UHGV virus genome: UHGV-0218987
DNA length: 30,308 nucleotides
DNA from: a virus
Direction: 5' to 3' (one strand)
Numbering within the stretch: position 1 is the stretch's first letter; the number at the start of each line of letters is the position of its first letter. The notes beneath the pieces were generated by a model, which did not search any database, was not told where the DNA came from, and saw only the letters and a program-made list of their open reading frames with translations. The position numbers and the translations under genes are program-made. Shown here piece after piece: positions 1 through 30,308 of this stretch.

Positions 1-124
1 GCATAACCTGAATCTGAGGCAGCATCTGGCAAGGCTGGGCAGGAAGTCACTGTCGTTCTCAAAATCGGTGGAGCTGCATGACAAAGTCATCGGGCATTAT
101 CTGAACATAAAACACTATCAGTAA

Positions 125-478
125 GTTGGAGTCATTACCGACAACTCCCAAAATAAACGGAACGCACAAGCCTTCGGCGCGCTTATTGGCGCAGTCGCTG
201 GCGGTGTTATCGGCCACAACGTCGGTTCTGGCAGCAATTCCGGAACGACGGCAGGGGCAGTTGGCGGCGGAGCTGTAGGCGCGGCAGCGGGTTCTATGGT
301 GAATGATAAAACCTTAGTGGAAGGTGTTTCTTTAACATATCAGGAAGGCACCAAAGTGTATACCTCCACCCAGGTGGGTAAAGAGTGCCAGTTTACGACA
401 GGTTTAGCCGTTGTTATTACCACGACGTATAACGAAACGCGTATTCAGCCAAATACCAAATGTCCTGAAAAGAGCTAA
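125..478 (+). pseudogene. Glycine-zipper (YMGG/SlyB-like) small membrane or lipoprotein reading frame with no canonical start; possibly interrupted by the in-frame TAA at 122-124
   Basis: Frame 2 encodes a Gly-zipper-like stretch (GALIGAVAGGVIGHNVGSG...GAVGGGAVGAAAGS) continuous with the listed 296..478 ORF. There is no in-frame ATG/GTG/TTG between the TAA at 122-124 and the ATG at 296. The same frame is open from the window start to 124. Confidence 0.3.
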
Positions 479-493
479 TGATCAGGAGGAGTC

Positions 494-1033
494 ATGAAGA
501 AAGTTTTTCTTTGCGCCATCTTAGCCTCCTTAAGCTATCCGGCTATCGCCTCATCATTGCAGGATCAACTCTCTGCTGTCGCAGAAGCGGAACAGCAAGG
601 TAAAAATGAAGAGCAAAGGCAGCATGACGAATGGGTCGCGGAGCGCAACAGGGAAATCCAGCAAGAGAAGCAACGTCGCGCAAACGCCCAGGCCGCCGCT
701 AACAAAAGAGCGGCAACGGCAGCGGCAAATAAGAAAGCTCGTCAGGATAAACTGGACGCCGAAGCCACTGCGGACAAAAAACGCGATCAAAGTTATGAAG
801 ATGAGCTACGCAGCTTAGAGATTCAGAAACAAAAACTGGCGCTGGCGAAAGAAGAAGCCCGCGTTAAGCGCGAAAACGAATTTATCGATCAGGAACTGAA
901 GCACAAAGCTGCGCAAACCGATGTGGTGCAATCTGAAGCTGACGCAAACAGGAATATGACTGAAGGCGGTCGCGATCTGATGAAAAGCGTGGGCAAAGCA
1001 GAAGAGAATAAATCAGATAGCTGGTTTAACTAA
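494..1033 (+). CDS. Secreted charged coiled-coil protein of unknown function (host or cargo gene)
   Basis: AGGAGG RBS at 484-489 before the ATG; N-terminal signal-peptide-like MKKVFLCAILASLSYPAIASS; K/E/Q/A-rich remainder; followed by an intrinsic terminator. Confidence 0.6.
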   Translation: MKKVFLCAILASLSYPAIASSLQDQLSAVAEAEQQGKNEEQRQHDEWVAERNREIQQEKQRRANAQAAANKRAATAAANKKARQDKLDAEATADKKRDQSYEDELRSLEIQKQKLALAKEEARVKRENEFIDQELKHKAAQTDVVQSEADANRNMTEGGRDLMKSVGKAEENKSDSWFN

Positions 1034-1071
1034 ACGATGTTAGTAACTTCAAGTCTATAATTCTTTAGGAT

Positions 1072-1103
1072 AAAAAACCCTCTGTAGTAACAGAGGGTTT
1101 TGT
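1072..1103 (+). terminator. Rho-independent terminator after 494..1033
   Basis: Stem CCCTCTGT / ACAGAGGG with a 4-nt loop, followed by TTTTGTT; A-run upstream makes it potentially bidirectional. Confidence 0.6.
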
Positions 1104-1250
1104 TCATTCATAGTGCAGGGTCAAATCATTCCCACTCAATTATTTACGGCAGCCATAACCAATTGAGTGATAACATTTTTCCAAAAACTAATTTTTTTAG
1201 TACCGTTTTATATACCGTCACCGGAAATCAGTACCATGAAAAATGCCATG

Positions 1251-1733
1251 CTATCTTGTCAGGGTGTCATACTGTTTTTCGCAGACTCTTCCGGCTTCGG
1301 CTGCCCGGTCAGCATACTCTGCCAGTTGTCTGTTTCTCTCGAGAGATTTGCTGAGCACGTCGGCAAGCAAAACTCCGGTATCTGCGGCTGACGCCCCAGC
1401 GCCGACAATGGCGTTATACTGCCTGAGCTGTTCACGGATGGCAACGAGCTGTTGCTGCAACCTGCCAGCGCGAGCGGCAGCATCAAGAGCATCATTGCGC
1501 GCCTGGTCGATCCTCTGCTGCGCTTCACGTTCATTGGTCACTTTCTCCTGTTCGTAGTACTGACGAACTTTTTCTTCTTCGGCTTTGCGGTCTTCTTCCG
1601 CCTGCGCATACCCGGCATCGTACTGACGGCTGCCGTGTATATTCCAGGCAACAACTCCTGATGTGGCAAGAACAGCAAGCATCGCCACGATAAGCAACTG
1701 TTTCCAGTATGCTTTTACGAATATCAGGATCAT
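1251..1733 (-). CDS. Rz: Rz-like i-spanin (inner-membrane spanin)
   Basis: N-terminal TM segment ([18 protein letters not shown]) followed by a coiled-coil periplasmic domain; last gene of the lysis cassette; start overlaps the endolysin stop; contains an embedded lipoprotein ORF in another frame. Confidence 0.75.
1259..1534 (-). CDS. Rz1: Rz1-like o-spanin (outer-membrane lipoprotein) embedded within Rz
   Basis: Fully embedded in the Rz gene in an alternative frame; lipobox LALAGC after a basic n-region; classic Rz/Rz1 embedded architecture. Exact start uncertain. Confidence 0.6.
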   Translation of the reverse strand: MNVKRSRGSTRRAMMLLMLPLALAGCSNSSLPSVNSSGSITPLSALGRQPQIPEFCLPTCSANLSRETDNWQSMLTGQPKPEESAKNSMTP

Positions 1734-2359
1734 ACCGCCAGCACCTTACTGGCAGTTATGTATCGCGCACGCCGGTCGTCGATGCCGTTCCGGCCACCAT
1801 TGATAATCAGAGTTACACGTGCAATATCACCGGTATACTTCATGCAGCCTTTGCTGGCAAAAAACCACGCCGCACTACGAGCCGCATATTCATCCTGCGC
1901 CAGCAGTTCAGGACTCTCCAGCAGGTCAACTTTCAGACCGTTTCCACAGTCACGATAGTTATTCAAACCGGTAATCTGGATAAGCCCGCGCCCACGGTAA
2001 TTCCAGCCATCACCAGGGGCATTGTTACCCATGCGTTTGCTGTACACCAAATTTGCGATCGCTCTCTGGCGCTCAAGTGGCAATGGTGGTTCACCAGCAC
2101 GGCGCCCCAATGCGTTGGCCTGCCCCTGAGTGAGACGCCCAGCCAGAACGAAGTTAGCCAGTCCGGTGACGCTGTAGTTGAAGTTCTCCTGCAGCCGGGT
2201 GAAGCCTCCAGACTCATGCCCGACCTGAGCAATAAACATTGCCTGATCTTCTGGTTTGCTGATACCAAACTCTTTCATCGCAGAAGTTATATGCGAGAAC
2301 CAGCGTGCGGCCAGCGCCTCGCTAATACCAGCAGCTCGCTGGAATTGTTTAATCTCCAT
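1730..2359 (-). CDS. Endolysin, glycoside hydrolase family 19 (chitinase-like lysozyme)
   Basis: GH19-type motifs ([29 protein letters not shown]); GAGGT RBS before the ATG; sits between a membrane protein gene and Rz. Confidence 0.85.
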
Positions 2360-2657
2360 GTTTAGACCTCGTTATTTTGAAAATCTGAACGACGTTACCG
2401 CGAGTTTTAAGAACCGCAGCAAGCATGACAGCATTGATAATGACCTCAGATAAATCCACAGCCATTGGCGTGCGTAACCAGATTGCATAGACGACACGAA
2501 CAGGAATACTGGCCGCAGCAACAATAAGGAAATAAGCAAGCCACCCTCCCCACCTTCGATGTTGTGAACCGTTACGCCGGAATGTGACAACACGAATTGC
2601 TATGCCAGTACAAATAAGTGCATTGGTGATAAGCAAAACAAGCTCATTAGTTACCAT
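2349..2657 (-). CDS. Lysis-associated small membrane protein (second holin or antiholin-like), about 3 TM segments
   Basis: Three hydrophobic segments; start overlaps the holin stop and stop overlaps the endolysin RBS, indicating translational coupling inside the lysis cassette. Confidence 0.6.
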
Positions 2658-3048
2658 CGCCTTTTCTCCCCGGAATTAACTCGCGTGGATTATCGGAACG
2701 GTGATAGAGCCAGATGCCAATTCGAACTGCAACGATTGCTGACACGAATGCACCAGCAGAGAAAACAATCCCTTTCTCGAAAGAGTCCTGCGTGATGGTA
2801 GGGATCAGGCTGGCTACGCCGATAAGGATGGATGCAGTTGGTTTGTAGAAGAGAAGGCCGCAGAGAAAGCTGAGCATCGACAGGAGAACCCGGCGGCGGA
2901 TCGGGTATTCGACAGCCGAGGTAACAAAGATTACCGCGCCTGCCAAAGACCCCAACGCCACTTCTGGCGGGACACCAGCGATTACCGCAGCGAGCGAACC
3001 CATACTAAGCCACTGATTTAAAGACTCACTTGTTAGCCCGGCTGACAT
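2647..3048 (-). CDS. Holin-like membrane protein (first gene of lysis cassette)
   Basis: Multiple TM segments in a protein of about 133 aa directly upstream of the endolysin; start taken as the ATG at 3048 (GGTGG RBS) rather than the GTG at 3057. Confidence 0.65.
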   Translation of the reverse strand: MSAGLTSESLNQWLSMGSLAAVIAGVPPEVALGSLAGAVIFVTSAVEYPIRRRVLLSMLSFLCGLLFYKPTASILIGVASLIPTITQDSFEKGIVFSAGAFVSAIVAVRIGIWLYHRSDNPRELIPGRKGDGN

Positions 3049-3110
3049 AATGACCACCGTTTACTGTGCATAAAGAACCTCCTTAGTTGGTTCTCATATC
3101 ATACACAATA

Positions 3111-3137
3111 AACCATATGTGTTTTAATTTGGTAACA
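3111..3137 (-). promoter_or_regulatory. Copy (i) of conserved regulatory cassette (GTTACCAAATTAAAACACATATGG) upstream of the lysis cassette
   Basis: The minus-strand read TTGTTACCAAATTAAAACACATATGGTT is homologous to the cassettes at 5987-6010 and 24999-25022; it contains a TGT-N12-ACA arrangement and lies about 60 nt upstream of the holin start, just after the tailspike terminator. Confidence 0.45.
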
Positions 3138-3180
3138 AATGAAAAAGCCCTTTAGTGAAAAACATTCATTAAAGGGCTAG
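3135..3180 (-). terminator. Rho-independent terminator after the tailspike gene
   Basis: Stem AGCCCTTTA / TAAAGGGCT followed on the minus strand by a T-run (TTTTTCATTTG). Confidence 0.6.
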
Positions 3181-3188
3181 ATATTTAC

Positions 3189-5933
3189 TTAACCTTTAGA
3201 AAAAACAGACAGTAACGGAAGTGTAAAAGTCGACACACCAGTATTCATCATGCAGGTTTTACCACCTGAGTATCCAGATATGGTTTGCGAAACTGGACTT
3301 CCTGTTGTTGGGAAAATGGTGATTTCATCCCCCCCCTTCAATACTCTAACTTTGCCTGTAACATCAACCGATGAACTTGAAACAGACGTGAGAGATCCGT
3401 TGGTCATTGTATAAAAGTTTATAGTTCCTGTTGCTGTTCTGCTTACACCACATCCTGATTTTTGCTTCTGTTTATAGTTAAACAATACCAGCAGGCCAAC
3501 AGGCATTGACTCAAGCTCAACTGCTGTAGACTGGTAGGTCTTACTGCCGTTTCTCATGTCAGGAGCCTCATCATCTGGATCAGAAAAATTATACCCAAGA
3601 GTTAAATCATTAACCGTGGCATTATTCCCTGTTATTCCTTTGACTTGATTAACACTTAACGGTATGTAATTAAACCCTGCAAAAAGCGGTGTTAACTTTT
3701 CTCTAAATAAAAGGCCTGGTGGGTATACTAACGAAGGTGTACCATCATATGTCACTGAGATAATATTAAGTCCCTTTTTAAGGGTTCCAATGCACGTTGT
3801 TTGTTTGCCTGTAAATGATGTTAGCCCATTGCTGGCAACTTTACCTGATAGATAAGAAGAGTTCCTGATGTCATTGAGAATGACATTGAACTGGTTAACA
3901 CGATCTGATGAAGTATAAGTTGGGTTATATGGCTCAAATAATGTTACAGAGATATCGCTTGTATCACTCCATACAAAATACCGACAAATAACATTTTCAT
4001 TTGAAGGCGTAATCCTTCCCCATCCACCAAGTGCATCAAGATAATCACCTCCACTTAATATCGAAATTGATGGGTAGTATCTGGTATTTGAAGGGTATCC
4101 AATACCAATAAATGAAAGTTGAGTAGTAGGGATTAGGTTCTTATTTTTTACAGCTGTATAAACGCGCTCTTTTAATACCTCTTTTGCAGCATAAGCACCG
4201 ATGTATGCATGTCCTATCGTTGATGGATGGCTCTGGTCAAAGACAGTACCGCCGTCACGTTTGGCAACATCAGATATAGAGTACGCGCCTATATCTGCAT
4301 AAGCGTCAGTCGTGGCAATGGACAAATCCAAAAACTCGACCTTTGGGAAAAGGCGTTCGATACGCTTCTTAATGGCTGACTCCAGGAAAGCCTTTGGCGC
4401 ATCGTTATTGTTTACAGTAACAAAGCATATCGGACAACCATATCCCCATGATTTTCTAATCAACTTTTCAAACTCATGAAAATACGCTTCAAATCCTATT
4501 GTTGGAAGTATTCCATTGTCATTAAAACCAAGGCTTATAAAAAGAACATCAGGAGCTTTTTTTCCATACGCAGCATTCTGGAAAAATCCATAGTCGAAGT
4601 TTTCATAACCCCAACCTGTCGCAAGTGACTTGCCAGACGATCCGCAGTTATATGCTTTAAAAATATTATCCGTGCTGTCGGATAGCATATTGAGGCAATC
4701 AGTAAAAATTCTGAACCATGAATGCTTACCGCCATTTAAATTATGATTGTAGTTGGTAGAGTTAAGATTTCCATCGCTACCAGTCGGGTTCGGGGTCCAT
4801 CCTGAACTATAGGCTCCATCCGTTATAGAATCACCAATGATACCTACATGGCAATCTTCTATAGTTGATTGGTAACTCTGCTTATTTGCAAATTTAGCAA
4901 TTGTTCCAAGAGCAGTAAAATCAGGGCCATTGTTAGATAGCCCAACATCAAAAACATGCTCATTACCCCATTTGTCTCTTGTGAGAATTTTACCTTCTCC
5001 AAGAAATTTAGTCACATCATCTGACGGTAAAAAATTACACCTGATGGTTACATCTTTTGGGATGTAAATCTGACCAGGGAAAGCATAAATTGCACTTCTG
5101 TTGTCAGTTGTCGTGTTAATAACGACATTTGGAACATAAAATATTGACGTTGCGTCAGTTCTATATTGTCCGTTAACAAGCTCAGATCTGAGAACCGCAT
5201 CCCCAACACCTCTCCAAGCGCCAGGACCAACACCACCAGTAGTGGTAGGAGTTGATCCTGGAGGAACTACTTTGGGCAGTGGCCCGTCCCATCTGTAGTA
5301 TTCGCCGTTGCTTTCCCAGAGAAGAACATCGTTAAGATAGATGATGGTATTACCCAACTCAAAAGATTTCTTCGTGTTATAGCCATACAATCCATTTTCT
5401 AAGGTTTCAATAATGGTGCTAAGTATGGTACTAAATTTTGCATAAAGATCATCAGTATATTTTTTTGTAGCAGCATCTTGGGGAAGAGATGGATCACGAA
5501 GATTTCTAATATAATTTGAAAGCGCGTCATAAAAAATTGCTACGTCATTTGGCTTTCTTAAAGCCAACTTATCATTTCTTAATGATTGTTGAATGAGCAT
5601 AGTAAGTTTATCAAACGCATCCTCATGTACCTCAGCGAAGAACTTACCCTGATTACGTAAATCCGTTTCCTGAGTAGCTGGTAGTTCTCGTGATATAGAT
5701 ATCTGATGACCGTTAGCCAACGCCTTCGAGAGAATTACATTACCGCCGTTATATCCTCCAGCCCCGGTAACTGTGTAATCAGTATCAAGAGCCAGCACAG
5801 CGATATTTTCGTCAAGGTCAACCACCTGTACTACCAGATCAGATTTATTGAAAACCCTAAAGGTGTACGGAAATGATGTCGTAACGCCGTTACCTGTGTA
5901 TTCGTTGTGGTCAACTTCGGTTGAGACCGTCAT
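3189..5933 (-). CDS. Tailspike / tail fibre with SGNH (GDSL) esterase domain
   Basis: 914-aa ORF with GGAGA RBS. N-terminal YTGNGVTTSFPYTF virion-attachment-like motif; central blocks GIIGDSITDG (GDSxxDG), ISLGFNDNG (GxND) and DQSHPS that together match SGNH hydrolase blocks I/III/V. Gene is visibly more AT-rich than its neighbours. Confidence 0.75.
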   Translation of the reverse strand: MTVSTEVDHNEYTGNGVTTSFPYTFRVFNKSDLVVQVVDLDENIAVLALDTDYTVTGAGGYNGGNVILSKALANGHQISISRELPATQETDLRNQGKFFAEVHEDAFDKLTMLIQQSLRNDKLALRKPNDVAIFYDALSNYIRNLRDPSLPQDAATKKYTDDLYAKFSTILSTIIETLENGLYGYNTKKSFELGNTIIYLNDVLLWESNGEYYRWDGPLPKVVPPGSTPTTTGGVGPGAWRGVGDAVLRSELVNGQYRTDATSIFYVPNVVINTTTDNRSAIYAFPGQIYIPKDVTIRCNFLPSDDVTKFLGEGKILTRDKWGNEHVFDVGLSNNGPDFTALGTIAKFANKQSYQSTIEDCHVGIIGDSITDGAYSSGWTPNPTGSDGNLNSTNYNHNLNGGKHSWFRIFTDCLNMLSDSTDNIFKAYNCGSSGKSLATGWGYENFDYGFFQNAAYGKKAPDVLFISLGFNDNGILPTIGFEAYFHEFEKLIRKSWGYGCPICFVTVNNNDAPKAFLESAIKKRIERLFPKVEFLDLSIATTDAYADIGAYSISDVAKRDGGTVFDQSHPSTIGHAYIGAYAAKEVLKERVYTAVKNKNLIPTTQLSFIGIGYPSNTRYYPSISILSGGDYLDALGGWGRITPSNENVICRYFVWSDTSDISVTLFEPYNPTYTSSDRVNQFNVILNDIRNSSYLSGKVASNGLTSFTGKQTTCIGTLKKGLNIISVTYDGTPSLVYPPGLLFREKLTPLFAGFNYIPLSVNQVKGITGNNATVNDLTLGYNFSDPDDEAPDMRNGSKTYQSTAVELESMPVGLLVLFNYKQKQKSGCGVSRTATGTINFYTMTNGSLTSVSSSSVDVTGKVRVLKGGDEITIFPTTGSPVSQTISGYSGGKTCMMNTGVSTFTLPLLSVFSKG

Positions 5934-5986
5934 GTTAAATCTCCAGATAGTCGCAGCACCCGTTGCGCCGCATATCCGATCATTCT

Positions 5987-6010
5987 ATTACCTAAAAAAC
6001 CACATATGGA
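5987..6010 (+). promoter_or_regulatory. Copy (ii) of conserved regulatory cassette (ATTACCTAAAAAACCACATATGGA)
   Basis: Homologous to the cassettes at 3111-3137 (minus) and 24999-25022; located in the divergent intergenic region between the tailspike and the 6129 gene. Confidence 0.45.
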
Positions 6011-6036
6011 TAGATAACCCATAAATACGAACAGAT

Positions 6037-6053
6037 ATTACCTTTCAGGTAAT
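6037..6053. promoter_or_regulatory. Perfect inverted repeat ATTACCT-TTC-AGGTAAT (operator-like)
   Basis: 7-bp perfect arms with a 3-nt spacer; same motif family as 25061-25077, 7485-7499 and 6416-6434. Confidence 0.5.
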
Positions 6054-6089
6054 TCGCAAAACGTGCTGGATAGCAAACAAATTATTTGC

Positions 6090-6109
6090 TACTGTATAAA
6101 TATACAGTT
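6090..6109 (+). promoter_or_regulatory. LexA (SOS) box TACTGTATAAATATACAGTT overlapping the promoter of the 6129 gene
   Basis: CTGT-N8-ACAG with an AT-rich spacer, a near-ideal match to the TACTG(TA)5CAGTA consensus; flanked by a -35-like TTGCTA (6086-6091) and TATTAC (6109-6114); 20 nt upstream of the start codon. Confidence 0.75.
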
Positions 6110-6128
6110 ATTACATGGAGAAGATAAG

Positions 6129-6386
6129 ATGCAGCAGTATCACTATCCACTGGAAGACGGATTTACCGAAAGGATTCACACGCCGGGAGGCGTCAGGTCA
6201 CTGGTGGAGGGATCGCACTTGATGAAATTACTCCGGGATCTCGATAAGGATGGATTTAATGTCGATGGCCCACTTGCCGAACTGACTGCACTGATTAACT
6301 ACGTCACCAGCTCACAGATGTCTATGCGGGATCTGCAAACACATCTCGACTATTGTGCCGAACAATTACGAAAACAAACCAGATAA
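6129..6386 (+). CDS. Small SOS-regulated protein, paralog of the C-terminal domain of the Bro-N antirepressor-like protein (candidate antirepressor or modulator)
   Basis: ATG at 6129 with GGAGA RBS (the listed ORF start at 6063 lies upstream of the LexA box and is unlikely). The product aligns with the C-terminus of the 6702..7412 protein (…GV…L-E-S-LM-LL…DG…V-G…AELT…RD-QTH…Y). Confidence 0.6.
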   Translation: MQQYHYPLEDGFTERIHTPGGVRSLVEGSHLMKLLRDLDKDGFNVDGPLAELTALINYVTSSQMSMRDLQTHLDYCAEQLRKQTR

Positions 6387-6400
6387 GATTTGAAATTACC

Positions 6401-6452
6401 AAGAGGAGTGCTTATATTTACCTTTGCGGTAAATTTACATCGCACTCCTCTT
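6401..6452 (+). other. Large nested hairpin (AAGAGGAGTGC … GCACTCCTCTT) enclosing inverted repeat ATTTACC-N5-GGTAAAT
   Basis: 11-bp perfect outer stem with a roughly 30-nt loop that itself contains a TTACC/GGTAA-family inverted repeat (6416-6434); followed by a second hairpin GGCACTGG-CAAAAT-CCAGTGCC at 6468-6489. Confidence 0.5.
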
Positions 6453-6522
6453 GTGCCATAGTAATCGGGCACTGGCAAAATCCAGTGCCGGGATTGGCGT
6501 CCCGAGTTACTAAGTGGCGCAT

Positions 6523-6545
6523 ACCACGCCAGACGTGGTTTTTTT
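6523..6545 (+). terminator. Rho-independent terminator (or attenuator) downstream of the 6129 gene
   Basis: Stem ACCACG / CGTGGT with loop CCAGA followed by seven T. Confidence 0.6.
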
Positions 6546-6701
6546 ATGCGTTAAGCACAGCCATATCCGAATTATGGTGGGCTGGGCAGGGGTCCGAAAG
6601 GACGCCGGTACCACTTAGGCCGGTACGCCAACCTTGTCCAGTTCACCACCAGTAATTGGCGTTGCGGTGGTGATTAAAATCACTAAGTGGAGATAACCAC
6701 C

Positions 6702-7412
6702 ATGGCTAATGCTCAAACTGCCATCTTCAAATTTGAATCTGTTAACCCTATCCGTTCCATCATTATCGATGGCCAACCATGGTTTGTAGCCCAAGACGTT
6801 TGTAGTGCGCTGCGTATCCAAAACGTCACCCAAGCACTTGAAAAACTGGATGATGATGAAAGGTCTATGTTCAACATAGGGCATGAACATCGTGCAATTT
6901 TTGACAGCCGAGTAAAAGAGATCAACATCATCTCCGAGTCAGGCCTCTACACACTGATCCTCCGCTGCCGCGATGCGGTGACACCAGGCACTATCCCCTA
7001 CCGCTTTCGTAAATGGGTTACAGGTGAGGTTCTTCCTCAGATCCGCCGCACCGGAAGTTACATTAAAAACTCGCTCCCGCAGGAAGAACGCATAAAGATG
7101 GTTGCCGACCAGGTAGCCAACGCCACAGCATCAGCAGTGATGCAGGCAATGAAGATAGAGAACAAAACCTACAGTGCCCCACTGAAGCCCGGCTACCGCA
7201 GTCTGATTCATTCTCCGTCTGGTGTTCTCGGCCTGACGGAGAACTCACTGCTGATGAATTTGCTGAACCAGTTGCAGGAAGACGGGCACGATGTATCGGG
7301 CGCGGCGGCGGAGCTGACCACCATGTTTTGCTACATCGTTGGTGTGAGCAAATGCCTGCGTGATATCCAGACTCACGCGGAGTACATCAACGACAAGGCT
7401 GGGTTCTTCTGA
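6702..7412 (+). CDS. Bro-N / KilA-N-type antirepressor-like protein
   Basis: N-terminal Bro-N signature (FKFESVNPIRSIIIDGQPWFVAQDVCSALRIQN … YRFRKWVTGEVLPQIRRTGSY). Start at ATG 6702 with GGAGA RBS (the listed ORF starts at 6687). C-terminal about 70 aa paralogous to the 6129..6386 product. Confidence 0.75.
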   Translation: MANAQTAIFKFESVNPIRSIIIDGQPWFVAQDVCSALRIQNVTQALEKLDDDERSMFNIGHEHRAIFDSRVKEINIISESGLYTLILRCRDAVTPGTIPYRFRKWVTGEVLPQIRRTGSYIKNSLPQEERIKMVADQVANATASAVMQAMKIENKTYSAPLKPGYRSLIHSPSGVLGLTENSLLMNLLNQLQEDGHDVSGAAAELTTMFCYIVGVSKCLRDIQTHAEYINDKAGFF

Positions 7413-7456
7413 CGGGCGGCGGCACAGGGATGTGCCTTTAAATAATTCTGTACAGA

Positions 7457-7499
7457 TTGCAGACTGTGGGTGAATAGCGTACTATTACCTCAAGGGTAA
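7457..7499 (+). promoter_or_regulatory. Sigma70-like promoter (TTGCAG-N17-TACTAT) overlapped by inverted repeat TTACCT-CAA-GGGTAA
   Basis: -35 at 7457-7462 and -10 at 7480-7485 with a 17-nt spacer; the inverted repeat at 7485-7499 (5 of 6 arm positions complementary) overlaps the -10 and +1 region, suggesting repressor control. Confidence 0.5.
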
Positions 7500-7559
7500 A
7501 CGGATTGGTTTCATTTTTATTAATCCGTGTAATGAACTTATGAGATATGAGGTAATGTC

Positions 7560-7739
7560 ATGCGAAACGAAAAATTGCAGATGCGTAGAGCGCAAGCTGC
7601 CGCAAGACGTTCTTTCAATGGAAGCGTAGAGTACGTAAAAGTTACTATGACAAAAGATCACGCAAGTCGCGTATCCCGAGCTTTCTTTGATTCTCGTAAC
7701 AATAAGGAAAATTATGAGTTCGTCTGCGTCGCAGAATGA
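7560..7739 (+). CDS. Small basic ORF (59 aa) overlapping the start of the downstream gene; candidate antitoxin or regulator
   Basis: ATG at 7560 with GAGGT RBS 6 nt upstream; ends at TGA 7737-7739, overlapping the 7714 start by 26 nt in another frame. Below the 60-aa cutoff of the supplied ORF track. No homology claimed. Confidence 0.35.
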   Translation: MRNEKLQMRRAQAAARRSFNGSVEYVKVTMTKDHASRVSRAFFDSRNNKENYEFVCVAE

Positions 7740-8259
7740 TAAAAATCAAATTGTCAGATATAAGGGTCGAGTATTGCATACGCAAAATTTCTCGGCCCTT
7801 TGTGCATCTGATCTTGAGCTGAAGAAAGTATCTGATGCCTTTACCCAGTATTGGAAAACGGGATACCATCCATCTCTTGGTAAAGATGCTGCATTTGCTC
7901 GTCCGACAGAAATGCTTAAACTAAATGTCAGGCATACTCATGTCGATAACCAAGACTATATTCCAGAAGATAGTGATAAAAAACACACTGGTAAAAAATC
8001 ATCTTGGGATGCATGGAAAAATATAGCGTCTGTGCAAGTAAAATGCATACCAACAAGTGATTGCTTTTTAGTTTATTCGGTAAATCACAATCGTGATGCG
8101 CTGGTTATGTTTTTTGTTGACGCAGATGCCCACAACATAACTGAGCAAGAAGAGTTTAAAGAGGAAGCAATCACTATCAGTTATCAATTCTTTGAGAAAA
8201 CAAAAACAGAACCAATGCCTTTAGAAGAAGATCTTTTTTCTGATAAATGGAAGGAATAA
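7714..8259 (+). CDS. AT-rich cargo protein, candidate YafO-like toxin (ribosome-dependent mRNA interferase family)
   Basis: ATG at 7714 with AAGGAA RBS (the listed ORF starts at a TTG at 7687). Motif pattern GKDAAFA … KLNVRHTHV … CFLVYSV … ALVMFFVDADAH resembles, from memory, conserved YafO blocks (GRDA…, RVAHIHL, LVY, AWLLIAIL-PEPH). Followed by a strong terminator. Confidence 0.5.
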   Translation: MSSSASQNDKNQIVRYKGRVLHTQNFSALCASDLELKKVSDAFTQYWKTGYHPSLGKDAAFARPTEMLKLNVRHTHVDNQDYIPEDSDKKHTGKKSSWDAWKNIASVQVKCIPTSDCFLVYSVNHNRDALVMFFVDADAHNITEQEEFKEEAITISYQFFEKTKTEPMPLEEDLFSDKWKE

Positions 8260-8281
8260 GCCCGCGTTGCGGGCTTTTTTG
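8259..8281 (+). terminator. Rho-independent terminator after the 7714..8259 gene
   Basis: GC-rich stem GCCCGC / GCGGGC followed by six T. Confidence 0.7.
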
Positions 8282-8317
8282 TGTCTGCGGATTCCCGCCC
8301 GGGCGGCGGTGGCATTC

Positions 8318-8345
8318 GTTAAAAACAAGGCCGCGAAAGCGGCCT
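8318..8345 (-). terminator. Rho-independent terminator after the 8359..8919 gene (convergent with the 8259-8281 terminator)
   Basis: Stem GGCCGC-GAAA-GCGGCC followed on the minus strand by CTTGTTTTTAACG. Confidence 0.6.
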
Positions 8346-8357
8346 GTGACATGTCAC
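8346..8357. repeat. 12-bp perfect palindrome GTGACATGTCAC (copy 1 of 3)
   Basis: Exact palindrome immediately 3' of the 8359..8919 stop codon; identical copies at 26035-26046 and 28486-28497. Confidence 0.8.
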
Positions 8358-8358
8358 G

Positions 8359-8919
8359 CTACATTGATATATGATTCATAAAGTAGCTTAAAGATTTACT
8401 TCCCAGAAAAGAAATTTCTTTTCCTGGATATGTCGCAATAATTGAGCATGACTTATCCCCGTTAGAGGTAACAAATCCTGAATAACCTACTTGTTCTTTA
8501 CCATTTTGTTGCTTGGCTAAAAAGTAGAGGTAGCTTATCTTTTTGCCCTCTGGGTAAAACTCTGCCAAACCAGTATCGGTGATTGAATATTTTATTCTCC
8601 CGCCTTGAGTAACGTTTTCCATCTCAAGTTTAGCTATGTCTTTTCTGTTGTATTCAGCATTGATTTTCCTTTCGAAATCAATGTTGTTTTCAAATGAGTA
8701 GGAAGCAACAGTCTGAATAGATGGGAACACGTTTATCTGGATGCCTCCACAGTCGGCACAGGTATAAAGGTATGAATCAGATGGAATCCCCATAAAAGAA
8801 AACTGAGTTACCTTAAATTTATCGTTATCTCCAAAGTATTGAAGTTCGCATTTAACATTTTGCCCTGCAAAAGAAAATGCAGACATCAATATTGAAACAA
8901 AAAATATAATTGCCTTCAT
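8359..8919 (-). CDS. Secreted (signal-peptide) protein of unknown function; AT-rich cargo gene appended to the late operon
   Basis: Signal-peptide-like N-terminus MKAIIFFVSILMSAFSFA; start overlaps the stop of the 850-aa gene (TAATG); visibly AT-rich; followed by a terminator. Confidence 0.7.
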   Translation of the reverse strand: MKAIIFFVSILMSAFSFAGQNVKCELQYFGDNDKFKVTQFSFMGIPSDSYLYTCADCGGIQINVFPSIQTVASYSFENNIDFERKINAEYNRKDIAKLEMENVTQGGRIKYSITDTGLAEFYPEGKKISYLYFLAKQQNGKEQVGYSGFVTSNGDKSCSIIATYPGKEISFLGSKSLSYFMNHISM

Positions 8920-8921
8920 TA

Positions 8922-11474
8922 TTATTTACCTAGCATGAACTGCGATGGTGGGATCAGAAAGTCGTTACCCTGCTCACGCTCAACACGGCGCTGATAACGC
9001 TCAAGAGAGCCTGGGTCAAGGGCATCTTGTATCCGGTTCAATATTAAACCATTCATCGCCGTACGAAGCCAGAACACGTTGAGGAATGGCGTATTGTCAA
9101 GTGCCGTGCGATACCAGTCACCCAAATCTGCATCCCCTCTCGTGGTCTGCTGGAGCAGCGTGATAATGCTGTCAGCGTTCGATGCTGCTGGCCCCATTAG
9201 CGACGTAACCGGCCCGGCCCCCATGCGGTTGACCTCGCCAAACATGAAGTCACCCAAGATGCCAAGACCGCCCCCCTGAGATGCGGCTGCGAGAAACGTC
9301 TTGGCATCTGCCGGGCGTGGTGTTTGCCCTTTCAGCATGAGTTTTGACTGCATGGAGATATAACCAAACATAGTCGCCCAGACAAAGAGGTTTGCAGCAC
9401 CAAGGAAAGCCCCCTTCCCGTTACGTAGCAGCGCATTCGTCAGCGATCCGGTTTTCGACTCACCAAGCCCAGCAGGAATATAACCACGCCCGAATACTTC
9501 GCGTCCTAGTACGTTCTGCATGAAGCTTGCAGTGAACGATTTGTACTGACCAGCGAATCGTATTGCTTCCCCAGCCACCGTTCCTGGCACCGTGCCCATC
9601 TTCATAAACGCCTGCGTGCGATCGCCAGGCTCTGACATGGCGATATTCAGGCGGTCAAGGATGTAGCCGCGCAACTGCCCTTCCAATTGATCGCGTGCGT
9701 CAGCGATAGCGCGCTGCGTTGGTTTGATCCCCTTACTCTCTACATAACCGGCAATCACTTCGTCAGGCACGCCGCGGATGCCGCTGGTCGTCATGAACTT
9801 ACGACCTTCGCTATCGGCCATGTCCATGTTGCGAAAAATTTCCCACTCACGTTCGCCAATACCGTGCAGATCCAGCACGCGTCGCAGGTCTTCCGGTAGC
9901 CGCGCATGAGACTGGTCAGCATTCTTTGCAAGCCAGTTGGTTATCATCATGGCGTTGCTGTTGCGACCGCTCTCGGTCCAGAAGTTCATGAGGTTGTACT
10001 TAAAGAAAAGCTGCTGCGCGCGACCAAGCTTTCCATTCAGCGTGTCATCACCAGATATGCGCCGGATGATTTCCTGCGTCATGGAGTCGGAATAAACTCC
10101 GATAGAGGAAAGGATCTCTTTCTGCTCCGCGCTGTTGTAACGCGTGAAGCGGCCTCTCATAGCACCAAGCAACGCCTGCATAAAATTCTGCCCTTGGTAG
10201 CGCATCTCGGTAGCGGCGATAGGCACGTCGTTAAACGATGAGATTACCGCACCACCAAGTTGGCTCATACGCAACCAGCCGCGTACAGCCGCCGACGCAT
10301 TGGCCCAGCCTACGCTGCCAGGAATATTTAGCGAGCCGTCAACCTGCGGCATTACGGTACGGTTAATGCGACGCACCTTCGTCATGTAGTCAGCCAACGC
10401 TGCCGGTCTTCCGGATTTGCTGATATCTTCAGCAATGGCGTCCGTCAGGTACTTAAACATGTTCTGTGGGTTAGTGCCCAGTACGCGCATCATGCCCGTT
10501 GTGCGGGCAGCGCTGTTTAAGCCACCAAACAGCGCTTCTCGCAGGCTGCCGGTGCCGAATTGCTGGTTGTACTCGTGCCACGAGATACCATCTTTGAAGT
10601 GCAAAATTCGCTCTTGGCTGGCGCGTTTAGCTGCGTTCGCCGATCCCTTAAAGCCATTCATCCAATCGGGCTTTTCAGATGTAAGATGCACGCCGGAAGC
10701 CAGCCCGTTATAAATGTTACGCATGAACTGCTCGCGGTCAGCCACGCCGTCAAAAGTGCGCTCATCAAGGCGCGGGAGAATAGCATTTCGCCATGCTTCA
10801 TAACCTGCGGCGCGGATCTTCATGATGTCGTGTGACTGGCGAACTATATAGCCCGGCTCTTTGCGTATCCATGCCCCGGCGCGGTTCTCATCAATGCGCG
10901 CAGTTTCCTGCCATTTCATGATGATTTGTGCAGCGCTTACGGATTGCTTTGTCATACCGTCAGTTGACTGCCCGCGCCCTATGCGCCACATTGCATCGGC
11001 AATTTCCCGGTCATTGCTGCCGCTGGCGATGAATTGCACCAGTCCGGCACGGTCAAAATCGTAGTTGATACCGGAATGATACTTGCCGCGCAGTTGCGCC
11101 ACCTCCGAAGATACCGACCGGCGGGCGCCGGTACGCGCATCGTTGCGGCCAACCAGCATTGCTTCAAGCCCGATATCCGGGCGGTCTTTCCAGATAGTAC
11201 GAAGCTCTCTAAGTCGTTGTGCGGCAATACGGGCGTTGATTGCCTTATTGCGAGCCTCAATCTGTTTTGCCAGCATATCGGCATTGCTCAGTTCTTCCGC
11301 TGCGCGCATCGCGGCCTCTTCCAGAGACAGCGCCTCATTGGTCGCCAGAATTCGCCTAGTGGTGTCGTTCATGTCACGCACCAGCGACTCCATCTCATCG
11401 GAAGAAAGCTCGCGACCAGCGGCAGCATTTACACTGCGCTCGCACTGCGTCAAAAATTCGTTTGCTGCCATCAC
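8922..11474 (-). CDS. Large internal virion / DNA-ejection protein (850 aa)
   Basis: Long ORF in a run of three large, translationally coupled genes downstream of the tail tubular genes; assignment by position and size (podovirus internal-core analogue), not by a recognised motif. Confidence 0.55.
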   Translation of the reverse strand: MMAANEFLTQCERSVNAAAGRELSSDEMESLVRDMNDTTRRILATNEALSLEEAAMRAAEELSNADMLAKQIEARNKAINARIAAQRLRELRTIWKDRPDIGLEAMLVGRNDARTGARRSVSSEVAQLRGKYHSGINYDFDRAGLVQFIASGSNDREIADAMWRIGRGQSTDGMTKQSVSAAQIIMKWQETARIDENRAGAWIRKEPGYIVRQSHDIMKIRAAGYEAWRNAILPRLDERTFDGVADREQFMRNIYNGLASGVHLTSEKPDWMNGFKGSANAAKRASQERILHFKDGISWHEYNQQFGTGSLREALFGGLNSAARTTGMMRVLGTNPQNMFKYLTDAIAEDISKSGRPAALADYMTKVRRINRTVMPQVDGSLNIPGSVGWANASAAVRGWLRMSQLGGAVISSFNDVPIAATEMRYQGQNFMQALLGAMRGRFTRYNSAEQKEILSSIGVYSDSMTQEIIRRISGDDTLNGKLGRAQQLFFKYNLMNFWTESGRNSNAMMITNWLAKNADQSHARLPEDLRRVLDLHGIGEREWEIFRNMDMADSEGRKFMTTSGIRGVPDEVIAGYVESKGIKPTQRAIADARDQLEGQLRGYILDRLNIAMSEPGDRTQAFMKMGTVPGTVAGEAIRFAGQYKSFTASFMQNVLGREVFGRGYIPAGLGESKTGSLTNALLRNGKGAFLGAANLFVWATMFGYISMQSKLMLKGQTPRPADAKTFLAAASQGGGLGILGDFMFGEVNRMGAGPVTSLMGPAASNADSIITLLQQTTRGDADLGDWYRTALDNTPFLNVFWLRTAMNGLILNRIQDALDPGSLERYQRRVEREQGNDFLIPPSQFMLGK

Positions 11475-13168
11475 ATCCCCCGGTTAATCATACAGGCGGC
11501 AAATGCCCGGAAAGCGTTGCTCATGCTATTGTCGCTGGCGTCGGCACGAATATCATTGAGTTTCTGGCGCAACGTGGTCGCAAGATCAGGGTTATCGACA
11601 GCGATATCGTCAAGCAGGGCGTTACTCAGGTTGAGCTCGTTATCAAGGTCTGCAGCGGCAGCGGTAATTTCATGATCTGCCTTTTGCGTTTCTTGATAAA
11701 CCCGATCGGCTGTTTCGCTTGCTGGGCGAGCCGTTTCATCAACCTGCCGTGCCGGGTTCTGTATGCGATGGATGGCGCGTTCACGCAGTGCCGGTTTGTG
11801 CAGTTCATAGAAGGGCTCAACATCTGGGCTACGTCCTTCCATCATGTGTGCCAGCGCAGCGCGATACGCCTGCTGGTTCACGTTCCAGTCAGCATCCCTG
11901 ATGGCGCTTGCGGCAGTGCGAACTGCGCCAGCGACCGGCGACATCTGCATGCCGTCCAGGATCTGCTGCGCACGCTCGGAAATGGTGACTTTCAGATCGT
12001 CGGGGATATCGCCGCGGGAAATCTGAGACTGGCGCCAGCGCGCCTGCTCTGCTGTCGCGTTCTGCTCCAGCGATGTGTTGATCTCCTGATTGCGTGCAGC
12101 GATGGCGTCTTTCTCGGCCTGAATCTCTTTCAGTGCCCTAGAGCGCGCATCCTTAAACTTCATCCGCTGCCCCTGATACTTTTTGGTGCGCTGCTGCAGC
12201 GTCGCATCAAGCGAGTCAGCATGACGTTGATTAGCCGCAAGCTCGGCACGCAGGTCGGCAACGTTACCGATCTGCCCGCTCTGTAACTCCTGCTGGCGCG
12301 CCATATAGTCAGGAACCACGTCGTCATAAGCCCGGCTGTATGCGTAGCTCTCCGCTTCACTGGAAATGGCCGCCGCCAGATCTGCGTTAGCGCCAACCTC
12401 AGGGATATTCACGCCCGCCGGAATGTTGTCAGGCGTTATCACCGGGGTTGGCTGCGCATCGCCAGAAAACGCCGGGGACTCTCCCGTTGCAGCATCGGGA
12501 ACGCGACGCGGTCGCACGATATCGGCGATAAGGCCGCCGCCGGCATGCATTAGACCGCCAGCCATCGTGTTAAAGAAAGTACTTTCCAACGCGTTGCTAT
12601 AGGTGAAGTCGTCACCTTCCGCCGCCGCTGCCAGCCCGGTAAGCGGCACGGTCACCACCGCCTGCGCTGCCCCCATGCGTGCACCAGCAACAAATCGCTC
12701 GCCAAATCGGCCAAGCACAGAAGCCGCCTTTGCTTCTCCAGCGAACGGAACCAGCGCCAGCGCCACGTTACCAGGATCTGCCATTGAACCAGCTAGGCTG
12801 GCTGCGAAATTAAGCGGCGTGGCTACCCACCCGCTCGGTGCCGACATCGCGATCTGCTGGCGTGCCAGAGAATCTTTGCGTTCGGCAATAACATGATCGA
12901 GAAAAGCCTGCGTAACGCCAGAATCTGGCACGTTTATGCTCTTTACGCCGTACTGCTTCAGGAGCTCATCCGCTTCCTGCTTACTGATAACTGTAGAGTT
13001 TGGGTCATTCGCCAGCGAGTCGGCCTGCGCAAAGCGGTAGCCGGACATGACCGGCCCCTCTTCAAATCCCTGCTTAAGGGAAGAAAGCAGCGATTCGCCA
13101 AGCCCTGCTGGCGCGTTGCCAATTGGCTGGTTAATTCCCTGTCCCGGATCATCTGTGTAAATTGGCAT
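11471..13168 (-). CDS. Internal virion / DNA-ejection protein (565 aa)
   Basis: Coupled to flanking genes by 4-nt overlaps; Ala/Gly-rich with a coiled-coil C-terminal half; assignment by position. Confidence 0.55.
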   Translation of the reverse strand: MPIYTDDPGQGINQPIGNAPAGLGESLLSSLKQGFEEGPVMSGYRFAQADSLANDPNSTVISKQEADELLKQYGVKSINVPDSGVTQAFLDHVIAERKDSLARQQIAMSAPSGWVATPLNFAASLAGSMADPGNVALALVPFAGEAKAASVLGRFGERFVAGARMGAAQAVVTVPLTGLAAAAEGDDFTYSNALESTFFNTMAGGLMHAGGGLIADIVRPRRVPDAATGESPAFSGDAQPTPVITPDNIPAGVNIPEVGANADLAAAISSEAESYAYSRAYDDVVPDYMARQQELQSGQIGNVADLRAELAANQRHADSLDATLQQRTKKYQGQRMKFKDARSRALKEIQAEKDAIAARNQEINTSLEQNATAEQARWRQSQISRGDIPDDLKVTISERAQQILDGMQMSPVAGAVRTAASAIRDADWNVNQQAYRAALAHMMEGRSPDVEPFYELHKPALRERAIHRIQNPARQVDETARPASETADRVYQETQKADHEITAAAADLDNELNLSNALLDDIAVDNPDLATTLRQKLNDIRADASDNSMSNAFRAFAACMINRGM

Positions 13169-13169
13169 G

Positions 13170-15791
13170 TTATCGTCCTGATTGCTGGCCGTTCTGGAAA
13201 ATGTTAATCAGGTTGTCGCGCTGACTTTCTGCGCTGTATTCCTTAGACTGTCCGGGAGTATATTTCACCGGAGTATCAATGAACTTGGTAATGCTGTTCC
13301 ATACTGATCGGTTGGTTGTTCCCAGTTTCGCCAGATCGTTGAACGGCACCGTAATCGGGTTGCCGTCGGCACCGTTGACGATCAGCCCGTTGAGCATCAG
13401 GGTAAGTCCTGTTTCGTCGCTGTTGGTAACCCACTGCGCATTATCACGAATGCGGGAGATACTCTGCTCACGGTTGACCTCATCAGGTAGCCTTGGGTCA
13501 CCAATAAGCGGCATAATCTGATCTGCTGACAGGTTTTTCAGATACGCATTGGCACCATCGTTAACGTCACGAATATCTATCCCTGCACGCTTAGGTAGCC
13601 GCCAAGTGCCATTGGTCTGGTACTGCTCGCCGAGGATGTCCTGATACGCCTGTTTTGCTGCATCAGACGCCGACATTCCGCGCTGCATGTTGATGTAAGT
13701 AAGTCGTTTTCCCTGCTCGTTGAAGTTATTCCACACGGCAGTGCCACCAGGCTGAACAACCATCGTGCCAGCAAAATCTTTCGATTGGTCATTCCATGAC
13801 GAGTCGGCGCTATCCGCGTCGGTTTTCTCAAGACTGCCGCGTAAGTCAGCAGTTTTAACGCTACGGTTTTGCCAGAGCGCATTTGCCGCGCGCGGGTTCT
13901 CGGTAGCCATGACAACCTGCAACGCAGGATAAGCGCTCTTCTGAACCTGCTGCATCACCTGATCCGAGTATTTGCCGAACGACTGCGCCACCGACTGAAT
14001 GGCCTTTACGCTAGATTCCTGCGTGTTGTCAATACGCTGCAGTACATCATTGACCATGGACTCCGGTAAAACTTTTTTGCTCATTATCCCCAGGCGGTCT
14101 TTTTCAGACTGTATTCGGGAAACTAGGTATTCACCAGATGAAGGGTCATTCAGGTACTGCTGGAATGCAGCCTGCACAACCGGAGAGTTTTGTTGCAGCC
14201 ATGCCCCCGGATCCGCTTCCCGCGCCTTCAGTACCTGCCCAAGCTTGACCTTTGCCGATGCATAAAGCTCTGCTTTGTATTTAAAGTCAGGGTCGTTTTC
14301 CTGCGGTGCCATTGCCTGCACGGCGGCGGTACCCTGCTGGACGTTGCCCTGCATAATGGTCTGATAAACAGGTTGTAGCGTCATTGCCTGCTGGTATTGC
14401 TGGAAGGTTTTTTCCATCTGCAGGCGCTCGGCAGGCGCTGCCTGAAGCGGCATAACGGCGGCCCATTCGTGCGCTGAAATAGGCGTCACCTGCTTACCGG
14501 CCTCAATTTTGGATAGGTCGTCCTGCATTCGACTCTGTAGCGCAACGCGACCGGCTGAAGCCTGCATGTCGTACATGCCAGCAACCTTGCTCATCATCTG
14601 CGACTTTTTGTCCGGACTCATGGCGTTCCAGAATGGCTGTGCGATGAGGTTTTCCATCGTCGCAGATCCAGGAATAGCTCCAGCACTGCCAGTTACTTTT
14701 GCCACATAATTGCGCGTCTCGTCGTATGGGATAGCTGCGGCAAACTGGGCGTTACTGACTTCGCCTGTGCGCGGGTCGCCAATCTGTTTAATCCAGCCGT
14801 CAACCTTTCCTGGGCCAGCGTTATAGGCAGCTACTGCCAGAACCGGGTTATTGTCGTATTTCTTCATCTGCGCGCCGAAATAAGCTTGCCCCAAGCGGGC
14901 ATTATAGCGCGGGTCATTCAACCATTTATCGCGGTCCCACGGCACGCCAGCAAGGCGGGCAGCTTCGGGGCCAGTATCTTCCGTCACCTGCGCTACGCCA
15001 ACAGCGCCTTTTGGCGACACCAGAGGTGTTCCGTCCTTTCCGTACTGATTTCCGCCACTCTCCTGCCAGATTATTGCAGAGAATAACTGCGCCTCACTCG
15101 GTGTATCGGTTACCTCAATCTTGCCGTTCGGACCCATCATCTGTTGATACATCGGCACATACCACGCCTCCGCCGCACCGTTCGCGGCATTCTCGCGCCA
15201 CGAAACCCAGTTCTGTTCGATCTCTTCCTGACTCTGGCCGTGGGCTTCGCCGTAAGCGATGATGCTATGATATGCCTTCAATCCTGCCTGGTTTGCCATT
15301 GTCGGGTTACGGAACTGCATCGATAGGTTTTTTAGTGTCGCATCCTGCATATCCGCCTCATACTGGCGAACCTGTCCTATTTCGTACCTCCCGGCCTGCG
15401 TAGTGAACTGAATGCGCTGCTGCTGCGCCTGCTGCATGAAAGCATTACGAGCCTGTTCATCCGGCAGCGACATAGCCAGTTGCTCGACCTGGGCATCAAA
15501 CTGCTGCGTATACTCCTGACCTTTTCCAATAGCATTTTTCCCTTTCAGGTTAAGCAATCCTGTTTCAGGATTATTCAGCAGATCGCTGCTTATCTGACTG
15601 AGGTTAAGAGATGCCTCCTGAGCCAGAGCGATATTGGCACGCTGTTTTGCCTGCCCCAAAACATCAATTGCCTCTGTCCCTGCCCGAACAAAAGCATCAC
15701 CAATACCTTGCTGAGAAAACGTCTGCAAGCCTGCTGACTGAACTCCACGACTCTCAACCTGACGTCCGGATACTGTTGGTACGACTGGCAT
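13170..15791 (-). CDS. Internal virion protein with lytic transglycosylase (SLT/GH23) domain
   Basis: SLT motifs IIWQESGGNQYG … GVAQV … AAYNAGPGKV. Start taken at ATG 15791 (MPVVPTVSG…, TAATG overlap with the upstream stop) rather than the listed 15866. Confidence 0.75.
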   Translation of the reverse strand: MPVVPTVSGRQVESRGVQSAGLQTFSQQGIGDAFVRAGTEAIDVLGQAKQRANIALAQEASLNLSQISSDLLNNPETGLLNLKGKNAIGKGQEYTQQFDAQVEQLAMSLPDEQARNAFMQQAQQQRIQFTTQAGRYEIGQVRQYEADMQDATLKNLSMQFRNPTMANQAGLKAYHSIIAYGEAHGQSQEEIEQNWVSWRENAANGAAEAWYVPMYQQMMGPNGKIEVTDTPSEAQLFSAIIWQESGGNQYGKDGTPLVSPKGAVGVAQVTEDTGPEAARLAGVPWDRDKWLNDPRYNARLGQAYFGAQMKKYDNNPVLAVAAYNAGPGKVDGWIKQIGDPRTGEVSNAQFAAAIPYDETRNYVAKVTGSAGAIPGSATMENLIAQPFWNAMSPDKKSQMMSKVAGMYDMQASAGRVALQSRMQDDLSKIEAGKQVTPISAHEWAAVMPLQAAPAERLQMEKTFQQYQQAMTLQPVYQTIMQGNVQQGTAAVQAMAPQENDPDFKYKAELYASAKVKLGQVLKAREADPGAWLQQNSPVVQAAFQQYLNDPSSGEYLVSRIQSEKDRLGIMSKKVLPESMVNDVLQRIDNTQESSVKAIQSVAQSFGKYSDQVMQQVQKSAYPALQVVMATENPRAANALWQNRSVKTADLRGSLEKTDADSADSSWNDQSKDFAGTMVVQPGGTAVWNNFNEQGKRLTYINMQRGMSASDAAKQAYQDILGEQYQTNGTWRLPKRAGIDIRDVNDGANAYLKNLSADQIMPLIGDPRLPDEVNREQSISRIRDNAQWVTNSDETGLTLMLNGLIVNGADGNPITVPFNDLAKLGTTNRSVWNSITKFIDTPVKYTPGQSKEYSAESQRDNLINIFQNGQQSGR

Positions 15792-16336
15792 TATAATCCT
15801 CCGGGTAATCTGGTTCCTGCTGCTGCCCCGATTGGCGCAGGAGTGCTTTGAGTAAACGGACTCCACGTCCCACCAAACATCTGGTACGCACCGTATGCCT
15901 TCAGAGGCGCAGTGAGCAATGTTGTTGCTGCTCCCACATTCCCCTGTTTACGGGCTGAACTGGCTTCTGCTTTATAGTTGGCAGCCTGAACCTGATAACC
16001 GTAAGCCTCGCGTTGCGCGTTATTCACCGTCGTCAGCGAATCAAGAGCGCCAAACTGGGCAGTGTCGCCAAATATATCCAGCGCGTTACCTGTAGATAAA
16101 TCAGAGCCGGTAGCCCCCATTGTCGCCGCCTGTGTACCAAGCCGCTGTCGGGTCTCTCTGCGCCGTTGCTCAGCTTCAGCGTTACCCCTGTTTATTGCAT
16201 CATTTGCCTGAGCTGTGGCTATATCTGCGTTCGCTTCTGCAACCTTCGAGGCATACTTTCCCTGTTGGTACTGGGTGTATGCCTGAATGCCACTCATGGC
16301 GAGCATTGCGCCACCAGCAATAACCGGATCGCACAT
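15791..16336 (-). CDS. Small internal virion protein (T7 gp14-like by position)
   Basis: 181-aa Ala/Gln-rich protein between the tail tubular genes and the large ejection proteins; tightly coupled to its neighbours. Confidence 0.5.
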   Translation of the reverse strand: MCDPVIAGGAMLAMSGIQAYTQYQQGKYASKVAEANADIATAQANDAINRGNAEAEQRRRETRQRLGTQAATMGATGSDLSTGNALDIFGDTAQFGALDSLTTVNNAQREAYGYQVQAANYKAEASSARKQGNVGAATTLLTAPLKAYGAYQMFGGTWSPFTQSTPAPIGAAAGTRLPGGL

Positions 16337-16800
16337 TATTTTCTCTCCATGTGAAATCTGTGGAAATTAAGACCAAGTGCACCATAAGGCGCGGCTTCTT
16401 CAAGCCTGAATCCAAGCCAGTGCAGCCATGCTTTGGCAACATGGTTTCGCTCATCGACATAGTTTTCCAGGCGCGGATAAACTGCCAGCATCTGCTGCAA
16501 TACAGGGCGGCAGTGGCGCAGAAATGTCTTCTGATATTTTTCAATACGGCTGGTCCCGACCAGCCAGGGCGTACCATTGCCACCGATCATTGACGCCGGA
16601 GATACACCAAACATGGTTACCAGTTCTCCGTTTGCGAACCCTGACCAGGCCATAGTCGCAGTGCGAAGACCAACACGCAGCGCATCTTCGGTAGTCATCA
16701 GCGATACCGCATACAGTTCGTCAATATCAGCCTGACGAACATCCGGCAAAATCATCTGAAGATGCTCTTCGGTGGCGGGAATAATTCGAACATCGATCAT
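16336..16800 (-). CDS. Virion-associated hypothetical protein (154 aa; T7 gp13-like by position)
   Basis: Start overlaps the stop of the tail tubular B-like gene; no motif recognised. Confidence 0.45.
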   Translation of the reverse strand: MIDVRIIPATEEHLQMILPDVRQADIDELYAVSLMTTEDALRVGLRTATMAWSGFANGELVTMFGVSPASMIGGNGTPWLVGTSRIEKYQKTFLRHCRPVLQQMLAVYPRLENYVDERNHVAKAWLHWLGFRLEEAAPYGALGLNFHRFHMERK

Positions 16801-19265
16801 CAGAATCCCCCAACAGTAAGACGAGGAGTAACGGCAAGAACAGACAGCGGCAACGGGTCAAGCTGACGGATTCTTACACGTCCGTTTTTGCCCCAGTTAC
16901 TGTCCAGTTTCACTTCTACTTTTCCGGTAGCGTCATCAACAGGATCATCGTAGAACTCGAATTCACGCTGTGGATATTCGTACCATTTACCGCCGGGCGT
17001 AGTCGCCCAGATGCCGCGACTGGCATTCACAACCAGAGTAACGGACGGGATCACCTGTTTTTTGTCCAGCAGCGTTTCCTGTCCGTTAATGTTGATATCC
17101 AGTGTTTCGAATTCAGCAGTTATTGGCAGGCCGATGTGCACTACAGCCCCCGGAGATTCCAGCGTGACGGCACCTCCGGAAACAACTTTCTGTGGTTCCA
17201 CGTTCGCATCAGAGAGAATGTTTACGGTCTGGCCTTCAAGATGAGACAGTCCTCCAAATGTCCGGCGCGCCATCTGCCAGTTCGTGGTGGCCACATTCCT
17301 GAGGGATGATGGGACGTTCCTGTTAGGGCGAACCACTACAGCGGTATTGCTGGTTACAGAAATAATGTCGCAACGTAATTCTTTTGACACTTCATCGCCA
17401 GGATCAGTTCCGGTATAAGGGAACTGTAGTTGAGCACCGACATCACTACTGGTGAAGTACGCACCACCAGAAACACTGATTGTATATTCCGCGCGGTAAT
17501 CCCATTCGCCAGAACCACCAGTGATGATCATCGTTCTGTCAGACGTATTTCTTCCATCATAGCTAAGGCCAGAATCAACAAAGAAAGCATCTTCATCGCT
17601 GGTAAATAAACGGCTGGACAGTCGCTCGATGTATCTCACTGTTTGCCCGTTAACGGTTCGGTTAACGACGAAATACACCGCATCTTCATTGCCTTCGCTG
17701 ATACTGCATGTGCTTTCATATTTTCCGGTACTGGATTGTGGTGCCCATGCAAAAACCTGCTGATCACGCAAATAGGTCATCACCAGTAATTTACCGTCAT
17801 CACGAATGCAGAAGGCGCTGGAGTAAGGGACAATCGAGAAGCACCAGTCAACAATGCTGTGCTTCTGAAAAAGATGATTGGCAAGGATGGTCAGGTCGTT
17901 CCCCTGATAGCCGTCAACATCGAATGAGTAGGCCAGATCACGGACAACGCTGCCTTTCTCCTGGACGAACAAAGCAATATTCGCCACGGCAATTGGCGGG
18001 ACGTTGCTTGAGCCATTTGATCCCTGAGAGCTGAATGCAAATGATGATGGGGTTAACACTTTGTTCTGGTCGCCGGTGATGACGTACTCACCTCCGGAAG
18101 TCAGCGCCACCAGCGAACCAACATCAATCAGGTGACGGATCTCATTAACCTGACGCCCGGCATAGGTGTAGATAATTCTGTCATCATCCTGCGTAGGATT
18201 GCTTTTGCCAAAATCCTTATAATCCCCAGTACGGCTGGCCCAGATAGTCTGAGGGAACGCAGTCGATGCGGCGAAGTAAAGACGTTGTTGATAATAAACA
18301 ACAGTGCCAGGATAACCATTAACACTGTTCCAGGCATATTTAGCCCATTTATAGCTGGCATTATCCTCGCCAACTACCTGCGAAGGGATATAGGAAATCA
18401 CCTCGGCAGTTGCAGTAGTTCCATTTGCAGCAGTGATACGGGCAATGCCAAAACCACTGTGCAGATATTCCCACTCAATGCCAGTATCATCATCACCGGA
18501 TCCGCCCCAGCCATCCCATGATGTGCCTTCTGTATGCGAAGGGCGCAAAGTACCTGTTTTGCCTGCTGTAACGGCGCGATAGTAGTTACTGTCTGCACGG
18601 CGAATATCGCCAATCGACGTACTCTTACTGGTTTCCCATACCGGCACAGAATCCACTGCAGGCTGTTCCAGATAGAACAATTTGCCTACCTGCTCCGCGC
18701 CAAAAATAGAGGCGCTTGCCGTTAACGTAATTGTCCCGGTGCTGGCGCTGGCATAAACCGTCACTGACTCGTCAATATTGATATCTTCAAATGGCCCGTT
18801 CTTCGTTACCACATCAACCAGTTGCCAGTTGTCATGCGCATAGCGGCGCAACTCTTTCGGCGGGTATGCCGGGTGAACCAGCGTAAGCACGTCTGCGCTT
18901 TGCGTGAATTTAATTCGGAACAGATCGGCTTCAGTATATGGCGTGGCAATTTCATAAATAACATTGCTGCTGTTCAGCACCAACGCACCATCTTTGATAA
19001 CGCGCATGTACTGGTGTCCGAACTCCAGAGCATAAGTCTGAACCGTCGAGAATTGGAACGGGATCAGGCGGCATTTCCGATTTGGGTATTTGGCGGCACC
19101 GACAAAACGCGTACCAGGTCGATTCTCAACGCCGCCATACTGCCGCACGATAAAGTTATCGCACTTGCGCAATGCCACCTGGTACTTCGCCATGTCGATA
19201 CGACCGTACAACGACGGTCCAATCTCACCACCGGCAAAGCTGGGCTGGATCCAACTGATAGCCAT
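16800..19265 (-). CDS. Tail tubular protein B-like (T7 gp12-like nozzle protein)
   Basis: 821-aa ORF immediately downstream of the gp11-like gene; size and order match the T7 gp11/gp12 pair. Sequence-level similarity to gp12 was not confirmed. Confidence 0.5.
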   Translation of the reverse strand: MAISWIQPSFAGGEIGPSLYGRIDMAKYQVALRKCDNFIVRQYGGVENRPGTRFVGAAKYPNRKCRLIPFQFSTVQTYALEFGHQYMRVIKDGALVLNSSNVIYEIATPYTEADLFRIKFTQSADVLTLVHPAYPPKELRRYAHDNWQLVDVVTKNGPFEDINIDESVTVYASASTGTITLTASASIFGAEQVGKLFYLEQPAVDSVPVWETSKSTSIGDIRRADSNYYRAVTAGKTGTLRPSHTEGTSWDGWGGSGDDDTGIEWEYLHSGFGIARITAANGTTATAEVISYIPSQVVGEDNASYKWAKYAWNSVNGYPGTVVYYQQRLYFAASTAFPQTIWASRTGDYKDFGKSNPTQDDDRIIYTYAGRQVNEIRHLIDVGSLVALTSGGEYVITGDQNKVLTPSSFAFSSQGSNGSSNVPPIAVANIALFVQEKGSVVRDLAYSFDVDGYQGNDLTILANHLFQKHSIVDWCFSIVPYSSAFCIRDDGKLLVMTYLRDQQVFAWAPQSSTGKYESTCSISEGNEDAVYFVVNRTVNGQTVRYIERLSSRLFTSDEDAFFVDSGLSYDGRNTSDRTMIITGGSGEWDYRAEYTISVSGGAYFTSSDVGAQLQFPYTGTDPGDEVSKELRCDIISVTSNTAVVVRPNRNVPSSLRNVATTNWQMARRTFGGLSHLEGQTVNILSDANVEPQKVVSGGAVTLESPGAVVHIGLPITAEFETLDININGQETLLDKKQVIPSVTLVVNASRGIWATTPGGKWYEYPQREFEFYDDPVDDATGKVEVKLDSNWGKNGRVRIRQLDPLPLSVLAVTPRLTVGGF

Positions 19266-19870
19266 CAGGACAACCTCGCAATGGTAAACTCGTCAACCGG
19301 TGGCTGTGGTTCCTGTGATTCATTCTGGCTATGCGAGCCAGCACTAAGAATCACGCGATTGTACATATTGAGGGCAAACGTACCGAGGTCTGCATTCCCA
19401 GTCAGCGCCATGTTAATAGCTGCCGCAAGACGCCAGGCTAACGCCTCCATAAAAATGGCATCAAACATGTTCACATCTGTAACGCGAGAGACATACTTGA
19501 GCCATGCCTGAGGCTGGTCTGTGTAGATCAACTTTCCTGTTCCGTTGGTGTCTGCACCAACTTCGTACTGAACGCGCATTGGTGCTGCTGGATTGCGTAC
19601 ACCAGGAAGCATAATTTCAGTAATGCGCAGACAATCGGACGGGTACTGGTACGCATATTCCCAGTCAGGCGGTGGATTGCTCGTATCTGCAAGCGCCACG
19701 CGTTTGGTAGCAAAGTTCCAGTCAAAATCAGAAAGCACAGCATCACGGCAGGCCTCAAAGTGCAGCGAACATTCCCCCGCTTCCTTGCTGGCTTCCGTCA
19801 GGCTGTTAATGCTGCGGCTATTGCCAATATTGGACAGCGCGCGATTGCAGATCTCTACTACAGAGGCCAT
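19265..19870 (-). CDS. Tail tubular protein A-like (T7 gp11-like adaptor or gatekeeper)
   Basis: 201 aa; N-terminal pattern NRALSNIGNSRSINSLTEA … FDWNF resembles T7 gp11 (ILASIGEPPVSTLEGD … GWTFN) as recalled from memory. Confidence 0.55.
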   Translation of the reverse strand: MASVVEICNRALSNIGNSRSINSLTEASKEAGECSLHFEACRDAVLSDFDWNFATKRVALADTSNPPPDWEYAYQYPSDCLRITEIMLPGVRNPAAPMRVQYEVGADTNGTGKLIYTDQPQAWLKYVSRVTDVNMFDAIFMEALAWRLAAAINMALTGNADLGTFALNMYNRVILSAGSHSQNESQEPQPPVDEFTIARLS

Positions 19871-20193
19871 TACTCCCCCCCATTGCCGTACAGAGTTTCA
19901 GCCGCTGATTTTCCTACATCACCGGAAACAGGAGCGATAGCCATATCAGTGATCTGCAGATCGGCGCTGCGATTAACACCATCGTCAGTTTCTCTGGCAG
20001 ACAGGCCTCGAATAACAGCCTTTGCAGTTATCATCACTTCTGTTCCGACGCCCTGAGGTTGCGCCTTCAGCTTATTCAATGTGTCGTTATTCAGCGTGAT
20101 GCACAGCCCCCACGGGTATTCATCGCGAGTTCTGGTTTCTCCGCTCTCATCCTGGTAGCTGTCAGTGCCTGTTTTGAGGTTTACGAGTTCCAT
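19870..20193 (-). CDS. Hypothetical structural-module protein
   Basis: ORF with AGGAG RBS 5 nt before the ATG at 20193; stop overlaps the start of the gp11-like gene. Confidence 0.5.
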   Translation of the reverse strand: MELVNLKTGTDSYQDESGETRTRDEYPWGLCITLNNDTLNKLKAQPQGVGTEVMITAKAVIRGLSARETDDGVNRSADLQITDMAIAPVSGDVGKSAAETLYGNGGE

Positions 20194-20204
20194 ATACACT
20201 CCTG

Positions 20205-20232
20205 CAATAAAGGGGCCGAAGCCCCTTGTCTG
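20205..20232 (-). terminator. Hairpin / weak terminator downstream of 20244..20588
   Basis: Stem AGGGGC-CGAA-GCCCCT; weak T-tract (TATTGC) on the minus strand, so it may be an attenuator or RNA stability element. Confidence 0.4.
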
Positions 20233-20243
20233 ATTCGCGAGGC

Positions 20244-20588
20244 TTACACGCCCAGTTCTTTACGCTTATCTGCGATCTTCTCGCGGAGCGTTTCGGCTTT
20301 GGCGTTATGGTGTGGCTTCTCGTTAAAGAGCAATTCGTACTCTTCACGGAGCTTATCCAGTTCACCATCATCTGACACATCGTTGATGATTTTGGTGCTG
20401 GTTGCTGCCATTGACACCTTTCCTGCAACTTTTGCTTTTGCCTGTCTGGCTGCATCGTTAACAGGTTCCAGTGCGCTACCAGGCTCACCTTCGTATTCGA
20501 TTTCTGCCCCCTCCGGCCACAGAGTGTTATGGATATGAGAGAGGCGCAGAACGCGGTATCTTGGTTTCTCACCTGACATCGATATCAC
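20244..20588 (-). CDS. Hypothetical head-module protein
   Basis: ORF adjacent to the preceding head gene in the head module; charged C-terminus; no motif recognised. Confidence 0.5.
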   Translation of the reverse strand: MISMSGEKPRYRVLRLSHIHNTLWPEGAEIEYEGEPGSALEPVNDAARQAKAKVAGKVSMAATSTKIINDVSDDGELDKLREEYELLFNEKPHHNAKAETLREKIADKRKELGV

Positions 20589-20589
20589 C

Positions 20590-21027
20590 TTAACCAGTTA
20601 CTTTTGAGCGGATCGGATACGGCGTATTGGCATCAACATCAAGACTGATACCAGCAGTGAATTCGCCAGCCGTTAGTGGGCCAGTTGCGACGGAGTAGTT
20701 AACACGCAGATATCGCTGAACACCGGCAGGCACCTTTGCAGAAACAACTCGTTTACCTGCTGTCAGGGCGGTCTTTGCCAGTGCGCCACTATCATAAATA
20801 GTGGTCCATGAGCTGTTATTCTCACTCGTCTGCAACTGGATGTTTACAGTTGCATCACCGCTTGCCGCGGCGGCTGTGTTAACCAGCGCCCAAAACTCAA
20901 GCGGGTAACCCACGCCGATATCACGATGTTTTCCGTCAATTGGACCGAGATCGATTACGTCAGTAGAAGCCGCGGTATTCGTAACCGCCTGAGCTTCGGA
21001 GAACATCAACAGTTTGTCGGTGATCAT
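20590..21027 (-). CDS. Putative capsid decoration / head accessory protein
   Basis: 145-aa ORF directly downstream of the major capsid gene with GGAGA RBS; Thr/Ala/Val-rich, consistent with a beta-rich fold; functional call is positional only. Confidence 0.4.
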   Translation of the reverse strand: MITDKLLMFSEAQAVTNTAASTDVIDLGPIDGKHRDIGVGYPLEFWALVNTAAAASGDATVNIQLQTSENNSSWTTIYDSGALAKTALTAGKRVVSAKVPAGVQRYLRVNYSVATGPLTAGEFTAGISLDVDANTPYPIRSKVTG

Positions 21028-21078
21028 CTTCTTTCTCCATTAGTGGGTCTGTTACGACCCACAGGTTAATAACAGGCG

Positions 21079-22071
21079 TTACACCACGCGGGCTTCTGTT
21101 TCCAGAAGCGCATCAGTCTCACGGATTGGTACACCACGGAATGAAGTCCACCACTCGCCTTCTGTCTCTTTTACGCTGATCGCCAGAGATGTTTTCTCCA
21201 GAGATTGCAGATCAAGAGCCTGGCCTACAGTGCGGTTCATGTAGAACACCGGGCGGCCCATGCCACGGTTTGGAATGCGATGCAGTGCTTTAACCATCAA
21301 CTTCGCAATATTTGCTGCAGAGGAAGGTTCTGAAAGATTGCTGACATCAATGTTTGCAATGCGAACAACATAACGCCAGTCACGCAGAGCAAGCCCGTTG
21401 TCCCATTTGTAATGGGTACGGTAGCCTTCGTACTTGCCGCCATTCGCATCTTCCAGTGTCACCTGGCCTTTATCTTCCATCTGGATGCCAGCCTTCTTCC
21501 CTTTCGGGAAGATGCCATGCACGGTGTTTTCGCCCCACACTACTAACCAGATTGAGGTGTTATCTGTACCCGTACCACCAGCATCAATGATGTTCTGAGC
21601 ATTACCCGCAGACAGGCTGGAATAGCGGGAGGACAGTCCCATAAACTGCTGAGGGTTAACGCTGGAATCACCATAAAACAGTGTCTGCGCCATCTGCTGA
21701 TTCATCGCTTCAATAAATGCGCGGTCTTCAGACAGGCGGAATTCGGCGGTATTACCGTTCAGATCAGCCAGTGACTTATCGACTTCAGCATAGGTTTCCA
21801 GCATGCCAACGGAATCGGTTACCTGCACTGTGGTTGATTTGCTTGGCTGTACGCCATAGTTCAGCAAACGCCAGGTAGCTGAAGGTAAACCAGAACGAAT
21901 GGTGGTTCGGTGTCCGGTAGGAAGGTTCCCTTCGACAAAAGGCATATCCTGAAGGATCGGGTTAGTTTGACCGAGAAGCTCGATAATCTTATCGACTTTC
22001 CCGTTTGGATCGACGCGCTTACCCCAGTCAGCCAGCGTTAGCGCAGTTAAGCCTTTAACAGCCATTGTCAT
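21079..22071 (-). CDS. Major capsid protein (HK97-fold type)
   Basis: 330-aa ORF following a scaffold-like gene and the portal; size and context typical of a podovirus coat protein; RBS present. Confidence 0.75.
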   Translation of the reverse strand: MTMAVKGLTALTLADWGKRVDPNGKVDKIIELLGQTNPILQDMPFVEGNLPTGHRTTIRSGLPSATWRLLNYGVQPSKSTTVQVTDSVGMLETYAEVDKSLADLNGNTAEFRLSEDRAFIEAMNQQMAQTLFYGDSSVNPQQFMGLSSRYSSLSAGNAQNIIDAGGTGTDNTSIWLVVWGENTVHGIFPKGKKAGIQMEDKGQVTLEDANGGKYEGYRTHYKWDNGLALRDWRYVVRIANIDVSNLSEPSSAANIAKLMVKALHRIPNRGMGRPVFYMNRTVGQALDLQSLEKTSLAISVKETEGEWWTSFRGVPIRETDALLETEARVV

Positions 22072-22079
22072 TTCCTCTC

Positions 22080-22781
22080 TTATTTGCCATAGAGCACTTC
22101 GGCCGCACTACGCTGGCCTTCATTACCACCGGTGACCATGCCATCTTCAGACATCGCCTTTCCGATTTTCACGAACGTTTTGACCAGATCAGGGTGATTA
22201 CCCAGCCCGGTGGTGTTCAGATATTCTTTGAGTTCAGGTGTCCCGAACTGGTCAAGCGCACGCTGTGCGGCGCTAAGGTTAGAAATCAACTTGTCGCCAC
22301 CGATTTCTTTATCAGCTTTTACATCCGCAGCCCACTGCTCGGTTGTTTTCTGCCAGGCTTCTGCCTGGCGCTGCTGAACACCTGCCAGAATCTTCGGATA
22401 AGCATCAACCAGCTTTTGCGCTTGCTCGTTGGTCAGGTTTAGTTCTCGCGCCACCGGCTCGAATTCCTTCAACGCTTCTGTATCCAGCTCTACGCCTTCG
22501 GCAGCCTGAAACTCGTACTTCTCCGGCGCACCATCCGGTTTATCGCCGTCCTTTTTTTCACCCTGCTTATCGCTTTCAGGCTTTTTGTCATCAGCAGGTT
22601 TATCGCCATCAGCAACAGGTTGCGGCTTATCACCTTCTTGTTGTGATGGATCACCAACTGGAGCATGGTTATCACCTGCAGGCGCTGATGGTTCTGACGC
22701 AGCCGGAGCTGCTCCACCATCGACTGGTTGCTCATTGCAAAGACGGCGATACAGCAAACGCTCAAATAAATTCATGATCAC
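22080..22781 (-). CDS. Scaffolding protein
   Basis: Low-complexity acidic/lysine/proline-rich N-terminal half and helical C-terminal half, located between portal and capsid genes. Confidence 0.55.
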   Translation of the reverse strand: MIMNLFERLLYRRLCNEQPVDGGAAPAASEPSAPAGDNHAPVGDPSQQEGDKPQPVADGDKPADDKKPESDKQGEKKDGDKPDGAPEKYEFQAAEGVELDTEALKEFEPVARELNLTNEQAQKLVDAYPKILAGVQQRQAEAWQKTTEQWAADVKADKEIGGDKLISNLSAAQRALDQFGTPELKEYLNTTGLGNHPDLVKTFVKIGKAMSEDGMVTGGNEGQRSAAEVLYGK

Positions 22782-23074
22782 TCCTGTTCACTGGCCTCTT
22801 TGGCCATCTTCAAATACTGTTCAGGGCAATGCGCCATAACGCGCTGAAACAGCTCCAGCGCCAGATTGCGTTGCCCCTCATTAAATGCCATTGCCATAGC
22901 ATCCATCGGAGAGATAGCGGAAAACACCCGGCCTTTCTCCAGCACAGACCAGACAACGCGACGCCCCTGTTCACTGCTCATGACAAAGCGAATGTCATCA
23001 ATTTCACGCTGTGCCATGTCACGTTGCTTACGGGCGTTTTCTTCTTTCAGTTGATCGTCTTCGTAATCTGTCAT
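22778..23074 (-). CDS. Hypothetical small head-module protein
   Basis: 98-aa ORF overlapping the portal stop and the scaffold start (4-nt overlaps). Confidence 0.45.
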   Translation of the reverse strand: MTDYEDDQLKEENARKQRDMAQREIDDIRFVMSSEQGRRVVWSVLEKGRVFSAISPMDAMAMAFNEGQRNLALELFQRVMAHCPEQYLKMAKEASEQE

Positions 23075-24750
23075 TGTGATTGCCCACCCTGACCACTAAC
23101 TGCATTCGCCATAGCTGACAAAACACTCGGATCCGAAGTTTTAGCTTCGCTTAGCGTCTTGGCACCCTGTGCCGCCGCCATCCCCATCGCCATCATTTGT
23201 TGCTGCTGTTGTTGCTGTGCCCGTTGCTGGCGAGCCTGCTCAACCTGTTCCTGCGGAACAATGACGGTTGGAGACACTCCAGACATATCAGCGAATGCAT
23301 CGATCGCCTGATCAACGTTGAGTTTGTCGAGAGCTTCTGGTTTCGCTTGCGCAAGTTGACCAATGAAGTTAACCGTGGACGCCAGACTGGACAGGCCGAT
23401 AGACTTCTGCGCCTGAGCCATGACGGAAATGTATTCGACCTTCAGGGGCATGCCTTCCATCGCGTCAGGCGGTGGCGGCAACATGTTTTTACGCACCATC
23501 ATCGAGAAAGCGCGGTCAATGAGAGGATTAAGACATTCGTCGTTCAGACGCTCCAGAACCGGCCCCAACATCAGAAGTTTTTCTTCTTTCATTTCGATCA
23601 CCGCTTCAACAGGCATCGAGCGGGTATTGATGTTCTGCAACATCATGAACAGATCGACAAAGTAGGCGCTGTTAATGATTTGACGAGTGTCCTGAATGTC
23701 TGCCACCAAATCTGCTGTACTGGGGTTAACCAGATAAGCAGGCCTGAAGCCATCCTGACCAGTAATCTGATCGATATACGTGATGTCGCCAGGAAGAAGG
23801 GAGGCGCGCTGATTCTTGAGGGAAGTCGGAGCAACCATCGGAGGATTGGTGGCTTTATCAATCAACTGCGACTTGCGCTTCTGGAGAAGCTGCAATGCCT
23901 TAACAGGTCCAAGCGCCAGCATACCCGGGCATGATGATCCATAAACATCTTCGCCGTTAACTTCCCAGCGCGGAGCCATAATTGGAAACTCATCGAATCC
24001 GGACTCACGCAACAACTTGTCGTTATCGCCACCAACCTCGTAATAAACCGATTTGAATGGCTTGTTCTTGCTATCCAGCTTCGATGTATCGCGGTCAATG
24101 TTCGGATAAACCGAATGCATCACTTCAATCCACTTCTCGTAGGTGCCGCTTTCCCACATGCTTTTTACGGATTCGCTGACGTTATTTAGTCCGAATTCCT
24201 GAACAAGCTGACGAACAGTCATAGAGAACTTGCGAAAACAGGTGTCCACACTGCCACGAGGTGAGTTAGCCAGGTAGTAACTTCCTATCGGGAATGGCAT
24301 TGTACGAATGATGTCCTCGTCATCCTCCAGCACCGCCATTGCACCGGTGCTGTATGTGCCGAGGCTTCCGTATAACTGCGGCAGCGACTGATAGAGATTC
24401 GACTTATTGAACATATCGTTCATGCGGTTCTGCACTGCCTCAAGCCACAACTTAACAGGGCCATAATCCATCATTTCAGGATCTGGCGTAGCCAGGCGAA
24501 ACCACGGACGCACGGGGCTTGTGATGCCTGACATCATGCCGCTGGCGAGAGTGCGCGCCGCCATAGTCCCAGTCGAATCAATAATGCGTGTATTGCGTCG
24601 ATCGTTACGGTTGACCTCAGAAGTCAGAAAGCGGGAACCACGCGGGTTGATGTAATCACTCAACTCGCGCCAGTGCGGCTCGAACGACTGACGCTCGCTT
24701 TCAAGTTGTGCGAACTGTTTGTTCAATCGCTCTTTAGTTGTTTCCGCCAT
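23071..24750 (-). CDS. Portal (head-to-tail connector) protein
   Basis: 559-aa ORF upstream of the scaffold and capsid genes with GGAG RBS; size and position consistent with a podovirus portal; acidic Gln-rich C-terminus. Confidence 0.7.
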   Translation of the reverse strand: MAETTKERLNKQFAQLESERQSFEPHWRELSDYINPRGSRFLTSEVNRNDRRNTRIIDSTGTMAARTLASGMMSGITSPVRPWFRLATPDPEMMDYGPVKLWLEAVQNRMNDMFNKSNLYQSLPQLYGSLGTYSTGAMAVLEDDEDIIRTMPFPIGSYYLANSPRGSVDTCFRKFSMTVRQLVQEFGLNNVSESVKSMWESGTYEKWIEVMHSVYPNIDRDTSKLDSKNKPFKSVYYEVGGDNDKLLRESGFDEFPIMAPRWEVNGEDVYGSSCPGMLALGPVKALQLLQKRKSQLIDKATNPPMVAPTSLKNQRASLLPGDITYIDQITGQDGFRPAYLVNPSTADLVADIQDTRQIINSAYFVDLFMMLQNINTRSMPVEAVIEMKEEKLLMLGPVLERLNDECLNPLIDRAFSMMVRKNMLPPPPDAMEGMPLKVEYISVMAQAQKSIGLSSLASTVNFIGQLAQAKPEALDKLNVDQAIDAFADMSGVSPTVIVPQEQVEQARQQRAQQQQQQQMMAMGMAAAQGAKTLSEAKTSDPSVLSAMANAVSGQGGQSQ

Positions 24751-24764
24751 TTCAATGACTCCGG

Positions 24765-24971
24765 TTACTGGCCAAGCAGCGTTTTACCGCTGGTATTAGC
24801 GGTTGATGTGTCGCCCTGAGAACCGGTAAGCAGCGTAGAACTACGACCAGCAGCAGCGCGACGGCGACGAGTTTCTTCGTCGCGGGCATCAACAACGGCG
24901 GCATCCTGCTCCTGTGGTGCTGCCTGAACTTCTGGTGTTGCAGGCACTGACGGTGAGCTACCCATGCACAT
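24765..24971 (-). CDS. Small low-complexity hypothetical protein upstream of portal
   Basis: 68-aa ORF with GGAG RBS ending 14 nt before the portal RBS; the alternative overlapping frame (24752..24991) was judged less likely. Confidence 0.35.
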   Translation of the reverse strand: MCMGSSPSVPATPEVQAAPQEQDAAVVDARDEETRRRRAAAGRSSTLLTGSQGDTSTANTSGKTLLGQ

Positions 24972-24998
24972 ATCAATGACTCCGTACGCAATTAAATT

Positions 24999-25022
24999 AT
25001 TACCAATTTAACCACATATGAT
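24999..25022 (+). promoter_or_regulatory. Copy (iii) of conserved regulatory cassette (ATTACCAATTTAACCACATATGAT)
   Basis: Homologous to 5987-6010 and 3111-3137; followed by a TTGACA hexamer at 25040-25045 and the inverted repeat at 25061-25077. Confidence 0.45.
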
Positions 25023-25039
25023 TTATTTATCGTAGATAG

Positions 25040-25077
25040 TTGACATTTAACGCATGAATTATTACCTTTAAGGTAAG
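25040..25077 (+). promoter_or_regulatory. Promoter-like region (TTGACA) with inverted repeat ATTACCT-TTA-AGGTAA
   Basis: Consensus -35 hexamer; the operator-like inverted repeat sits where the -10 would be; lies upstream of the tRNA and Gp49-like module. Confidence 0.45.
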
Positions 25078-25398
25078 CAAAGAGTTCATTCCGGTTACTA
25101 ACCTGACTGGCTTGTCGTTAAATTGAACAGGTGGAGTGAGCTTTTATTTTGAGCAGTACGGCGTATGGCACATGCGCCGATAGCGGTCTGGATACGTTTA
25201 AGGGGCACCCTCCCTTGCTCGGGCAAACGAACCAGCTAGCCGGAATGTGCAAGTCGAGCGGTTTTATTCCGCGCACGGGGATTCACCATCCCGGCGATTC
25301 GGTGTGACGCCTCGGAAGAGACGAGGGTACAACGATGAGAGCATTTATGGAGCCGCGACAAAGTGTGGCGCCTTAACAGGCTAAGTGCTCTCAGCGTT

Positions 25399-25475
25399 GT
25401 GGCATTAGCTCAGTTGGACAGAGCAACCGCCTTCTAAGCGGTTGGTCGCAGGTTCGAATCCTGCATGCCGCGCCA
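25399..25475 (+). tRNA. tRNA-Arg (anticodon UCU), argU-like, phage-borne
   Basis: Cloverleaf folded by hand: acceptor stem GTGGCAT / ATGCCGC (one G-U pair), D-arm GCTC…GAGC, anticodon stem ACCGC / GCGGT with loop CTTCTAA (anticodon TCT), T-arm GCAGG-TTCGAAT-CCTGC, discriminator G, encoded CCA. Confidence 0.85.
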
Positions 25476-25518
25476 GAATCACGCCTAAGGACCGTGATGC
25501 CAGAAGTTCCAGGGGCTT

Positions 25519-25561
25519 GGCGGTGATGGTTTCCCTTGAAGGACTATCACCGCCCTTTTTA
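25519..25561 (+). terminator. Rho-independent terminator downstream of the tRNA
   Basis: 9-bp stem GGCGGTGAT / ATCACCGCC followed by CTTTTT. Confidence 0.55.
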
Positions 25562-25673
25562 CAGCAGGACGCCATTGCGATGACTTCATGCTGTAAACCC
25601 GTACAGCCACGGAAGGCATAACTCATTGCTTCCAGTTCGCCCGGTTCGCCGGGCATTTTTTTAAGGTGAGATT

Positions 25674-26030
25674 ATGAGCGACCAGCAAATCGAAAAAGAA
25701 ATCGTTGAGAAAGGCAAAACCGCTCCGCGAGTTACGCCTCAATATATCGAAAGCATCATTCTTGAAGAGCATTTCTTTACTGCTTATGACGGCATTCGTG
25801 CTGCCAATATGGGCGTTGGCGATTCATGGACAGCGCATAAATCTACAGACCTCCTGACTTTCTGCGTATTGGTACTGAAGAATGGCTTCACCGTCACCGG
25901 AGAGAGTGCCTGTGCAAGTCCGGAAAACTTTGATGCGGAAATTGGTCGGAAGATTGCCCGGCAGAATGCTGTAAACAAAATCTGGATGCTCGAAGGTTAC
26001 TTGCTGAAGCAGAAGTTAAGCGAGCAATAA
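25674..26030 (+). CDS. Gp49-like phage protein (N4 gp49 / Sf6 gp66 family), function unknown
   Basis: 118-aa ORF with AGGTGAG RBS; motif block TFCVLVLKNGFTVTGESACASPENFDAEIGRKIA…KIWMLEGYLL matches my recollection of this family. Confidence 0.6.
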   Translation: MSDQQIEKEIVEKGKTAPRVTPQYIESIILEEHFFTAYDGIRAANMGVGDSWTAHKSTDLLTFCVLVLKNGFTVTGESACASPENFDAEIGRKIARQNAVNKIWMLEGYLLKQKLSEQ

Positions 26031-26034
26031 CACC

Positions 26035-26046
26035 GTGACATGTCAC
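26035..26046. repeat. 12-bp perfect palindrome GTGACATGTCAC (copy 2 of 3)
   Basis: 4 nt after the Gp49-like stop codon and about 75 nt from the 3' end of the large terminase gene. Confidence 0.8.
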
Positions 26047-26050
26047 AAAC

Positions 26051-26078
26051 AGCCAGCCTATGAGCTGGCTTTGTTTTA
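26051..26078 (+). terminator. Rho-independent terminator after the Gp49-like gene
   Basis: Stem AGCCAGC-CTATGA-GCTGGCT followed by TTGTTTTA. Confidence 0.65.
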
Positions 26079-26120
26079 TCCTCACCAGAGGATATCAACG
26101 ACATTATCCCCACCAGCGGA

Positions 26121-27596
26121 TTAAGCATAGGGATCGTAATCTGTGATGGCCTTGCCTTGCTGGTTCTGCTGACCGGGAATTCGCAGACGCTTCGACACAG
26201 GGAACGCAAACGTCAGCAGTAGCGCATCGCCTTTACCAGGAGAACGCCCAAGTCGCTCTTTGATATCTTCCTTCGGTTCGATAACGATTTTACCGTCCAC
26301 TCGAACTTTGTACTCTGCTGCCGACAGGTCGTCCGCTGTTTCCTGGTCATCAAGCATGCCGCCCAGCCTCAGCCATGTCTTGCATGAGTTGAACATCTCC
26401 CCACGCTTGTTGAGCATCTGCGGGTCAGTAGACGCGCCACCGAACGGAACAAGTTGCCATGTACGACCCCAGCCGTCACCGATTGACTTCAGACCAGTTC
26501 CGTAACCGAAGTCGATGAACACTGCGTCAGCCTGGTACTGGTCTTCAAAGTCAGCGATACGCTTCGCCATAATCAGATCGTCAGTGGTCTTGTTGCCGGT
26601 CCACAGCACCTTACTATGCAGCCCCTGCCGCAGGTATATCACAGCGTCATCAACACCGGAGTATGCCGGGTCAACGCCGATTATCACCGGAGCATGTGCC
26701 ACCTGCGCAGCGGTTATCACCCGTTTCATTGCCTCGTCAGTAAGTCCGGTAGGGATAAACTGCAATTCAGATGCATCAGGGAATATTCCGCGCACACGGA
26801 TTTTAACGAAGTCACTGTCTTCCCCGTAGTCATCAACCCATTTCTGCAACTGCTGTTTGTTGGTGCCTTCCACCGTCCGGCTGTCAATCTGCGCAGTTTT
26901 CCAGCGGTGTTTATACTTGCGGAAACATTCACGGAATCGCCCGGTATTACGCGTCGGGTTTCCGAACGCCACCCAAATAATCTCAGTGTCTTCGTCCGTA
27001 AGCGCACCCTCGGCAACTTCCCACACCAGATCCGCAATGTTCGACGCTTCATCGAATACCACGATGATGCGTTTGCGCTCGTTGTGTAGTCCTGCGAATG
27101 CCTCAGTGTTGTGCTCAGACCAGGGGATTGCGTCAGCTCGCCACCGCTTGTCGTGTCCAGGATCATTGCTGTACATCGCGGTAGCGGTGCAGGTGAACCA
27201 GTCTTTCGTGATAGCAAGGTTCGACCACTTGATAATTTCAGGCCAGGTCTTCGTTCGTAGCTGGTTGTCGGTGTTGGCGGTCACCACGACCTTACAATCC
27301 TCGCAAGTGGACATGCCCCAGTTGATCAGCATTGAGATGAATGCGGATTTACCAATACCGTGACCCGAAGCACGTGCCAGCATAAGCGGCTGATAGCGCG
27401 TCTCTGGATTCTGCAGGTGATCACGTATCTCTCGGAACGCATCAGCCTGCCACTGACGTGGACCTGTGGCATGTGCTAATTCAGTCCCCTCTTCCCCCCA
27501 CGGGAACGCATAGAGGGCATAGCCAAGCGGATCGTGAGTGAACCCTGCAATATCCTCGATCAACTGCTCTTCAGGAGATAACGCTGTATCTGTCAC
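26121..27596 (-). CDS. Terminase large subunit
   Basis: Walker A-like P-loop GHGIGKS near the N-terminus of a 491-aa ORF; start overlaps the stop of the upstream small-terminase-like gene. Confidence 0.8.
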   Translation of the reverse strand: MTDTALSPEEQLIEDIAGFTHDPLGYALYAFPWGEEGTELAHATGPRQWQADAFREIRDHLQNPETRYQPLMLARASGHGIGKSAFISMLINWGMSTCEDCKVVVTANTDNQLRTKTWPEIIKWSNLAITKDWFTCTATAMYSNDPGHDKRWRADAIPWSEHNTEAFAGLHNERKRIIVVFDEASNIADLVWEVAEGALTDEDTEIIWVAFGNPTRNTGRFRECFRKYKHRWKTAQIDSRTVEGTNKQQLQKWVDDYGEDSDFVKIRVRGIFPDASELQFIPTGLTDEAMKRVITAAQVAHAPVIIGVDPAYSGVDDAVIYLRQGLHSKVLWTGNKTTDDLIMAKRIADFEDQYQADAVFIDFGYGTGLKSIGDGWGRTWQLVPFGGASTDPQMLNKRGEMFNSCKTWLRLGGMLDDQETADDLSAAEYKVRVDGKIVIEPKEDIKERLGRSPGKGDALLLTFAFPVSKRLRIPGQQNQQGKAITDYDPYA

Positions 27597-28192
27597 TGAT
27601 TACCATCCTGACGTTCTTTGAGTCGCTTCCTGGCTGCCGCTATGCGATCAGCAATTGTCACATTCACATTAACATCCAGGCGTTCTTTGAATGCGTTGAC
27701 GTCGACGTGCTTACCAATCAGTTCGAGGTTCTTCACCTTGTCAGGCCATTTAATTTTTTTGAGGATTGTCTCTATCGAATCCTCGTTCATGTTCATGATG
27801 GTCGATGACAGATCAAAGCCACTAAGCGTAGTGCGCCAGATTTTCGGCCACTCACGGATTGGTTTAAGGCTCCCATCGTCGTTGAGGATATCGATCACGT
27901 CCATCTGGTCGATCTCCACTAGGCGCATGAGAACGTAATCAGCACTGACGCGCATTCGTTTGTTGCGCTCCTCCATCAACTCGGCAATCCGTTTTTGAAT
28001 GCGTTCATCGCGCATCATGACACAGGCTTTAACTGCCGCTGTATTTGGGGAGAATCCTGCGTTAATCGCTGCCTGAGTCTGGTTTTCAGGCGTTTTGATG
28101 TATGACTGGCAATAAGCCTCCTGCATTGCTGTTAGTGGCTTAAATTGCGTTGATTTGCGTTTATAGGTTTTAGGTTCAGCAGGCATCATAAC
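27593..28192 (-). CDS. Terminase small subunit (putative)
   Basis: Gene immediately upstream of and overlapping the large terminase; start taken at ATGATG 28192 (MMPAEPK…, GGTGG RBS) rather than the listed 28267. Confidence 0.55.
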   Translation of the reverse strand, partial: VMMPAEPKTYKRKSTQFKPLTAMQEAYCQSYIKTPENQTQAAINAGFSPNTAAVKACVMMRDERIQKRIAELMEERNKRMRVSADYVLMRLVEIDQMDVIDILNDDGSLKPIREWPKIWRTTLSGFDLSSTIMNMNEDSIETILKKIKWPDKVKNLELIGKHVDVNAFKERLDVNVNVTIADRIAAARKRLKERQDGNQ

Positions 28193-28263
28193 CACCGTGG
28201 TAATAGTTACCGTTGTGGTAATAGTACCATGCAAAATAAAGCCGCCATAGTTGGCGGCAGTAT

Positions 28264-28476
28264 TCAAAGTCCATCAAATTCATCGTAAAAACTCTCGTCA
28301 AGATACCCTTCCCATTTACCGCGAATGAAAATTACATCCTCGCCGCAAGGGTGCTGACTGTCGATAACTATATCCCTCCTGGCGCAACCATACTTATGCA
28401 TGAGAAATTTAACCTCTTTCGGAAAATTTGCTGAGTTATCTCTCATATCTTCAAGGTCGTAGCGTATTTTTGGCAT
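28264..28476 (-). CDS. Hypothetical small protein
   Basis: ORF with AAGGTG RBS before the ATG at 28476 (the listed start at 28497 is a GTG inside the palindrome). Confidence 0.4.
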   Translation of the reverse strand: MPKIRYDLEDMRDNSANFPKEVKFLMHKYGCARRDIVIDSQHPCGEDVIFIRGKWEGYLDESFYDEFDGL

Positions 28477-28485
28477 AACACCTTC

Positions 28486-28497
28486 GTGACATGTCAC
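28486..28497. repeat. 12-bp perfect palindrome GTGACATGTCAC (copy 3 of 3)
   Basis: Spans the stop codon of 28494..28832 and the region just upstream of the 28476 start; about 300 bp upstream of the small terminase gene. Confidence 0.8.
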
Positions 28498-28832
28498 ACT
28501 ATTAATTTCGTTTCATGCCAGCCTTTGGTCACCCAGCATTGCGAGTCACCATTACACGGGCATGAATTCACAGGAACTCTCTCGCCGCACTTACCGCAAC
28601 GTTTTCTGCTGATCGATTTTATACGCCCGCGCACGCGTGCATCATCCTGGCGGATCAGTAACGCTATATACTCACCAAATTCGTAAGGCGCGCGCCCGGG
28701 GCGACGCGTGGCACAGTTACGCTCCAGCATTTCAATTTCCTGAGCATCAAGCACAATTTCCAGCTTACGCACACCGGATTCAGCTTGTCTGGCTCTCTGA
28801 GCGGCTTTGCGCTCTGCTGCTGATTTAGCCAT
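28494..28832 (-). CDS. Putative DNA-binding regulator with C-terminal Cys-rich zinc-ribbon motif
   Basis: N-terminal basic helical region (KAAQRARQAESGVRKLEIVLDAQEIEMLE) and C-terminal CGKCG … CPC … C cluster; ATG at 28832 with AAGGTG RBS; translationally coupled to the ASCH-like gene. Confidence 0.45.
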   Translation of the reverse strand: MAKSAAERKAAQRARQAESGVRKLEIVLDAQEIEMLERNCATRRPGRAPYEFGEYIALLIRQDDARVRGRIKSISRKRCGKCGERVPVNSCPCNGDSQCWVTKGWHETKLIV

Positions 28833-29106
28833 CAATATTCACCTTTATCGCGAACACCTTTACCGGTTTATCGCCGAAGTGGGGATGTGTGATTGTCTTG
28901 ATTTCATATCCGTCATACGGAACATCAATTCTGCGGCTGGAATCGTCGCGCTTCGGATATCCCTTTGTGATAATCAGGCGGTCATACTTACGGTTAACGA
29001 GGCGCTTATTCCAGTAGTCATTACACAGGCGATACTCTTCCGTTTTCTCCCCGCGAATCATGGCATCGAAGTATTCACCTTTAACGGCAAGTTGCAGGTT
29101 AGCCAT
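28825..29106 (-). CDS. ASCH-domain protein
   Basis: Contains GEKTEEYR, an exact fit to the ASCH signature GxKxxExR; start at ATG 29106 with GGAGGTGA RBS and TAATG overlap with the upstream stop. Confidence 0.6.
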   Translation of the reverse strand: MANLQLAVKGEYFDAMIRGEKTEEYRLCNDYWNKRLVNRKYDRLIITKGYPKRDDSSRRIDVPYDGYEIKTITHPHFGDKPVKVFAIKVNIDG

Positions 29107-29366
29107 TACCTCACCTCCAGTCTCCATACAGCCTGACCAATCCGGCTGGCATGGGTATCTTTGGATACTGTTCCGTCTTTAGCCAGCTCCATAAGAATTT
29201 TGCGCAAATCTGCCGAACGCCATTCTTCATCAGGAAATTCCTTCTCCATTGCCAACCGCAGATTCCAGGTTGCCATCCTGAATGGATATTTCCCGCCGAG
29301 AGCTTTATCTTGCAGGGCAGCCCGGGAACGCATCACCTGCAAAACCTTCTCTTTTACATCCATCAT
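29106..29366 (-). CDS. Hypothetical protein
   Basis: Start taken at ATGATG 29366 with AGGAGG RBS and an ATGA stop/start overlap with the upstream gene; the listed start at 29423 is less likely. Confidence 0.5.
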   Translation of the reverse strand: MMDVKEKVLQVMRSRAALQDKALGGKYPFRMATWNLRLAMEKEFPDEEWRSADLRKILMELAKDGTVSKDTHASRIGQAVWRLEVR

Positions 29367-29701
29367 TTCGCCTCCTGCGGCGGTTCTGGTAGCAGCATCC
29401 AGTACAAGGCGTTCCCTAACCACGATAAAGTGCCGTCGCTCAACTCCACGTATTCCTCTTGTACCTGTCCTGCCATATACTCACCGTGCTTTGAATAAAT
29501 TAAAATCCAATCATCTTGAGCGGGCATTCGCTCACTACAGCTTATCCAACCACCCGGACTTACCGGAGAGTTGCCAGTCTTACGCATGGCAATCTCCACG
29601 ATTTCAACCATATCTCCTGGCAGAATTTTACAAAGCTGGCCAAAGCGCCTCTGCTGCCTGGCATACTCGAGGATGTGCTTCAGTTTGGTTCGATTAATCA
29701 T
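29363..29701 (-). CDS. Phage protein, DUF551-like C-terminal domain
   Basis: ATGA stop/start overlap with the upstream gene and GGGAGA RBS; C-terminal WISCSERMP…DDWILIY resembles the DUF551 pattern from memory. Confidence 0.4.
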   Translation of the reverse strand: MINRTKLKHILEYARQQRRFGQLCKILPGDMVEIVEIAMRKTGNSPVSPGGWISCSERMPAQDDWILIYSKHGEYMAGQVQEEYVELSDGTLSWLGNALYWMLLPEPPQEAK

Positions 29702-30084
29702 GATTTATCTCCCTTAAGCATGGCTGCACGGCAGGCGTTCCAGCCTCTCACCTCTGCAATAGCTGCAACAGCATCAACTGTGTACATGCTAAGAGGGTTA
29801 GGCATTGGTTTTTCTTCCGGTACTACTGGAACGGGTGGAGCGGCGTAGACCTCAATAATTCCATTATCAACAGGCCATTCTCCATCCTTGAGGTAGTCAC
29901 TTGTGCCGTCAACTTGCTGTTCTGCAATGTGGAATGCACCTATTGGTTTTGCTTCCAGTGATGCCAGCGCAATCCGTGCCAGCTCTTCCGCTTCTTCTGC
30001 TGGCAGTACAACGTTGCTACCAGGTCCGTATGTTTCGCGCCACTCCTTGATTGTCAGCAGTCGCTCTTTGGTAATAGTGATCAT
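29698..30084 (-). CDS. Hypothetical protein
   Basis: 128-aa ORF; start overlaps the stop of the truncated upstream ORF (ATGA) and stop overlaps the start of the DUF551-like gene. Confidence 0.5.
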   Translation of the reverse strand: MITITKERLLTIKEWRETYGPGSNVVLPAEEAEELARIALASLEAKPIGAFHIAEQQVDGTSDYLKDGEWPVDNGIIEVYAAPPVPVVPEEKPMPNPLSMYTVDAVAAIAEVRGWNACRAAMLKGDKS

Positions 30085-30308
30085 GCCGCGTTTCCTTCTT
30101 TCTTATTAACAATTACACCGTCATATATTTCATTAAGGTGCCCTCTCAACTCCATGCGCCTTAATGCAGATAACATGTAATCGCATTCAACCTGCTTATT
30201 CCCAATAAAAGGTTTATCTTCAGGGTTACCCCAACAGCAATTCCCCTTGGGCCATCCATGTACTTTCCGTACTCTTCCGTTAACAACGTGAAGTAATCCC
30301 CAGCCAGG
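30081..30308 (-). CDS. Hypothetical protein, 5'-truncated by the window end
   Basis: Minus-strand frame hand-translated as …GWPKGNCCWGNPEDKPF…LSALRRMELRGHLNEIYDGVIVNKKEGNAA*, open to the window edge and ending in an ATGA overlap with the next gene. Not in the supplied ORF track. Confidence 0.4.
   Translation of the reverse strand, partial: PGWGLLHVVNGRVRKVHGWPKGNCCWGNPEDKPFIGNKQVECDYMLSALRRMELRGHLNEIYDGVIVNKKEGNAA

Follow-up and report, generated by a model that had tools for sequence, protein, structure and literature searches.

The closest described counterparts of the DNA considered here are the repressor systems of the phages epsilon15 and SPC32H. The RefSeq record of epsilon15 (NC_004775) already lists sites of the form TTACC-N5-GGTAA as protein_bind features labelled 'repressor', and the repressor Rep of SPC32H has been reported to bind palindromic sites as a tetramer (PMC9638917). 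The window, by which is meant the whole 30,308-nucleotide stretch of viral DNA analysed (UHGV-0218987), is the late half of an epsilon15/phiV10-like (Uetakevirus) prophage with its late genes on the minus strand; the rep gene would lie beyond its right end, being found ~5 kb past the equivalent point in the closest relative, TL-2011b. Two recurring motifs in the window are genuine but distinct, one a repressor operator and the other a late-promoter-like element. Both are ordinary in kind, the operator having already been annotated and the other looking like a conserved late promoter for three late gene blocks that encode virion and lysis functions. The joint explanation, in which an epsilon15-like prophage combines Rep operators with a factor-dependent late element, is given a probability of roughly 0.7.

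The 15-17 bp palindrome ATTACC-N5-GGTAAT is present in the window as five exact copies and one with a single mismatch, in agreement with the sites annotated in epsilon15. Counted as TTACC-N5-GGTAA, the exact copies (6038-6052, 6418-6432, 7485-7499, 25062-25076 and 28207-28221) compare with 0.00 expected from 100 shuffles, and when up to 1 mismatch is allowed, which admits the neighbour at 28189-28203, there are 8 matches against 0.51 expected. An earlier note on this DNA, whose quoted sequences are all present where it placed them, listed four of the repeats (at 6038, 6418, 7485 and 25062), each of which is exact, but missed 28207-28221 and 28189-28203. Operator copies number 14-15 per genome in phiV10, epsilon15 and Tyrion, where ~0.6 are expected, and there are 10-11 exact copies in SPC32N and in a Klebsiella prophage. 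In these five genomes they cluster on both sides of rep, and the relatives' operators also recur at syntenic positions equivalent to those in the window. Since the motif is annotated as a repressor site in NC_004775 and flanks rep in every relative examined, it is identified, from sequence comparison, as the operator of the prophage repressor Rep (epsilon15 gp38 / SPC32H Rep). The single DNA-binding factor postulated by the earlier note very probably does bind all the inverted repeats, but it need not be left nameless. The Rep homologue of phiV10 matches PDB 5D50_A 'Repressor' (E=4e-42), and its N-terminal motif NLVNRW, invariant across five lineages, can be read as the probable recognition helix.

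The putative operators abut or overlap the -10/+1 positions of predicted promoters for the plus-strand cargo units and terS. As had been proposed, such overlap is seen at 6418, 7485 and 25062, to which 28207 can be added, the promoters in each case being predicted ones; at 6418, 7485 and 28221 the final T of the -10 is also the first base of the operator, and at 25063-25068 the whole -10 falls inside it. The early-right operon ends on the minus strand in an intrinsic terminator (28241..28258) with annotated homologues in epsilon15 and phiV10, and just downstream lie the terS promoter and two predicted operators. The first (28207..28221, exact) shares its opening base, on the minus strand, with the final T of an extended -10, TGGTACTAT (28229..28221), and the second (28189..28203, 1 mismatch) overlaps the ribosome-binding site together with what is probably the true start of terS (ATG ~28187). 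This tandem arrangement is kept at the syntenic position in phiV10, epsilon15 and Tyrion, and epsilon15 site 12-27 is annotated 'repressor'. The predicted operator at 25062..25076 encloses the -10 of a plus-strand sigma-70-type promoter-like sequence, TTGACA-17-TACCTT (25040..25068), which was read by eye, scores below the promoter-scan threshold and points toward tRNA-Arg (25399-25475) and a Gp49-family gene (25674-26030). Across 56 distinct relatives the operator half-sites are invariant and the central 5 nt variable, the TTGACA is likewise invariant and the promoter spacer variable, and the epsilon15 homologue of the operator (2931-2947) is annotated 'repressor'. At 7485..7499 an exact predicted operator begins at the last T of the -10 TACTAT (7480-7485; -35 TTGCAG, 7457-7462) of a unit comprising a 59-aa ORF and a YafO-like toxin gene (Pfam YafO_toxin), and has a syntenic counterpart in TL-2011b. 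The one at 6418..6432, also exact, opens on the final T of the -10 in a promoter-like TTGAAA-17-TATATT (6390-6418) and is at the same time the apex of a 53-nt hairpin after ant. Transcription from that promoter-like sequence would read into Rfam matches at 6469-6653 to isrK (67.2 bits against a gathering score of 50) and C4 (66 bits against 45), and on into the Bro-N antirepressor gene (6687-7412) downstream of them. The remaining exact site, 6038..6052, lies between the ant promoter and the tailspike late element described below, at ~-68 from the predicted tailspike start site; its epsilon15 homologue (19895-19911) is annotated 'repressor', and with the site at 6418 it forms a pair ~380 bp apart, as in phiV10 and Tyrion. 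In the window the lysis unit has no operator at up to 2 mismatches, and the coupling of lysis genes and cargo that had been suggested is therefore not made by the inverted repeat.

The SOS-regulated gene of the window, ant (6129..6386, plus strand), is a homologue of SPC32H Ant, the small antirepressor that inactivates Rep. It matches PDB 5D50 chain E 'Anti-repressor protein' (E=1.4e-46; roughly 85% identical, as counted by hand on the alignment), and a LexA box, TACTGTATAAATATACAGTT, is read on the plus strand over its promoter (6090..6109). Rep would act through many operators spread over the genome. Because the operators sit on or directly after -10 hexamers, bound Rep should block RNA polymerase at four units, namely terS-terL, tRNA-Arg/Gp49, the isrK-C4-Bro-N antirepressor and the YafO-like unit, and a further operator would be placed upstream of ant. 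On DNA damage LexA would leave the ant promoter, Ant would disassemble Rep, and the units held by Rep would be released together. Near the late elements the predicted Rep operators lie at ~-68 to -79, which is not a classical position for repression, and Rep may not control the three late units directly.

The second motif is a 24-nt strand-specific element, CATATGTGGTT-N5-KG-TAnnAn, of which there are exactly three copies per genome, always on the late strand. The ungapped pattern CAYATRTGGTTNNNNNKGTAWKAD fits three minus-strand sites in the window, 3098-3121, 5985-6008 and 24997-25020, a fit that is circular within the window, the pattern having been derived from the same three sites; the independent test lies in other genomes. 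There a position weight matrix finds exactly three matches of 27-36 bits in each of six other complete relatives, all of them syntenic and on the late strand, the next best match reaching at most 13 bits. Each element is followed after 25-51 nt by the Shine-Dalgarno/ATG of a unit that stands behind a terminator or a divergent insert. Copy C (24997..25020, minus strand, CATATGTGGTTAAATTGGTAATAA) is 25 nt upstream of the ATG (24971) of the gp3 homologue, the first gene of the structural operon, and its 24-mer is identical in epsilon15, phiV10, Tyrion, SPC32N and a Klebsiella prophage whose portal is only 60% identical. Copy B (5985..6008, minus strand, CATATGTGGTTTTTTAGGTAATAG) lies 51 nt upstream of the tailspike ATG (5933). 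Copy A (3098..3121, minus strand, CACATATGGTTTATTGTGTATGAT) directly follows the tailspike terminator, ~27 nt upstream of the leader ORF of the lysis cassette, and is kept ahead of the lysis genes in a further 8 genera of enterobacteria; its epsilon15 counterpart is ACCACATATG, which shares its strand with both other copies. The element is also present in Citrobacter, Klebsiella, Kluyvera, Scandinavium, Pseudocitrobacter, Erwinia and Buttiauxella prophages.

These observations change several features of the cassette described previously. Its three copies all exist, but as aligned earlier they require a gap of 1 nt, and copy A falls on the strand opposite to B and C. The assignment of A to the minus and of B and C to the plus orientation gives way to one polarity in all three copies, in the window and in the relatives, the mixed orientation being an artefact of the palindromic CATATG core and a nearby lone TTACC. 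The cassette points not to the SOS gene and the tRNA/Gp49 module but to the late genes (lysis, tailspike and the gp3 operon), and, being strand-specific and late-directed, it is an element separate from the inverted repeat to which it had been thought related. The broader claim, that recurring cis-elements mark the starts of separate transcription units, is borne out, and both motifs are present and syntenic in the relatives, where the earlier note had proposed to search for them.

From its sequence and position the 24-nt element is read here as a probable activator-dependent late promoter for the gp3/structural, tailspike and lysis units, with predicted minus-strand start sites at ~3091, 5978 and 24990. 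It combines a -10-like hexamer with a CCATATRTGG core at ~-31 to -22. The hexamers (TAATAA, TAATAG and TATGAT) are weak and no -35 was found in any of the three elements apart from a weak sigma-70-like match in copy A (TTAAAA-18-TATGAT), the only copy to give one; any promoter function would therefore depend on a further factor. The dyad-like core most likely recruits, or is recognised through, a factor encoded by the phage. The lysis unit needs a promoter of its own because an intrinsic terminator (3141..3178, minus strand), with a hairpin and T-run read from the sequence, follows the tailspike gene.

A different account of the same sites makes the late element itself a non-canonical Rep (or Cro-like) site, with Rep looping from an operator 50-60 bp upstream to shut the late promoters and no separate activator. 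The element does carry a GGTTA...GGTAA direct repeat with 10-bp spacing, the -10 regions of B and C (GGTAATAA and GGTAATAG) are identical to an operator half-site and its usual flank, and GGTAATAATT is common to element C and the flank of the operator at 25062-25076. A full operator lies 43-62 bp upstream of most late elements in the relatives, terS is directly under two predicted operators, and the SPC32H Rep tetramer pairs its DNA-binding domains across dimers (PMC9638917). The lysis copy, however, lacks GGTAA in its -10 (TGTATGAT) and, in the window, any operator nearby, and the most conserved part of the element, CATATG, is not explained by Rep half-sites. The operator-to-element distances of 50, 54 and 62 bp are out of helical phase, and a promoter without a -35 would still need help to fire, all of which makes this account unlikely. 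It is quite improbable that the three copies are merely conserved leader sequence, the late genes being reached by read-through and the element, if active, working at the RNA level. The whole leader downstream of each copy is indeed conserved, to the point that in 56 relatives the gp3 copy cannot be separated from its flank, and the epsilon15 annotation has a predicted RNase III site over the lysis copy; yet the three paralogous copies share their 24-nt core between mutually unrelated flanks, strong terminators stand ahead of at least the lysis and terS units, and no stable RNA structure is evident in the element by inspection.

Very improbable, too, is the view that the element faces away from the late genes and assists the divergent cargo promoters, those of ant, tRNA/Gp49 and the relatives' O-antigen genes, as their upstream or activator site. 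The copies do lie, in most relatives, between divergently transcribed genes, and at site C the TTGACA of the plus-strand promoter-like sequence lies 20 nt beyond the element. Measured to the cargo promoters and operators, however, B and C differ by 12 nt in distance, and the late-strand TAnnAn hexamer stands at one constant spacing in every copy. No gene diverges from the lysis copy in the window or in TL-2011b, where its other side holds only the tailspike terminator or a co-directional oac gene, so that this copy can serve only the late direction. The one-factor proposal of the earlier note, with the cassette as a promoter element toward the lysis genes, the SOS gene and tRNA/Gp49, and perhaps the 'zinc-ribbon' protein at 28494-28835 binding cassette and repeats alike, can draw on the TTACC half-site within copies B and C and on the place of that protein's gene as the last of the early-right genes before the late region, but is already largely refuted by strand and synteny and scarcely credible, given the single polarity in every relative, the absence of copy A's TTACC from the lysis copies of epsilon15, phiV10 and Tyrion, and the clustering of the repeats at rep and not at the 28494-28835 gene.

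The protein in question (28494..28835, minus strand) is a homologue of epsilon15 gp49 and phiV10 p55 and is labelled PHROG 536 'transcriptional regulator', but no Pfam or DNA-binding domain was detected in it and its AlphaFold model is poor (pLDDT 63.6). Homologues occur in the lambda-like phage Chlobot (90% identity) and the myovirus ZF40 (67%), both of which have Q-type antiterminators and neither of the motifs, and a part for it as the factor for either motif is not supported.

Under the preferred reading, of Rep operators joined to a factor-dependent late element, a coherent regulatory map is obtained for a prophage family common in E. coli, Salmonella and Klebsiella. One repressor would hold the terminase unit and every cargo module through predicted operators fused to -10 hexamers, and a LexA-controlled antirepressor would release them. 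The operator part only extends known biology, already annotated in the type phage, to this prophage. For the late element no annotation was apparent in the public records examined, and it offers a precise target for asking how epsilon15-like phages switch on virion and lysis genes without a recognisable Q-type antiterminator. A more specific suggestion, which must be regarded as tentative and rather doubtful, is that it represents a late-promoter class specific to epsilon15-like podoviruses, in which CCATATRTGG replaces the -35 and is read by a phage factor. Candidates for that factor, conserved in every relative, are a PerC-like protein, the gp49-like protein and the small proteins of PHROGs 856, 898 and 1081. 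The PerC/Pch family is so far known from virulence regulation, and the PerC-like protein, were it the factor, would give the family a native phage function. The map may also be of use in annotating such prophages and in engineering reporter phages of the phiV10/epsilon15 type.

Late promoters with a short element between -35 and -10 are known from the Q-type antiterminators (lambda Q and Pseudomonas AlpA), the AlpA element lying at -25 to -20 (PMC9371919). The position of the CCATATRTGG core is compatible with these, but the late elements have no -35 and no consistent promoter-proximal -10-like pause element. No Q-like protein was detected in the window or in the relatives, and on these three grounds a loading promoter for a Q/AlpA-type antiterminator was rejected. 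The Lpa-dependent late promoters of phage P1 have a -10 and a '-22 region' and no -35 (PMC8198154). They share with the present element a -10 without a -35, a short dyad-symmetric element between the -35 and -10 positions, and copies before several late operons. When the two are aligned, P1 has AAGTNACTT at 4 nt from the -10 and the window CCATATRTGG at 9 nt, so that the elements are unrelated in sequence and spacing; a family-level search found no Lpa-like match among the proteins of the window or the conserved early proteins of the relatives.

P1 is also a parallel for the repressor layer, with C1 as one repressor acting at many single operators at promoters of separate units genome-wide (the P1 record lists Oref, Omat, Ossb and others) and an antirepressor operon under a C4 antisense RNA, to which the C4 and isrK of the window correspond. 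The operators of P1 are 17-mers without symmetry, C1 is not known to be related to Rep, and in this prophage induction would go via a small LexA-controlled antirepressor. The closest likeness remains that to epsilon15 and SPC32H, with which the palindrome is held in common. SPC32H is matched by an Ant homologue with a LexA box at its promoter and by the relatives' Rep homologue, and epsilon15 by syntenic operators ahead of terS, ahead of gp3 and between ant and the tailspike gene. Epsilon15 has an operator upstream of its lysis cassette where the window has none, and the window adds operators at the cargo units that epsilon15 lacks (isrK-C4-Bro-N and YafO-like).

The late region of the window is 96-97% identical to that of the Escherichia phages TL-2011b and phiV10 and their relatives, and its close relatives are the epsilon15-like podoviruses of the genus Uetakevirus. 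Every late gene is carried on the minus strand: terS (27593-28267), terL (26121-27596), the gp3 homologue (24765-24971) followed by structural genes down to 8359, the tailspike gene (3189-5933) and the lysis cassette (1251-3057). This strand is broken up by plus-strand inserts, namely a tRNA-Arg (25399-25475) together with a gene of the Gp49/Sf6-gp66 family (25674-26030), an 85-aa SOS-controlled gene (6129-6386), a Bro-N antirepressor gene (6687-7412) and a 59-aa ORF with a YafO-like toxin (7560-8259); the immunity region lies outside the window. An 83-aa late-strand ORF (25405-25656, minus; PHROG 4647, p04 in the phiV10 annotation) and the tRNA-Arg(TCT) overlap by ~70 nt on opposite strands, and either annotation may be in error. 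The window carries an extra 70-aa ORF (28264-28476, minus; PHROG 1541, function unknown), with the gp49-like gene on one side and the terminator and terS on the other; phiV10 lacks it and has just ~40 bp at that position.

The inverted repeat TTACC-N5-GGTAA is already known biology, being the operator of Rep, the prophage repressor, in dispersed copies. Exact copies lie at 6038, 6418, 7485, 25062 and 28207, where 0.00 were expected, with a 1-mismatch copy at 28189 adjoining that at 28207. The earlier note was thus right that the repeats exist, far from chance, and a search of relatives found them recurring at shared positions: upstream of terS (as a tandem pair), gp3 and the lysis cassette, around the antirepressor gene ant and after the replication genes. 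phiV10, epsilon15 and Tyrion have 14-15 copies each at no more than 1 mismatch (~0.6 expected), exact copies number 10-11 in SPC32N and a Klebsiella prophage, and in every relative examined repeat clusters flank the repressor gene on both sides. The note had left the binding factor without a name, yet in the RefSeq record of epsilon15 these sites carry the protein_bind label 'repressor, lysogeny'. The assignment to Rep is based on that annotation, on PDB matches and on a secondary description: chain A of PDB 5D50, the SPC32H 'Repressor', is matched by the phiV10 repressor (E=4e-42), the window's SOS gene encodes the antirepressor Ant of SPC32H (5D50_E, E=1.4e-46) and has a LexA box upstream at 6090-6109, and according to PMC9638917 SPC32H Rep is tetrameric, recognises palindromic sites and is taken apart by Ant. 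Upstream of gp3 in 56 distinct close relatives the half-sites are constant and the central five bases vary. The N-terminal motif NLVNRW is invariant in five Rep lineages that are otherwise 43-78% identical; we read it as the recognition helix, and its invariance fits the half-sites being common to the lineages. Rep of the E. coli/Enterobacter lineage is only ~43% identical overall to that of the Salmonella/Klebsiella lineage (prophage loci L002, L003, L004, L085 and L086), and since both keep NLVNRW and the operator half-sites there may be partial cross-immunity between prophages of different genera. The Sodalis phage phiSG1, which is degenerate and uninformative, was left aside.

Several operators are placed on promoter-like sequences, predicted from sequence and without mapped starts. 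At three sites a -10 hexamer ends in the very T with which TTACC begins: TTGAAA-17-TATATT (6390-6418, plus; operator 6418), TTGCAG-17-TACTAT (7457-7485, plus; operator 7485) and an extended -10, TGGTACTAT (28229..28221, minus; operator 28207), directly past the early-right terminator (28258..28241, minus). The -10 of TTGACA-17-TACCTT (25040-25068, plus) lies within the operator at 25062-25076, so that an overlap with -10 positions, which the earlier note gave for two repeats, is seen at 6418, 7485, 25062 and 28207. These are classical occlusion positions, from which bound Rep should keep terS-terL and all the plus-strand cargo units shut off in a lysogen. Between the promoter-like sequence at 6390-6418 and the Bro-N gene sit two RNAs known to Rfam, isrK (6469-6545, plus; 67.2 bits) and a C4 antisense RNA (6570-6653, plus; 66 bits), a control module like those of P1 immI and Gifsy IsrK; the prophage therefore has two antirepressor systems, a LexA-controlled Ant and an RNA-controlled Bro-N. 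The operator at 6418-6432 also forms the apex of a 53-nt hairpin (6400-6452; 12-bp outer stem, -28.6 kcal/mol, z=-4.3) that lies directly past the ant stop codon, includes the spacer of the next promoter and may be the 3' end of the ant transcript. From the Rep-controlled promoter-like sequence to the tRNA-Arg runs a non-coding leader of ~320 nt (25077-25398, plus), which matched no Rfam family; in the equivalent stretch of epsilon15 the annotators predicted an RNase III site.

The cassette is a different entity, a lineage-specific late-promoter-like element of the form CATATGTGGTT-N5-(G/T)G-TA(A/T)(T/G)A(A/G/T). Its three copies, with mutually unrelated flanks, are all on the minus strand: at 25020..24997, 25 nt upstream of the first start codon of the gp3/structural operon; at 6008..5985, 51 nt upstream of the tailspike start codon; and at 3121..3098, ~27 nt upstream of the leader ORF of the lysis cassette. 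The earlier note had registered the lysis copy as minus and the other two as plus; the cassette and its number of copies stand, but the strand was misread for two of the three, all being late-strand in the window and in relatives. The core CCATATRTGG is a near palindrome and the lysis copy in the window reads CACATATGG, mimicking a flipped form, and a search with the form of the other two in epsilon15, phiV10 and Tyrion shows that the lysis copy shares their strand. The pattern CA.AT...GTT.{5}.G.A..A. gave three late-strand matches in nearly every genome examined, with only three stray matches in total, and a weight matrix scored three late-strand sites at 27-36 bits per complete genome and all else, on both strands, at 13 bits or less. 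Prophages of Citrobacter, Klebsiella, Kluyvera, Scandinavium, Pseudocitrobacter, Erwinia and Buttiauxella keep the lysis copy next to a protein only 65-93% identical. Among the at least 120 loci listed from a scan of viral contigs, high-scoring copies accompany only epsilon15-type leaders, the remaining matches being chance-like and below 27 bits.

We read the element, from its sequence and placement, as a late promoter with no -35. With the tailspike terminator (3178..3141) immediately ahead of the lysis copy, transcription of the lysis genes has to begin afresh. The TAnnAn hexamer is at a fixed distance from the core, and a start ~7 nt past it would give leaders of ~20-45 nt that include Shine-Dalgarno sequences and would put the conserved core at about -31 to -22. 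No sigma-70 -35 was found by eye at 16-21 nt spacing, and the sole match of a promoter scan tool was TTAAAA-18-TATGAT at the lysis copy. Rep might also damp these promoters through looping, since in the gp3 and tailspike elements the -10 region (GGTAATAA and GGTAATAG, respectively) is identical to an operator half-site and a full operator lies 43-62 bp upstream of most late elements in relatives; the lysis element, however, has no such half-site and, in the window, no operator at up to 2 mismatches. A purely anti-late role for the lysis copy is excluded in the window and TL-2011b, where there is no divergent gene on its opposite side.

Some features of the leaders were also recorded. A lone TTGTTACC (3131-3137, minus) lies closely upstream of the lysis element, about -42 from the predicted start, and is shared with a distant Klebsiella prophage (L091) upstream of its lysis gene, where the tailspike is again directly upstream; it may be what is left of an operator, or it may belong to the promoter. 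The start of the first lysis gene (ATG 3048) is overlapped by a 12-codon upstream ORF (MHSKRWSLCQPG; 3033-3071, minus), which has a strong ribosome-binding site, AGGAGG, and whose first 18 nt (ATGCACAGTAAACGGTGG) hardly vary among distant relatives. The tailspike leader has a GC-rich hairpin between late element and ribosome-binding site (5940-5972, minus; -18.9 kcal/mol, z=-2.6), and hairpins of other sequence at the same place in epsilon15, Tyrion, Klebsiella, Scandinavium and Buttiauxella suggest a conserved structure.

The factor acting at the putative late promoter could be any of the early proteins kept in all five complete relatives: a PerC-like activator, an AlpA-family protein, Rep, a Cro-like protein, the gp49-like protein and three small proteins of unknown function, among which a screen of PHROGs and Pfam gave no decisive activator candidate. 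We know of no convincing match of the element to consensus sites for IHF, CRP, DnaA, sigma-32, PhoP or OmpR. The zinc-ribbon (gp49-like) protein (28494-28835), previously proposed as regulator, belongs to PHROG 536, labelled 'transcriptional regulator'; neither Pfam nor NCBIfam gives it a domain, and the one hint is a sub-threshold match to a LexA-regulated family. No PDB relative was found, and its AlphaFold model (pLDDT 63.6, pTM 0.36) was too poor for a fold search. A search gave 718 homologues, none of the 120 matches listed bearing a functional name. The protein also occurs in the lambda-like phage Chlobot (90% identity) and the myovirus ZF40 (67%), phages with Q-type antiterminators and neither motif. 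Lacking a domain and with homologues where both motifs are absent, it is not supported as the regulator.

Late promoters of phage P1 have a -10 together with a 9-bp '-22 region' and require the phage protein Lpa (P1 record; PMC8198154), an architecture that the late element resembles, although sequence and spacing differ. Q-type antiterminators have their binding elements between -35 and -10 (PMC9371919), a position similar to that of the late-element core; a Q-type model was rejected, as a consistent -10-like pause element was not found in the copies compared. With sequence and spacing unlike those of P1, and no Q-like or Lpa-like protein found, the late element would belong to neither family, and its likeness to both systems is one of functional analogy only.

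Follow-up and report, generated by a model that had tools for sequence, protein, structure and literature searches.

The tailspike locus and its phage backbone

The window analysed is the whole 30,308-nucleotide stretch of UHGV virus genome UHGV-0218987. On its minus strand, the interval that the first-pass annotation had singled out corresponds exactly to a single ORF in the ORF list, with an ATG start and a product of 914 aa:

3189..5933, minus strand: tailspike gene, 914 aa; matches PHROGs tail fiber/tail spike families (phrog_21878, E = 1e-169)

An identical 914-aa protein is encoded on 11 public contigs, and the named sources among them are E. coli assemblies. Assemblies with the exact gene include GCA_001283825.1, GCA_012854535.2 and GCA_052516065.1. 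The gene sits between the virion structural genes and the lysis cassette of a phiV10-like backbone, as expected for a Uetakevirus, and the tailspike is followed by holin, endolysin and spanin. This backbone is ~97% identical to those of phages TL-2011b, phiV10 and PAS61. Judged from sequence, the gene encodes the one tailspike of a Uetakevirus, a temperate podovirus of the ε15/phiV10-like type that resides as a prophage in E. coli.

Megablast matches to phiV10-like phages and to 500 E. coli genomes covered only the end of the gene that encodes the tail-attachment (anchor) domain, where nucleotide identity to the spike 5′ ends of PAS61, TL-2011b, VB_ST_E15 and the 500 E. coli genomes was 79-92%. 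Relatives of the anchor are encoded on 440 IMG/VR stretches.

Domain organization of the tailspike

Domain searches and structure prediction, the checks proposed by the first-pass annotation for its SGNH assignment, resolved the protein into the following series, listed from N- to C-terminus:

5439..5933, minus strand: N-terminal anchor domain of the ε15/phiV10 type, aa 1-165 (megablast, PHROGs, PDB 28lx/8ck1)
5199..5381, minus strand: Tail_spike_N domain (TSP1/gp66-type), aa 185-245 (Pfam PF18668, E = 5e-18)
4944..5135, minus strand: 'domain 3' of phage G7C gp63.1 (Gp63_3rd_G7C), aa 267-330 (Pfam PF21562, E = 2e-31)
4134..4853, minus strand: predicted SGNH/GDSL esterase domain, aa ~361-600 (alignment with PDB 4QNL, fold; Pfam GDSL sub-threshold)
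3705..4103, minus strand: galactose-binding-domain-like β-sandwich, aa 611-743 (Pfam PF21988 G7C_GBD, E = 1.6e-8; all-β, high pLDDT)
3192..3698, minus strand: C-terminal all-β domain, aa 746-914 (model pLDDT ~90)

The anchor matched the tailspike N-terminus in PDB 28lx/8ck1 (E = 2e-25), and many PHROG families matched aa 1-165 only. PF18668, PF21562 and PF21988 all scored above the Pfam cut-offs and occurred in that order, with the SGNH domain in between. The generic Pfam models Lipase_GDSL and Lipase_GDSL_2 did not reach their gathering scores (24.6 bits against 32.9 and 21.3 bits against 23.6, respectively), so membership in the SGNH family is argued from the match to gp63.1, residue conservation and the predicted fold. 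Relative to the generic GDSL models, the SGNH domain has long insertions.

An AlphaFold monomer model was obtained with a pLDDT of 81 and a pTM of 0.69. Strands and helices alternate along aa 361-600, as in the flavodoxin-like α/β/α SGNH fold, and the best Foldseek match to the model was 4qnl (E = 1.2e-66, TM 0.64/0.69, 798 columns). Further matches were to the free-standing SGNH esterases 2w9x, 4rsh, 9otv, 4h08, 2vpt and 3dt6. Thus the predicted structure contains the SGNH fold that the first-pass annotation had proposed, with the residues of a Ser-Asp-His triad present. For aa 600-914, local fold matches were to CBM66 and galectin-type β-sandwiches, and the C-terminal all-β domain, in which no sequence similarity to gp63.1 was found, is probably a second carbohydrate-binding module. 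The low-pLDDT helices spanning aa 92-180 might form a coiled-coil neck in a trimer.

SGNH motifs and predicted catalytic residues

Four SGNH blocks were located within the esterase domain:

4815..4835, minus strand: block I, GDSITDG, aa 367-373; predicted to supply the nucleophile, Ser369 (sequence, alignment)
4632..4649, minus strand: block II, NCGSSG, aa 429-434; predicted to supply the glycine of the oxyanion hole, Gly434 (general SGNH pattern)
4518..4529, minus strand: block III, GFND, aa 469-472; predicted to supply Asn471 to the oxyanion hole (sequence, alignment)
4224..4238, minus strand: block V, DQSHP, aa 566-570; predicted to supply the rest of the triad, Asp566 and His569 (sequence, alignment)

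The domain therefore has the block I GDS serine, the block II glycine, the GxND asparagine and the block V DxxH that define SGNH membership. In an alignment of 35 sequences, G367, D368, S369, G373, N429, G469, N471, D472 and H569 are invariant, and conservation reaches at least 90% at G434 and D566; the catalytic and oxyanion residues are kept across homologues as distant as 31% identity (n=35). The three blocks on which the esterase call was originally made (GDSITDG, GFND and DQSHP) are thus all present and conserved among the 35 homologues. They align with the corresponding blocks of the solved gp63.1 tailspike and, on this sequence evidence, are in register with them rather than chance matches. 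S369 aligns with S276 of gp63.1 (BLASTP, 37% identity), an equivalence based on the pairwise alignment made in the present analysis. The S276A mutant of gp63.1 is reportedly inactive; no published statement of the gp63.1 catalytic residues was found in the literature looked through.

The sub-threshold Pfam GDSL scores would also fit a catalytically dead module that binds an acetylated sugar without hydrolysing it. We consider this very improbable, as the four SGNH signature residues and the triad aspartate are kept in homologues at 31-40% identity, the pattern expected under selection for catalysis, and the homologous gp63.1 is reported to need its own activity for infection (PMC10743462).

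Relationship to known deacetylating tailspikes

The closest structural counterpart of the spike is gp63.1 of E. coli phage vB_EcoP_G7C (PDB 4QNL), which carries the same catalytic motifs and the same domain series: Tail_spike_N, domain 3, SGNH and galactose-binding-like. The two proteins match over aa 190-744 (phmmer, E = 5.9e-104), with 37% identity over aa 190-743. In publications, reviews among them, that cite Prokhorov et al. 2017 (PMC10743462, PMC6393563), gp63.1 is described as an O-antigen deacetylase that leaves the polysaccharide backbone intact and is essential for infection. The settings of the two proteins differ: gp63.1 belongs to a virulent N4-like phage, G7C, and is attached there to a second fibre, gp66 (PMC6393563), whereas the spike described here follows an ε15/phiV10-type anchor in a temperate podovirus, is the only one found in the window, and has no sequence similarity to gp63.1 in its last 170 residues. 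Esterase tailspikes of the gp63.1 type are already known as a kind, to which this spike adds a member.

Other relatives include proteins of the Pectobacterium N4-like phages CB1, CB3, CB4 and Nepra (33% identity over 95% of the spike, aa 172-914). Deacetylating spikes or fibres have been described for the Pectobacterium phages Possum (gp66) and PP99 (PMC9569702). Esterase activity is also reported for the SGNH receptor-binding proteins found in Klebsiella prophages, so that the examples extend to temperate phages (PMC13123978). The hosts, anchors and substrates of these Pectobacterium and Klebsiella SGNH proteins differ from those of the present spike.

Pfam searches of the tailspike found no β-helix, Pect-lyase or other depolymerase, lyase or glycosidase domain, whereas other spikes with the same anchor do yield Beta_helix/Pect-lyase matches. 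β-helix spikes in the Foldseek search aligned with the N-terminal spike domains and nowhere further. Homology, predicted fold, catalytic residues and the lack of a detected depolymerase domain therefore provide computational support for the first-pass proposal of an esterase rather than a backbone-cleaving enzyme.

The type phage of the group bears on whether the spike could do both. Salmonella phage ε15 gp20 has an anchor homologous to that of the spike, and a protruding esterase domain has been reported for it in a 2026 preprint, which also describes a barrel-shaped section with several O-antigen binding sites (bioRxiv 10.64898/2026.07.31.742079). Going by this account, a Uetakevirus spike can combine an esterase with a backbone-cleaving part, and aa 746-914 of the present spike, which have no assigned function, might offer room for such a C-terminal domain. 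The ε15-type spike in our survey (L086) is nevertheless of an architecture unrelated to gp63.1, being a 1070-aa protein with a β-helix barrel, followed by a Wzy-like polymerase gene; no Pfam GDSL match was found in it. Given the Pfam results above, the CBM/galectin-like fold of aa 600-914 and an overall architecture shared with gp63.1, which reportedly leaves the backbone intact (PMC10743462), a bifunctional spike appears highly unlikely.

Exchange of the receptor-binding cassette

The spikes of phiV10, TL-2011b and PAS61 occupy the same gene position on the same backbone and have a homologous anchor, with 79-84% nucleotide identity to PAS61 and TL-2011b over approximately the first 480 nt. 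Their receptor-binding parts are unrelated to that of the present spike and are followed by an O-antigen acetyltransferase gene; here there is an esterase module and no such gene. Blastn homology to PAS61/TL-2011b breaks at 3121/3124 and at 5437/5451, delimiting these features:

3125..5436, minus strand: exchanged cassette comprising the receptor-binding two-thirds of the spike and the terminator; no nucleotide homology to PAS61 or TL-2011b
3141..3178, minus strand: terminator-like hairpin and T-run directly after the stop codon, inside the cassette (sequence, RNA fold)

The breaks at both ends indicate that the receptor-binding part was exchanged as a cassette. This cassette, running from ~aa 166 to the terminator, has taken the place of two things that the closest relatives have here, a spike end of the depolymerase type and an O-antigen acetyltransferase gene. 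No O-antigen-modification gene is present in the cassette, and the 131 nt between the spike and the holin-like gene contain no ORF of at least 23 aa. The hairpin has a folding energy of -16.5 kcal/mol (z = -4.55, 0/200 shuffles equally stable). It is long-looped and was missed by an automatic terminator scan; it was recognised by eye, and folding confirms it.

Comparison with other spikes revealed further junctions. Compared in 30-aa bins, two spikes (P0071 and P0011) stay 100% identical to the present one throughout aa 61-240 and differ from it beyond ~aa 245, indicating a second recombination junction. Three P22-type tailspikes (P0010, P0009 and P0014) are 80-100% identical to the spike from ~aa 300 to the C-terminus, but their N-terminus is the Lederbergvirus (P22-like) head-binding domain PF09008 rather than an ε15/phiV10-type anchor. 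The occurrence of the same esterase module behind P22-type N-termini implies that the module has moved between phage genera. A swapped receptor-binding part, as the first-pass annotation had supposed, is thus borne out both by the breakpoints and by the presence of the module at 80-100% identity behind P22-type and other N-termini. The cassette boundaries at aa ~165, 245 and 300 mark swap points between Uetakevirus, P22-like and other phages. Among 50,697 phage records, no nucleotide match covered more than 10% of the receptor-binding part, and none of 5,426 complete E. coli genomes contained a locus covering 80% of the tailspike gene.

The swap had also been argued from base composition. The contrast itself holds: the GC content of the tailspike gene is 40.0%, against 52.1% for the structural module (window positions 8922-30308) and 49.9% for the whole window. 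The low GC is not confined to the receptor-binding part, however, but spans the entire gene, including the conserved anchor (aa 1-165, 40.6%). Moreover, across 44 spike types of this phage group the GC of the receptor-binding part ranges from 35 to 49%, with a mean of 42%, and in 44/44 it is lower than that of the lysis genes (mean 52.6%). Because every type surveyed is low and the anchor is AT-rich too, low GC is a trait of this class of spike genes and not the mark of one event. Composition was accordingly rejected as proof of recent acquisition and is weak evidence for a receptor-binding swap.

Proposed mode of action

The central domain belongs with gp63.1 in the SGNH family, as judged by homology, predicted fold and catalytic residues. 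By analogy with that protein, the receptor-binding part most likely strips acetyl groups from a surface polysaccharide rather than cutting it. We consider it likely that the gene encodes an ε15/phiV10-like E. coli prophage spike with a swapped esterase module, predicted to deacetylate O-antigen while leaving it uncut.

We infer the trimeric state, catalytic activity, substrate and adsorption role of the spike as follows. The N-terminal 165 residues would dock a presumably trimeric spike onto the tail, followed by a helical neck, the TSP1/gp66-type domain, the gp63.1 'domain 3', the SGNH esterase and two β-sandwiches that probably bind carbohydrate. The active site would consist of Ser369, Asp566 and His569, with Gly434 and Asn471 forming the oxyanion hole. 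As proposed by analogy with G7C gp63.1, the spike would bind an O-acetylated surface polysaccharide, most likely O-antigen, and hydrolyse its O-acetyl esters without cutting the backbone; binding and deacetylation together would commit the virion to infection. Its specificity would not be transferable from gp63.1, since its two C-terminal domains are either different from those of that protein or resemble them only distantly. In the phage collection, any homologue with enzymatic or adsorption data would have at most 51% identity to the spike.

This divergence of the β-sandwich domains would also be compatible with an active esterase that recognises an acetylated glycan other than O-antigen, such as capsular K antigen, colanic acid or ECA, and the Klebsiella prophage SGNH receptor-binding proteins are associated with capsule types (PMC13123978). 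We regard this as unlikely, as the phiV10 and PAS61 spikes and gp63.1 are all reported to be O-antigen specific (PMC10408124, PMC11522302, PMC10743462) and relatives carry O-antigen acetyltransferase, Wzy-like or glycosyltransferase genes at the same position.

With O-antigen deacetylation as the preferred reading, the spike adds a clear E. coli prophage case to the accumulating evidence that deacetylation of surface polysaccharide, rather than its cleavage, is often how temperate phages recognise their hosts. It predicts a host range dependent on O-acetylation, something that may escape typing by serotype or O-locus alone, and the esterase module could be used ready-made for engineering or as a typing reagent.

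Spike chemistry and the neighbouring conversion gene

In relatives, the interval from spike to holin is usually occupied by an O-antigen acyltransferase gene. No such gene is present here, nor in 5/6 of the other esterase-type cassettes surveyed. A gene of at least 200 aa occupies the spike-holin gap in 1/7 esterase types vs 26/37 other types (Fisher p = 0.009), in a small sample of 44 spike types in which cryptic esterase domains such as that of ε15 may go undetected by Pfam. Acyl_transf_3 makes up 13 of the 20 clusters of gap genes, and of the 26 non-esterase spike types that have a gap gene, 21 have one from these 13 clusters.

That the usual acetyltransferase gene is missing suggests joint selection on the chemistry of the spike and on lysogenic conversion, an idea that extends those already in the literature (PMC13123978). 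Taken further, the receptor-binding part and the adjacent O-antigen conversion gene might travel as one cassette with matched logic: depolymerase types would come with a receptor-spoiling acetyltransferase, polymerase or glycosyltransferase, whereas esterase types, using the acetyl group as receptor, would come without such a gene. We offer this general scheme tentatively and consider it doubtful. If true, esterase-spiked relatives could specifically infect O-acetylated strains, among them lysogens that a sibling prophage 'protects' through its acetyltransferase, and such a spike would serve to counter superinfection exclusion based on acetylation. A strict rule in which an esterase spike always lacks an acetyltransferase was rejected, as one spike type (L056) has GDS, GTND and DPVH motifs together with an Acyl_transf_3 gene in the gap.

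A gp63.1-type esterase tailspike

The tailspike gene is a single open reading frame on the minus strand (window 3189-5933, ATG start, 914 aa). The three SGNH-like blocks ascribed to it by the first-pass annotation (GDSxxDG, GxND and DxxHP) are present at the coordinates claimed, and three Pfam domains built on phage G7C gp63.1 and related spikes score above cut-off:

aa 185-245: Tail_spike_N
aa 267-330: Gp63_3rd_G7C
aa 367-373 (window 4815-4835, minus strand): GDSITDG
aa 469-472 (window 4518-4529, minus strand): GFND
aa 566-570 (window 4224-4238, minus strand): DQSHP
aa 611-743: G7C_GBD

Two generic GDSL lipase models in Pfam match aa 364-579 under their cut-offs. PHROGs assigns the protein to families of tail fibres and tail spikes, many of them matching aa 1-165 alone. 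A β-helix depolymerase domain was found neither by Pfam nor by fold search past the shared N-terminal spike domains.

The top sequence match among solved structures was G7C gp63.1 (4QNL; E = 5.9e-104, aa 190-744), which shares 37% identity with the spike by BLASTP and pairs its Ser276 with spike Ser369; the first 128 residues instead resemble the N-terminus of other podovirus tailspikes (28lx/8ck1, E = 2e-25). Across an alignment of 35 homologues (31-97% identity), G367, D368, S369, G373, N429, G469, N471, D472 and H569 are invariant and G434 and D566 are at least 90% conserved. Together these residues complete the SGNH signature, with its Ser, Gly, Asn and His, and supply the Asp of the triad. 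An AlphaFold model built from the same alignment (mean pLDDT 81, pTM 0.69) was confident from aa 185 to the C-terminus, with low confidence confined to helical aa 85-182, as might be expected when a trimeric neck is modelled from a single chain. Foldseek against the PDB returned 4qnl first (E = 1.2e-66, TM 0.64/0.69, 798 columns), followed by the free-standing SGNH esterases 2w9x (a carbohydrate esterase), 2vpt (a family 3 carbohydrate esterase), 4rsh, 9otv, 4h08 and 3dt6. The C-terminal β-sandwiches matched CBM66 and galectin folds.

The family, fold and mode of action of gp63.1-type spikes are already published. According to passages of PMC10743462 and PMC6393563 citing Prokhorov et al. 2017, gp63.1 takes lateral O-acetyl groups off the E. 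coli 4s O-antigen, whose backbone stays intact; the same passages state that infection requires this deacetylation and describe mutants without O-acetylation as resistant. Related deacetylating fibres have been described in Pectobacterium phages (PMC9569702), and SGNH receptor-binding proteins are common in Klebsiella prophages and active as esterases (PMC13123978). Given homology to this characterised family, the β-sandwich domains of the spike most likely bind an O-acetylated polysaccharide, whose acetyl esters would be hydrolysed with Ser369, His569 and Asp566; we infer substrate identity, trimer state and activity alike.

Exchange of the receptor-binding part on a prophage backbone

By megablast, 55-62% of window 6000-30308 aligned at ~97% identity with the Escherichia phages TL-2011b, HEMP4, phiV10, PAS61, phiv142-3 and ZX5 and with O157 typing phages 9 and 10. 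The members assigned to a genus (PAS61, phiV10, phiv142-3 and ZX5) are Uetakevirus, ε15-like temperate podoviruses. A Phage_holin_8 gene (window 2647-3057) lies downstream of the spike, followed by a second holin, a GH19 endolysin and a spanin. An identical spike protein occurs on 11 public contigs, and all named sources are E. coli assemblies. The spike is of the gp63.1 SGNH esterase type, carried by an E. coli prophage behind an anchor of the ε15/phiV10 type. Public databases already list the protein under a generic name. NCBI holds a 97% identical 'tail fiber/spike domain-containing protein', and related entries are already named 'SGNH/GDSL hydrolase family protein'.

By megablast, approximately the first 350-490 nt of the spike gene matched phages already known, as well as 500 complete E. 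coli genomes. The other ~2,250 nt matched nothing at that sensitivity and gave only short 70% patches at blastn sensitivity. In blastn comparisons with PAS61 and TL-2011b, homology flanks the spike region on both sides, ending on the lysis side at window 3121-3124 and restarting inside the spike gene at 5437-5451 (aa ~161-166). These breakpoints bear out the suggestion that the receptor-binding part has been swapped. The exchanged stretch comprises this part and a hairpin:

3125-5436: exchanged stretch
3146-3178: terminator-like hairpin, followed by a T-run

Two homologous spikes, P0071 and P0011, match the window spike at 100% identity in each 30-aa bin between aa 61 and 240 and part from it abruptly after ~aa 245, directly past a conserved GVGDA motif (~window 5199), beyond which P0071 continues as an unrelated GDSL esterase. 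The end of the Tail_spike_N domain may accordingly be a recurrent recombination junction. Four homologues, three with a P22-type head-binding N-terminus (P0010, P0009 and P0014) and one with a further kind (P0006), are 80-100% identical to the window spike from ~aa 300 to the end, and an Enterobacter protein (P0004) with yet another N-terminus is similar from ~aa 183. The esterase module is thus in circulation among at least four kinds of virion anchor, and junctions recur near aa 165, 245 and 300.

The first-pass annotation had also read AT-rich composition as a sign of acquisition. The low GC is real (spike gene 40.0%, versus 52.1% for window 8922-30308 and 49.9% for the whole window), but it does not single out the swap: the anchor conserved with relatives is, at 40.6%, as AT-rich as the exchanged part. 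The 44 IMG/VR spike types sharing this anchor gave the means below.

GC content across 44 spike types
Receptor-binding part: mean 42.1%, range 35-49%
Anchor: mean 45.1%
Lysis genes: mean 52.6%

Low GC thus characterises the whole gene class and does not mark this particular swap. It fits a long exchange history, while the evidence for a swap here is the breakpoints. With this caveat on composition, what the first-pass annotation observed is upheld, as are the two parts of its interpretation.

Several further observations concern the backbone. In assemblies with the exact spike, the prophage end beside the lysis genes adjoins a MASE1-EAL gene, ppx and ppk (L004 16828-22722), which points to the integration region. 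Among the megablast matches listed for window 6000-30308 are 64 records named as 'Synechococcus' phages, which may stem from a short segment in common or from an artefact of the database. A Bro-N and a YafO-like gene, encoded on the strand opposite to the structural genes, separate the tail genes from the spike; a minus-strand ORF is listed with them:

6687-7412, plus strand: Bro-N domain protein, with a TL-2011b counterpart annotated 'Bro-N domain-containing protein'
7687-8259, plus strand: YafO-toxin-like protein (Pfam E = 9e-6)
8359-8919, minus strand: ORF of 186 aa whose N-terminus has a signal-like hydrophobic segment

The last has no Pfam match, lies in an AT-rich stretch (window 7501-9000, ~38-40% GC) and contains the point where TL-2011b homology stops, window 8361; it looks like a putative moron gene.

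Spike type and the gene in the spike-holin gap

In PAS61 and TL-2011b the slot separating spike from holin is filled by an O-antigen acetylase or O-acetyltransferase gene; the loci of closest relatives compared with the window here, which have an O-antigen acetyltransferase gene in the slot, are L002 1924-3780 and L003 4207-5313. The window has a 131-nt gap (3058-3188) holding a terminator hairpin only; no ORF of at least 23 aa was found in this gap, and no polytopic membrane ORF of at least 150 aa anywhere in the window.

We surveyed 80 IMG/VR loci with the same anchor; in 68 of them the spike was complete and a holin could be recognised, giving 44 spike types. Seven were esterase-type (GDSL/SGNH domains or motifs). 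In this small sample, a gap gene of at least 200 aa accompanied 26 of the 37 other types versus one of the seven esterase types (Fisher's exact p = 0.009), and no gap gene was present in 11/37 versus 6/7. The six gene-free gaps (L018, the window's type, L020, L049, L059, L081 and L084) span just 89-188 nt, and the loci of P0071 and P0011, looked up separately, agree in having no gap gene. The gap genes of other types are mostly Acyl_transf_3, some fused to an SGNH domain; the exception among esterase types (L056) and further gap contents are:

L056 2348-4597 and 6131-7078: spike with GDS, GTND and DPVH motifs and a weak Pfam GDSL match; Acyl_transf_3 gene in a 3.5-kb gap
L086 10258-11454: Wzy_C polymerase behind a 1070-aa ε15-like spike
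L055 9101-11577: GT2 glycosyltransferase with a membrane partner
L072 9588-11225: DUF6056 membrane protein
L024 9386-10765: SASA-type esterase ORF behind a β-helix spike
L040: 281-aa ORF without an assigned family

An esterase spike without an acetyltransferase is a rule with at least one exception, L056. The pattern fits the idea that an acetyltransferase, as a means of exclusion, is of no use to a phage with an acetyl group in its receptor. In the classical description, O-acetylation is lost upon ε15 conversion, and this would suit the same logic. Pfam, which may miss esterase domains, gave none in the ε15-type spike; the title of a 2026 preprint refers to an esterase domain on the ε15 spike. 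This co-variation of spike chemistry with the adjacent conversion gene is the sole part of the analysis that perhaps repays further work.

A different esterase-like kind, the SASA-like spike P0107, sits on the same prophage backbone (L015). It is followed, with a 1-base overlap, by a soluble 336-aa ORF (L015 7022-8032) that matches no Pfam family and could be a spike partner or chaperone.

Follow-up and report, generated by a model that had tools for sequence, protein, structure and literature searches.

The Ant/Rep antirepression system of Salmonella phage SPC32H was reportedly described by Kim & Ryu 2013 (J Virol 87:11775) and Kim et al. 2016 (PNAS 113:E2480), and the Kim & Ryu abstract is said to set Ant structurally apart from the Tum and Gifsy antirepressors. 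PDB entry 5D50 is the solved structure of SPC32H Ant in complex with the repressor Rep. According to a later paper (NAR 2022, PMC9638917), Ant is a tetramer to which two Rep dimers bind, whereby the Rep tetramer is broken up, and the review PMC7380047 lists Kim & Ryu 2013 with the antirepressor systems under LexA control. Small proteins that are repressed by LexA and inactivate a non-cleavable repressor are also represented by Tum of coliphage 186 and Fels-2, and by GfoA, GfhA and GftA of Gifsy (Lemire et al. 2011).

Control of an antirepressor by RNA is found in immI of phages P1 and P7 (c4 - icd - ant). There a C4-family RNA pairs via two short sequences with an upstream and a downstream site; the downstream site covers the ribosome-binding site, whereby antirepressor synthesis is blocked. 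The specificity of pairing varies among close relatives, C4 is processed from the same transcript, and the promoter is probably under the main repressor. Details of P1 immI are reportedly to be found in Citron & Schuster 1990. P1 immI is also described in PMC8201110. In Gifsy-1 the order is isrK - orf45/STnc1160 - anrP, and the mechanism was presented by Hershko-Shalev et al. 2016 (PMC4825925): IsrK ends at a terminator of its own, transcripts that pass it continue into a structured RNA and an antirepressor-like gene, and the short IsrK activates translation in trans. Other phage antirepressors are modular: the N-terminal domain may be Bro-N, AntA, Rha or ORF6N, and the C-terminal domain varies, KilA-C/ANT being one example.

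The locus presented here (positions 6030-7420) belongs to a phiV10/epsilon15-like (Uetakevirus) E. coli prophage. The window is the whole 30,308-nt stretch of DNA that was analysed; genes for holins and a GH19 endolysin (4OK7-like) are located at its left end together with an Rz-like gene, and the remainder consists of structural genes. Of 5426 complete E. coli genomes, 214 contain 80% or more of the locus.

The free Ant gene, its LexA box and Rep

The first part of the locus, adjoining the tailspike gene, has these features:

6038..6052, no strand: palindrome TTACCTTTCAGGTAA, likely a Rep operator, between the tailspike gene and ant, some 38 bp before the LexA box (motif search)
6090..6109, no strand: LexA (SOS) box TACTGTATAAATATACAGTT (consensus match, uniqueness, phage alignment)
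6129..6386, plus strand: ant, 85-aa SPC32H-type antirepressor, a free Ant domain (homology to SPC32H ant, 5D50_E, PHROG 450, synteny)

The ant reading frame extends from ATG 6129 to TAA 6386 and is preceded by GGAG at 6117-6120, which bears out the 85-aa gene proposed in an earlier reading made from the letters alone (the sequence-only reading). A longer frame of 107 aa, 6063-6386, was rejected as a real gene; it prolongs the ant frame upstream, across the LexA box. The translated protein is 86.7% identical to SPC32H Ant over aa 2-84. In a phmmer search it matches PDB chain 5D50_E, “Anti-repressor protein”, with an E value of 1.4e-46, and it matches PHROG 450 at 7e-48. The gene is syntenic with SPC32H_020 and phiV10p24, and the SPC32H counterpart, which also lies next to the tailspike gene, is annotated “ant: anti-repressor protein”. 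By homology, the small gene is the E. coli-phage ortholog of SPC32H Ant, a known DNA-damage-triggered antirepressor. The PHROGs database labels PHROG 450 “unknown function”, and the Ant fold is without a Pfam family. Pfam and PHROG scans with Ant found no Tum or Gfo family, the only matches being PHROG 450, 15539 and 1760; as judged by these families, Tum and the Gifsy GfoA-type proteins would be functional analogs of Ant only.

The sequence TACTGTATAAATATACAGTT matches the 20-mer LexA consensus TACTGTATATATATACAGTA at 18/20 positions. With up to 3 mismatches to TACTGTATATATATACAGTA allowed, it is the single site in the window (2 mismatches), and 0/100 shuffles contain a match. The shorter motif CTGT-N8-ACAG is present three times in the window, compared with 0.35 expected, and an AT-rich core is found in the 6090-6109 copy only. 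The near-consensus LexA box proposed at this position is thus confirmed. In an alignment of phages, the box corresponds column for column with that of SPC32H and also with those of phiV10, TL-2011b and Tyrion, and its position is kept while the flanking sequence diverges. Each of the 16 loci examined has a LexA-like box some 40 nt ahead of ant. The single difference between SPC32H and SPC32N near ant is a C-to-A change in the CAG half-site of the SPC32H LexA box, and this change sets apart SPC32N, the constitutively inducing variant. The equivalent site in the window box, also in the CAG half-site, is 6105.

A simple sigma-70 scan over the LexA box revealed no ant promoter at the scan threshold. 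By eye, two weak candidates can be seen, TGGATA-17-TACTGT and TTGCTA-17-TATTAC, neither of which is preferred. The LexA box probably overlaps the ant promoter, as in the orthologous SPC32H locus. Of the functions that the sequence-only reading had offered for the small protein, that of an SOS-triggered antirepressor is strongly supported by the orthology to SPC32H Ant, the conserved LexA box and the C-to-A site.

A search for Rep in the 30-kb window did not find it; the rep gene would be outside the window. All 35 phage records with Ant (35/35) also have an SPC32H-type Rep, and close relatives of the window phage have a related non-cleavable Rep; in HEMP4, the closest relative, Rep is 43% identical over its full length. 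The E. coli Rep proteins are about 42-43% identical to SPC32H Rep, compared with 87% for Ant, and thus the interaction surface may have shifted.

Palindromes of the form TTACC-N5-GGTAA cluster around rep in SPC32H and HEMP4. The window has five perfect copies, and perfect and one-mismatch copies together number 8 against 0.5 expected. The half-sites are invariant in five phages, and in 11 other loci an operator-like site occupies the position ahead of isrK that corresponds to the copy TTACCTTTGCGGTAA (6418-6432). These palindromes are likely Rep operators.

The likeness to the SPC32H system thus comprises the same phage genus, an 85/86-aa protein that is 87% identical, the location beside the tailspike gene, and an aligned LexA box. 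SPC32H differs in that it has the free Ant only, without the RNA cassette and the Bro-N paralog described below, and the E. coli Rep shares just about 42% identity with its own.

The Bro-N gene and the shared Ant-like domain

Downstream of ant, on the same strand, is a second gene with the following features:

6702..7412, plus strand: Bro-N antirepressor-like protein, 236 aa (Pfam Bro-N, PHROG 130, PHROG 450, 5D50_E)
6750-7037, plus strand: Bro-N domain, aa 17-112 (Pfam)
7164-7394, plus strand: Ant-like C-terminal domain, aa 155-231 (5D50_E, PHROG 450)

The start codon of the 236-aa frame (6702-7412) is supported by the phage alignment. Pfam Bro-N (PF02498) matches aa 17-112 with an E value of 9.6e-20 and 71.5 bits against a gathering score of 25.6, so the frame with an N-terminal Bro-N domain that had been proposed agrees with the observed coordinates and domain. 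The term “DNA-binding-type” given to this domain in the sequence-only reading stands at the level of annotation. The sequence-only reading had also suggested profile searches for ANT and KilA-C; with E values up to 1, Pfam finds nothing besides Bro-N on the protein, and ANT/KilA-C (PF03374) is absent. In common with the modular antirepressors, the protein has an N-terminal Bro-N domain and a swappable C-terminal module. It differs from the KilA-C/ANT type in that this module is of the SPC32H Ant type.

The Bro-N protein matches PHROG 130, “anti-repressor Ant”, at 8e-57. Its aa 153-234 match PHROG 450 (4e-36) and its aa 155-231 match 5D50_E (E 1.2e-13). An ungapped BLASTP alignment of the small protein (aa 2-75) with aa 155-228 of the Bro-N protein displays 32/74 identical residues (43%; E 2e-16), as expected from the residue-by-residue correspondence that had been claimed for the two proteins. 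That both match PHROG 450 and 5D50_E gives independent support to the paralogy. An AlphaFold2 model of the Bro-N protein made with a 17-sequence alignment shows a confident Bro-N domain, with pLDDT below 50 for aa 124-181 and 213-236; the structural likeness of the C-terminal domain to Ant is suggested by its sequence. A literature search on phiV10 and Bro-N found no paper describing the paralogy. The SOS antirepressor system itself is already published, for SPC32H, and the arrangement is therefore less novel than had been supposed.

An exhaustive HMM search for the shared module yielded 65 cluster representatives in all. The module is rare and is found either free, as a protein of about 85 aa, or as a C-terminal fusion to Bro-N, AntA, Rha or ORF6N. 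Nearly all hits of a word-index search for homologs of Ant were free orthologs, and the fusions emerged in the exhaustive profile search. One AntA fusion (P0122) has its last 80 aa identical to those of the window Bro-N protein. Across free and fused copies 22 positions are invariant; the fused domain is about 40% identical to the free Ant, and the fused copies form a separate, old group. At this level of identity, the fused domain could have a different partner. In 50,697 phage records the shared domain is confined to the Rep-bearing, Uetakevirus-like set. As it is present only in phages with an SPC32H-type Rep, the domain appears tied to that repressor family.

Many Enterobacteriaceae have the full-length Bro-N gene, conserved at 70-100% identity. 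The gene is absent from the Salmonella members, and both SPC32H and epsilon15 are without it. In phiV10 the gene is frameshifted, and another variant (P0145) has an internal deletion; thus the fused copy is dispensable in some lineages. PADLOC gave no defence-system match for either protein or for their neighbours. The original phiV10 record names the Bro-N gene “putative anti-immunity protein”.

The IsrK and C4 RNAs of the spacer

The 315-nt spacer between ant and the Bro-N gene holds two RNAs that were overlooked in the sequence-only reading, an IsrK sRNA and a C4 antisense RNA:

6401..6453, no strand: 12-bp inverted repeat CAAGAGGAGTGC / GCACTCCTCTTG, enclosing the palindrome TTACCTTTGCGGTAA (direct reading)
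6434..6462, plus strand: predicted IsrK promoter TTTACA-17-CATAGT, TG-extended (promoter scan, 9/12 match)
6469..6545, plus strand: IsrK-like sRNA with its own intrinsic terminator, 6523-6545 (Rfam, terminator scan)
6570..6653, plus strand: C4 antisense RNA (Rfam RF01695)
6656..6692, plus strand: C4 target sites in the Bro-N leader, a2 TTGGCGT at 6656-6662 and b2 CTAAGTGG at 6683-6690

Both RNAs match their families at full length, IsrK (RF01394) with 67.2 bits against a gathering score of 50 and C4 with 66 bits against 45. The promoter-like site ends 7 nt before the Rfam start of IsrK at 6469. Its -35 element abuts and overlaps the operator-like palindrome at 6418-6432, and both TTTACA and CCATAGT are conserved in five phages. 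The inverted repeat around the palindrome is not followed by a T-run and is thus not a canonical terminator. A 100-aa frame at 6353-6655 was rejected as a real gene, as it runs through the IsrK and C4 RNAs.

Folding of 6469-6720 reproduces the C4 structure (z = -4.9). The loop sequence b′ of C4 is CCACUUAG (6611-6618), and the single-stranded a′ is ACGCCAA (6625-6631). Over 7 and 8 nt, respectively, a′ and b′ are complementary to two pairs of sites: a1 (TTGGCGT, 6494-6500) and b1 (CTAAGTGG, 6510-6517), the decoy sites in IsrK, and a2 and b2 on the Bro-N leader. The b2 site overlaps the Bro-N Shine-Dalgarno sequence GGAG at 6689-6692. Among five phages there are four b′ types, e.g., CCUUUUAG in phiV10 and CCACUUAG in the window, and two a′ types, each with its own matching b1/b2 and a1/a2. 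This three-way covariation of RNA elements with their targets requires ongoing selection.

The fused paralog is found in 12/16 loci and is missing from 4/16, and exactly those 12 have IsrK and C4 directly upstream of it. A C4 on the same strand is also found upstream of an antirepressor gene in 11 related loci. In most loci the fused gene lies next to ant. L009 has the cassette in inverted orientation, and extra DNA lies between ant and the cassette in TL-2011b and two Klebsiella prophages. Loci with the cassette inverted or separated from ant are L009, L002, L008 and L017.

The arrangement is thus similar to that of P1/P7 immI, with the two pairing sequences, the upstream and downstream sites, the cover of the ribosome-binding site and the variable specificity; processing of C4 from the same transcript and a promoter under the main repressor would be further points of likeness. 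It differs from P1 in having no intact icd-like frame, in a C4 that targets the antirepressor's own Shine-Dalgarno sequence, in an antirepressor that is a Bro-N plus Ant-like protein, and in upstream targets that reside in a separately terminated sRNA, IsrK. No intact coupling frame of the icd/orf45 type was found; there is only a 14-codon ORF with ATG at 6574 and stop at 6618, 84 nt before the Bro-N start. The IsrK terminator followed by a structured RNA and an antirepressor-like gene is shared with Gifsy-1. There, however, anrP translation needs coupling to orf45, whereas the corresponding window frame is cut to 14 codons, and the AntQ partner of Gifsy-1 has no counterpart in the window.

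With IsrK and C4 in the spacer, the Bro-N gene would be under a separate, P1-immI-like RNA switch and not simply downstream of the SOS promoter. The locus also suggests that IsrK represents, in detached form, the upstream target element (a1/b1) of a C4-type switch, and this would offer a simple reason for the published activating effect of IsrK.

Two probable antirepressor genes and the alternative readings

With the homologies, RNA motifs, complementarities, covariation and Rep co-occurrence observed here, the locus probably carries two antirepressor genes that use one repressor-binding module and answer to different input signals. In a lysogen, host LexA on the 6090-6109 box would keep ant off. 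Upon DNA damage LexA would cleave itself and Ant would be made, and an Ant tetramer would bind the non-cleavable phage repressor Rep and dismantle the Rep tetramer, leading to prophage induction. LexA control, Rep binding and the tetramer have been demonstrated for the SPC32H ortholog; for the window phage, LexA binding, Ant-Rep binding and the action of C4 are carried over by analogy from orthologs and analogs.

The Bro-N gene would be a second antirepressor that reuses the Ant module and is held in check by small RNAs, i.e., mostly known biology in a two-switch layout. The predicted promoter at 6434-6462, overlapping the operator-like palindrome, would give the short IsrK RNA, and read-through of the IsrK terminator would give the C4 antisense RNA and the Bro-N mRNA. 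Pairing of C4 a′ and b′ with the Bro-N leader across the ribosome-binding site would block translation, and IsrK, having the same two target sequences, may be a C4 decoy. Synthesis of the Bro-N protein would then require that C4 be missing, be in the minority or have a specificity that does not fit, e.g., just after infection or on entry into a lysogen of a relative whose C4 is of another type. The Ant-like C-terminus of the protein would then bind an SPC32H-type Rep, either the phage's own or that of a related prophage. We infer the binding of the fused domain to Rep, the control of the IsrK promoter by Rep and the timing of Bro-N synthesis.

It should also be considered that the Bro-N protein does not regulate the phage's own switch and is an anti-immunity or cross-talk weapon solely against the repressors of related resident prophages, or a host-directed effector, with the shared domain serving only as a generic oligomerisation module. 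This is possible, if rather unlikely. The name in the phiV10 record fits an anti-immunity role, and four b′ types in five close relatives are as expected for a P1/P7-like immunity specificity; the N-terminal domains are swapped freely, and expression of AnrP in Gifsy-1 leads to AntQ-dependent growth arrest (PMC4825925). However, the confinement of the domain to phages with an SPC32H-type Rep argues against this reading, as does the finding that Gifsy-1 AnrP does induce the resident prophage (PMC4825925), and neither Pfam nor PADLOC displays a host-directed domain.

A decidedly unlikely extension of the two-antirepressor reading is that both genes form one integrated two-input switch. A terminator scan between ant and isrK predicted none, and thus SOS-induced ant transcripts would run into IsrK carrying a1/b1. 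In an RNA route, these ant-IsrK decoys would soak up C4 and turn Bro-N translation on; in a protein route, the free Ant and the Ant-like C-terminus of Bro-N would co-assemble as mixed tetramers on Rep. The inverted cassette of L009 and the separation of the cassette from ant in TL-2011b and the two Klebsiella prophages speak against an obligatory link. If true, such a switch would amplify the damage signal by way of an RNA sponge and a shared protein module, a coupling that is not described for SPC32H, P1 or Gifsy-1.

Mixed oligomers are also the basis of the proposal, made in part by the sequence-only reading, that the free Ant acts on the Bro-N protein, besides or instead of Rep, to titrate or activate it. 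SPC32H Ant is a homotetramer (PMC9638917), so the fold has self-association surfaces, and the 22 invariant positions and the adjacency of the two genes in most loci are in keeping with an interaction. Yet Ant works alone in SPC32H and epsilon15, both without the paralog, the fused copy is missing from four of the 16 loci and is frameshifted in phiV10, and the cassette is inverted or parted from ant in the four loci named above. The old, separate groups with about 40% identity also disfavour a conserved hetero-interface, and we regard the proposal as very unlikely.

That the similarity is a functionless leftover, with the Bro-N gene a decaying moron and the LexA box controlling ant only, is scarcely plausible: the phiV10 frameshift, the P0145 deletion and the absence from Salmonella members would fit decay, but the full-length gene is kept at 70-100% identity across many Enterobacteriaceae, 80% or more of the locus is present in the 214 E. 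coli genomes, and the elements of RNA control vary in step with the sites that they target.

For annotation, the name LexA-controlled antirepressor can be given to a “hypothetical protein” that several hundred E. coli genomes encode beside the tailspike gene, and PHROG 450 can be linked with a solved structure. In those Bro-N, AntA, Rha and ORF6N “antirepressors” that carry the module, the C-terminal half may likewise be assigned as a Rep-binding module. The locus connects three well-studied systems, i.e., SPC32H Ant/Rep, P1 immI and Gifsy-1 isrK. If the fused domain binds Rep, these prophages would have two routes to derepression, one by DNA damage and one by RNA-specified immunity, and this would bear on prophage induction and on competition among related prophages in E. 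coli, Klebsiella and Enterobacter.

The ant gene and its LexA box

The region is 92-98% identical to phiV10-group E. coli phages such as HEMP4, TL-2011b, phiV10 and vB_EcoP_ZX5, and its more remote relatives are phages of Enterobacter, Klebsiella and Salmonella that belong to Uetakevirus or lie close to that genus. The neighbours of the locus are consistent with this placement. The stretch 6030-7420 is found, over at least 80% of its length, in 214 of 5,426 complete E. coli genomes, where the annotation is 'hypothetical protein' and 'BRO-N domain-containing protein'. A DUF5384 protein (Pfam 4e-62) is encoded at 494-1033 on the plus strand, past the lysis genes and near the window's left edge.

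Protein genes and LexA box of the locus, with neighbours
Left of the locus: holins, GH19 endolysin, Rz-like gene
3189-5933, minus strand: tailspike gene, epsilon15-type
6090-6109: LexA box TACTGTATAAATATACAGTT, two differences from consensus
6129-6386: ant (by homology), 85 codons, start codon ATG 6129, GGAG upstream of it at 6117-6120
6702-7412: Bro-N gene, 236 codons
Right of the locus: structural genes

A tblastn search of 50,697 phage records with the 85-aa protein matched 35 records, all in this phage group. The match in Salmonella phage SPC32H and its variant SPC32N (86.7% identity) is a gene annotated 'ant: anti-repressor protein', which in SPC32H shares the position of the window gene, divergent from the tailspike gene. 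The protein also matches PDB 5D50 chain E, 'Anti-repressor protein' (E 1.4e-46), and it has no significant match in Pfam. By homology, the 85-aa gene is ant.

TACTGTATAAATATACAGTT is mismatched at two positions with the LexA consensus 20-mer TACTGTATATATATACAGTA. When up to three mismatches are allowed it is the single match in the 30-kb window, and 0 of 100 shuffles gave one. The box stands where the sequence-only reading had placed it, and the coordinates given there for the two genes are likewise exact. The SPC32H box aligns with window positions 6092-6107 column for column, and the box is retained despite diverging flanks in SPC32H, phiV10, TL-2011b, Tyrion and two Klebsiella phages. All 16 independent loci have a LexA-like box some 40 nt ahead of ant, an exact CTGT-N8-ACAG in 10 and a one-base variant in 6. 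Over 601 bases around ant, the deposited sequences of SPC32H and SPC32N differ at two positions; one is in the tailspike gene, and the other changes CTGTATGTTTATACAG to CTGTATGTTTATAAAG, destroying the CAG half-site. Kim & Ryu 2013 reportedly found that LexA represses ant in SPC32H, that in SPC32N the alteration of one base of the LexA site makes Ant constitutive, and that Rep, the phage repressor, escapes cleavage during the SOS response.

SPC32H Rep is a 198-aa protein with an HTH_3 match and without a peptidase domain. Its homologs are found in 36 phage records, including all 35 with Ant, and HEMP4, the nearest relative, has a Rep with 43% identity over the full length. The Rep gene is absent from the 30-kb window. 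The central result here, a small antirepressor under LexA control, has been published before for another phage of this genus; a review (PMC7380047) lists the Kim & Ryu 2013 system as one in which LexA self-cleavage leads to antirepressor synthesis.

The Ant-like domain, free and fused

The Bro-N domain proposed in the sequence-only reading is placed by Pfam at aa 17-112 of the 236-aa protein (E 9.6e-20), and the proposed paralogy is borne out by BLASTP, in which small protein aa 2-75 align without gaps to Bro-N protein aa 155-228 (43% identity, E 2e-16). The original phiV10 record names the Bro-N gene product 'putative anti-immunity protein'.

When 1.84 billion cluster representatives were scanned with a profile that combined free and fused copies, just 65 matched, and 38 of these had E <= 1e-10. 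Free proteins of 80-100 aa make up most of the matches; the longer ones carry the domain at the C-terminus without exception, behind an N-terminal Bro-N, AntA, Phage_pRha or ORF6N domain. Of the phage records, only 34-35 contain the domain in either form, and each of these also has an SPC32H-type Rep. Judged from these matches, the domain is a rare, mobile module. In P0122, an AntA fusion, the final 80 residues are identical to the window Bro-N protein, and the shuffling is therefore recent. Free and fused copies, by their sequences, are two old groups: median identity is 65% within free Ant, 51% within fused copies and 40% between groups, and the signatures are NYVTSSQ...THLDYC and YIVGVSKCL...THAQYI, respectively. 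A fused paralog is found near ant in 12 of the 16 loci, and IsrK and C4 RNAs lie directly upstream of it in exactly those 12.

Several relatives show rearranged copies. In TL-2011b (L002 6006-7190) a third copy forms the C-terminus of a 314-aa 'Ant', with 93% identity to that of the window Bro-N protein; an Arc-like repressor and an Rfam sar RNA are encoded beside this gene, forming a P22 immI-type module. Thus a single phage can carry three domain-bearing proteins under different control. This P22-like Arc/Ant/sar module stands at the place corresponding to window 8359-8919 (minus strand), a 186-aa ORF whose hydrophobic N-terminus resembles a signal peptide and for which Pfam and PADLOC give no match. 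In the metagenomic relative L009 (1466-2466) the entire IsrK-C4-antirepressor cassette, which here encodes ORF6N plus an Ant-like domain, has the opposite orientation with respect to ant and the tailspike gene; this indicates that the cassette is mobile as one unit. The phiV10 Bro-N gene (L001 3800-4479) is frameshifted within the Ant-like domain and annotated as p23 and p22, and the 183-aa protein P0145 has an internal deletion that removes the first half of the domain; thus either some lineages have lost the fused copy or carry a damaged one, or the phiV10 frameshift is a sequencing error.

IsrK, C4 and the candidate Rep operators

RNAs, pairing sites and palindromes (a' and b' are C4 sequences, a1/b1 and a2/b2 their partner sites, in a nomenclature said to be that of Citron & Schuster 1990)
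6469-6545, plus strand: IsrK, Rfam, full-length, 67.2 bits (gathering score 50)
6494-6500: a1, TTGGCGT, within IsrK, complementary to a'
6510-6517: b1, CTAAGTGG, within IsrK, complementary to b'
6570-6653, plus strand: C4 antisense RNA, Rfam, full-length, 66 bits (gathering score 45)
6656-6662: a2, TTGGCGT, complementary to a'
6683-6690: b2, CTAAGTGG, overlapping the Bro-N Shine-Dalgarno GGAG
6038-6052, 6418-6432, 7485-7499, 25062-25076, 28207-28221: perfect palindromes TTACC-N5-GGTAA

A promoter-like site (TTTACA-17-CATAGT, TG-extended) ends 7 nt upstream of the IsrK start, IsrK is ended by a predicted intrinsic terminator (6523-6545), and the fold of the 252-nt stretch agrees with the RNA models (z = -4.9). 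The C4 hairpin loop b' (CCACUUAG) and the single-stranded a' (ACGCCAA) have two complementary partners each. Across five phages b' occurs in four variants (CCACUUAG, CCUUUUAG, CCUUUGUAG and CCGUUUAG) and a' in two (ACGCCAA and AGACCAA), with matching changes of b1 and b2, and of a1 and a2, in each phage. Non-cognate pairing reaches just 4-6 nt, the sole exception being KpST11 b' with window b2 (9 nt). At a related locus (L011 8001-8960) the called start of P0131, a 319-aa Rha and Ant-like fusion, is about 80 codons too early, so that the gene call spans the IsrK and C4 RNAs (Rfam 8003-8080 and 8103-8189) and RNAs are annotated as protein.

The spacer has the same architecture as the P1/P7 immI region, in which C4 blocks antirepressor synthesis (PMC8201110), and as the Gifsy-1 isrK-orf45-anrP locus. 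In Gifsy-1 short IsrK activates in trans the translation of a read-through mRNA, a stable RNA, STnc1160, occupies the place of the window's C4, and the prophage is induced by AnrP (PMC4825925). Unlike icd/orf45, the window counterpart has 14 codons only (6574-6618) and lies apart from the start of the Bro-N gene; therefore C4 would target the Bro-N ribosome-binding site directly. This plus-strand ORF is inside the C4 RNA and begins about 105 nt from where IsrK starts, at the place equivalent to the first AUG of Gifsy-1 orf45. This fits a remark in the literature that conservation of orf45 extends to its nucleotides but not to its amino acids, as expected if the RNA is the conserved element.

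Perfect and one-mismatch palindromes together number 8 in the window, against about 0.5 expected. The first perfect copy lies between the tailspike gene and ant, the second abuts the -35 of the predicted IsrK promoter, and the third is ahead of the next operon. Related loci have one copy about 50 nt before IsrK and one about 50 nt before the LexA box. The motif is probably the Rep operator, because it clusters around rep: SPC32H has it between rep and cro and again shortly after rep, and HEMP4 has it on both sides of the gene. In P1 the immI promoter is under C1 control, and by analogy we infer that Rep keeps the IsrK-C4-Bro-N transcript low in the lysogen.

A Rep-operator-like palindrome precedes a 59-aa ORF (7560-7739) overlapping a 190-aa ORF (7687-8259; both plus strand), a pair that flanks the cassette in L009 as well. 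The 190-aa ORF weakly matches the YafO toxin (Pfam 9e-06), and its TL-2011b homolog is annotated as a YafO-family type II toxin; the two ORFs, which follow the Bro-N gene, have the appearance of a toxin-antitoxin-like moron. The 25062-25076 copy is about 330 nt upstream of a tRNA-Arg (25399-25475, plus strand; anticodon TCT) set amid minus-strand structural and packaging genes.

Two probable routes to antirepression

Most likely, the locus combines an SOS-driven ant with a Bro-N antirepressor controlled by C4 and IsrK. LexA cleavage would lead to synthesis of Ant, which would then disassemble Rep, both steps having been shown for the SPC32H ortholog. The Bro-N protein would be a second antirepressor that binds Rep through its C-terminal domain. 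Its synthesis would be controlled by Rep, acting on the promoter, and by C4, acting on the ribosome-binding site, and IsrK would act as a decoy for C4.

It is possible that the role of the Bro-N protein is purely anti-immunity or host-directed, from which the two-antirepressor model differs only in target. A functional coupling of both switches, through ant transcripts that run on into IsrK and sponge up C4 or through Ant tetramers of mixed composition, is doubtful. Titration, offered in the sequence-only reading, would have Ant bind the Bro-N protein via the common domain, and Ant does self-associate; but SPC32H and epsilon15 Ant are functional without a Bro-N partner, the fused copy is absent at four loci and frameshifted in phiV10, and the cassette is inverted in L009 and split from ant by extra DNA in TL-2011b and two Klebsiella prophages (L008 and L017), which makes it quite improbable. 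Simple decay of the Bro-N gene is unlikely because of the covariation of the RNA sites and the wide conservation.

All components of the SOS-driven and C4/IsrK-controlled pair are of known, experimentally studied kinds: SPC32H Ant/Rep, the P1 immI C4 switch, Gifsy-1 IsrK and Bro-N antirepressors. On a literature search that excluded the text of key papers, what appears new is the Ant fold as the C-terminal module of the immI/IsrK-controlled antirepressor in these phages, the shuffling of this module behind four N-terminal domains, and the upstream C4 target sites inside IsrK. If the palindrome is the Rep operator, operators would be dispersed across the genome, as with P1 C1. By analogy with P1 and P7 the cassette would be a second immunity determinant, and C4 specificity has diversified in close relatives, as expected if the cassette decides which related phage overcomes which resident prophage.

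Follow-up and report, generated by a model that had tools for sequence, protein, structure and literature searches.

A predicted P1-type C4 antisense RNA module in the leader of a Bro-N antirepressor gene of a phiV10/epsilon15-like phage

The stretch of DNA analysed here (30,308 nt, hereafter the window) has Escherichia phage HEMP4 as its closest match (97.8%) and is a phiV10/epsilon15-like (Uetakevirus) phage or prophage. The region of interest is a spacer between a small gene and a gene encoding a Bro-N domain protein, arranged as follows.

6092-6107: near-consensus LexA box CTGTATAAATATACAG, upstream of the small gene
6129-6386: small gene
6387-6701: spacer
6702-7412, + strand: Bro-N domain antirepressor gene, by family (236 aa; ATG at 6702, stop at 7412)

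A Pfam search with the small LexA-box protein yielded no match except a sub-threshold one to DUF724. The larger protein matches Pfam Bro-N (E = 9.6e-20) and PHROG 130, 'anti-repressor Ant' (E = 8e-57), and by this family membership it is predicted to act as an antirepressor. It shares 81% identity with ORF4 of phage ZX5, and from residue 76 onward all aligned residues are identical. Overexpression of ZX5 ORF4 lowered lysogeny, with prophage titres down about a thousand-fold (PMC9782041).

An earlier note, written from the DNA sequence of the window, had described the spacer as densely structured. All of the structures that it listed were found, with coordinates off by no more than 1-2 nt, including its second hairpin (6468-6489) and its intrinsic terminator (6523-6545), whose stem occupies 6523-6539 and is followed by seven T residues. 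The repeats outside the terminator are these.

6400-6411/6442-6453: 12-bp inverted repeat enclosing TATATTTACC/GGTAAATTTA at 6413-6422/6428-6437
6468-6475/6482-6489: 8-bp hairpin
6643-6650/6666-6673: inverted repeat TCACCACC/GGTGGTGA
6670-6683: GTGATTAAAATCAC

The note had also proposed RNA folding on both strands and a covariance-model scan. The + strand of 6387-6720 folds at -140.2 kcal/mol compared with -99 +/- 5.5 kcal/mol for 100 dinucleotide shuffles (z = -7.5), none of which folds as well. The minus strand of the spacer is as stable (z = -8.0). Because both strands fold equally well, energy alone gives no choice of strand; the covariance-model matches, which fall exclusively on the + strand, do. 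Specifically, an Rfam scan of the whole window produced three matches at or above curated thresholds, namely a tRNA-Arg located elsewhere and two RNAs encoded on the + strand of the spacer. Even a permissive scan (E <= 10) gave no match of any kind on the minus strand and no match to the sar model.

6469-6545, + strand: IsrK-like leader/sRNA (Rfam RF01394; 67.2 bits, threshold 50; E = 1.6e-12)
6523-6546, + strand: intrinsic terminator of the short IsrK-like RNA (6-bp stem, 5-nt loop, U7)
6570-6653, + strand: C4 antisense RNA (Rfam RF01695; 66.0 bits, threshold 45; E = 6.4e-11; full-length model)

Judged by its model match, the first RNA of the spacer is a member of the isrK family, listed in Rfam as an Hfq-binding RNA. 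Positions 1-77 of the 77-position model are matched, including the 3' intrinsic terminator, so that the terminator is supported both by an independent scan and by the Rfam alignment. The RNA is laid out as hairpin 1 (6469-6488), hairpin 2 (6489-6504) with a short segment termed a1 in its loop, a single-stranded segment termed b1, and then the terminator. Double compensatory changes occur at 6 of the 15 predicted pairs among 12 homologues. The c4-a1b1 model (RF03163) also matches at 6456-6508, overlapping the isrK match, with a score just below its threshold (44.3 versus 46.7 bits). Read-through of the terminator has been demonstrated experimentally in the Gifsy-1 homologue (PMC4825925).

The second RNA is, on the same kind of evidence, a member of the C4 family. 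Its 17-bp outer stem (6575-6591 with 6632-6648) is the largest structure of the spacer, and the earlier note had missed it. Within this stem are a hairpin capped by a GAAA tetraloop and a second hairpin that displays the recognition loop b'. The isolated C4 of the window takes the predicted fold (-43.1 kcal/mol), and the fold exhibits double compensatory changes at 11 of 26 consensus pairs in 13 homologues. The CACCACC...GGTGGTG inverted repeats pointed out in the note are present; CACCACC, however, belongs to the outer stem of C4, where it forms the 3' strand, rather than being an arm of a free-standing local hairpin. A GGU at 6576-6578 is in register with the 5' end of mature P1 C4, and CCA (6649-6651) follows the outer stem. 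GGU is the RNase P motif at the 5' end of C4, where the precursor is processed (PMC5320573). By register with the annotated 77-nt C4 of P1, the mature RNA should span 6576-6650 (75 nt). G-U pairs occur in the conserved stems, and these would read as C-A mismatches on the opposite strand.

Two short segments of C4 have exact complements both in the IsrK-like RNA and in the Bro-N leader. Neither relationship appears in the earlier note: 6611-6618 is complementary to 6510-6517 and 6683-6690, and 6625-6631 is complementary to 6494-6500 and 6656-6662.

6494-6500, + strand: a1, UUGGCGU, in the loop of hairpin 2; exact complement of a' (135 of 20000 flank shuffles)
6510-6517, + strand: b1, CUAAGUGG; exact complement of b' (31 of 20000 shuffles)
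6611-6618, + strand: b' recognition loop of C4, CCACUUAG
6625-6631, + strand: a' single-stranded recognition segment of C4, ACGCCAA
6656-6662, + strand: a2, UUGGCGU, in the Bro-N leader; exact complement of a' (39 of 20000 shuffles)
6666-6673, + strand: conserved GGUGGUGA, between a2 and b2
6683-6690, + strand: b2, CUAAGUGG; exact complement of b' (17 of 20000 shuffles)

None of the 20000 flank shuffles yields all four sites together. As a control, the identical script was run on P1, where it recovers exactly the annotated a1, b1, a2 and b2. The b2 site of the window overlaps the Shine-Dalgarno sequence GGAG (6689-6692) that precedes the Bro-N ATG at 6702. In addition, GGUGGUGA can pair with ACCACC just 5' of this ATG to form a hairpin that displays b2, and its alternative partner is the 3' strand of the C4 stem. 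Every non-P1 locus examined carries either GGTGGTGA or GTGGTGA between a2 and b2.

The loci used for comparison were those of phiV10, ZX5, phiv142-3, TL-2011b, EC.W1-9, Enterobacter phage Tyrion, three Klebsiella phages, Hafnia phage yong2, a Yersinia phage, the Stx phages CP-1639 and VT2-Sakai, Gifsy-1 and P1. Sites were compared locus by locus, because MAFFT, when applied to the complete modules of 15 loci, put gaps in the wrong places within the variable a/b loops. Across the 15 phage loci the recognition sites change in concert. For example, phiV10 has the a-sequence of the window together with a different b-sequence (CUAAAAGG/CCUUUUAG), phiv142-3 has the b-sequence of the window with a = UUGGUCU/AGACCAA, and Kp4865-1 has a = UUGAGAC/GUCUCAA.

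A scan of IMG/VR with the conserved 5' strand of C4 recovered 160 modules, of which 122 could be parsed; the other 38 either have an altered hairpin stem or are GC-rich matches unrelated to C4. Among the parsed modules there are 32 different combinations of a' and b', built from 6 a-classes and 24 b-loops, although the frequencies of these combinations do not represent prevalence because an exact-match scan for the C4 core of the window over-represents its specificity in the pooled sample. All four sites match in 30 of the 32 variants when cognate partners are compared, whereas the same is true for 38 of 992 non-cognate pairings. Of the 30 variants for which the distance from b2 to the next ATG is measurable, 24 have the 3' end of b2 positioned 7-10 nt 5' of that ATG. 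In this sample, a single b-loop can be found with as many as three a-classes. An antisense system that determines specificity would be expected to covary in this way, and the comparison of loci shows the exact a and b sequences to be the predicted determinants of immunity specificity.

Upstream of the two RNAs, the spacer carries features that are best described at the level of DNA.

6390-6418, + strand: upstream promoter-like site (-35 TTGAAA at 6390-6395, 17-nt spacer, -10 TATATT at 6413-6418; 10/12 consensus)
6400-6453: 12-bp inverted repeat, a DNA-level feature of the promoter region (-27 kcal/mol if transcribed)
6418-6432: operator-like palindrome TTACC-N5-GGTAA, between the two promoter-like sites
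6434-6462, + strand: predicted IsrK/C4 promoter (-35 TTTACA, 17-nt spacer, TG-extended -10 CATAGT)

The hexamers of the upstream site are kept in Uetakevirus relatives (TTGCAA, TTGTAA or TTGAAA, and TATATT or TATTAT), and its -10 element abuts the palindrome. The downstream promoter leads to a predicted transcription start at about 6469, which is the first base of the isrK model match. Both promoters of 6390-6462 are conserved across ten Uetakevirus-type loci, and CTTGTGCCATAGT(A/G)ATC is invariant in 10 such loci. The 12-bp repeat that spans this region had been described in the earlier note as an 11-bp-stem hairpin at 6401-6452. The repeat itself exists, at 6400-6453, but it belongs to promoter and candidate operator DNA and not to an RNA: the predicted 5' end of the IsrK-like RNA (6469) is downstream of it, and in phiV10 it is contained in a single long, perfect palindrome that has the operator-like site at its centre. 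The same stem was considered as a conserved RNA or DNA hairpin and rejected, because TL-2011b, EC.W1-9 and Tyrion do not have its left arm and show no change that would compensate for the loss. The outer 12-bp stem needs no RNA-level explanation.

The palindrome TTACC-N5-GGTAA has five exact copies in the window where 0.5 are expected. Four of these are located between listed open reading frames, and an intergenic position for the fifth (28207) depends on the small-terminase gene using inferred internal Met starts. The complete ZX5 genome contains the motif in 10 exact copies, and in 14 with a single mismatch; the one-mismatch pattern would be expected 0.63 times by chance. The ZX5 repressor gene has two copies on each side, and others precede terminase, head, integrase and replication-region genes. 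Among relatives the half-sites are conserved and the spacer between them is variable. The positions of these sites suggest that the motif is probably a candidate operator of the prophage helix-turn-helix repressor. The ZX5 repressor has helix-turn-helix domains, and a Pfam search of it returned no peptidase domain match. Therefore, this repressor is probably inactivated by an antirepressor and not by self-cleavage.

Taken together, the position and covariation of these elements make it very probable that the spacer is the control region of an immI-type secondary immunity operon, in which a P1-type C4 antisense switch acts on the antirepressor gene. The predicted tandem promoters at 6390-6418 and 6434-6462 bracket the candidate operator, to which the prophage helix-turn-helix repressor is probably bound. 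Transcription from about 6469 would first produce the IsrK-like leader with a1 and b1 as decoy sites, and most transcripts should end at 6523-6546 to give an sRNA of about 77 nt. By analogy with Gifsy-1 IsrK, this short RNA may titrate C4 through a1 and b1. Transcripts that read through the terminator would carry C4, and RNase P together with 3' trimming probably releases an RNA of about 75 nt (6576-6650), as in P1. Acting in trans, C4 would then use a' and b' to pair with a2 and b2 on the same or sister transcripts; the complementarity is observed, and its effect on expression is what we propose. Since C4 would cover the Bro-N Shine-Dalgarno sequence, antirepressor synthesis should be prevented in a lysogen, and likewise from a superinfecting phage that shares the specificity. 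The earlier note had suggested a small RNA or translational control of the antirepressor-like gene, by analogy with the sar RNA of the P22 immI region. Suitably placed small RNAs agree with this suggestion, as does a terminator that transcription would have to pass in order to make C4 and the Bro-N mRNA. The analogy to sar captures the spirit of the system and errs on its mechanism, as the regulator is encoded upstream on the strand of its own target.

The proposed C4 switch is at odds with some observations. The c4-a1b1 match falls just under its threshold, although the overlapping isrK match passes. Furthermore, P1 uses the leader open reading frame icd and Gifsy-1 uses orf45, but no open reading frame of this type links C4 to the Bro-N start codon in the window. 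The frame that begins at ATG 6574 ends after 14 codons, at a TAG (6616-6618) within the b' loop and 84 nt before the Bro-N ATG, and downstream there is only a 20-codon frame with a TTG start (6634-6696). Because the leader frame stops so early, the Bro-N ribosome-binding site must be the direct target of C4, and the lack of an icd- or orf45-like frame means that the coupling step must differ from those of P1 and Gifsy-1. In the Gifsy-1 study, the authors invoke alternative folds of a long transcript instead of a processed C4, and co-expression of STnc1160 failed to relieve IsrK toxicity (PMC4825925). We have therefore weighed an activation mechanism of the Gifsy-1 type, wherein a silent fold of the read-through transcript is opened in trans by the short IsrK RNA and a small upstream open reading frame is coupled to the antirepressor gene, with no processed C4. 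The window contains an above-threshold IsrK homologue with its terminator, in the same gene order as Gifsy-1, where IsrK supplied in trans raised anrP translation 139-fold in a manner partly dependent on orf45 translation (PMC4825925). A rise of this size is also what an a1/b1 decoy would do to a C4 repressor. Moreover, 'helix b-I' of Gifsy-1 is the a1·a' pairing of the C4 system, the orf45 frame is lost in the window so that coupling cannot operate, and covariation extends to a2 and b2, sites at the ribosome-binding site of the antirepressor gene that have no role in the published model. As a separate mechanism for this phage, we regard Gifsy-1-type activation as doubtful. The two models are largely one set of facts described differently, and IsrK as a competitor for C4 fits both.

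C4 might instead, or in addition, control transcription as an attenuator of the P4 CI or N15 CA type, by binding nascent a1/b1 and altering termination at 6523-6546. The a1 and b1 sites immediately precede the terminator, with 5 nt between the end of b1 and the stem, they covary with C4 as strictly as a2 and b2 do, and a covarying helix brackets the terminator. The authors of the Gifsy-1 study likewise raised a P4 CI-like possibility for STnc1160 (PMC4825925). We nevertheless judge attenuation to be unlikely, given that a folding search gave no clear antiterminator for C4 bound at b1 to disrupt, that the IsrK region is made up of three independent hairpins with b1 unpaired, and that the P1 record annotates a1 and b1 merely as putative target sites. 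Far lower probabilities attach to two further readings. One holds that the region is protein-coding, as 'Ash family' or hypothetical open reading frames of relatives or a 100-aa frame at 6353-6655 would have it. Frames of 20-100 aa do exist on the + strand, and both ZX5 and Hafnia phage yong2 carry an 'Ash family' annotation over the C4 region; these frames are not conserved, their stops arise in the variable b' loop, substitutions track base-pairing and not codon patterns, and the covariance-model scores are well above threshold, which together render a coding function very hard to credit. The other is a sar-like cis-antisense RNA that would be made from the minus strand and run over the Bro-N ribosome-binding site. 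Its attractions are that the region precedes an antirepressor gene and that the minus strand folds as stably as the + strand, but 5900-7650 yielded no minus-strand promoter-like site when scanned, the minus strand lacks Rfam matches even under the permissive cutoff, and the G-U pairs of the conserved stems suit the + strand only. Such an RNA is exceedingly improbable.

Starting from the C4 switch, we offer a broader proposal that is tentative, and as a joint reading of four parts we consider it possible rather than probable. According to this proposal, the module would be a node of a two-input induction circuit that is undescribed for phiV10/epsilon15-like phages. The SOS input would be provided by a LexA-controlled, stand-alone copy of the antirepressor C-terminal domain (6129-6386). 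The second input, with a threshold set by RNA, would be the C4-gated Bro-N antirepressor with the IsrK-like RNA as a C4 sponge, and both would be subject to a repressor with dispersed, P1-like operators. Lastly, a and b sequences that reassort independently across enterobacterial phages could form a combinatorial heteroimmunity code.

Both isrK and C4 score above threshold in Gifsy-1 and in all of the non-P1 phages examined, and P1 has matches to C4 and c4-a1b1 and none to isrK. Of 5426 complete E. coli genomes, 457 contain the region, and in three of these the identity is 100%. Of the records examined, neither the non-P1 phage entries nor the single RefSeq entry for E. coli annotate the two RNAs, and some phage records bear spurious 'Ash family' or hypothetical open reading frames over them. 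A literature search for C4 or antisense control in phiV10/epsilon15-like phages found nothing specific. Given that the pairing of these RNAs is known from APSE phages, that IsrK and STnc1160 are known, and that the region is widespread, the spacer is an unannotated example of an already known module. Thus, its structure requires no new mechanism, and the practical value of identifying it is annotation. The combinatorial variation in a and b predicts which prophages cross-repress one another's antirepressors.

The C4 RNA of P1 and P7 is excised from a transcript that it shares with its target, and it acts in trans by means of two short loops. The window has the same order of elements on one strand as the immI operons of these phages: one or more promoters with a repressor operator (a candidate operator in the window), a1, b1, C4, a2, b2 and the antirepressor gene. 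It also has the same C4 fold and a b2 site on the ribosome-binding site. In P1, the C1 operator (Op51/Oc4) is located at the c4 promoter, and the palindrome of the window would play that part, although the C1 operator is an asymmetric 17-bp sequence and TTACC-N5-GGTAA is a palindrome. The leader open reading frame icd is a feature of the P1 operon and not of the C4 RNA family, and the window is without it; its b2 site instead lies directly on the antirepressor Shine-Dalgarno sequence. Other differences are that P1 encodes an Ant1/Ant2 pair where the window encodes a Bro-N protein, that P1 is a plasmid prophage and the phage of the window is an integrating podovirus (Uetakevirus), and that a'/b' are CUGUCAA/CACUAAC in P1 and ACGCCAA/CCACUUAG in the window. 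In both systems the recognition sequences set specificity, as exemplified by the heteroimmunity of P1 and P7 (PMC5320573).

The sar RNA is read from the strand opposite to ant and spans the ant ribosome-binding site. Like the predicted C4 RNA, sar of P22 is a small RNA of a secondary immunity region and keeps the synthesis of an antirepressor in check. However, sar is a true cis-antisense RNA, whereas the regulator of the window would be encoded upstream on the same strand and make two short loop contacts.

The isrK-orf45(STnc1160)-anrP locus of Gifsy-1 also carries tandem IsrK and C4 Rfam matches 5' of an antirepressor gene (PMC4825925). It has a-specificity identical to that of the window (UUGGCGU/ACGCCAA) and an intrinsic terminator that is read through. 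The two loci differ in b-specificity and in promoter, with no TTACC operator in Gifsy-1. Also, orf45 comprises 45 codons that end at the anrP ATG, in contrast to the 14-codon frame of the window, and the upstream gene is antQ in Gifsy-1 and the LexA-box gene in the window. Lysogens contain abundant IsrK and STnc1160 (bioRxiv 10.1101/787010), and STnc1160 overlaps the Gifsy-1 C4 homologue. The published Gifsy-1 mutations fall exactly in these recognition sites, with G28A/G31A residing in a1 and C159U/C162U residing in a'. With the a' mutations, anrP translation rose from 4 units to 484-926 units; compensatory pairs brought it down again and restored the wild-type RNA conformation (PMC4825925). 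The location of these mutations offers a simpler reading of that locus. Finally, in the APSE phages of Hamiltonella, c4 and isrK are found by a Bro-N gene, with a'/b' matching the upstream non-coding region (bioRxiv 10.1101/2020.03.17.996009); this likeness follows the published description, and the APSE phages belong to another phage lineage with another host.

The Bro-N antirepressor encoded in the window and its counterpart in phage ZX5 show no differences in their alignment beyond residue 75, and they diverge over roughly the first 75 residues. The 5′ segments compared were as follows.

Window 6702-6930, + strand: 5′ segment of the Bro-N antirepressor gene
ZX5 (L005) 1213-1440: corresponding 5′ segment of its Bro-N gene

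The breakpoint coincides with the change in b-specificity in the leader, that is, in the sequence of the sites complementary to loop b′ of the C4 RNA. This coincidence suggests, from the sequence comparison, that a single cassette is swapped, made up of the specificity region of C4 and the beginning of its target gene.

Folding of the region spanning 6387-6720 predicts that nucleotides 6454-6466 (UGCCAUAGUAAU), a part of the leader that includes the -10 region, pair with nucleotides 6506-6521 (GUUACUAAGUGGCG), which hold the complementary site b1. According to this predicted pairing, b1 could be masked in transcripts begun upstream, whether they start at the promoter of 6390-6418 or come from the gene under LexA control, and could not be masked by 6454-6466 in transcripts begun at 6469. 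A short helix brackets the IsrK terminator.

Window 6517-6522 with 6547-6552, + strand: helix GCGCAU ... AUGCGU, enclosing the terminator hairpin of IsrK together with the U-run

At the equivalent position in about 80 related modules this helix covaries (CACAU/AUGUG, GACAG/UUGUC, GUGCAU/AUGCGC and ACAAU/AUUGU), and it is absent from the Rfam isrK model. Its formation requires a transcript that has read through the terminator, and it may serve as a processing or stability element. Annotated open reading frames cross these RNAs in relatives: ‘Ash family protein’ calls span the C4 RNA in ZX5 (L005 1094-1207) and in Hafnia phage yong2 (L010 688-1371), the latter also covering IsrK. Such annotations probably mark no real protein but a conserved gene for RNA.

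The antirepressor also resembles the product of the neighboring LexA-box gene.

Window 6092-6386: LexA-box gene (6129-6386) and its upstream sequence; the gene product is similar to that of 7164-7409 in the antirepressor gene

The C-terminal domain of the Bro-N antirepressor shares 43% identity over 74 residues (E = 2e-16) with the 85-aa product of the LexA-box gene, and both match PHROG 450, a family of unknown function. The 85-aa protein looks, at the level of sequence similarity, like an SOS-controlled, free-standing copy of the antirepressor effector domain. If so, its presence beside the Bro-N antirepressor would suggest two separate induction routes.

Directly downstream of the antirepressor gene lies a toxin-like pair.

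Window 7560-8259: overlapping ORFs of 59 aa and 190 aa

The 190-aa ORF has a weak match to the YafO toxin (Pfam E = 9e-6), and RefSeq annotates the pair as a hypothetical protein and a YafO-family toxin. An operator-like palindrome at 7485 precedes the pair and belongs to a dispersed set.

Window 6038-6052, 6418-6432, 7485-7499, 25062-25076 and 28207-28221: exact copies of TTACC-N5-GGTAA
Window 28189-28203: copy with one mismatch

These palindromes, mostly intergenic, precede the tailspike/SOS gene, the toxin-like pair and both the head and the terminase operons. A tRNA-Arg gene (anticodon TCT; 25399-25475) separates the head and terminase gene blocks. In phage TL-2011b, a segment of ~1.1 kb (L006 67-1155; annotated as ‘similar to hypothetical protein’) separates the SOS gene from the promoter of IsrK and takes the place of the left arm of the 12-bp inverted repeat (6400-6453 in the window); it is probably an insertion. 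The complete ZX5 genome carries 14 TTACC-N5-GGTAA sites, including both flanks of the repressor gene. The scattered sites of the window phage and ZX5 are similar in layout to the dispersed C1 operators of phage P1.

What the first reader, a model, noticed from the sequence alone, without database searches (positions are those of the whole stretch)
7457..8281. AT-rich cargo module resembling a toxin-antitoxin pair with a YafO-like toxin
A 59-aa basic ORF (7560..7739) overlaps by 26 nt the start of a 181-aa gene (7714..8259) whose central region carries motif blocks recalling YafO-family toxins. The pair has its own promoter (TTGCAG-N17-TACTAT) overlapped by an operator-like inverted repeat, a strong terminator, and is visibly more AT-rich than the flanking phage genes. 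If the 181-aa protein is a YafO-like domain with extra N- and C-terminal extensions, this would be an atypical toxin, possibly acting in abortive infection or prophage stabilisation.
Basis: partly seen in the sequence, partly recalled or inferred. Interest (0 to 1): 0.65.

Follow-up and report, generated by a model that had tools for sequence, protein, structure and literature searches.

The report
Prophage YafO-type toxin-antitoxin cargo pair
A two-gene cassette in an epsilon15/phiV10-like E. coli prophage encodes a long form of the YafO mRNA-cutting toxin and a small upstream partner that is probably its antitoxin; databases already name the toxin, so this is a real but fairly ordinary find.

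Summary
ORF 7560..7739 (59 aa) overlaps ORF 7714..8259 (181 aa) by 26 nt. A strong terminator follows, and the unit is AT-rich.

The 181-aa protein is a YafO-family toxin:
- Pfam PF13957 scores 26.3 bits against a cut-off of 25.
- Profile-profile alignment to a set including E. coli K-12 YafO gives 99.8% probability, E 6e-28.

It is a long form, with an 18-residue N-terminal extension, an internal insertion and a conserved C-terminal tail.

The small basic ORF is a real gene. It sits upstream of, and overlaps, the toxin gene in 53 of 53 related loci, and its dN/dS is about 0.2-0.3. It belongs to no known family and is unrelated to YafN. Its antitoxin role is inferred, not shown.

The promoter and its inverted repeat belong to the phage, not the cassette. 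TTACC-N5-GGTAA is a genome-wide Uetakevirus operator that flanks the repressor gene, and the cassette begins just after it.

RefSeq already names the toxin, so this is a new member of a known kind. Its biological role is untested.

The parts
7457..7485 (+). Promoter of the cargo slot: -35 TTGCAG (7457-7462), 17-nt spacer, -10 TACTAT (7480-7485)
   Evidence: Read from the sequence. It matches 7 of 12 consensus positions and was not reported by the scan. The -35 TTG and a -10 TA(A/C)TAT keep their positions in 9 of 10 divergent loci. The segment is shared with phiv142-3, which carries other cargo.
7485..7499 (.). Palindromic operator TTACCTCAAGGGTAA (TTACC-N5-GGTAA) abutting the -10. It is one copy of a phage-wide site.
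   Evidence: With one mismatch allowed there are 8 sites in the window (5 exact) against 0.51 expected. There are 14 in TL-2011b and 14 in phiV10, two on each side of the HTH repressor gene. It is conserved upstream of the pair in Uetakevirus-type loci and absent from the pair in the other phage contexts.
7500..7559 (+). 5' leader of the cassette, with a non-conserved hairpin (7497-7531) and the Shine-Dalgarno GAGGTAAT (7549-7556)
   Evidence: Similarity to phiv142-3 ends at 7500.
7560..7739 (+). 59-aa basic protein (pI 10.0), the predicted cognate antitoxin. No known family.
   Evidence: An intact ORF lies upstream of and overlaps the toxin gene in 53 of 53 loci. dN/dS is 0.16-0.5, mostly 0.2-0.3, outside the overlap. 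It matches phrog_6685. There is no Pfam, PDB or YafN similarity.
7714..8259 (+). 181-aa long-form YafO-family toxin (RelE/HigB fold), a predicted translation-dependent mRNA endonuclease
8258..8283 (+). Rho-independent terminator closing the unit
   Evidence: Stem of 8 pairs (6 G-C), 3-nt loop and a T run.

Best explanation
This is a bicistronic, type II toxin-antitoxin-like cargo unit (a moron) in a cargo slot of an epsilon15/phiV10-like (Uetakevirus) E. coli prophage.

The toxin. The 181-aa product is a long-form member of the YafO family (Pfam PF13957), part of the RelE/ParE superfamily. By homology it should stop translation by cutting mRNA, as E. coli YafO does in a translation-dependent way.

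The partner. The 59-aa basic protein is encoded just upstream and is translationally coupled through a 26-nt overlap. It is most likely the cognate antitoxin, made in excess from a stronger ribosome-binding site, and most likely neutralises the toxin by direct binding.

Regulation. Transcription starts at a phage-backbone promoter. Its -10 abuts a copy of the phage-wide palindrome TTACC-N5-GGTAA, which I infer to be the operator of the phage's HTH repressor. Expression would then follow the phage's lysis-lysogeny state rather than depend only on TA autoregulation.

Shown here: gene structure, family membership, fold, conserved pairing, purifying selection, cassette boundaries and the distribution of the palindrome.

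Inferred: RNase activity, toxicity, neutralisation by the small protein, repressor binding, and any defence, stabilisation or host shut-off role.
For: Toxin identity:
- Pfam YafO_toxin above the gathering score.
- The family profile, searched against 1.84 billion proteins, reaches 131-135-aa proteins. These match E. coli K-12 YafO at E 1e-11 to 1e-17.
- The long-form profile against a classical YafO profile gives 99.8% probability, E 6e-28, over the whole YafO length.
- Shared motifs are FG(K/R)D, (R/A)H-x-H, TSD-x-LVY and AH. G56 and H76 are invariant; D58, P64, S115, Y121 and H140 are nearly invariant.
- Published work shows that YafO cleaves translated mRNA only and is neutralised by an upstream antitoxin (PMC2814082; family overview in PMC11980606).

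The pairing:
- An intact small ORF overlaps the toxin start in 53 of 53 loci. These include toxins of 44-48% identity, some in another phage backbone.
- dN/dS of the small ORF is about 0.2-0.3, and both ribosome-binding sites are conserved.
- Two truncated toxins were found: a gene that keeps an intact small ORF (L051) and a 114-aa protein record (P0022). No intact toxin was seen without the small ORF.
- Homologs of about 30% identity on Klebsiella and Rahnella plasmids have an overlapping upstream partner. Acinetobacter plasmid homologs have a small upstream gene that does not overlap.

Cargo status:
- phiV10 lacks the slot and phiv142-3 has other genes in it. Similarity breaks at 7500 and resumes at 8233/8284.
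- The pair is present in 61 of 5426 complete E. coli genomes.

Operator.
Against: - The Pfam score is only just above threshold. Direct BLASTP to E. coli YafO is not significant, and Foldseek against PDB is weak (best E 0.39, HigB2).
- No experiment bears on toxicity.
- The small protein has no recognisable antitoxin or DNA-binding domain.
- It is basic while the toxin is acidic (pI 10.0 against 5.8). This is the reverse of YafN/YafO (5.5 against 7.0).
- Its similarity to the partner proteins of remote YafO homologs is not statistically supported.
- A complex prediction could not be run.
- PADLOC has no model for either protein.
- If the repressor really shuts the promoter in lysogens, the classical picture of a constitutively expressed addiction or defence module does not fit well.
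Confidence: 0.72

Rival explanations
1. The pair is a phage lytic-cycle tool rather than a defence or addiction module. The repressor keeps it silent in the lysogen. On induction or infection the YafO-type RNase is produced, tempered by the small protein, to degrade or remodel host or phage mRNA. This would be a host shut-off or timing function.
For: - The promoter's -10 abuts the phage-wide palindrome. The palindrome also sits on both sides of the repressor gene, before terS and before the antirepressor gene.
- The promoter and operator belong to the phage backbone.
- In another phage the pair sits inside the late tail operon, in the same orientation.
Against: - Binding of the repressor to the palindrome is inferred only. 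The one paper found on Uetakevirus lysogeny control, on ZX5 (PMC9782041), defines no operators.
- The pair is dispensable cargo: phiV10 and phiv142-3 lack it. That fits an accessory or defence role better than a core lytic function.
- AT-rich morons with their own terminator are usually expressed from the prophage (general knowledge).
Confidence: 0.2
2. The 59-aa protein is not an antitoxin. It could be a small nucleic-acid-binding regulator, or an upstream ORF whose translation only serves to deliver ribosomes to the toxin gene. The toxin would then be controlled in another way, for example by its own conserved C-terminal tail or by a host factor.
For: - It has no antitoxin family match.
- It is strongly basic, unlike typical acidic antitoxins.
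- Partner proteins of remote YafO homologs are not detectably related to it.
- The long-form toxin has a highly conserved C-terminal tail, PMPLxEDLFxDKW, of unknown role.
Against: - Purifying selection acts on the amino-acid sequence, so it is not merely an open frame.
- Conserved internal and C-terminal motifs (VTMTKEHA-RVSRAFYD, NYEFVC) persist across genera.
- An upstream partner is present at every homolog examined, from phages to plasmids.
- The gene order, antitoxin then toxin, is that of the YafO family (PMC11980606).
Confidence: 0.15
3. The 181-aa protein is a degenerate YafO-fold protein that has lost RNase activity and serves some non-toxic function.
For: The Pfam score is marginal. 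The protein is acidic. It carries an insertion and extensions relative to YafO.
Against: - The residues conserved across the whole family, classical YafO included, are all kept: G56, D58, H74, H76, Y121 and H140, equivalent to YafO G39, D41, H60, H62, Y88 and H109.
- dN/dS is 0.06-0.09.
- The obligatory partner gene is what one expects if the protein is harmful on its own.
Confidence: 0.08

Closest known systems
E. coli K-12 YafN-YafO (dinB-yafNOP operon), Pfam PF13957 YafO_toxin
   Same: Same toxin family by Pfam and by profile-profile alignment over the full YafO length. The conserved motifs are the same, and the antitoxin-then-toxin gene order is the same. The expected activity, translation-dependent mRNA cleavage, comes from published work on YafO (PMC2814082).
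   Different: - The toxin is 181 aa against 132 aa. It has an 18-residue N-terminal extension, an insertion of about 14 residues in the profile alignment carrying a conserved W-x2-W helix, and a conserved tail of about 19 residues.
- The partner is a 59-aa basic protein with no similarity to YafN, a 97-aa acidic protein annotated as antitoxin YafN.
- The pair is carried by a phage rather than the chromosomal dinB (DNA polymerase IV) operon.
- No LexA box was seen. The promoter carries a phage operator instead.
HigB2 (Vibrio cholerae, 5mje/5jaa), Mtb HigB1 (7nbu), and RelE, YoeB and YafQ: ribosome-dependent mRNases of the RelE/ParE (BECR) superfamily
   Different: Sequence identity is 3-16%, there is no sequence-level match, and Foldseek is not significant. 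These toxins are small proteins of 84-121 residues without the insertion and tail, and their antitoxins are different.
yafO-like plus ydaS-like gene pair noted on Salmonella Typhimurium prophage mTmII (PMC9836087)
   Same: A YafO-like gene carried by a temperate enterobacterial phage and suggested, without a test, to be a TA system with a possible role in phage resistance.
   Different: I did not compare the sequences. The proposed partner there is YdaS-like (an HTH protein), whereas here it is a 59-aa protein with no family.
PHROG families phrog_1651 and phrog_6685 (function unknown)
   Same: The two proteins match these phage protein families at E 5e-51 and 3e-45. Both genes are therefore already catalogued as recurrent phage genes.
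   Different: PHROGs assigns neither a function nor a link between the two families.

Membership tests
YafO toxin family (Pfam PF13957) | Score above the Pfam gathering threshold | tested here: met
   26.3 bits against a cut-off of 25, E 8e-6, residues 46-152 on profile positions 3-92 of 101. Among related representatives, 38 of 59 also match.
YafO toxin family (Pfam PF13957) | Homology to the founding member, E. coli K-12 YafO, over the whole domain | tested here: met
   hhalign of the long-form profile against a classical profile containing EcYafO gives 99.8%, E 6e-28, with window residues 19-162 aligned to YafO 2-131. The link runs through intermediates: direct BLASTP is not significant, and the shallow A1 profile against the single YafO sequence gives E 0.006.
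YafO toxin family (Pfam PF13957) | Family-wide conserved residues retained | tested here: met
   G56 and H76 are invariant. F43, D58, P64, S115, Y121 and H140 are at least 90% conserved across long and classical forms. They map to YafO G39, D41, H62, Y88 and H109. Which residues are catalytic in YafO is not known to me.
YafO toxin family (Pfam PF13957) | Growth arrest and translation-dependent mRNA cleavage | not testable with these tools
   Needs expression and RNA mapping as in PMC2814082.
RelE/ParE (BECR-fold) toxin superfamily | Strand, two helices, antiparallel sheet, C-terminal helix, with structural similarity to solved RelE-type toxins | tested here: met
Type II toxin-antitoxin system | Two small adjacent co-oriented genes in one operon that always occur together | tested here: met
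   The overlap is 8-26 nt, and 53 of 53 loci carry both genes in at least two phage backbones. There is a single promoter and terminator.
Type II toxin-antitoxin system | The antitoxin protein binds and neutralises the toxin | not testable with these tools
No more structure jobs were available.
Type II toxin-antitoxin system | Operon autoregulated by the antitoxin or TA complex at its own operator | tested here: inconclusive
   The only conserved palindrome at the promoter is a phage-wide site. It is also present where other cargo occupies the slot. The small protein has no recognisable DNA-binding domain.
YafN / Phd-YefM antitoxin family (for the 59-aa protein) | Sequence similarity to YafN or a Phd/YefM Pfam match | tested here: not met
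   No BLASTP alignment to YafN at E <= 100. No Phd/YefM hit in Pfam for any of 17 family members.
Ribbon-helix-helix (ParD/CopG-type) antitoxins (for the 59-aa protein) | Pfam or PDB profile match to an RHH family | tested here: not met
   There is only a faint ParD_like hit in 2 of 17 members (E 0.11) and DUF7890 in 11 of 17 (best E 0.008). There is no PDB match with the family profile. The strand-helix look of VKVTMTKDHASRVSRAF is my reading of the sequence only.
Known anti-phage defence systems (PADLOC-DB 2.0.0) | Match to any defence-system protein model | tested here: not met
   No hit for either protein at E <= 1.

The most novel reading that the evidence does not exclude
The pair could be a repressor-gated YafO module with a new kind of antitoxin. 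In this reading the small basic protein founds an undescribed antitoxin family whose charge is reversed relative to the toxin. The unit is held silent by the Uetakevirus repressor through the phage-wide TTACC-N5-GGTAA operator. The RNase is then released only at induction or infection, as a phage-timed host-translation switch or superinfection weapon rather than a classical addiction module. Separately, the dispersed operator network (14 sites per genome) would be an undescribed genome-wide repression scheme for this phage genus.
Probability: 0.2. Interest if true: 0.6.

Novelty: new member of a known kind. Interest (0 to 1): 0.33.

Why it matters
YafO is one of the least studied RelE-type toxins. 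I found no solved structure, and the family is small: about 1,000 Pfam entries by the count in PMC11980606.

This phage-borne long form adds three things:
- A confident structural model.
- A clear list of conserved residues to mutate.
- A cognate partner unrelated to YafN, which most RefSeq annotations miss.

The pair is mobile cargo in about 1% of complete E. coli genomes and in phages of several enterobacterial genera. If it proves toxic and rescuable, it becomes a candidate for phage-phage competition or host shut-off.

Two practical points are useful for anyone annotating morons in this phage group:
- The promoter and operator belong to a reusable phage cargo slot.
- The operator is one of about 14 copies per genome.

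None of this would surprise a toxin-antitoxin specialist.

Tried and rejected
- First structure prediction, using only close homologs: poor (pLDDT 57). It was replaced by a deeper alignment.
- Foldseek against PDB and BFVD: no significant match. The afdb50 library was unavailable.
- PDB sequence searches with single sequences and with profiles: nothing real.
- NCBIfam and PADLOC: no hits.
- Genome-contig scan: no confirmed relatives. The wider alignment was too divergent to seed a locus search.
- Rfam and tandem-repeat scans of 7300-8500: nothing. There is therefore no sign of an RNA antitoxin.
- An HMM of the small protein against partners of remote YafO homologs: not significant (Acinetobacter E 0.2, Klebsiella E 5, the 63-aa ORF of L006 not found). 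I therefore dropped the idea of one antitoxin family spanning all long-form YafO modules.
- I rejected the idea that the palindrome at the promoter is the TA pair's own operator, once it turned out to be phage-wide.
- The leader hairpin 7497-7531 is not conserved.
- The RNA fold of 7480-7580 is only mildly better than shuffles (z -1.8).

Full report
**What is in the sequence**

Between 7457 and 8283 on the + strand lies a compact unit.
- A small ORF, 7560..7739 (59 aa, ATG), follows the ribosome-binding site GAGGTAAT.
- A second ORF, 7714..8259 (181 aa, ATG), follows AAGGAA. It overlaps the first by 26 nt in another frame.
- A strong intrinsic terminator lies at 8258-8276 with a T run after it.
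- GC is 0.38-0.42 across the unit. It is 0.49-0.54 in the Bro-N antirepressor gene upstream (6687..7412) and about 0.55 in the structural genes from 9000 on.

It matches only 7 of 12 consensus positions, and the scan did not report it.

**Where the window comes from**

The window is an epsilon15/phiV10-like (Uetakevirus-type) E. coli prophage. The region is 98.8% identical to phage TL-2011b. It is 99-100% identical to prophages in 61 of 5426 complete E. coli genomes.

RefSeq already calls the 181-aa product "type II toxin-antitoxin system YafO family toxin". The 59-aa ORF is "hypothetical protein" gp45 in TL-2011b. It is not annotated at all in the identical E. coli record.

**Identity of the 181-aa protein**

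Sequence evidence:
- Pfam PF13957 (YafO_toxin) matches at 26.3 bits, just above the gathering score of 25.
- PHROGs places it in phrog_1651, function unknown. NCBIfam and PADLOC give nothing.
- Close homologs (45-99% identity) occur in Citrobacter, Hafnia, Klebsiella, Pectobacterium, Cedecea, Kosakonia and Serratia.
- A profile of these homologs, searched against 1.84 billion representative proteins, finds only 70 clusters. The weaker ones are proteins of 131-135 aa that match E. coli K-12 YafO at E 1e-11 to 1e-17.
- A profile of the long forms against a profile of these classical forms plus EcYafO gives 99.8% probability and E 6e-28. Window residues 19-162 align with YafO 2-131.
- Direct BLASTP to YafO is not significant, so the link runs through intermediates.
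- Conserved across the whole set are F43, G56, D58, P64, H76, S115, Y121 and H140, within the motifs FG(K/R)D, RH-x-H, TSD-x-LVY and AH.

Compared with YafO, the long form has three additions:
- an 18-residue N-terminal extension;
- an insertion after the H-x-H strand that carries a conserved W-x2-W;
- a conserved C-terminal tail, PMPLxEDLFxDKW.

Structural evidence:
- No YafO relative has a solved structure by sequence search.
- The first AlphaFold run, on close homologs only, was poor (pLDDT 57).
- A second run with 46 more diverse sequences gave pLDDT 90.3 and pTM 0.85.
- Foldseek ranks HigB2 first, but without significance.

The protein is therefore a RelE/HigB-fold member of the YafO family. 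Published work shows that YafO arrests growth, cleaves only translated mRNA and is neutralised by the upstream gene product (PMC2814082). A recent review lists PF13957 as a small BECR-fold family with antitoxin-then-toxin gene order (PMC11980606).

**The 59-aa ORF**

It matches phrog_6685. Intact 59-aa homologs of 75-97% identity occur in Salmonella, Lelliottia and Hafnia.

I collected 53 loci that carry a homolog of the toxin: 44 from IMG/VR, the rest from assemblies and reference phages. In all 53 an intact small ORF lies immediately upstream and overlaps the toxin start by 8-26 nt.

Evidence that it is a real coding gene:
- Outside the overlap its pairwise dN/dS is 0.16-0.5, mostly 0.2-0.3. 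The toxin's is 0.06-0.09.
- Conserved features are a basic N-terminal stretch (AARR), a central VTMTKEHA-RVSRAFYD, and a C-terminal NYEFVC that lies in the overlap.
- Two truncated toxins were found: a gene that keeps an intact small ORF (L051) and a 114-aa protein record (P0022). The reverse, an intact toxin without the small ORF, was not seen.

Evidence from other contexts:
- Toxins of 44-48% identity are also preceded by an overlapping small basic ORF. In one case the pair sits in a different phage, inside a tail-gene operon (63 aa; L006, L007). In a distant relative of the present phage the small ORF is 55 aa (L053).
- Homologs of about 30% identity on Klebsiella and Rahnella plasmids have a 113-aa overlapping upstream partner. 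Acinetobacter plasmid homologs have a 47-98-aa upstream partner that does not overlap.

Limits on this evidence:
- An HMM of the 59-aa family does not significantly detect those remote partners. They are positional analogues, not demonstrated homologs.
- The small protein has no Pfam or PDB relative and no similarity to YafN.
- It is basic (pI 10.0) while the toxin is acidic (5.8). In YafN/YafO the values are 5.5 and 7.0.

Its role as antitoxin is therefore inferred from position, coupling, obligatory co-occurrence and selection. I rate that role at about 0.65-0.7.

**Promoter and operator**

I aligned the 190 nt upstream of the small ORF from ten divergent loci. The flanks have diverged. The -35 TTG, a -10 TA(A/C)TAT and the directly abutting palindrome ATTACC-N5-GGTAA are kept in nine of the ten. 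The promoter is therefore real.

The palindrome, however, is not the pair's own.
- TTACC-N5-GGTAA occurs five times exactly in the window (6038, 6418, 7485, 25062, 28207). There are three more sites with one mismatch. The 8 matches compare with 0.5 expected at that tolerance.
- It occurs 14 times in TL-2011b and 14 times in phiV10, against 0.6-0.8 expected.
- In both phages two copies lie on each side of the HTH repressor gene.
- Other copies form a tandem pair just before terS and lie before the antirepressor gene and before other + strand cargo.
- At most sites a -10-like hexamer ends on the first T of the palindrome.
- phiv142-3 has different small genes in the same slot and keeps the site.
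- Loci that carry the pair in the two other phage contexts, the tail-operon phage and the distant relative L053, lack the site.

BLAST places the cassette boundary exactly after the palindrome.
- Similarity to phiv142-3 runs to 7500 and resumes at 8233/8284.
- phiV10 lacks the whole slot, 7424-8299.

I infer that the palindrome is the operator of the phage repressor, and perhaps of a Cro-like protein. The cargo slot would then be wired to the lysis-lysogeny switch. The one study found of a Uetakevirus repressor and antirepressor defines no operators (PMC9782041), so this step is untested.

**How it most likely works**

- Shown: a mobile two-gene cassette inserted behind a backbone promoter and operator and closed by a terminator. 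Also shown: a YafO-family, RelE-fold protein with all family-conserved residues, and an obligatory, translationally coupled small partner under purifying selection.
- Inferred: the large protein cuts mRNA on or near the ribosome and stops growth. The small protein, made first and from the better ribosome-binding site, binds and blocks it. The phage repressor controls transcription.
- Open: the biological role. It could be defence against other phages, stabilisation of the prophage, or a phage-timed action on host translation. If the operator really represses the promoter in lysogens, the last of these gains weight. I give it about 0.2.

**Comparison and novelty**

This is a member of a known toxin family and of a known kind of system, and public annotation already names it. 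Four things are not in the databases or in the papers I could search:
- the distinct long-form architecture;
- the unannotated cognate small protein of no known family, with reversed charge;
- the cassette's occurrence in more than one phage backbone;
- its placement behind a phage-wide operator.

I rate it a new member of a known kind, of modest interest (0.33).

Noticed in passing
window 6038-6052, 6418-6432, 7485-7499, 25062-25076, 28207-28221 (exact); 3841, 8543, 28189 (one mismatch); L061 and L062 genome-wide: The palindrome TTACC-N5-GGTAA is spread through Uetakevirus genomes: 14 sites each in TL-2011b and phiV10, against fewer than 1 expected. Two sites flank each side of the HTH repressor gene and a tandem pair precedes terS. 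Others precede the antirepressor gene and cargo genes, usually with a -10-like hexamer ending on the first T. It looks like an undescribed genome-wide operator network.
   Followed up: partly
window 25040-25475: A tRNA-Arg(UCU) gene (25399-25475, + strand) sits among minus-strand structural genes. It lies downstream of a perfect TTGACA -35 and a copy of the palindrome (25062). A gp49/Sf6-gene-66 family ORF follows (25674..26030). This is another cargo unit apparently under the same control.
   Followed up: partly
window 8359-8919 (- strand): An AT-rich 186-aa ORF whose N-terminus looks to me like a signal peptide (phrog_11983, no Pfam) converges on the toxin terminator and has its own terminator (8345-8328). 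TL-2011b and other E. coli copies carry an ant/arc (immI-like) pair at this position instead, so this is a second swappable cargo site.
   Followed up: no
window 8283/8284: Relative to TL-2011b and most E. coli copies, the window lacks 192 bp. The deletion removes most of a 53-aa 'transmembrane anchored protein' gene (gp43). A gene with the same annotation also follows the YafO homolog on a Rahnella plasmid (L064 2141-2302).
   Followed up: partly
window 6063-6386: A 107-aa ORF matches the families that cover the C-terminal part of the neighbouring Bro-N antirepressor (phrog_450, phrog_15539). It is a stand-alone copy of that domain, and its own copy of the palindrome lies just upstream (6038).
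   Followed up: no
window 7484-7492 and 7548-7556: A perfect 9-nt inverted repeat, ATTACCTCA / TGAGGTAAT, pairs the operator half-site with the Shine-Dalgarno of the small ORF. The pairing is largely kept (with G-U pairs) in several divergent loci. It could occlude antitoxin translation only on transcripts that read through from upstream. The fold z-score is only -1.8.
   Followed up: partly
L053 1630-1845 and 1889-2056: In a distant relative the small ORF is duplicated in tandem. A 71-aa ORF upstream of the 55-aa partner matches the small-protein HMM at E 7e-6.
   Followed up: partly
L051 3001-3339; protein P0022: L051 has a truncated toxin gene (112 aa) next to an intact small ORF. P0022 is a 114-aa truncated toxin known only as a protein record, so its small ORF was not examined. 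No intact toxin without the small ORF was seen among 53 loci.
   Followed up: partly
window 7560-8259: The charge pattern is the reverse of the usual one. The small partner has pI 10.0 and the toxin 5.8, whereas YafN is 5.5 and YafO 7.0.
   Followed up: no

Follow-up and report, generated by a model that had tools for sequence, protein, structure and literature searches.

The interval between the tailspike gene and the last ejection gene of the prophage studied here is, with a probability of about 0.7, an antirepressor-plus-accessory region made of modules parted by 15-bp palindromes, with a likely type II toxin-antitoxin pair and an orphan periplasmic protein among its contents. We worked from a window of 30,308 nucleotides, the whole stretch of DNA available from UHGV virus genome UHGV-0218987, and demonstrated the modules themselves, their variability between conserved flanks, the covariation of the RNAs, and the family or, more tentatively for the candidate toxin, the fold membership of the encoded proteins. 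The interval is a genuine variable hotspot of known kinds of parts, and no single part is a new kind of system. An initial annotation had described it as an island of defence and regulatory cargo organised like an immI region; as an observation this is partly confirmed, and its interpretation is partly supported.

The virion module of the window is 92-96% identical in nucleotide sequence to those of phiV10 and TL-2011b, and by this measure the element is an epsilon15/phiV10-like (Uetakevirus) E. coli prophage. Its tail machinery, previously called T7-like, is T7-like in no family sense. The tailspike has a conserved N-terminal adaptor followed by G7C-like and GDSL/SGNH esterase domains, and its N-terminus served together with the 850-aa ejection protein as the anchors for synteny. 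Between these flanks are the four plus-strand genes that had been reported, a minus-strand gene with a signal peptide, and two small RNA genes, IsrK and C4 (Table 1). The protein genes and the convergent terminators of the initial annotation were recovered, and IsrK, C4, a LexA box and the repressor-type palindromes were absent from it; the positions it assigned to the island (7457-8919) cover the cargo half of the interval and leave the regulatory half outside. The G+C content is 0.38-0.40 across 7500-9000, compared with 0.53-0.57 in the ejection genes (9001-14000).

Table 1. Features of the interval between the tailspike and ejection genes and of its flanks (positions in the window).
Feature	Position	Strand	Details
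Tailspike gene, 914 aa	3189-5933	-	Left conserved flank; Pfam Tail_spike_N, Gp63_3rd_G7C, G7C_GBD, Lipase_GDSL
Island interval	5934-8921		Tailspike on one side, last ejection gene on the other
Palindrome O1, TTACCTTTCAGGTAA	6038-6052	.	Between tailspike and small ant; predicted prophage-repressor operator
LexA (SOS) box, TACTGTATAAATATACAGTT	6090-6109	.	1 mismatch to consensus; 0 expected by chance
ant, 85-aa small antirepressor, SPC32H type	6129-6386	+	PDB 5D50 chain E; phrog_450
Palindrome O2, TTACCTTTGCGGTAA	6418-6432	.	Abuts -35 of isrK promoter
isrK promoter, TTTACA-17-CATAGT with TG	6434-6462	+	Promoter scan
IsrK small RNA	6469-6545	+	Rfam RF01394, 67.2 bits (gathering 50)
IsrK boxes	a1 6494-6500; b1 6510-6517	+	a1 TTGGCGT; b1 CTAAGTGG
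C4-type antisense RNA	6570-6653	+	Rfam RF01695, 66 bits (gathering 45)
C4 boxes	b2 6611-6618; a2 6625-6631	+	b2 CCACTTAG; a2 ACGCCAA
ant leader	6656-6692	+	Boxes a' 6656-6662 TTGGCGT and b' 6683-6690 CTAAGTGG, seen in sequence
Second antirepressor, 236 aa	6702-7412	+	Bro-N plus C-terminal domain; listed by ORF tool from GTG 6687
Palindrome O3, TTACCTCAAGGGTAA	7485-7499	.	Left boundary of swappable cargo slot
59-aa ORF, candidate antitoxin	7560-7739	+	phrog_6685; 26-nt overlap with next gene
YafO-family protein, 181 aa, candidate RelE-fold mRNA-interferase toxin	7714-8259	+	
Intrinsic terminator closing cargo operon	8258-8276	+	8-bp stem, 6 GC, T-run
Remnant 3' end of 'transmembrane anchored protein' gene (cluster c3)	8284-8322	+	Reads ...SADSRPGGGGIR and stop, like c3 end
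Intrinsic terminator of late (virion) operon	8328-8345	-	7-bp stem, 6 GC
Secreted orphan protein, 186 aa	8359-8919	-	Signal peptide, four invariant Cys; last late-operon gene; phrog_11983 only
Ejection/internal virion protein, 850 aa	8922-11474	-	Right conserved flank; phiV10 p20 annotated 'virion structural protein'

An antirepressor-like gene had been noted in the interval, and there are in fact two, encoding the 85-aa Ant and a Bro-N Ant. The 85-aa Ant matches PDB 5D50 chain E, 'Anti-repressor protein', over 83 residues (2-84, E=1.4e-46), and its gene adjoins the tailspike gene in nearly all relatives. A LexA box located 20 bp 5' of the start codon is kept in relatives, and the small ant is predicted to be under LexA operator control. 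In this first module, LexA would repress ant until DNA damage, after which Ant would bind the repressor and lead to prophage induction. This resembles the Rep-Ant antirepression system of SPC32H, reportedly the work of Kim and Ryu in 2013 and Kim et al. in 2016: the match to the crystallised Ant is nearly residue for residue, a LexA box precedes ant, and the phage is an epsilon15-like podovirus in which ant adjoins the tailspike gene. The window prophage differs in encoding another antirepressor, larger but ending in the same C-terminal domain, and its repressor gene does not lie within the window. A cognate repressor is encoded by both phiV10 and epsilon15; in the epsilon15 record, 5D50_A is cited for it.

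The palindrome that parts the modules is TTACC-N5-GGTAA, with eight matches in the window at one mismatch or fewer (five of them exact) versus 0.5 expected. Each cassette (ant, isrK-C4-ant, and cargo) begins at a copy. Across relatives the arms are conserved and the spacer is variable, and a copy precedes the cargo slot whichever cargo follows. In phiV10 the palindromes cluster between the repressor gene and a divergent cro-like gene and also occur ahead of other operons, while the epsilon15 record annotates the equivalent sites as protein_bind 'repressor'. Based on this motif distribution and on the annotation by another group, we predict that the palindromes are operators of the prophage repressor. 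A copy 5' of the cassette in a Pectobacterium element suggested instead that the palindrome is the cassette's own (antitoxin) operator; we rejected this as the main reading because the palindrome is also found ahead of unrelated cargo and, in phiV10 and epsilon15, clusters in the immunity region.

In the second module, the isrK promoter is so placed that transcription would start where the Rfam match to IsrK has its 5' end; an intrinsic terminator stem of IsrK lies at 6523-6539. The C4-type RNA and the second antirepressor gene follow. This antirepressor contains a Bro-N domain (Pfam, 1e-19) and belongs to anti-repressor PHROGs, and 5D50_E matches its residues 160-236 when these are counted from GTG 6687 (E=1.3e-13). 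Its C-terminal domain is homologous to the small Ant, with 43% identity to the 85-aa protein. When the Bro-N antirepressor gene of the related Uetakevirus vB_EcoP_ZX5 was overexpressed, the prophage titre fell by about 1000-fold (PMC9782041). We propose that C4, made on the same transcript, would mask the ribosome-binding site of the Bro-N Ant gene, and that the upstream IsrK, with copies of both target boxes, could compete for C4. The Shine-Dalgarno GGAG (6689-6692) lies partly within leader box b', and the duplex energy for the ant leader is -41.2 kcal/mol, compared with -30.3 +/- 4.7 in shuffles.

The boxes of this module co-vary among relatives: box a and box b each come in four alleles, of which 10 combinations occur. 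In 21/21 sequences the boxes of C4 are cognate to those of IsrK. Leader boxes, compared with C4 by box extraction (MAFFT shifted their register), are cognate in all 20 that were readable. For IsrK and C4, in 20 distinct sequences, pairing is 100% with compensatory pairs at 7/12 and a covariation score of 0.504, versus 0.156 in shuffles (0/500 as high); controls slid out of register pair at 32-51%. NCBI annotates a 'TacA family antitoxin' over the isrK/C4 RNA region of one E. coli relative; it was judged spurious and excluded from the cargo.

Two known loci have a similar architecture. In Gifsy-1 isrK-orf45-anrP (PMC4825925), too, an IsrK whose terminator is leaky is followed first by a C4-type RNA and next by an antirepressor gene, and in P1/P7 c4-icd-ant a C4 RNA likewise lies 5' of ant on the same strand. 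In both, as here, two short C4 boxes complement boxes over the ant ribosome-binding site, and the specificity alleles co-vary in our relatives as they do between P1 and P7. Besides a 14-codon ORF (6574-6618) and mechanical ORFs over the RNA genes, we found no orf45/icd-like ORF that ends at or overlaps ATG 6702. The locus described here differs from both in that its antirepressor is a Bro-N fusion, it sits among podovirus late genes, and its promoter bears an epsilon15-type repressor palindrome.

The island genes had been credited with their own promoters and terminators, which was confirmed in part. Terminator-like sites are over-represented in 5500-9500 (12 found, 3.4 expected), and the convergent, back-to-back pair reported previously is real on both strands; the late-operon member is kept in phiV10 and annotated as a terminator there. 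Sigma-70-like sites number five versus 8.1 expected. Only the isrK promoter scored well in the scan, which gave no support for independent sigma-70 promoters elsewhere. The best candidate ahead of the cargo pair, TTGGTT-17-TGTAAT at 7505-7533, fell below the scan threshold, and the scan placed no terminator between the end of the Bro-N ant gene (7412) and the cargo pair.

The third module is a swappable slot right 3' of the third palindrome, occupied in the window by a two-gene operon with its own terminator. The 181-aa product scores 26.3 bits against Pfam YafO_toxin (cutoff 25), and in an alignment of its family 23/23 members match this profile (best E 2.9e-6); a search of PDB sequences found nothing with either the single sequence or the profile. 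The 59-aa ORF is conserved beside the toxin gene in four different contexts, with a pN/pS of 0.34-0.57. Its product has no match in Pfam, NCBIfam or PADLOC and no recognisable antitoxin or DNA-binding domain. The pair recurs in unrelated mobile elements and on two E. coli plasmid records. Most likely the operon is a toxin-antitoxin pair of type II: the 59-aa candidate antitoxin would neutralise a ribosome-dependent mRNA endonuclease of 181 aa. Like E. coli yafNO, it has a toxin in Pfam YafO_toxin and a small 5' gene that overlaps the toxin gene, and the toxin may take a RelE-like fold. It differs in its toxin, which exceeds YafO in length by about 50 aa and is extended at the N-terminus and interrupted by an internal insertion, in its 59-aa partner, which is unrelated to YafN (Phd/YefM), and in its location on phages and satellite-like elements rather than in the dinB operon.

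The proposal that the interval is a variable hotspot was borne out by synteny. In 62 intervals (59 distinct) its gene content differs between the conserved flanks, with lengths of 241-5874 bp and 61 ORF clusters. Recurrent contents are toxin-antitoxin-type pairs (YafO-like and HicA/HicB-like) and membrane or periplasmic proteins. Breakpoints in homology recur at 7497-7501 and 8283/8284, and homology to relatives with other cargo stops at the first of these. Some match to the window version is present in 553 complete genomes of E. coli, of which 11 carry at least 80% of it. The YafO cassette occurs in 61 complete E. coli genomes and the secreted-protein gene in 56. The c3 gene, intact in close relatives, is deleted in the window except for its 3' end. 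For example, one relative is 97.7-99.4% identical to the window yet 195 bp longer at 8283/8284.

The fourth module, again a swappable slot, closes the late operon and in the window would encode an orphan periplasmic protein. This 186-aa protein carries a cleavable signal peptide. A profile search of 1.84 billion representatives found a family of only eight clusters and no distant relatives. Against PDB sequences the only match, to the signal peptide of T5 Llp, was not significant (E 0.14), and our searches found no homologue of known function and no similarity to anything annotated. The protein and its alternatives may act at the envelope, either by blocking the entry of superinfecting DNA or by neutralising incoming peptidoglycan hydrolases, a suggestion we make tentatively and consider less probable than its opposite. 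In its favour, every occupant of the slot, in the window and in relatives, is a small membrane, periplasmic or signal-peptide protein, one alternative of 118 aa belongs to the Rap1a family of periplasmic immunity proteins (Pfam, 1.3e-12), and the slot is next to the ejection genes, which is also where sieA lies in P22. Against it, the 186-aa protein lacks homology to any known exclusion protein, its family is tiny, and its structure model (pLDDT 40) is unusable; in addition, the fusion of its gene to the late operon points to expression in lytic growth.

The cargo had also been proposed to serve in defence, which our searches did not demonstrate. None of the five island proteins matched any defence model in PADLOC-DB 2.0, and 20 alternative cargo proteins gave two sub-threshold matches only (E 0.002 and 0.006), which were not counted. 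With no convincing match among these 25 proteins, a defence role is something we infer, and the cargo may benefit the lysogen through abortive infection, prophage stabilisation or envelope-level exclusion. The same lack of matches is compatible with the YafO-like pair being a purely selfish addiction module that acts by post-segregational killing, with no anti-phage protection, in a slot that tolerates insertions. Its presence in other mobile elements and on plasmids points the same way, and canonical yafNO is not known as an anti-phage system. Abortive infection is established for toxin-antitoxin pairs of other families, and the slot repeatedly hosts different small modules delimited alike, in the manner of known prophage defence hotspots, which argues against pure selfishness; we regard it as a possibility with the odds against it. 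The P2/P4 prophage and satellite anti-phage hotspots (PMC9122126) share the conserved flanks, the highly variable short cassettes of low G+C, and the finding of one cassette in different mobile elements. The present slot differs in that the cassettes tested here have no convincing defence-model match and its left boundary coincides with a repressor-type operator.

That operator raises another explanation, in which the cargo after ant belongs to a lytic or induction programme, repressed via O3 in the lysogen and co-transcribed with ant for host shut-off or exclusion. A repressor-type palindrome lies immediately 5' of the cargo, and neither an intervening terminator nor a strong independent promoter was detected. 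Since a convincing sigma-70 promoter is lacking and an operator is just 5', the pair may be silent in the lysogen and expressed only with ant, which would fit a lytic-cycle role better than lysogenic conversion. However, O3 lies 5' of the only candidate -35, which is atypical for repression. The isrK promoter has the same geometry, and IsrK of Gifsy-1 is highly transcribed in lysogens (PMC7067206). Low G+C and a dedicated terminator are also typical of autonomously expressed morons, and on balance we think a lytic programme rather unlikely. About as speculative is the idea that the palindromes are the seams of the island, so that cargo can be exchanged through recombination at the operators and is automatically wired into the repressor circuit, with the slot a reservoir of defence or exclusion genes and the box alleles a specificity code. 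The start of each cassette at a palindrome would fit this, as would the YafO cassette, which retains a palindrome copy in an unrelated AlpA/primase element.

The position of the region does mirror P22, as previously noted. In the P22 annotation the ejection genes 7-20-16 are followed by sieA, mnt, arc, sar and ant and then by tailspike gene 9, and in the window the ejection genes are followed by the secreted protein, the cargo and the antirepressors and then by the tailspike. Both also combine an antirepressor under antisense-RNA control with a membrane or secreted protein beside the ejection genes, and one relative, TL-2011b, carries an Arc-like repressor, which was seen in this relative only, and a P22-type Ant within the same interval. 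Nevertheless, it is highly improbable that the region is a P22-type immI (mnt-arc-ant with sar RNA) with a sieA-type exclusion gene. Pfam, NCBIfam and PHROGs searches found no Arc/Mnt domain in any island ORF and no P22-type Ant, and the window has no homologues of Mnt, Arc, sar or SieA; the 186-aa protein, with its cleavable signal peptide, resembled nothing annotated in our searches. Instead of mnt-arc-ant, the module consists of an SPC32H-type Ant under predicted LexA control and a Bro-N Ant with IsrK and C4 as its RNAs, and the antirepressor genes are oriented opposite to the late operon, another difference from P22.

Prophages of the epsilon15/phiV10-like type are found in approximately one in ten complete E. 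coli genomes, which makes this interval a compact, well-delimited place to search for genes of lysogen protection and phage competition. One podovirus here combines two antirepressor triggers, one predicted to be SOS-controlled and the other antisense-RNA-controlled with exchangeable specificity, and this is relevant to how co-resident prophages induce, or avoid inducing, one another. If the palindromes do act as seams, the slot would hold undescribed modules, among them this YafO-like toxin, paired with an antitoxin of a new kind, and several two-gene pairs in which no domain is known, and the 4 x 4 alleles of the IsrK, C4 and leader boxes would provide many mutually non-interfering antirepressor controls within one genus.

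The DNA belongs to a Uetakevirus-type prophage, as follows from its block of terminase, portal-position and ejection genes and from its phage matches. In a megablast search, 5900-9000 matched TL-2011b at 96% and phiV10 at 92%, both Escherichia phages, and more weakly Salmonella phages of the epsilon15 type. The initial annotation had called the tail machinery T7-like, but this podovirus is in no family sense T7-like. Its four plus-strand protein genes between the tailspike and ejection genes, its back-to-back terminators and its secreted-protein gene, whose product begins with a signal peptide, were all borne out. It overlooked two RNA genes, IsrK and C4, and the promoters it gave the plus-strand genes found no backing: the scan turned up 5 sigma-70-like sites against 8.1 expected, which is no enrichment, and placed none above threshold ahead of the 59-aa ORF. 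G+C is 0.38-0.40 across 7500-9000 vs 0.53-0.57 in the ejection genes (9001-14000). The tailspike has a conserved epsilon15-type N-terminus followed by G7C-like and GDSL/SGNH esterase domains, a composition suggestive of a deacetylase acting on O-antigen, not of a glycosidase; its G+C is low (0.38-0.42), as in the cargo. A tRNA-Arg gene (anticodon TCT; 25399-25475, plus strand) lies between the terminase genes and the remaining virion genes.

Features of the interval and its flanking genes
Feature	Position	Strand	Remark
Tailspike gene	3189-5933	-	left flank
Palindrome copy	6038		ahead of small ant
LexA box	6090-6109		TACTGTATAAATATACAGTT
Small ant (85 aa)	6129-6386	+	
Palindrome copy	6418		abuts -35 of isrK promoter
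IsrK	6469-6545		67 bits, exceeds Rfam gathering score
C4	6570-6653		66 bits, exceeds Rfam gathering score
Bro-N ant (236 aa)	6702-7412	+	ORF tool begins at GTG 6687; ATG 6702 has GGAG 9 nt upstream
Palindrome copy	7485		ahead of cargo
59-aa ORF	7560-7739	+	
YafO-like gene (181 aa)	7714-8259	+	
Terminator	8258-8276	+	
Terminator	8345-8328	-	
Secreted-protein gene (186 aa)	8359-8919	-	
Last ejection gene	8922-11474	-	right flank
Three large internal/ejection proteins	block ending 8922	-	one with SLT domain
559-aa ORF	23071-24750	-	position of phiV10 head-tail adaptor/portal gene
Head and tail proteins	within ~30 kb down to 8922	-	assigned by position
Terminase subunits	within ~30 kb down to 8922	-	

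The regulatory half of the interval (5934-7412) is built of known kinds. The antirepressor-like gene reported earlier is present, and homology identified both a Bro-N antirepressor and an SPC32H-type small Ant. The small Ant is closely homologous to the antirepressor of SPC32H, an epsilon15-like Salmonella phage, whose crystal structure is PDB 5D50 (chain E, E=1.4e-46). The start codon of the small Ant lies 20 bp downstream of a near-consensus LexA box (0 expected by chance) that is kept in relatives. The larger protein contains a Bro-N domain (1e-19), and its C-terminal domain shares homology with the small Ant (43% identity; 5D50_E match, E=1.3e-13). In the related phage vB_EcoP_ZX5, prophage titre fell about 1000-fold when the gene for the Bro-N antirepressor was overexpressed (PMC9782041).

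Relatives vary these parts. Two loci (L037 and L046) have unrelated sequence, including a 168-aa ORF, in place of the Bro-N domain (window 6672-7140) and retain the C-terminal repressor-binding domain, which indicates that the antirepressor is shuffled at the level of domains. In TL-2011b the interval encodes, beside the small Ant, Bro-N Ant and YafO cassette, an Arc-like repressor and a P22-type Ant (7006-8190), giving three antirepressor genes in total. TL-2011b and two further loci (L004 and L067) have an inserted minus-strand gene that separates small ant from the isrK promoter (insertion point at window 6386-6412), with a palindrome copy on both sides; the encoded 242-aa protein combines an N-terminal membrane helix with a Cys-rich C-terminal part showing a weak Stc1-like match.

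Upstream of Bro-N ant, IsrK with its terminal terminator is followed by C4, an arrangement related to the c4-ant operon of P1/P7. The Gifsy-1 isrK-orf45-anrP region has the same IsrK-terminator, C4 and antirepressor arrangement (PMC4825925). The C4 segments CCACTTAG (6611-6618) and ACGCCAA (6625-6631) are complementary to CTAAGTGG and TTGGCGT, respectively. In the ant leader these target boxes stand at 6683-6690 (which overlaps the Shine-Dalgarno sequence) and at 6656-6662; IsrK has copies at 6510-6517 and 6494-6500. Among 21 distinct relatives, box a (GGCGT, GGTCT, GGAAC or TGCAC) and box b (AAGTGG, AGTAGG, AAAAGG or ACAAAGG) occur in ten combinations. All 21 have C4 boxes that match those of IsrK, the only departures being three G-U wobbles in box b of IsrK, and the leader boxes match in each of the 20 relatives where they are readable. 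Counted formally, 100% of 240 IsrK:C4 cells are paired, with compensatory changes in 7 of 12 pairs. The covariation score is 0.504 vs 0.156 in shuffles and was reached by 0 of 500; sliding the partner columns gave 32-51% pairing. The best-supported reading, from complementarity and the Gifsy-1 and P1 precedents, is that C4 would mask the ant ribosome-binding site and IsrK would compete for C4. Both precedents have a small ORF terminating at the start codon of ant, whereas there is no such ORF here. In one relative (L077, E. coli E70), a RefSeq 'TacA family antitoxin' ORF (2931-3215) overlies the isrK/C4 region and is probably a mis-call of the RNA genes as a protein gene; mechanical ORFs at 6353-6655 (plus) and 6615-6890 (minus) of the window are of the same nature.

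The palindrome TTACC-N5-GGTAA has eight matches at ≤1 mismatch in the window (five exact) vs 0.5 expected, and in relatives its arms are invariant and its spacer variable. In phiV10 the palindromes cluster between the repressor gene and the cro-like gene diverging from it, with others in front of further operons, and it is these very sites, the one separating gp19 from the tailspike gene among them, that the epsilon15 GenBank record marks as repressor-binding; on these grounds we regard them as predicted operators, an assignment already annotated by others and not new. Further copies lie at 25062-25076, 28189-28203 and 28207-28221. One of these is ~70 bp upstream of a 79-aa ORF (24752-24991) that heads the virion gene block directly before the 559-aa portal-position gene, and a tandem pair directly precedes the likely small-terminase start. 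This placement suggests repressor sites spread genome-wide, like P1 C1 operators.

The claim of a variable hotspot held up on synteny. With the ejection protein as query we retrieved 69 IMG/VR loci; together with TL-2011b, phiV10 and the window, those in which both anchors occur gave 62 intervals (59 distinct sequences), measured from the ejection protein stop codon to the tailspike start. Between these conserved flanks gene content differs, with lengths from 241 bp (empty) to 5874 bp and 61 ORF clusters. The small ant beside the tailspike is nearly constant, and the isrK-C4-ant module occurs in about half. The slot after ant holds the 59-aa and YafO-like pair, as in the window, or a 74-aa and 288-aa membrane-protein pair, a DUF4760 protein, a HicA toxin with a DUF1902 (HicB-like) partner, DUF2335 proteins, several proteins without known domain or, in TL-2011b, the Arc-like and P22-type Ant genes. 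At the late-operon end, the slot is occupied either by the 186-aa protein or by other small proteins of membrane or signal-peptide type. Homology to relatives with other cargo breaks off where the third palindrome ends (7497-7501) and restarts at 8284; a small gene for a 'transmembrane anchored protein' is retained by close relatives but was lost from the window at 8283|8284. Some part of 5900-9300 is matched in 553 of 5426 complete E. coli genomes. Of the 5426 genomes, 61 carry the YafO cassette and 56 the secreted-protein gene, with at least 80% of the whole interval in only 11; the two cargo items therefore assort independently.

The YafO-like protein matches Pfam YafO_toxin barely above cutoff (26.3 vs 25 bits), and all 23 enterobacterial members of its family match too. 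The 59-aa ORF overlaps its gene by 26 nt, has its own GAGG ribosome-binding site and is under purifying selection (pN/pS 0.34-0.57); domain searches recognised no domain in it. The pair also stays intact in three further contexts: in an epsilon15-like prophage of Serratia, where it fills the same slot, among siphovirus tail genes, and beside the primase gene of a satellite-like AlpA/primase element in Pectobacterium (60-aa and YafO-like, L076 5774-6546). We read it from sequence as a candidate mobile type II toxin-antitoxin-like module. In the Pectobacterium element the palindrome ATTACCTGTGAGGTAAT, the sole copy in 12.5 kb, lies 55 nt upstream of the pair; either the cassette moved with the operator or the element responds to an epsilon15-type repressor.

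Besides its signal peptide, the 186-aa protein has four cysteines that are invariant; searches gave no domain or structure match, and only 8 clusters among 1.84 billion representatives resemble it. Its gene begins after a 2-nt gap behind the ejection gene, so expression along with the late operon is probable. From this position and the slot's other occupants, an envelope-level role is a guess. In one relative (L040) the slot holds a 118-aa ORF (cluster c48) of the Rap1a family (Pfam 1.3e-12), a family of periplasmic proteins that give immunity to type VI peptidoglycan-amidase effectors.

For the proposed defence cargo, the profile search was negative for known systems: none of the five island proteins had a PADLOC match, and 20 alternative cargo proteins gave only two PADLOC hits, both sub-threshold. 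Toxin-antitoxin pairs recur in the slot after ant. The likeness to the P22 sieA/immI region stands for position, although the P22 parts have no homology to those here. The island is best filed under known kinds: an SPC32H-type Ant, an IsrK/C4-controlled antirepressor, a YafO-family toxin and a prophage accessory hotspot. Of modest interest may be that the three-way RNA covariation is clean while box alleles reassort, that cassette boundaries coincide with predicted repressor operators, and that a well-delimited site in ~10% of complete E. coli genomes offers a catalogue of small cassettes that are uncharacterised.

Follow-up and report, generated by a model that had tools for sequence, protein, structure and literature searches.

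In cluster A mycobacteriophages, the stoperators (the sites of L5 gp71) are asymmetric, orientation-dependent sequences that occur in about 20-30 copies and are bound by the immunity repressor in lysogens, the bound phage protein being thought to halt elongating RNA polymerase. The operators of ribbon-helix-helix (RHH) repressors, among them P22 Arc and Mnt, CopG and the TA antitoxins TacA, MazE and ParD, overlap the promoter of the operon that encodes the repressor. The matS site of MatP, which on the host chromosome is clustered within the Ter macrodomain, follows the 13-bp consensus GTGAC[AG]N[TC]GTCAC (PMC3603311, PMC3116907), the canonical form of which is reported as avoided by prophages (PMC3603311). 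Four flanking base pairs are common to this site and to the site of SlmA, a TetR-family protein that binds the 12-bp palindrome GTGAGTACTCAC (PMC3116907).

The window, by which we mean the whole stretch of 30,308 nucleotides analyzed here (virus genome UHGV-0218987), corresponds to an epsilon15/phiV10-like (Uetakevirus) E. coli prophage and contains exactly three exact copies of the 12-bp perfect palindrome GTGACATGTCAC, at 8346-8357, 26035-26046 and 28486-28497 (copies 1, 2 and 3, hereafter sites C, B and A). A sequence-only reading had placed this number far above chance, which was confirmed by the lack of any exact copy in all 100 dinucleotide-preserving shuffles of the window; its positions, 1-4 nt past the stop codons at copies 1 and 2 and across a stop codon at copy 3, were likewise correct. 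The hexamer AACACC, said to precede two of the copies, directly adjoins copy 2 and is separated from copy 3 by a 3-nt gap (aacaccTTC). The only one-mismatch copy in the window, GTGCCATGTCAC (23011-23022), is located within an ORF, the epsilon15 gp5-like gene, and this variant is common to relatives. The complete motif is a 14-bp palindrome, Y-GTGAC-NN-GTCAC-R, with the outer bases t..g, c..a and c..a on the three window copies.

Site A (cGTGACATGTCACa, 28485-28498) forms part of the 3' end of the minus-strand gene of a 112-aa phrog_536 protein (28494-28832; ORF 28494-28835), a homologue of epsilon15 gp49, phiV10 p55 and N15 gp46, so that the TGA stop of this gene (28494-28496) lies inside the site. 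The ATG of a 70-aa minus-strand ORF (phrog_1541, 28264-28476) begins 9 nt downstream, and this ORF is followed by a terminator-like hairpin (GCCGCCAACTATGGCGGC, then TTTATTTT; 28241-28258, minus strand) that ends the early-right operon. About one quarter of close relatives have this small ORF, phiV10-type genomes carrying a short remnant instead, and the same hairpin follows site A in epsilon15, phiV10, SPN1S and Tyrion; the true start of terS is probably located just downstream of the hairpin. Sites A and B bracket the minus-strand terminase genes (26121-28267) terS (27593-28267, PF03592) and terL (26121-27596), as had been recognized, and the bracket additionally holds the 70-aa ORF. Site B (cGTGACATGTCACa, 26034-26047) is located between terL and a convergent plus-strand gene of the Sf6-gp66/N4-gp49 family (Phage_gp49_66, PF13876; 25674-26030), which belongs to a swappable cassette: its 12-mer lies 4 nt past the TAA of this gene, 74 nt beyond the terL stop and 4 nt ahead of a plus-strand terminator-like hairpin (AGCCAGCCTATGAGCTGGCT, then TTGTTTT; 26051-26070) that stands between the site and the terL stop. 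Site C (tGTGACATGTCACg, 8345-8358) is found between convergent genes at the 3' end of the long late (virion) operon, where its 12-mer lies 1 nt past the TAG (8359-8361) of the last gene (phrog_11983, 186 aa; 8359-8919, minus strand), which is variable among relatives, and where the site directly adjoins the minus-strand terminator-like hairpin at the operon end (AGGCCGCTTTCGCGGCCT, then TGTTTTT; 8328-8345). The hairpins adjoining copies 1 and 2 are genuinely terminator-like. Sites B and C occupy the sole non-coding gaps at the ends of the terminase unit and of the long virion operon.

The identical 12-mer is present at the three orthologous junctions in epsilon15, phiV10, SPN1S, Tyrion, Kp4865-1, BUCT554 and BUCT711, Klebsiella and Enterobacter relatives included, and within 1.43 Mb of close relatives it occurs at cognate positions only. 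The layout of site A, in which the motif starts 1 nt before the TGA of the gene, is common to epsilon15, SPN1S, Tyrion, N15 and many prophages; site B is kept in phiV10 (2262), epsilon15 (2142), SPN1S (2174), Kp4865-1 and BUCT554, and site C in phiV10 (19493), epsilon15 (19517), SPN1S, Tyrion, BUCT554 and BUCT711. The DNA flanking these 12-mers diverges or is swapped among relatives, and at site C a 60-bp island (8300-8360) is kept in relatives whose flanks differ. A near-identical complete prophage beside guaA in E. coli CP8-3_Sichuan has exactly the same three copies, with none in the prophage early region and none in 9.7 kb of host flank. The 12-mer is absent from the approximately 72 kb of E. 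coli chromosome sampled, of which 50 kb from the Ter region contain four 13-bp matS sites. The two doubts raised at the outset, that the palindrome might be a common host repeat or might lack conservation at equivalent positions in related phages, were thus not borne out by these comparisons.

On the basis of sequence comparison and structure modeling, the palindrome is most likely the docking site of a small prophage-encoded protein whose gene lies beside one copy, and this pairing with the phrog_536 protein is deduced from co-occurrence, co-variation and fold. Unrelated phages with a phrog_536 homologue (N15-like, P2-like, ZF40 and a Vibrio phage) contain 1-4 copies of GTGAC-N2-GTCAC: ZF40 has three, one of them 2 nt after the stop of the homologue, N15 has three, one of them spanning the TGA of gene 46, Vibrio phage K303 has three and a Yersinia P2-like phage has one. 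At least one copy lies within 10 kb of the homologue in 77 of 80 IMG/VR loci, the other three encoding the protein without any site in this range, and one copy or more is found in 32 of 33 prophage loci that come from different Enterobacterales species; these 33 loci hold 50 sites in 612 kb compared with 0.58 expected, an approximately 86-fold enrichment, although part of the co-occurrence comes about automatically, one site being physically contained in the 3' end of the gene. In the reverse direction, of 80 viral stretches that a search with the motif brought up, at least 48 either carry the gene of the protein or are of Uetakevirus-like type. In each genome GTGAC ranks first or nearly first as a half-site among all 5-mer inverted repeats of the same form, the spacer is 2 bp throughout more than 200 contexts with a single 3-bp exception in Vibrio K303, and 97% of 414 half-sites have a pyrimidine at position -1, with Y and R flanks that vary independently and not as base pairs. 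Moreover, the central dinucleotide varies with the protein subtype, a co-variation that spans only three or four independent lineages: N15-type proteins (β-strand TTRRDWVL) go with CA/TG and Uetakevirus-type proteins (RKLEIVL) with AT, while GC is found at the stop-codon site in Yersinia-species prophage loci and AC/GC in the Vibrio phage. The family ranges over phages of Enterobacterales, Vibrio and Aeromonas only, and a literature search returned no description of the motif or of the protein.

The model of the phrog_536 protein predicts an RHH core preceded by a basic, Arg-rich N-terminal helix and followed by a C-terminal Cys4-type cluster, and TraM, NikA and PcfF, accessory proteins of relaxosomes, are among its fold matches. 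Two properties of an RHH operator are seen here, namely a cognate protein modeled with this fold and a site that co-occurs and co-varies with it. The binding site of a dimeric regulator, one of several roles put forward by the sequence-only reading, is the one that gained support, since the motif is symmetric at the DNA level and follows the predicted phage RHH protein in presence, position and central bases.

With respect to genes, the sites are over-represented in non-coding DNA and at distances of up to 20 nt from stop codons (30-54% compared with about 5% of random positions) as well as beside terminators (28% of 208 contexts compared with about 2%), although the latter may reflect that the gap between stop and terminator is the sole free DNA. 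Several sites are located within operons, after a stop codon and ahead of the next ribosome-binding site and start codon. A consistent relation to promoters was not found: a properly spaced -10 hexamer follows GTGACA in 6% of cases compared with 4.3% at random, and a promoter-like TTGACT-N17-TACTGT located 6 nt after site A is specific to Klebsiella/Enterobacter-type relatives. The classical repressor arrangement, with the site over the regulated promoter, does not apply given this lack of a general promoter association. In contrast to the operators of RHH repressors, the invariant site here lies at the 3' end of the gene, over its stop codon, and at operon ends, and the protein differs from such repressors and from TA antitoxins by its extra N-terminal Arg-rich helix, its C-terminal Cys cluster and the lack of a conserved toxin partner. 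The site is also conserved across phages with different annotated repressor operators (ATTACC-N5-GGTAAT in epsilon15). It resembles stoperators in that several identical short sites are scattered over a phage genome, in the short gaps between genes inside operons or where operons end, but it is not of the mycobacteriophage type: it is a perfect palindrome in 1-4 copies, three in this genome, and the protein presumed to bind it is a delayed-early lytic product and not the repressor. Nor is the palindrome an intrinsic terminator, as it folds at only -1.2 kcal/mol and lacks a T-run.

The comparison with MatP and matS bears on an alternative to which we attach some, if limited, probability: The sites would be a few dispersed architectural landmarks that the phage RHH protein or host MatP occupies and that serve not to control transcription but to bridge or compact phage DNA, to tether it in the cell, or to exclude or unload host MukBEF-type SMC complexes. 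The inverted half-sites GTGAC/GTCAC are identical to those of matS (PMC3603311, PMC3116907), the phage site amounting to matS minus one spacer base, and the proposed reader would, like MatP, be a small dimeric RHH protein. The sites are likewise few (1-4 per genome), dispersed, often outside promoters, to which their relation is inconsistent, and sometimes intragenic; the conserved copies in N15 repA, in the internal virion protein gene of Klebsiella phages and in ZF40 gp08 and gp12 are no less compatible with an architectural role than with a transcriptional one. Enterobacterales, Vibrio and Aeromonas, to whose phages the family is confined, are the lineages that possess MatP, and the joining of one site to the gene of the protein is reminiscent of parS and parB. 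However, the palindrome does not match the matS consensus: in the window copies, as in more than 200 related contexts, the spacer measures 2 bp and not 3 bp (a 12-bp compared with a 13-bp core), and the Y..R flanks are absent from the four sampled matS sites. Furthermore, the sites do not cluster in Ter but reside on phages, phage-plasmids and, in the near-identical relative, a guaA-adjacent prophage. Sequence homology to MatP was not detected (hhalign probability 0.2%), the best 150 of 241 family clusters contain no MatP-sized relatives, and the modeled protein has a Cys cluster but neither a four-helix bundle nor a C-terminal coiled coil of the kind MatP uses for partner contacts. The co-variation of the central bases with the phage protein disfavors host MatP as the reader. 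These bases switch with the subtype of the protein even in phages that share hosts, which also speaks against recognition by a host transcription factor or a nucleoid protein (MatP, SlmA, CRP or similar) independently of the phage protein, the least probable of the readings considered. The outer GTGA..TCAC is indeed common to the SlmA site and matS (PMC3116907), but the inner four bases of the SlmA palindrome are GTAC and not CATG, and nothing ties SlmA to these phages. The 12-mer is missing from the sampled E. coli DNA that holds four matS sites. The outer bases also resemble CRP half-sites, but the spacing is wrong for CRP/FNR-type sites, in which 6 bp separate TGTGA from TCACA, as the sequence reads GTGA-N4-TCAC.

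That the palindrome together with a terminator forms a short linker for cassette exchange, and is conserved for that role, we regard as unlikely. The boundary itself, which had been proposed earlier, is borne out: in relatives with at least 99% identical terL, at least six unrelated sequences begin 0-8 nt beyond copy 2, homology breakpoints meet the palindrome edge at all three sites A, B and C, GGYGTTA (a TAA stop plus 4 nt) stands beside the palindrome in several unrelated cassettes, and RecET-type recombinases are encoded by these phages. The further claim that the palindrome promotes exchange does not follow from this. Against it, 12 bp are very short to drive homologous exchange, conservation of the motif extends to copies inside genes and to genomes without mosaic flanks, the Y/R preference and the protein-linked central-base switches indicate protein recognition, and junctions at the edge are expected at any strongly selected element without recombinogenic activity. 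Still less probable is a packaging signal, with all sites or site A alone aiding terminase recognition as pac or as the site of an accessory factor that would resemble relaxosome RHH proteins. Besides the bracketing of terS and terL and the fold matches to TraM, NikA and PcfF, this suggestion can draw on Vibrio K303, where a copy precedes the terS ATG by 19 nt, and on a P2-like prophage copy between accessory genes and portal gene Q, which, from the P2 map, we take to be where P2-type cos sits. However, the positional link to terminase seen in Uetakevirus and Vibrio K303 is not general, as neither in the cos phage N15 nor in ZF40 does any copy lie close to terminase or cos; headful packaging does not need three dispersed identical sites, and site C is 18-20 kb away from the terminase genes. 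The boundary of the phiV10 record falls inside the palindrome, but this is also where the last annotated gene has its stop codon, so that the boundary looks arbitrary. We consider it very improbable that GUGACAUGUCAC acts in RNA, as a small hairpin in 3' UTRs or intercistronic regions that affects termination, the stability of the mRNA or the translation of the gene that follows: All window copies are transcribed, two adjoin terminator hairpins, copy 3 precedes a start codon by 9 nt and minimum free energy folds draw a 4-bp hairpin beside terminators, but the isolated hairpin is no better than those of shuffled sequences and is absent from the fold of copy 3 in its context. With a 5+5 stem the loop would be 2 nt, which is impossible, the Y..R flanks show no co-variation as a base pair, and the associated protein has a predicted DNA-binding fold. 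Nothing was found in support of a nuclease or methyltransferase target. Overall, the original interpretation is partly supported.

To the explanation as a whole, in which a dimeric phrog_536 protein recognizes the 14-bp site and acts on transcription at boundary sites, we assign a probability of roughly 55%. A dimer of the small phage protein (28494-28832, minus strand) would recognize Y-GTGAC-NN-GTCAC-R, the gp49-like protein binding duplex DNA with YGTGACATGTCACR. The protein would be made from the early-right operon in lytic growth and would then occupy the three boundary sites, where it could act as a local, orientation-independent roadblock or insulator that strengthens operon ends; such a roadblock would also limit read-through from the operon of the protein itself into terS. 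In lineages with a promoter directly after site A, the protein may regulate that promoter instead. We thus infer a role of the site at transcription-unit boundaries, where it may function as a roadblock, an insulator or a local regulator.

The 30.3-kb window contains precisely three copies of the 12-mer GTGACATGTCAC (at 8346, 26035 and 28486), and none of 100 dinucleotide-preserving shuffles of the window contained any copy, which confirms the sequence-only reading that three exact copies lie beyond chance. The count of one-mismatch variants proposed there yields a single addition within the window, GTGCCATGTCAC at 23011 in a coding region. The window is an epsilon15/phiV10-like (Uetakevirus) E. 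coli prophage with its late genes on the minus strand, and all three exact copies mark transcription-unit ends: Copy 1 (site C, 8346) lies 1 nt past the TAG of the ORF at 8359-8919 (-) and abuts a terminator hairpin at 8345-8328 (-). Copy 2 (site B, 26035) lies 4 nt past the TAA of the ORF at 25674-26030 (+); a terminator hairpin (26051-26070) begins 4 nt on and is followed by the stop of the convergent terL at 26121. Copy 3 (site A, 28486) includes the TGA stop of the ORF at 28494-28835 (-), and 9 nt separate the end of the palindrome from the ATG of a 70-aa ORF (28264-28476, -), beyond which lie a terminator (28258-28241) and terS.

Several features of the surroundings deserve mention in their own right. 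The one-mismatch copy (23011-23022; late strand GTGACATGGCAC; position 5306 in phiV10) lies within an epsilon15 gp5-like gene, is kept in many relatives and may be a weak extra site or merely coding sequence. The annotated terS start (a TTG, window 28230-28267 (-); position 41 in phiV10, stretch 41-80) is located upstream of a strong terminator hairpin, and translation probably begins at the ATG immediately past this hairpin (…ttttgcATG). Between terL and the portal operon, a variable cassette carries a tRNA-Arg (anticodon TCT, 25399-25475, +), annotated alike in relatives. In the accessory region, which runs convergent to the late operon, an ORF at 7687-8259 (+), with a terminator at 8258-8276, gives a weak YafO-toxin Pfam match (E 9e-6); its TL-2011b homologue is annotated as a YafO-family toxin and sits beside a Bro-N antirepressor-like gene.

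The expectation that related phages keep the motif at equivalent positions was borne out in epsilon15, phiV10, SPN1S and Tyrion, where it occupies three orthologous junctions: site A covers the stop codon of the gp49/p55 homologue and lies upstream of terS (39612 in epsilon15, the record junction in phiV10), site B separates terL from a convergent small gene (2142 and 2262, respectively), and site C closes the long virion operon next to the operon's terminator (19517 and 19493). The Klebsiella/Enterobacter phages keep most sites, not all: BUCT554 has sites A, B and C, Kp4865-1 has A and B without a copy at the site C position, and BUCT711 has A and C without B; an extra copy in an internal virion protein gene is common to the latter two. 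Single-base variants are rare (GTGACATGTTAC in phiV10, GTGACCTGTCAC in BUCT554), and the DNA around the conserved sites is only ~80% identical, or unrelated. The exact motif is restricted to the cognate positions throughout 1.43 Mb from 80 close relatives. A near-identical complete prophage beside guaA carries exactly the same three copies; its early and integrase regions and 9.7 kb of flanking host DNA contain none. Of 5,426 complete E. coli genomes, 500 carry at least 80% of the terminase-region segment, which includes the gene of the gp49/p55 homologue. The motif is a real, strongly selected cis element, unmarked in the annotations of epsilon15 and phiV10. The annotated repressor operators of epsilon15 were considered as the same element and rejected, as they follow a different motif, ATTACC-N5-GGTAAT.

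The ORF whose stop lies inside copy 3 is a member of phrog_536, which PHROGs and NCBI annotate only as 'transcriptional regulator'; Pfam and NCBIfam scans of its 112-aa product gave no match. By tblastn, homologues were found in quite different phages (epsilon15-like, N15-like, P2-like and ZF40-like phages and one Vibrio phage), and the four that were fetched all have the same kind of site, against a chance expectation of ~0.04 copies per genome: Pectobacterium myovirus ZF40 carries three GTGACATGTCAC, one of them 2 nt after the homologue's stop; N15 carries GTGACCAGTCAC once and GTGACTGGTCAC twice, with one site spanning the gene 46 TGA; Vibrio phage K303 carries GTGACGCGTCAC once and GTGACACGTCAC twice; and a Yersinia P2-like phage has one copy. 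Among the 1,024 possible 5-mer-N2-inverted repeats, GTGAC was the top or a near-top half-site in every genome tested, and the spacer in those genomes was 2 bp, apart from a single 3-bp case in Vibrio K303. The association extends to larger samples: at least one site lies within 10 kb of the homologue in 77 of 80 IMG/VR loci, and among 33 prophage loci drawn from different Enterobacterales species, 32 contain at least one (50 sites in 612 kb versus 0.58 expected). A site that starts 1 nt before the homologue's TGA is very frequent in the sampled loci. Conversely, retrieval with TGTGACATGTCACG returned 80 viral stretches, 23 of which encode the protein within the stretch and ~25 more of which are Uetakevirus-like. 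We take the motif to be, most probably, the operator of an RHH-zinc protein of phages that had not been characterised before; the pairing of protein and site is well supported (probability of about 0.75), and the biological effect is putative. Searches of the literature, made with the 12-mer, variants of it and the protein, turned up no description of either motif or protein.

A conserved downstream partner gene was not found, N15 gp47 and the 70-aa ORF of the window being unrelated. Reported expression of a 'gp46' in a telomere-phage lysogen was rejected as bearing on this family: the gp46 of that paper is a cB-like repressor of another family. The N15 genome also contains CGACC-N2-GGTCG four times, probably the dispersed SopB centromere sites and a second dispersed-palindrome system there. 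In a Providencia alcalifaciens prophage (L195, 10355-10398), two perfect GTGACATGTCAC lie 32 bp apart centre to centre, just past the homologue's stop and upstream of a TATAAT; this pair resembles a classical tandem operator and differs from the layout of the window copies.

At the DNA level, the half-site is preceded by a pyrimidine in 97% of cases (207 dereplicated contexts), and the element is therefore a 14-bp palindrome, Y-GTGAC-NN-GTCAC-R (proposed cognate site in duplex form, tGTGACATGTCACg). The flank pairs C..A (88), C..G (63) and T..A (43) occur near the product of the single frequencies; the two flanks are independent and not maintained as a base pair. As RNA, the 12-mer reaches only -1.2 kcal/mol, and the hairpin is absent in the copy-3 context. 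The central dinucleotide is CA/TG with N15-type proteins (beta-strand TTRRDWVL), AT with Uetakevirus-type proteins (RKLEIVL), GC in Yersinia-species prophage loci at the site over the gene's stop, and AC/GC in the Vibrio phage. Such co-variation of centre and protein subtype, drawn from few independent lineages only, is as expected under direct recognition and argues against a conserved host reader.

The half-sites are identical to those of matS, the host Ter signal GTGAC[AG]N[TC]GTCAC (PMC3603311, PMC3116907), while the phage spacer is one base shorter. The Ter region of E. coli MG1655 (1,500,001-1,550,000) contains four canonical 13-bp matS and no 12-mer in 50 kb, and these four lack the Y..R flank preference seen at the phage sites; phage loci contain 12-mers and essentially no 13-mers. 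MatP likewise reads DNA via an RHH (PMC12756933). Homology of the phage protein to MatP was rejected, as hhalign finds none, and its fold match to MatP is no better than to other RHH proteins. A PDB sequence-profile search with the protein gave weak chance-level matches only, including TraR at E 0.43, and a search of 1.84 billion representatives returned only a small family of ~110-aa proteins (best 150 of 241 clusters). Because the spacer differs, hhalign is negative and the fold match is unspecific, the site is distinct from matS, and kinship of the protein with MatP is not demonstrable; the matS likeness together with the shared host range reflects either convergence or a very old relationship.

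Across the sampled loci, sites are enriched in non-coding DNA, and a minority of conserved copies lie within genes. Between 30 and 54% fall within 20 nt of a stop codon (~5% at random), and a terminator hairpin adjoins the site, usually 0-5 nt away, in 59 of 208 contexts (versus ~2%). Within operons the order stop-site-ribosome-binding site-start recurs at copy 3 of the window, at N15 genes 46/47 and upstream of terS in K303; some lineages have paired sites ~32-37 bp apart, and Klebsiella/Enterobacter-type relatives have a good promoter-like element 6 nt after site A. Since the three window copies mark transcription-unit ends, a roadblock or insulator at operon boundaries is the best reading: The bound protein would act independently of orientation, and binding at the stop codon of the regulator gene itself could add negative feedback and gate read-through towards terS. 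An architectural role may fit equally well, the gap between stop and terminator perhaps being the only free DNA, and the matS resemblance plus the shared host range count for it. The temperate phages and phage-plasmids concerned, from MatP-bearing bacteria, would then own a matS-like system, an RHH-zinc protein with a few 'matS minus one base' sites. Such a system would serve to organise the phage chromosome, to bridge or insulate it, or to shield it from host MatP and the MukBEF/SMC machinery, with which it might instead compete; the spacer, 1 bp shorter, would hide the sites from host MatP, a possible reason for the avoidance of canonical matS by prophages. We regard such a system as unlikely.

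The sites do not, in general, form part of promoters. As a general role, a -35 element (GTGACA resembling TTGACA) was rejected, a suitably spaced -10 being no commoner than random in 416 views. Individually, copy 1 (8346-8375, +) scores as a sigma-70-like promoter, GTGACA-N18-TATGAT (10/12 matches), antisense into the last late gene, and site A of epsilon15, SPN1S and Tyrion reads GTGACA-N17-TAAATT with a terminator directly after, an arrangement that recalls lambda PR'-tR' and is not general.

The sites also coincide with mosaic junctions. Beyond site B, relatives with at least 99% identical terL continue into one of at least six unrelated sequences, which start at a distance of 0-8 nt; two alternatives exist beyond site A, one of terminator type and the other of small-ORF type; and site C is a conserved 60-bp island of terminator and palindrome between unrelated flanks. 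The earlier description of the copies as module boundaries is correct; the palindrome may itself cause exchange, or it may simply form the outermost selected position of a conserved arm. Phages of the phiV10 type have ATGCATGATGAATTTGATGGGTTTTGA (MHDEFDGF*; phiV10 1-80) after site A in place of the 70-aa ORF, and because this peptide matches the C-terminus of that ORF (…YDEFDGL*), these genomes look like deletion derivatives with the junction at the palindrome. The AACACC said to precede two copies is exact at copy 2 and 3 nt off at copy 3; it is part of a heptamer, GGYGTTA (TAA stop + CRCC), found directly beside the palindrome in several unrelated site B cassettes of the close relatives (window 26028-26034) and 3 nt from site A in the window (28477-28482).

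What is unusual in this system is the site within the regulator's stop codon, the operon-end placement and the matS-like half-sites; otherwise it is of a known kind, in which a DNA-binding protein of a phage has cognate sites dispersed over the genome. A family known only as 'transcriptional regulator' thereby gains a concrete DNA target that can be tested, and the three operon boundaries of Uetakeviruses gain a conserved cis element that is unmarked in published annotations. Should the protein be a boundary roadblock, it would extend the 'stoperator' principle beyond mycobacteriophages in a second, symmetric version; should the resemblance to matS be functional, phage genomes would be connected with the Ter-organising and SMC systems of their hosts.

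Follow-up and report, generated by a model that had tools for sequence, protein, structure and literature searches.

We propose that ORF186, a small gene lying directly behind the last internal core gene of an epsilon15/phiV10-like prophage, very probably encodes a non-virion accessory protein with a PsbP/Mog1-type fold, which is predicted to be exported by Sec to the periplasm, is made together with the core proteins, and is held stably in a slot for envelope proteins. What might such a protein do there? Tentatively, we favour the possibility that it is a late-made periplasmic binder that brings about superinfection exclusion at the step of DNA entry, by way of the incoming ejection proteins. 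All of our findings are compatible with an exclusion role at the envelope.

ORF186 and its genomic setting

The window, that is, the whole 30,308-nt stretch of DNA analysed here (UHGV virus genome UHGV-0218987), carries ORF186 on its minus strand at positions 8359–8919 (read 8919→8359). This span had been assigned in the initial annotation to one secreted protein, and it coincides exactly with a single 186-aa ORF, the predicted precursor of an exported protein of ~19 kDa. Because full-length relatives exist at 28–92% identity, because dN/dS among the homologues is about 0.11, indicative of purifying selection, and because AlphaFold2 yields a confident model, ORF186 is a genuine gene and not a chance ORF. 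Its RefSeq entry, WP_000643933.1, is labelled 'hypothetical protein', and no mention of this accession was found in the papers searched. The sole sequence family that it matches is phrog_11983, a family of unknown function to which ORF186 aligns from end to end; the family is already catalogued, yet uncharacterised. The gene is AT-rich, as noted before, with a GC content of 0.353 and a GC3 of 0.342 versus 0.550 and 0.606 in the upstream gene for an 850-aa protein, and this offset from the neighbouring gene is present in every homologue locus. ORF186 therefore shows the composition, deviating from the flanking phage genes, by which morons are recognised.

The prophage is an epsilon15/phiV10-like (Uetakevirus-like) element of E. 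coli. The DNA around the terminator behind ORF186 matches phiV10, TL-2011b and other Uetakevirus-type E. coli phages, and a P22-like identity was rejected, the neighbours at the DNA and protein levels being phiV10, epsilon15, TL-2011b, Ab31 and BUCT708. Four minus-strand genes precede ORF186 in the order typical of the epsilon15/phiV10 architecture: a T7 gp14-family virion core protein of 181 aa (15791–16336); an internal core protein with an SLT lytic transglycosylase domain (13170–15791), an 873-aa CDS in RefSeq whose ORF extends to 15866 and whose family match begins at residue 26; a 565-aa internal core protein (11471–13168; phrog_3003); and the 850-aa protein (8922–11474; phrog_684, 'virion structural protein'), which is the last internal core or ejection protein. 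The last of these is annotated as 'internal virion protein' or 'pilot protein' in related phages. It is 45–49% identical by tblastn to proteins of Pseudomonas phage Ab31 and Stenotrophomonas phage BUCT708 (44–45% in global alignments), and shares only ~24% identity with phiV10 gp20. In view of these annotations and this pattern of identity, it makes functional sense to speak of an 'ejection-protein operon', and the prophage has a mosaic make-up.

On its other side, ORF186 faces a YafO-toxin-like accessory gene (7687–8259, plus strand), which is convergent, AT-rich and equipped with its own terminator (8258–8276), and which marks the start of a hypervariable cargo region with YafO-like, DUF4760, SocA_Panacea, DUF2335 and Arc/Ant genes. 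An immI-like module is encoded on the plus strand at 6469–7412, in which an isrK sRNA (6469–6545) and a C4 antisense RNA (6570–6653) are located just upstream of a Bro-N antirepressor-like gene (6687–7412). Past this module come a tailspike gene and the lysis cassette, beyond which lies the host gene yfgI. The lysis cassette (~1251–3057, minus strand) comprises two holin-like genes, a GH19 endolysin gene and a DUF2514 spanin-like gene, and it looks complete.

Organisation and transcription of the operon end

At the junction between the 850-aa gene and ORF186 (8920–8933, minus strand), the stop codon TAA (8924–8922) is followed by a 2-nt spacer, and the coding strand reads GGT AAA TAA TA ATG. 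A Shine-Dalgarno-like motif, AGG(T), is located at 8931–8928, where the 850-aa gene ends with codons for L-G-K. This layout, with a 2-nt gap and a ribosome-binding motif inside the upstream gene, suggests that the translation of ORF186 is coupled to that of the 850-aa gene. ORF186 had been described as starting on the stop codon of its neighbour; the two codons are in fact separated, and a 1-nt overlap occurs in just one homologue (locus L029), the spacer being 2–22 nt in the others.

Directly past the ORF186 stop codon there is a perfect 12-bp palindrome, GTGACATGTCAC (8346–8357, no strand), which is kept behind the slot gene in phiV10, in epsilon15 and in most homologue loci. It is followed by an intrinsic terminator on the minus strand (8318–8345), AGGCCGC-TTTC-GCGGCCT and then TGTTTTT; this hairpin with its T-run, AGGCCGCTTTCGCGGCCT-TGTTTTT, lies at 8345–8328, 14 nt 3′ of the stop codon. 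Another 466 E. coli genomes match the query solely in a ~60-bp segment (window 8300–8361) that contains the palindrome and the GGCCGC hairpin. Because the same palindrome-terminator cassette stands behind phiV10 p21, epsilon15 gp18 and most of the ORF186 homologues, it represents the late-operon terminator conserved among epsilon15-like phages, with ORF186 placed just upstream. The terminator that had been credited to the gene as its own is thus a real hairpin terminator, but it is common to the phage group and not private to ORF186.

A promoter scan found no sigma70-like promoter upstream of ORF186 on the coding strand, and a relaxed hexamer scan found none within 400 nt upstream in nine loci. 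In the 850-aa gene, synonymous conservation towards the 3′ end did not exceed that in the rest of the gene. The lysogen-active promoter that had been envisaged receives no support from the two scans or from the synonymous-site profile, and the placement of ORF186 in the late operon holds up, given the 2-nt gap, the Shine-Dalgarno motif in the upstream gene and the lack of a sigma70-like promoter within 400 nt. The parsimonious reading of the sequence is that ORF186 is co-transcribed with the late operon and translationally coupled to it; expression in lysogens is neither supported nor excluded. Expression in lysogens is the usual requirement for prophage exclusion, and we counted the missing upstream promoter against such a role.

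Predicted export of the ORF186 product

Residues 1–18 of ORF186 (8866–8919, minus strand), MKAIIFFVSILMSAFSFA, form a predicted Sec (SPase I) signal peptide, with the cleavage site placed before G19. The N-terminus combines a basic n-region, a hydrophobic core and small residues at −3 and −1, in the layout MK, AIIFFVSILMSAF and SFA before the glycine, and it has the sequence features expected of a Sec/SPase I substrate. With a KD19 value of 1.85, it is the sole segment reaching at least 1.6 in any gene of the operon, and no hydrophobic segment is present in ORF186 outside it. The signal-peptide character is kept in all 20 aligned relatives, down to 28% identity, and the residues themselves are not conserved. 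Processing as a lipoprotein by SPase II was rejected, since ORF186 has no lipobox of the form [LVI][ASTVI][GAS]C; its first Cys, C24, lies in the context NVKC, six residues past the predicted cleavage site. The signal peptide recognised at the outset is thereby borne out in all SPase I features, and secretion is predicted from them. Four Cys residues, C24, C54, C57 and C158, are invariant across the 20 relatives, a pattern that would fit an exported, disulfide-stabilised protein.

Predicted fold

AlphaFold2 modelling of residues 20–186 with 20 sequences, including relatives of 28–45% identity, reached a pLDDT of 90.6 and a pTM of 0.88. The full-length protein with 14 close sequences gave a pLDDT of 39.8; the improvement stems from the removal of the signal peptide and the addition of the distant relatives, and the fold accordingly depends on a single good model. 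In this model, mature ORF186 has a PsbP/Mog1/DUF1795-like fold, in which a central antiparallel sheet forms the middle layer of an alpha-beta-alpha sandwich that can be superposed on PsbP, Mog1 or DcrB. The fold-match scores were 11.5 for cyanobacterial PsbP, 9.8 for the Eag chaperone SciW, 9.5 each for Mog1 and PA0094, 9.0 for LpqN, 7.9 each for the T6SS immunity protein Tsi3 and DcrB, 7.7 for TplEi and 7.2 for Tli5, at sequence identities of only 4–13%, and Foldseek agreed with these PsbP/Mog1-type matches. A predicted fold is thereby assigned to PHROG 11983. Among viral proteins, the top matches were phage models named 'surface-exposed lipoprotein' and 'lipoprotein', an observation that we entered on the side of exclusion. 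As a scaffold for binding, the fold is generic and is found in unrelated roles as well, as in PsbP, Mog1 and the cytoplasmic Eag chaperones; its generic nature, the dependence on one good model and the absence of ORF186 from Ab31 were entered on the opposite side.

At the sequence level, Pfam returned no match for the ORF186 family (single sequence and all 20 members, E ≤ 5), and neither PsbP (PF01789) nor DcrB-DUF1795 (PF08786) was matched by any of the 20 members at that threshold. An HMM profile of the family gave nothing significant against PDB sequences. PADLOC had no match for ORF186, and homology to P1 SimC was rejected on a BLASTP E value of 0.28 over 37 residues; this want of sequence similarity to known exclusion proteins was also counted against an exclusion role.

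Distribution, synteny and occupants of the slot

ORF186 was found in 56 of 5426 complete E. coli genomes, each time with the same 850-aa allele. The family comprises about 25 clusters at 90% identity, from Salmonella, Cronobacter, Citrobacter, Enterobacter, Klebsiella, Hafnia and metagenomes, and a third homologue search with a wider profile added no new members. Relatives were present in 16 contigs of IMG/VR; ORF186 was absent from INPHARED phages and PLSDB plasmids by tblastn, and a contig scan of GTDB species representatives recovered no relative. In 10 of 11 distinct contexts (34–92% identity), the homologue directly follows the last large core gene. Only a relative of 28% identity departs from this, lying beside TraI_2 and MPTase-PolyVal genes; because it stands there alone, the family can work without phage core genes in cis. 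ORF186 diverges at a rate comparable to that of other core proteins and faster than the 850-aa protein.

A hybrid locus, L030, bears on the relation between ORF186 and its neighbour. There, the gene preceding a 70%-identical ORF encodes an 824-aa core protein of the phiV10 type, which shares 87% identity with phiV10 gp20 but no more than 25% with the 850-aa protein of the window. From this arrangement, we conclude that ORF186 is a portable, self-contained cassette for the slot and not the partner of one core allele; a dedicated chaperone of the 850-aa allele was discarded as a candidate on the same ground. The word 'cargo', understood as sporadic carriage, does not suit a gene that has been kept in one slot through deep divergence (34–45% identity). 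The tailspikes adjoining the homologues are unrelated from locus to locus. Receptor masking and O-antigen conversion, which had been put forward as functions, are unlikely, because ORF186 is unchanged beside many unrelated tailspike types and because a soluble periplasmic protein would be unable to reach LPS; given a gene invariant across those types, we set aside O-antigen-specific conversion and receptor masking as candidates.

Which genes take the place of ORF186 in related phages? The slot is occupied by gp18 (64 aa, two TM segments) in epsilon15, by p21 (46 aa, two TM segments) in phiV10 and by a 95-aa protein with two TM segments in BUCT708; in loci L006 and L007, ORF186 is accompanied by a 137-aa lipoprotein, and Ab31 has no gene there despite a homologous core module. 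Both gp18 and p21 resemble ORF186 in filling the interval from the last core gene to the palindrome-terminator cassette and in being envelope-targeted, and they differ from it in being membrane proteins of 46–64 aa with two TM segments and no similarity to ORF186. These other envelope-targeted occupants (gp18, p21, the 95-aa protein of BUCT708 and the lipoprotein of L006) were tallied in favour of exclusion. Even if the function of ORF186 proves to be a different one, the slot at the end of the core operon is a conserved, exchangeable site for envelope proteins.

A possible role in superinfection exclusion

How might ORF186 exclude a second phage? In the mechanism that we tentatively favour, the gene would be transcribed with the late operon, its translation coupled to that of the last core gene, and the precursor would be exported by Sec and lose its signal peptide after Ala18. 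Once in the periplasm, the mature protein of ~19 kDa would adopt a PsbP/Mog1/DUF1795-type alpha/beta sandwich, and disulfides among its four Cys residues would probably stabilise it. As a protein-binding module, it might then catch the ejection proteins of a second infecting podophage in the periplasm, so that the trans-envelope DNA conduit would fail to form; candidate targets are the protein with the SLT transglycosylase domain and, in the 565-aa and 850-aa proteins, the hydrophobic segments that form the conduit. Exclusion would act in late lytic growth, and in lysogens given read-through or cryptic transcription. We favour this mechanism for four reasons. First, the position of the gene is like that of sieA, whose product blocks the conduit. 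Second, P1 SimC and T4 Sp provide precedents with a signal peptide. Third, a related fold occurs in immunity proteins of the periplasm that counter injected muramidases and lipases. Fourth, ORF186 behaves as a cassette across core-module types.

In P22, sieA lies between gene 16 and immI/gene 9, and its product, a multi-pass inner-membrane protein with the motif FxRYPxEAxxFNK, blocks the gp16/gp20 conduit of the ejection proteins (PMC10883804). ORF186 resembles it in being coded directly past the last ejection gene and beside an immI region in a temperate podophage, and in being envelope-directed; a further point of resemblance is that sieA is up-regulated on induction. Unlike SieA, to which it has no homology, the ORF186 product is predicted to be soluble and lacks TM segments other than the signal peptide, and the SieA motif is absent from its sequence. 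Moreover, P22 sieA has its own promoter 85 bp upstream, whereas no promoter was found for ORF186. The initial annotation had placed ORF186 where P22-like phages carry exclusion functions; we retain from this the analogous position, adjoining an immI-like region, and relinquish both the P22-like phage and any similarity to SieA.

P1 SimC and T4 Sp act in the periplasm after adsorption, Sp by inhibiting the incoming gp5 lysozyme. They are, like the proposed ORF186 product, phage exclusion proteins with a signal peptide, which is visible in the SimC sequence, and they differ from it in having their own early or lysogenic promoters. In T4, the products of imm and sp block DNA injection (PMC11436027). 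As for the fold, many members of the PsbP/Mog1/DUF1795 superfamily are exported or lumenal protein-binding modules, and Tsi3 neutralises an injected muramidase in the periplasm; the pattern of four Cys residues sets the ORF186 family apart from the superfamily, including Tsi3, Tli4/TplEi and Tli5. No T6SS or effector genes adjoin ORF186.

If ORF186 does act in this manner, it would be the first exclusion factor described for epsilon15/phiV10-type podophages, and also the first with a fold of the PsbP/Eag type. A further gain would be a handle on the assembly of T7-like ejectosomes in the periplasm, and escape mutations should map to the core protein that is bound. Such genes limit phage therapy and typing phages that target the O-antigens of E. 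coli and Salmonella. Judging from the model, the ORF186 fold is a candidate for one not previously linked to an exclusion-type role in phages. A bolder version of the proposal, which we consider unlikely as a whole, is that ORF186, as a secreted, disulfide-stabilised decoy with an Eag/PsbP fold, founds a new class of superinfection-exclusion proteins that are soluble in the periplasm, and that the slot is an exchangeable 'ejectosome-blocker' locus. The decoy would then engage the membrane-inserting hydrophobic segments or the SLT domain of incoming ejection proteins, and the occupants of the locus would include epsilon15 gp18, phiV10 p21, two-TM proteins, the L006 lipoprotein and ORF186.

Alternative explanations

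Could ORF186 instead serve the host? A host-directed lysogenic-conversion 'moron' would be a periplasmic factor by which the prophage benefits the bacterium, with no role between phages; tolerance of envelope stress, colonisation and protection from periplasmic toxins of the T6SS or colicin type are examples of such a benefit. The strongly deviant GC content common to all homologues (0.35 versus 0.55), the location at the edge of the hypervariable cargo region, a fold like that of the periplasmic T6SS immunity proteins Tsi3, Tli4 and Tli5, and the one relative in a non-phage mobile-element context are all consistent with this explanation. Morons of the lambda lom/bor type are AT-rich envelope-protein genes with a signal peptide, situated in late-operon orientation past the last structural gene. 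Classical morons, however, have their own promoter and are expressed in lysogens, whereas no promoter was detected for ORF186, which is always welded to the late operon by a spacer of 2–22 nt or a 1-nt overlap. It also differs from lom and bor in its stable synteny over deep divergence: it has been kept in one slot while the phages diverged, and is not sporadic. Its rarity in E. coli, with 56 carriers among 5426 complete genomes and a single accompanying core allele throughout, likewise argues against a host-directed moron, which we regard as rather doubtful.

A second alternative is a periplasmic factor of the late lytic cycle, which would set the timing of lysis in the manner of the T4 RI antiholin or a spanin modulator, or would inhibit a host periplasmic enzyme; in the latter variant, a protease, nuclease or peptidoglycan enzyme would be blocked, and the envelope of the infected cell or the progeny would be protected until release. 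The prophage has an apparently complete lysis cassette elsewhere (~1251–3057, minus strand), ORF186 does not resemble known antiholins, and Ab31, phiV10 and epsilon15 dispense with it. We therefore consider such a factor unlikely, even though the layout of the genes points to strictly late expression of a product with a predicted periplasmic location, relatives have small membrane proteins in the same slot, and conservation within the phage lineage is what a phage-beneficial function would entail.

Finally, a virion or assembly factor with an uncleaved N-terminus, either a cytoplasmic Eag (DUF1795)-like chaperone that would cover hydrophobic segments of the ejection proteins while these are packaged or a fourth ejected protein, might be suspected from the tight translational coupling to the core genes and from a divergence comparable to that of other core proteins, but it is highly improbable, given that homologous modules (Ab31, phiV10 and epsilon15) lack ORF186, that none of the core proteins offers a strongly hydrophobic TM segment in need of shielding (maximum KD19 of 1.44), that the gene also stands behind a core module only 25% identical, that the four invariant Cys residues suit an oxidising compartment, and that the textbook signal-peptide architecture keeps its character across 28–92% identity.

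Exchange and variation at the slot

We noted that the slot, the position between the last core gene of the ejection-protein operon and a conserved palindrome with the late-operon terminator, varies in context and content among the loci that carry homologues of ORF186, the predicted exported protein gene of 186 aa. In the hybrid locus L030 (ENA ERZ27336788 NODE_196, 1517-4564), a phiV10-type core protein of 824 aa is followed by an ORF186 homologue with 70% identity, which shows that the slot gene has been recombined between core modules sharing just 25% identity. In a second variant, the locus of the 36%-identity homologue (L006/L007), ORF186 is followed by another AT-rich gene on the same strand (L006 9636-10049; L007 1768-2181), which encodes a predicted lipoprotein of 137 aa that begins MNNKIMLLSSILILFGC and has a weak match to phrog_8691. 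From its sequence, this product is a putative second envelope protein sharing the slot with ORF186. At 28% identity, the homologue at 1263-1829 of contig L008 is the most divergent in the family; it stands alone, with an upstream spacer of approximately 350 nt, on a contig of only 4 kb. Its flanking genes are TraI_2 relaxase-like and MPTase-PolyVal (ArdC-like), and these neighbours suggest that it resides in an ICE or a plasmid.

Sequences downstream of ORF186

A perfect 12-bp palindrome, GTGACATGTCAC, lies at 8346-8357 of the window, between the stop codon of the slot gene and the terminator hairpin. Both phiV10 and most of the homologue loci keep the palindrome, as does epsilon15, whose gp18 stop codon it overlaps; the loci with it are L002, L003, L004, L021, L026, L028, L029 and L031. 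It may serve to bind a protein or may extend the terminator stem. One half of the palindrome also forms the -35 element of a promoter-like site on the + strand (GTGACA-18-TATGAT, 8346-8375; 10/12 matches), which would, judged by its sequence, drive antisense transcription into ORF186, or may be a chance match.

A cargo hotspot (7687-8259, + strand) separates the late-operon terminator from the tailspike gene, with equivalent positions in the loci L001, L003, L004, L005 and L028. Its gene content varies by locus: YafO-like toxin, DUF4760, SocA_Panacea, DUF2335/ORF6N or Arc/Arc/KilA-N-ANT.

Other features of the prophage

On the + strand, Rfam matches place the Hfq-binding sRNA isrK (67 bits; 6469-6545) and then a C4 antisense RNA (66 bits; 6570-6653) directly upstream of a Bro-N antirepressor-like gene (6687-7412), and this stretch is a P1/P7 immI-type (c4-ant) control module within an epsilon15-like prophage. 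The portal gene (23071-24750) is separated from the large terminase gene (26121-27596) by a non-operon insert of approximately 1.1 kb, which contains a tRNA-Arg(TCT) gene (25399-25475) on the + strand, opposite to the operon, and beside it an ORF of 118 aa (25674-26030, + strand).

The mechanically called ORF of 898 aa for the SLT core protein (13170-15866) overlaps the gp14-family gene (15791-16336) by 76 nt. Because the family match begins at residue 26 of this ORF, translation probably starts at 15791, which corresponds to the RefSeq-annotated CDS of 873 aa.
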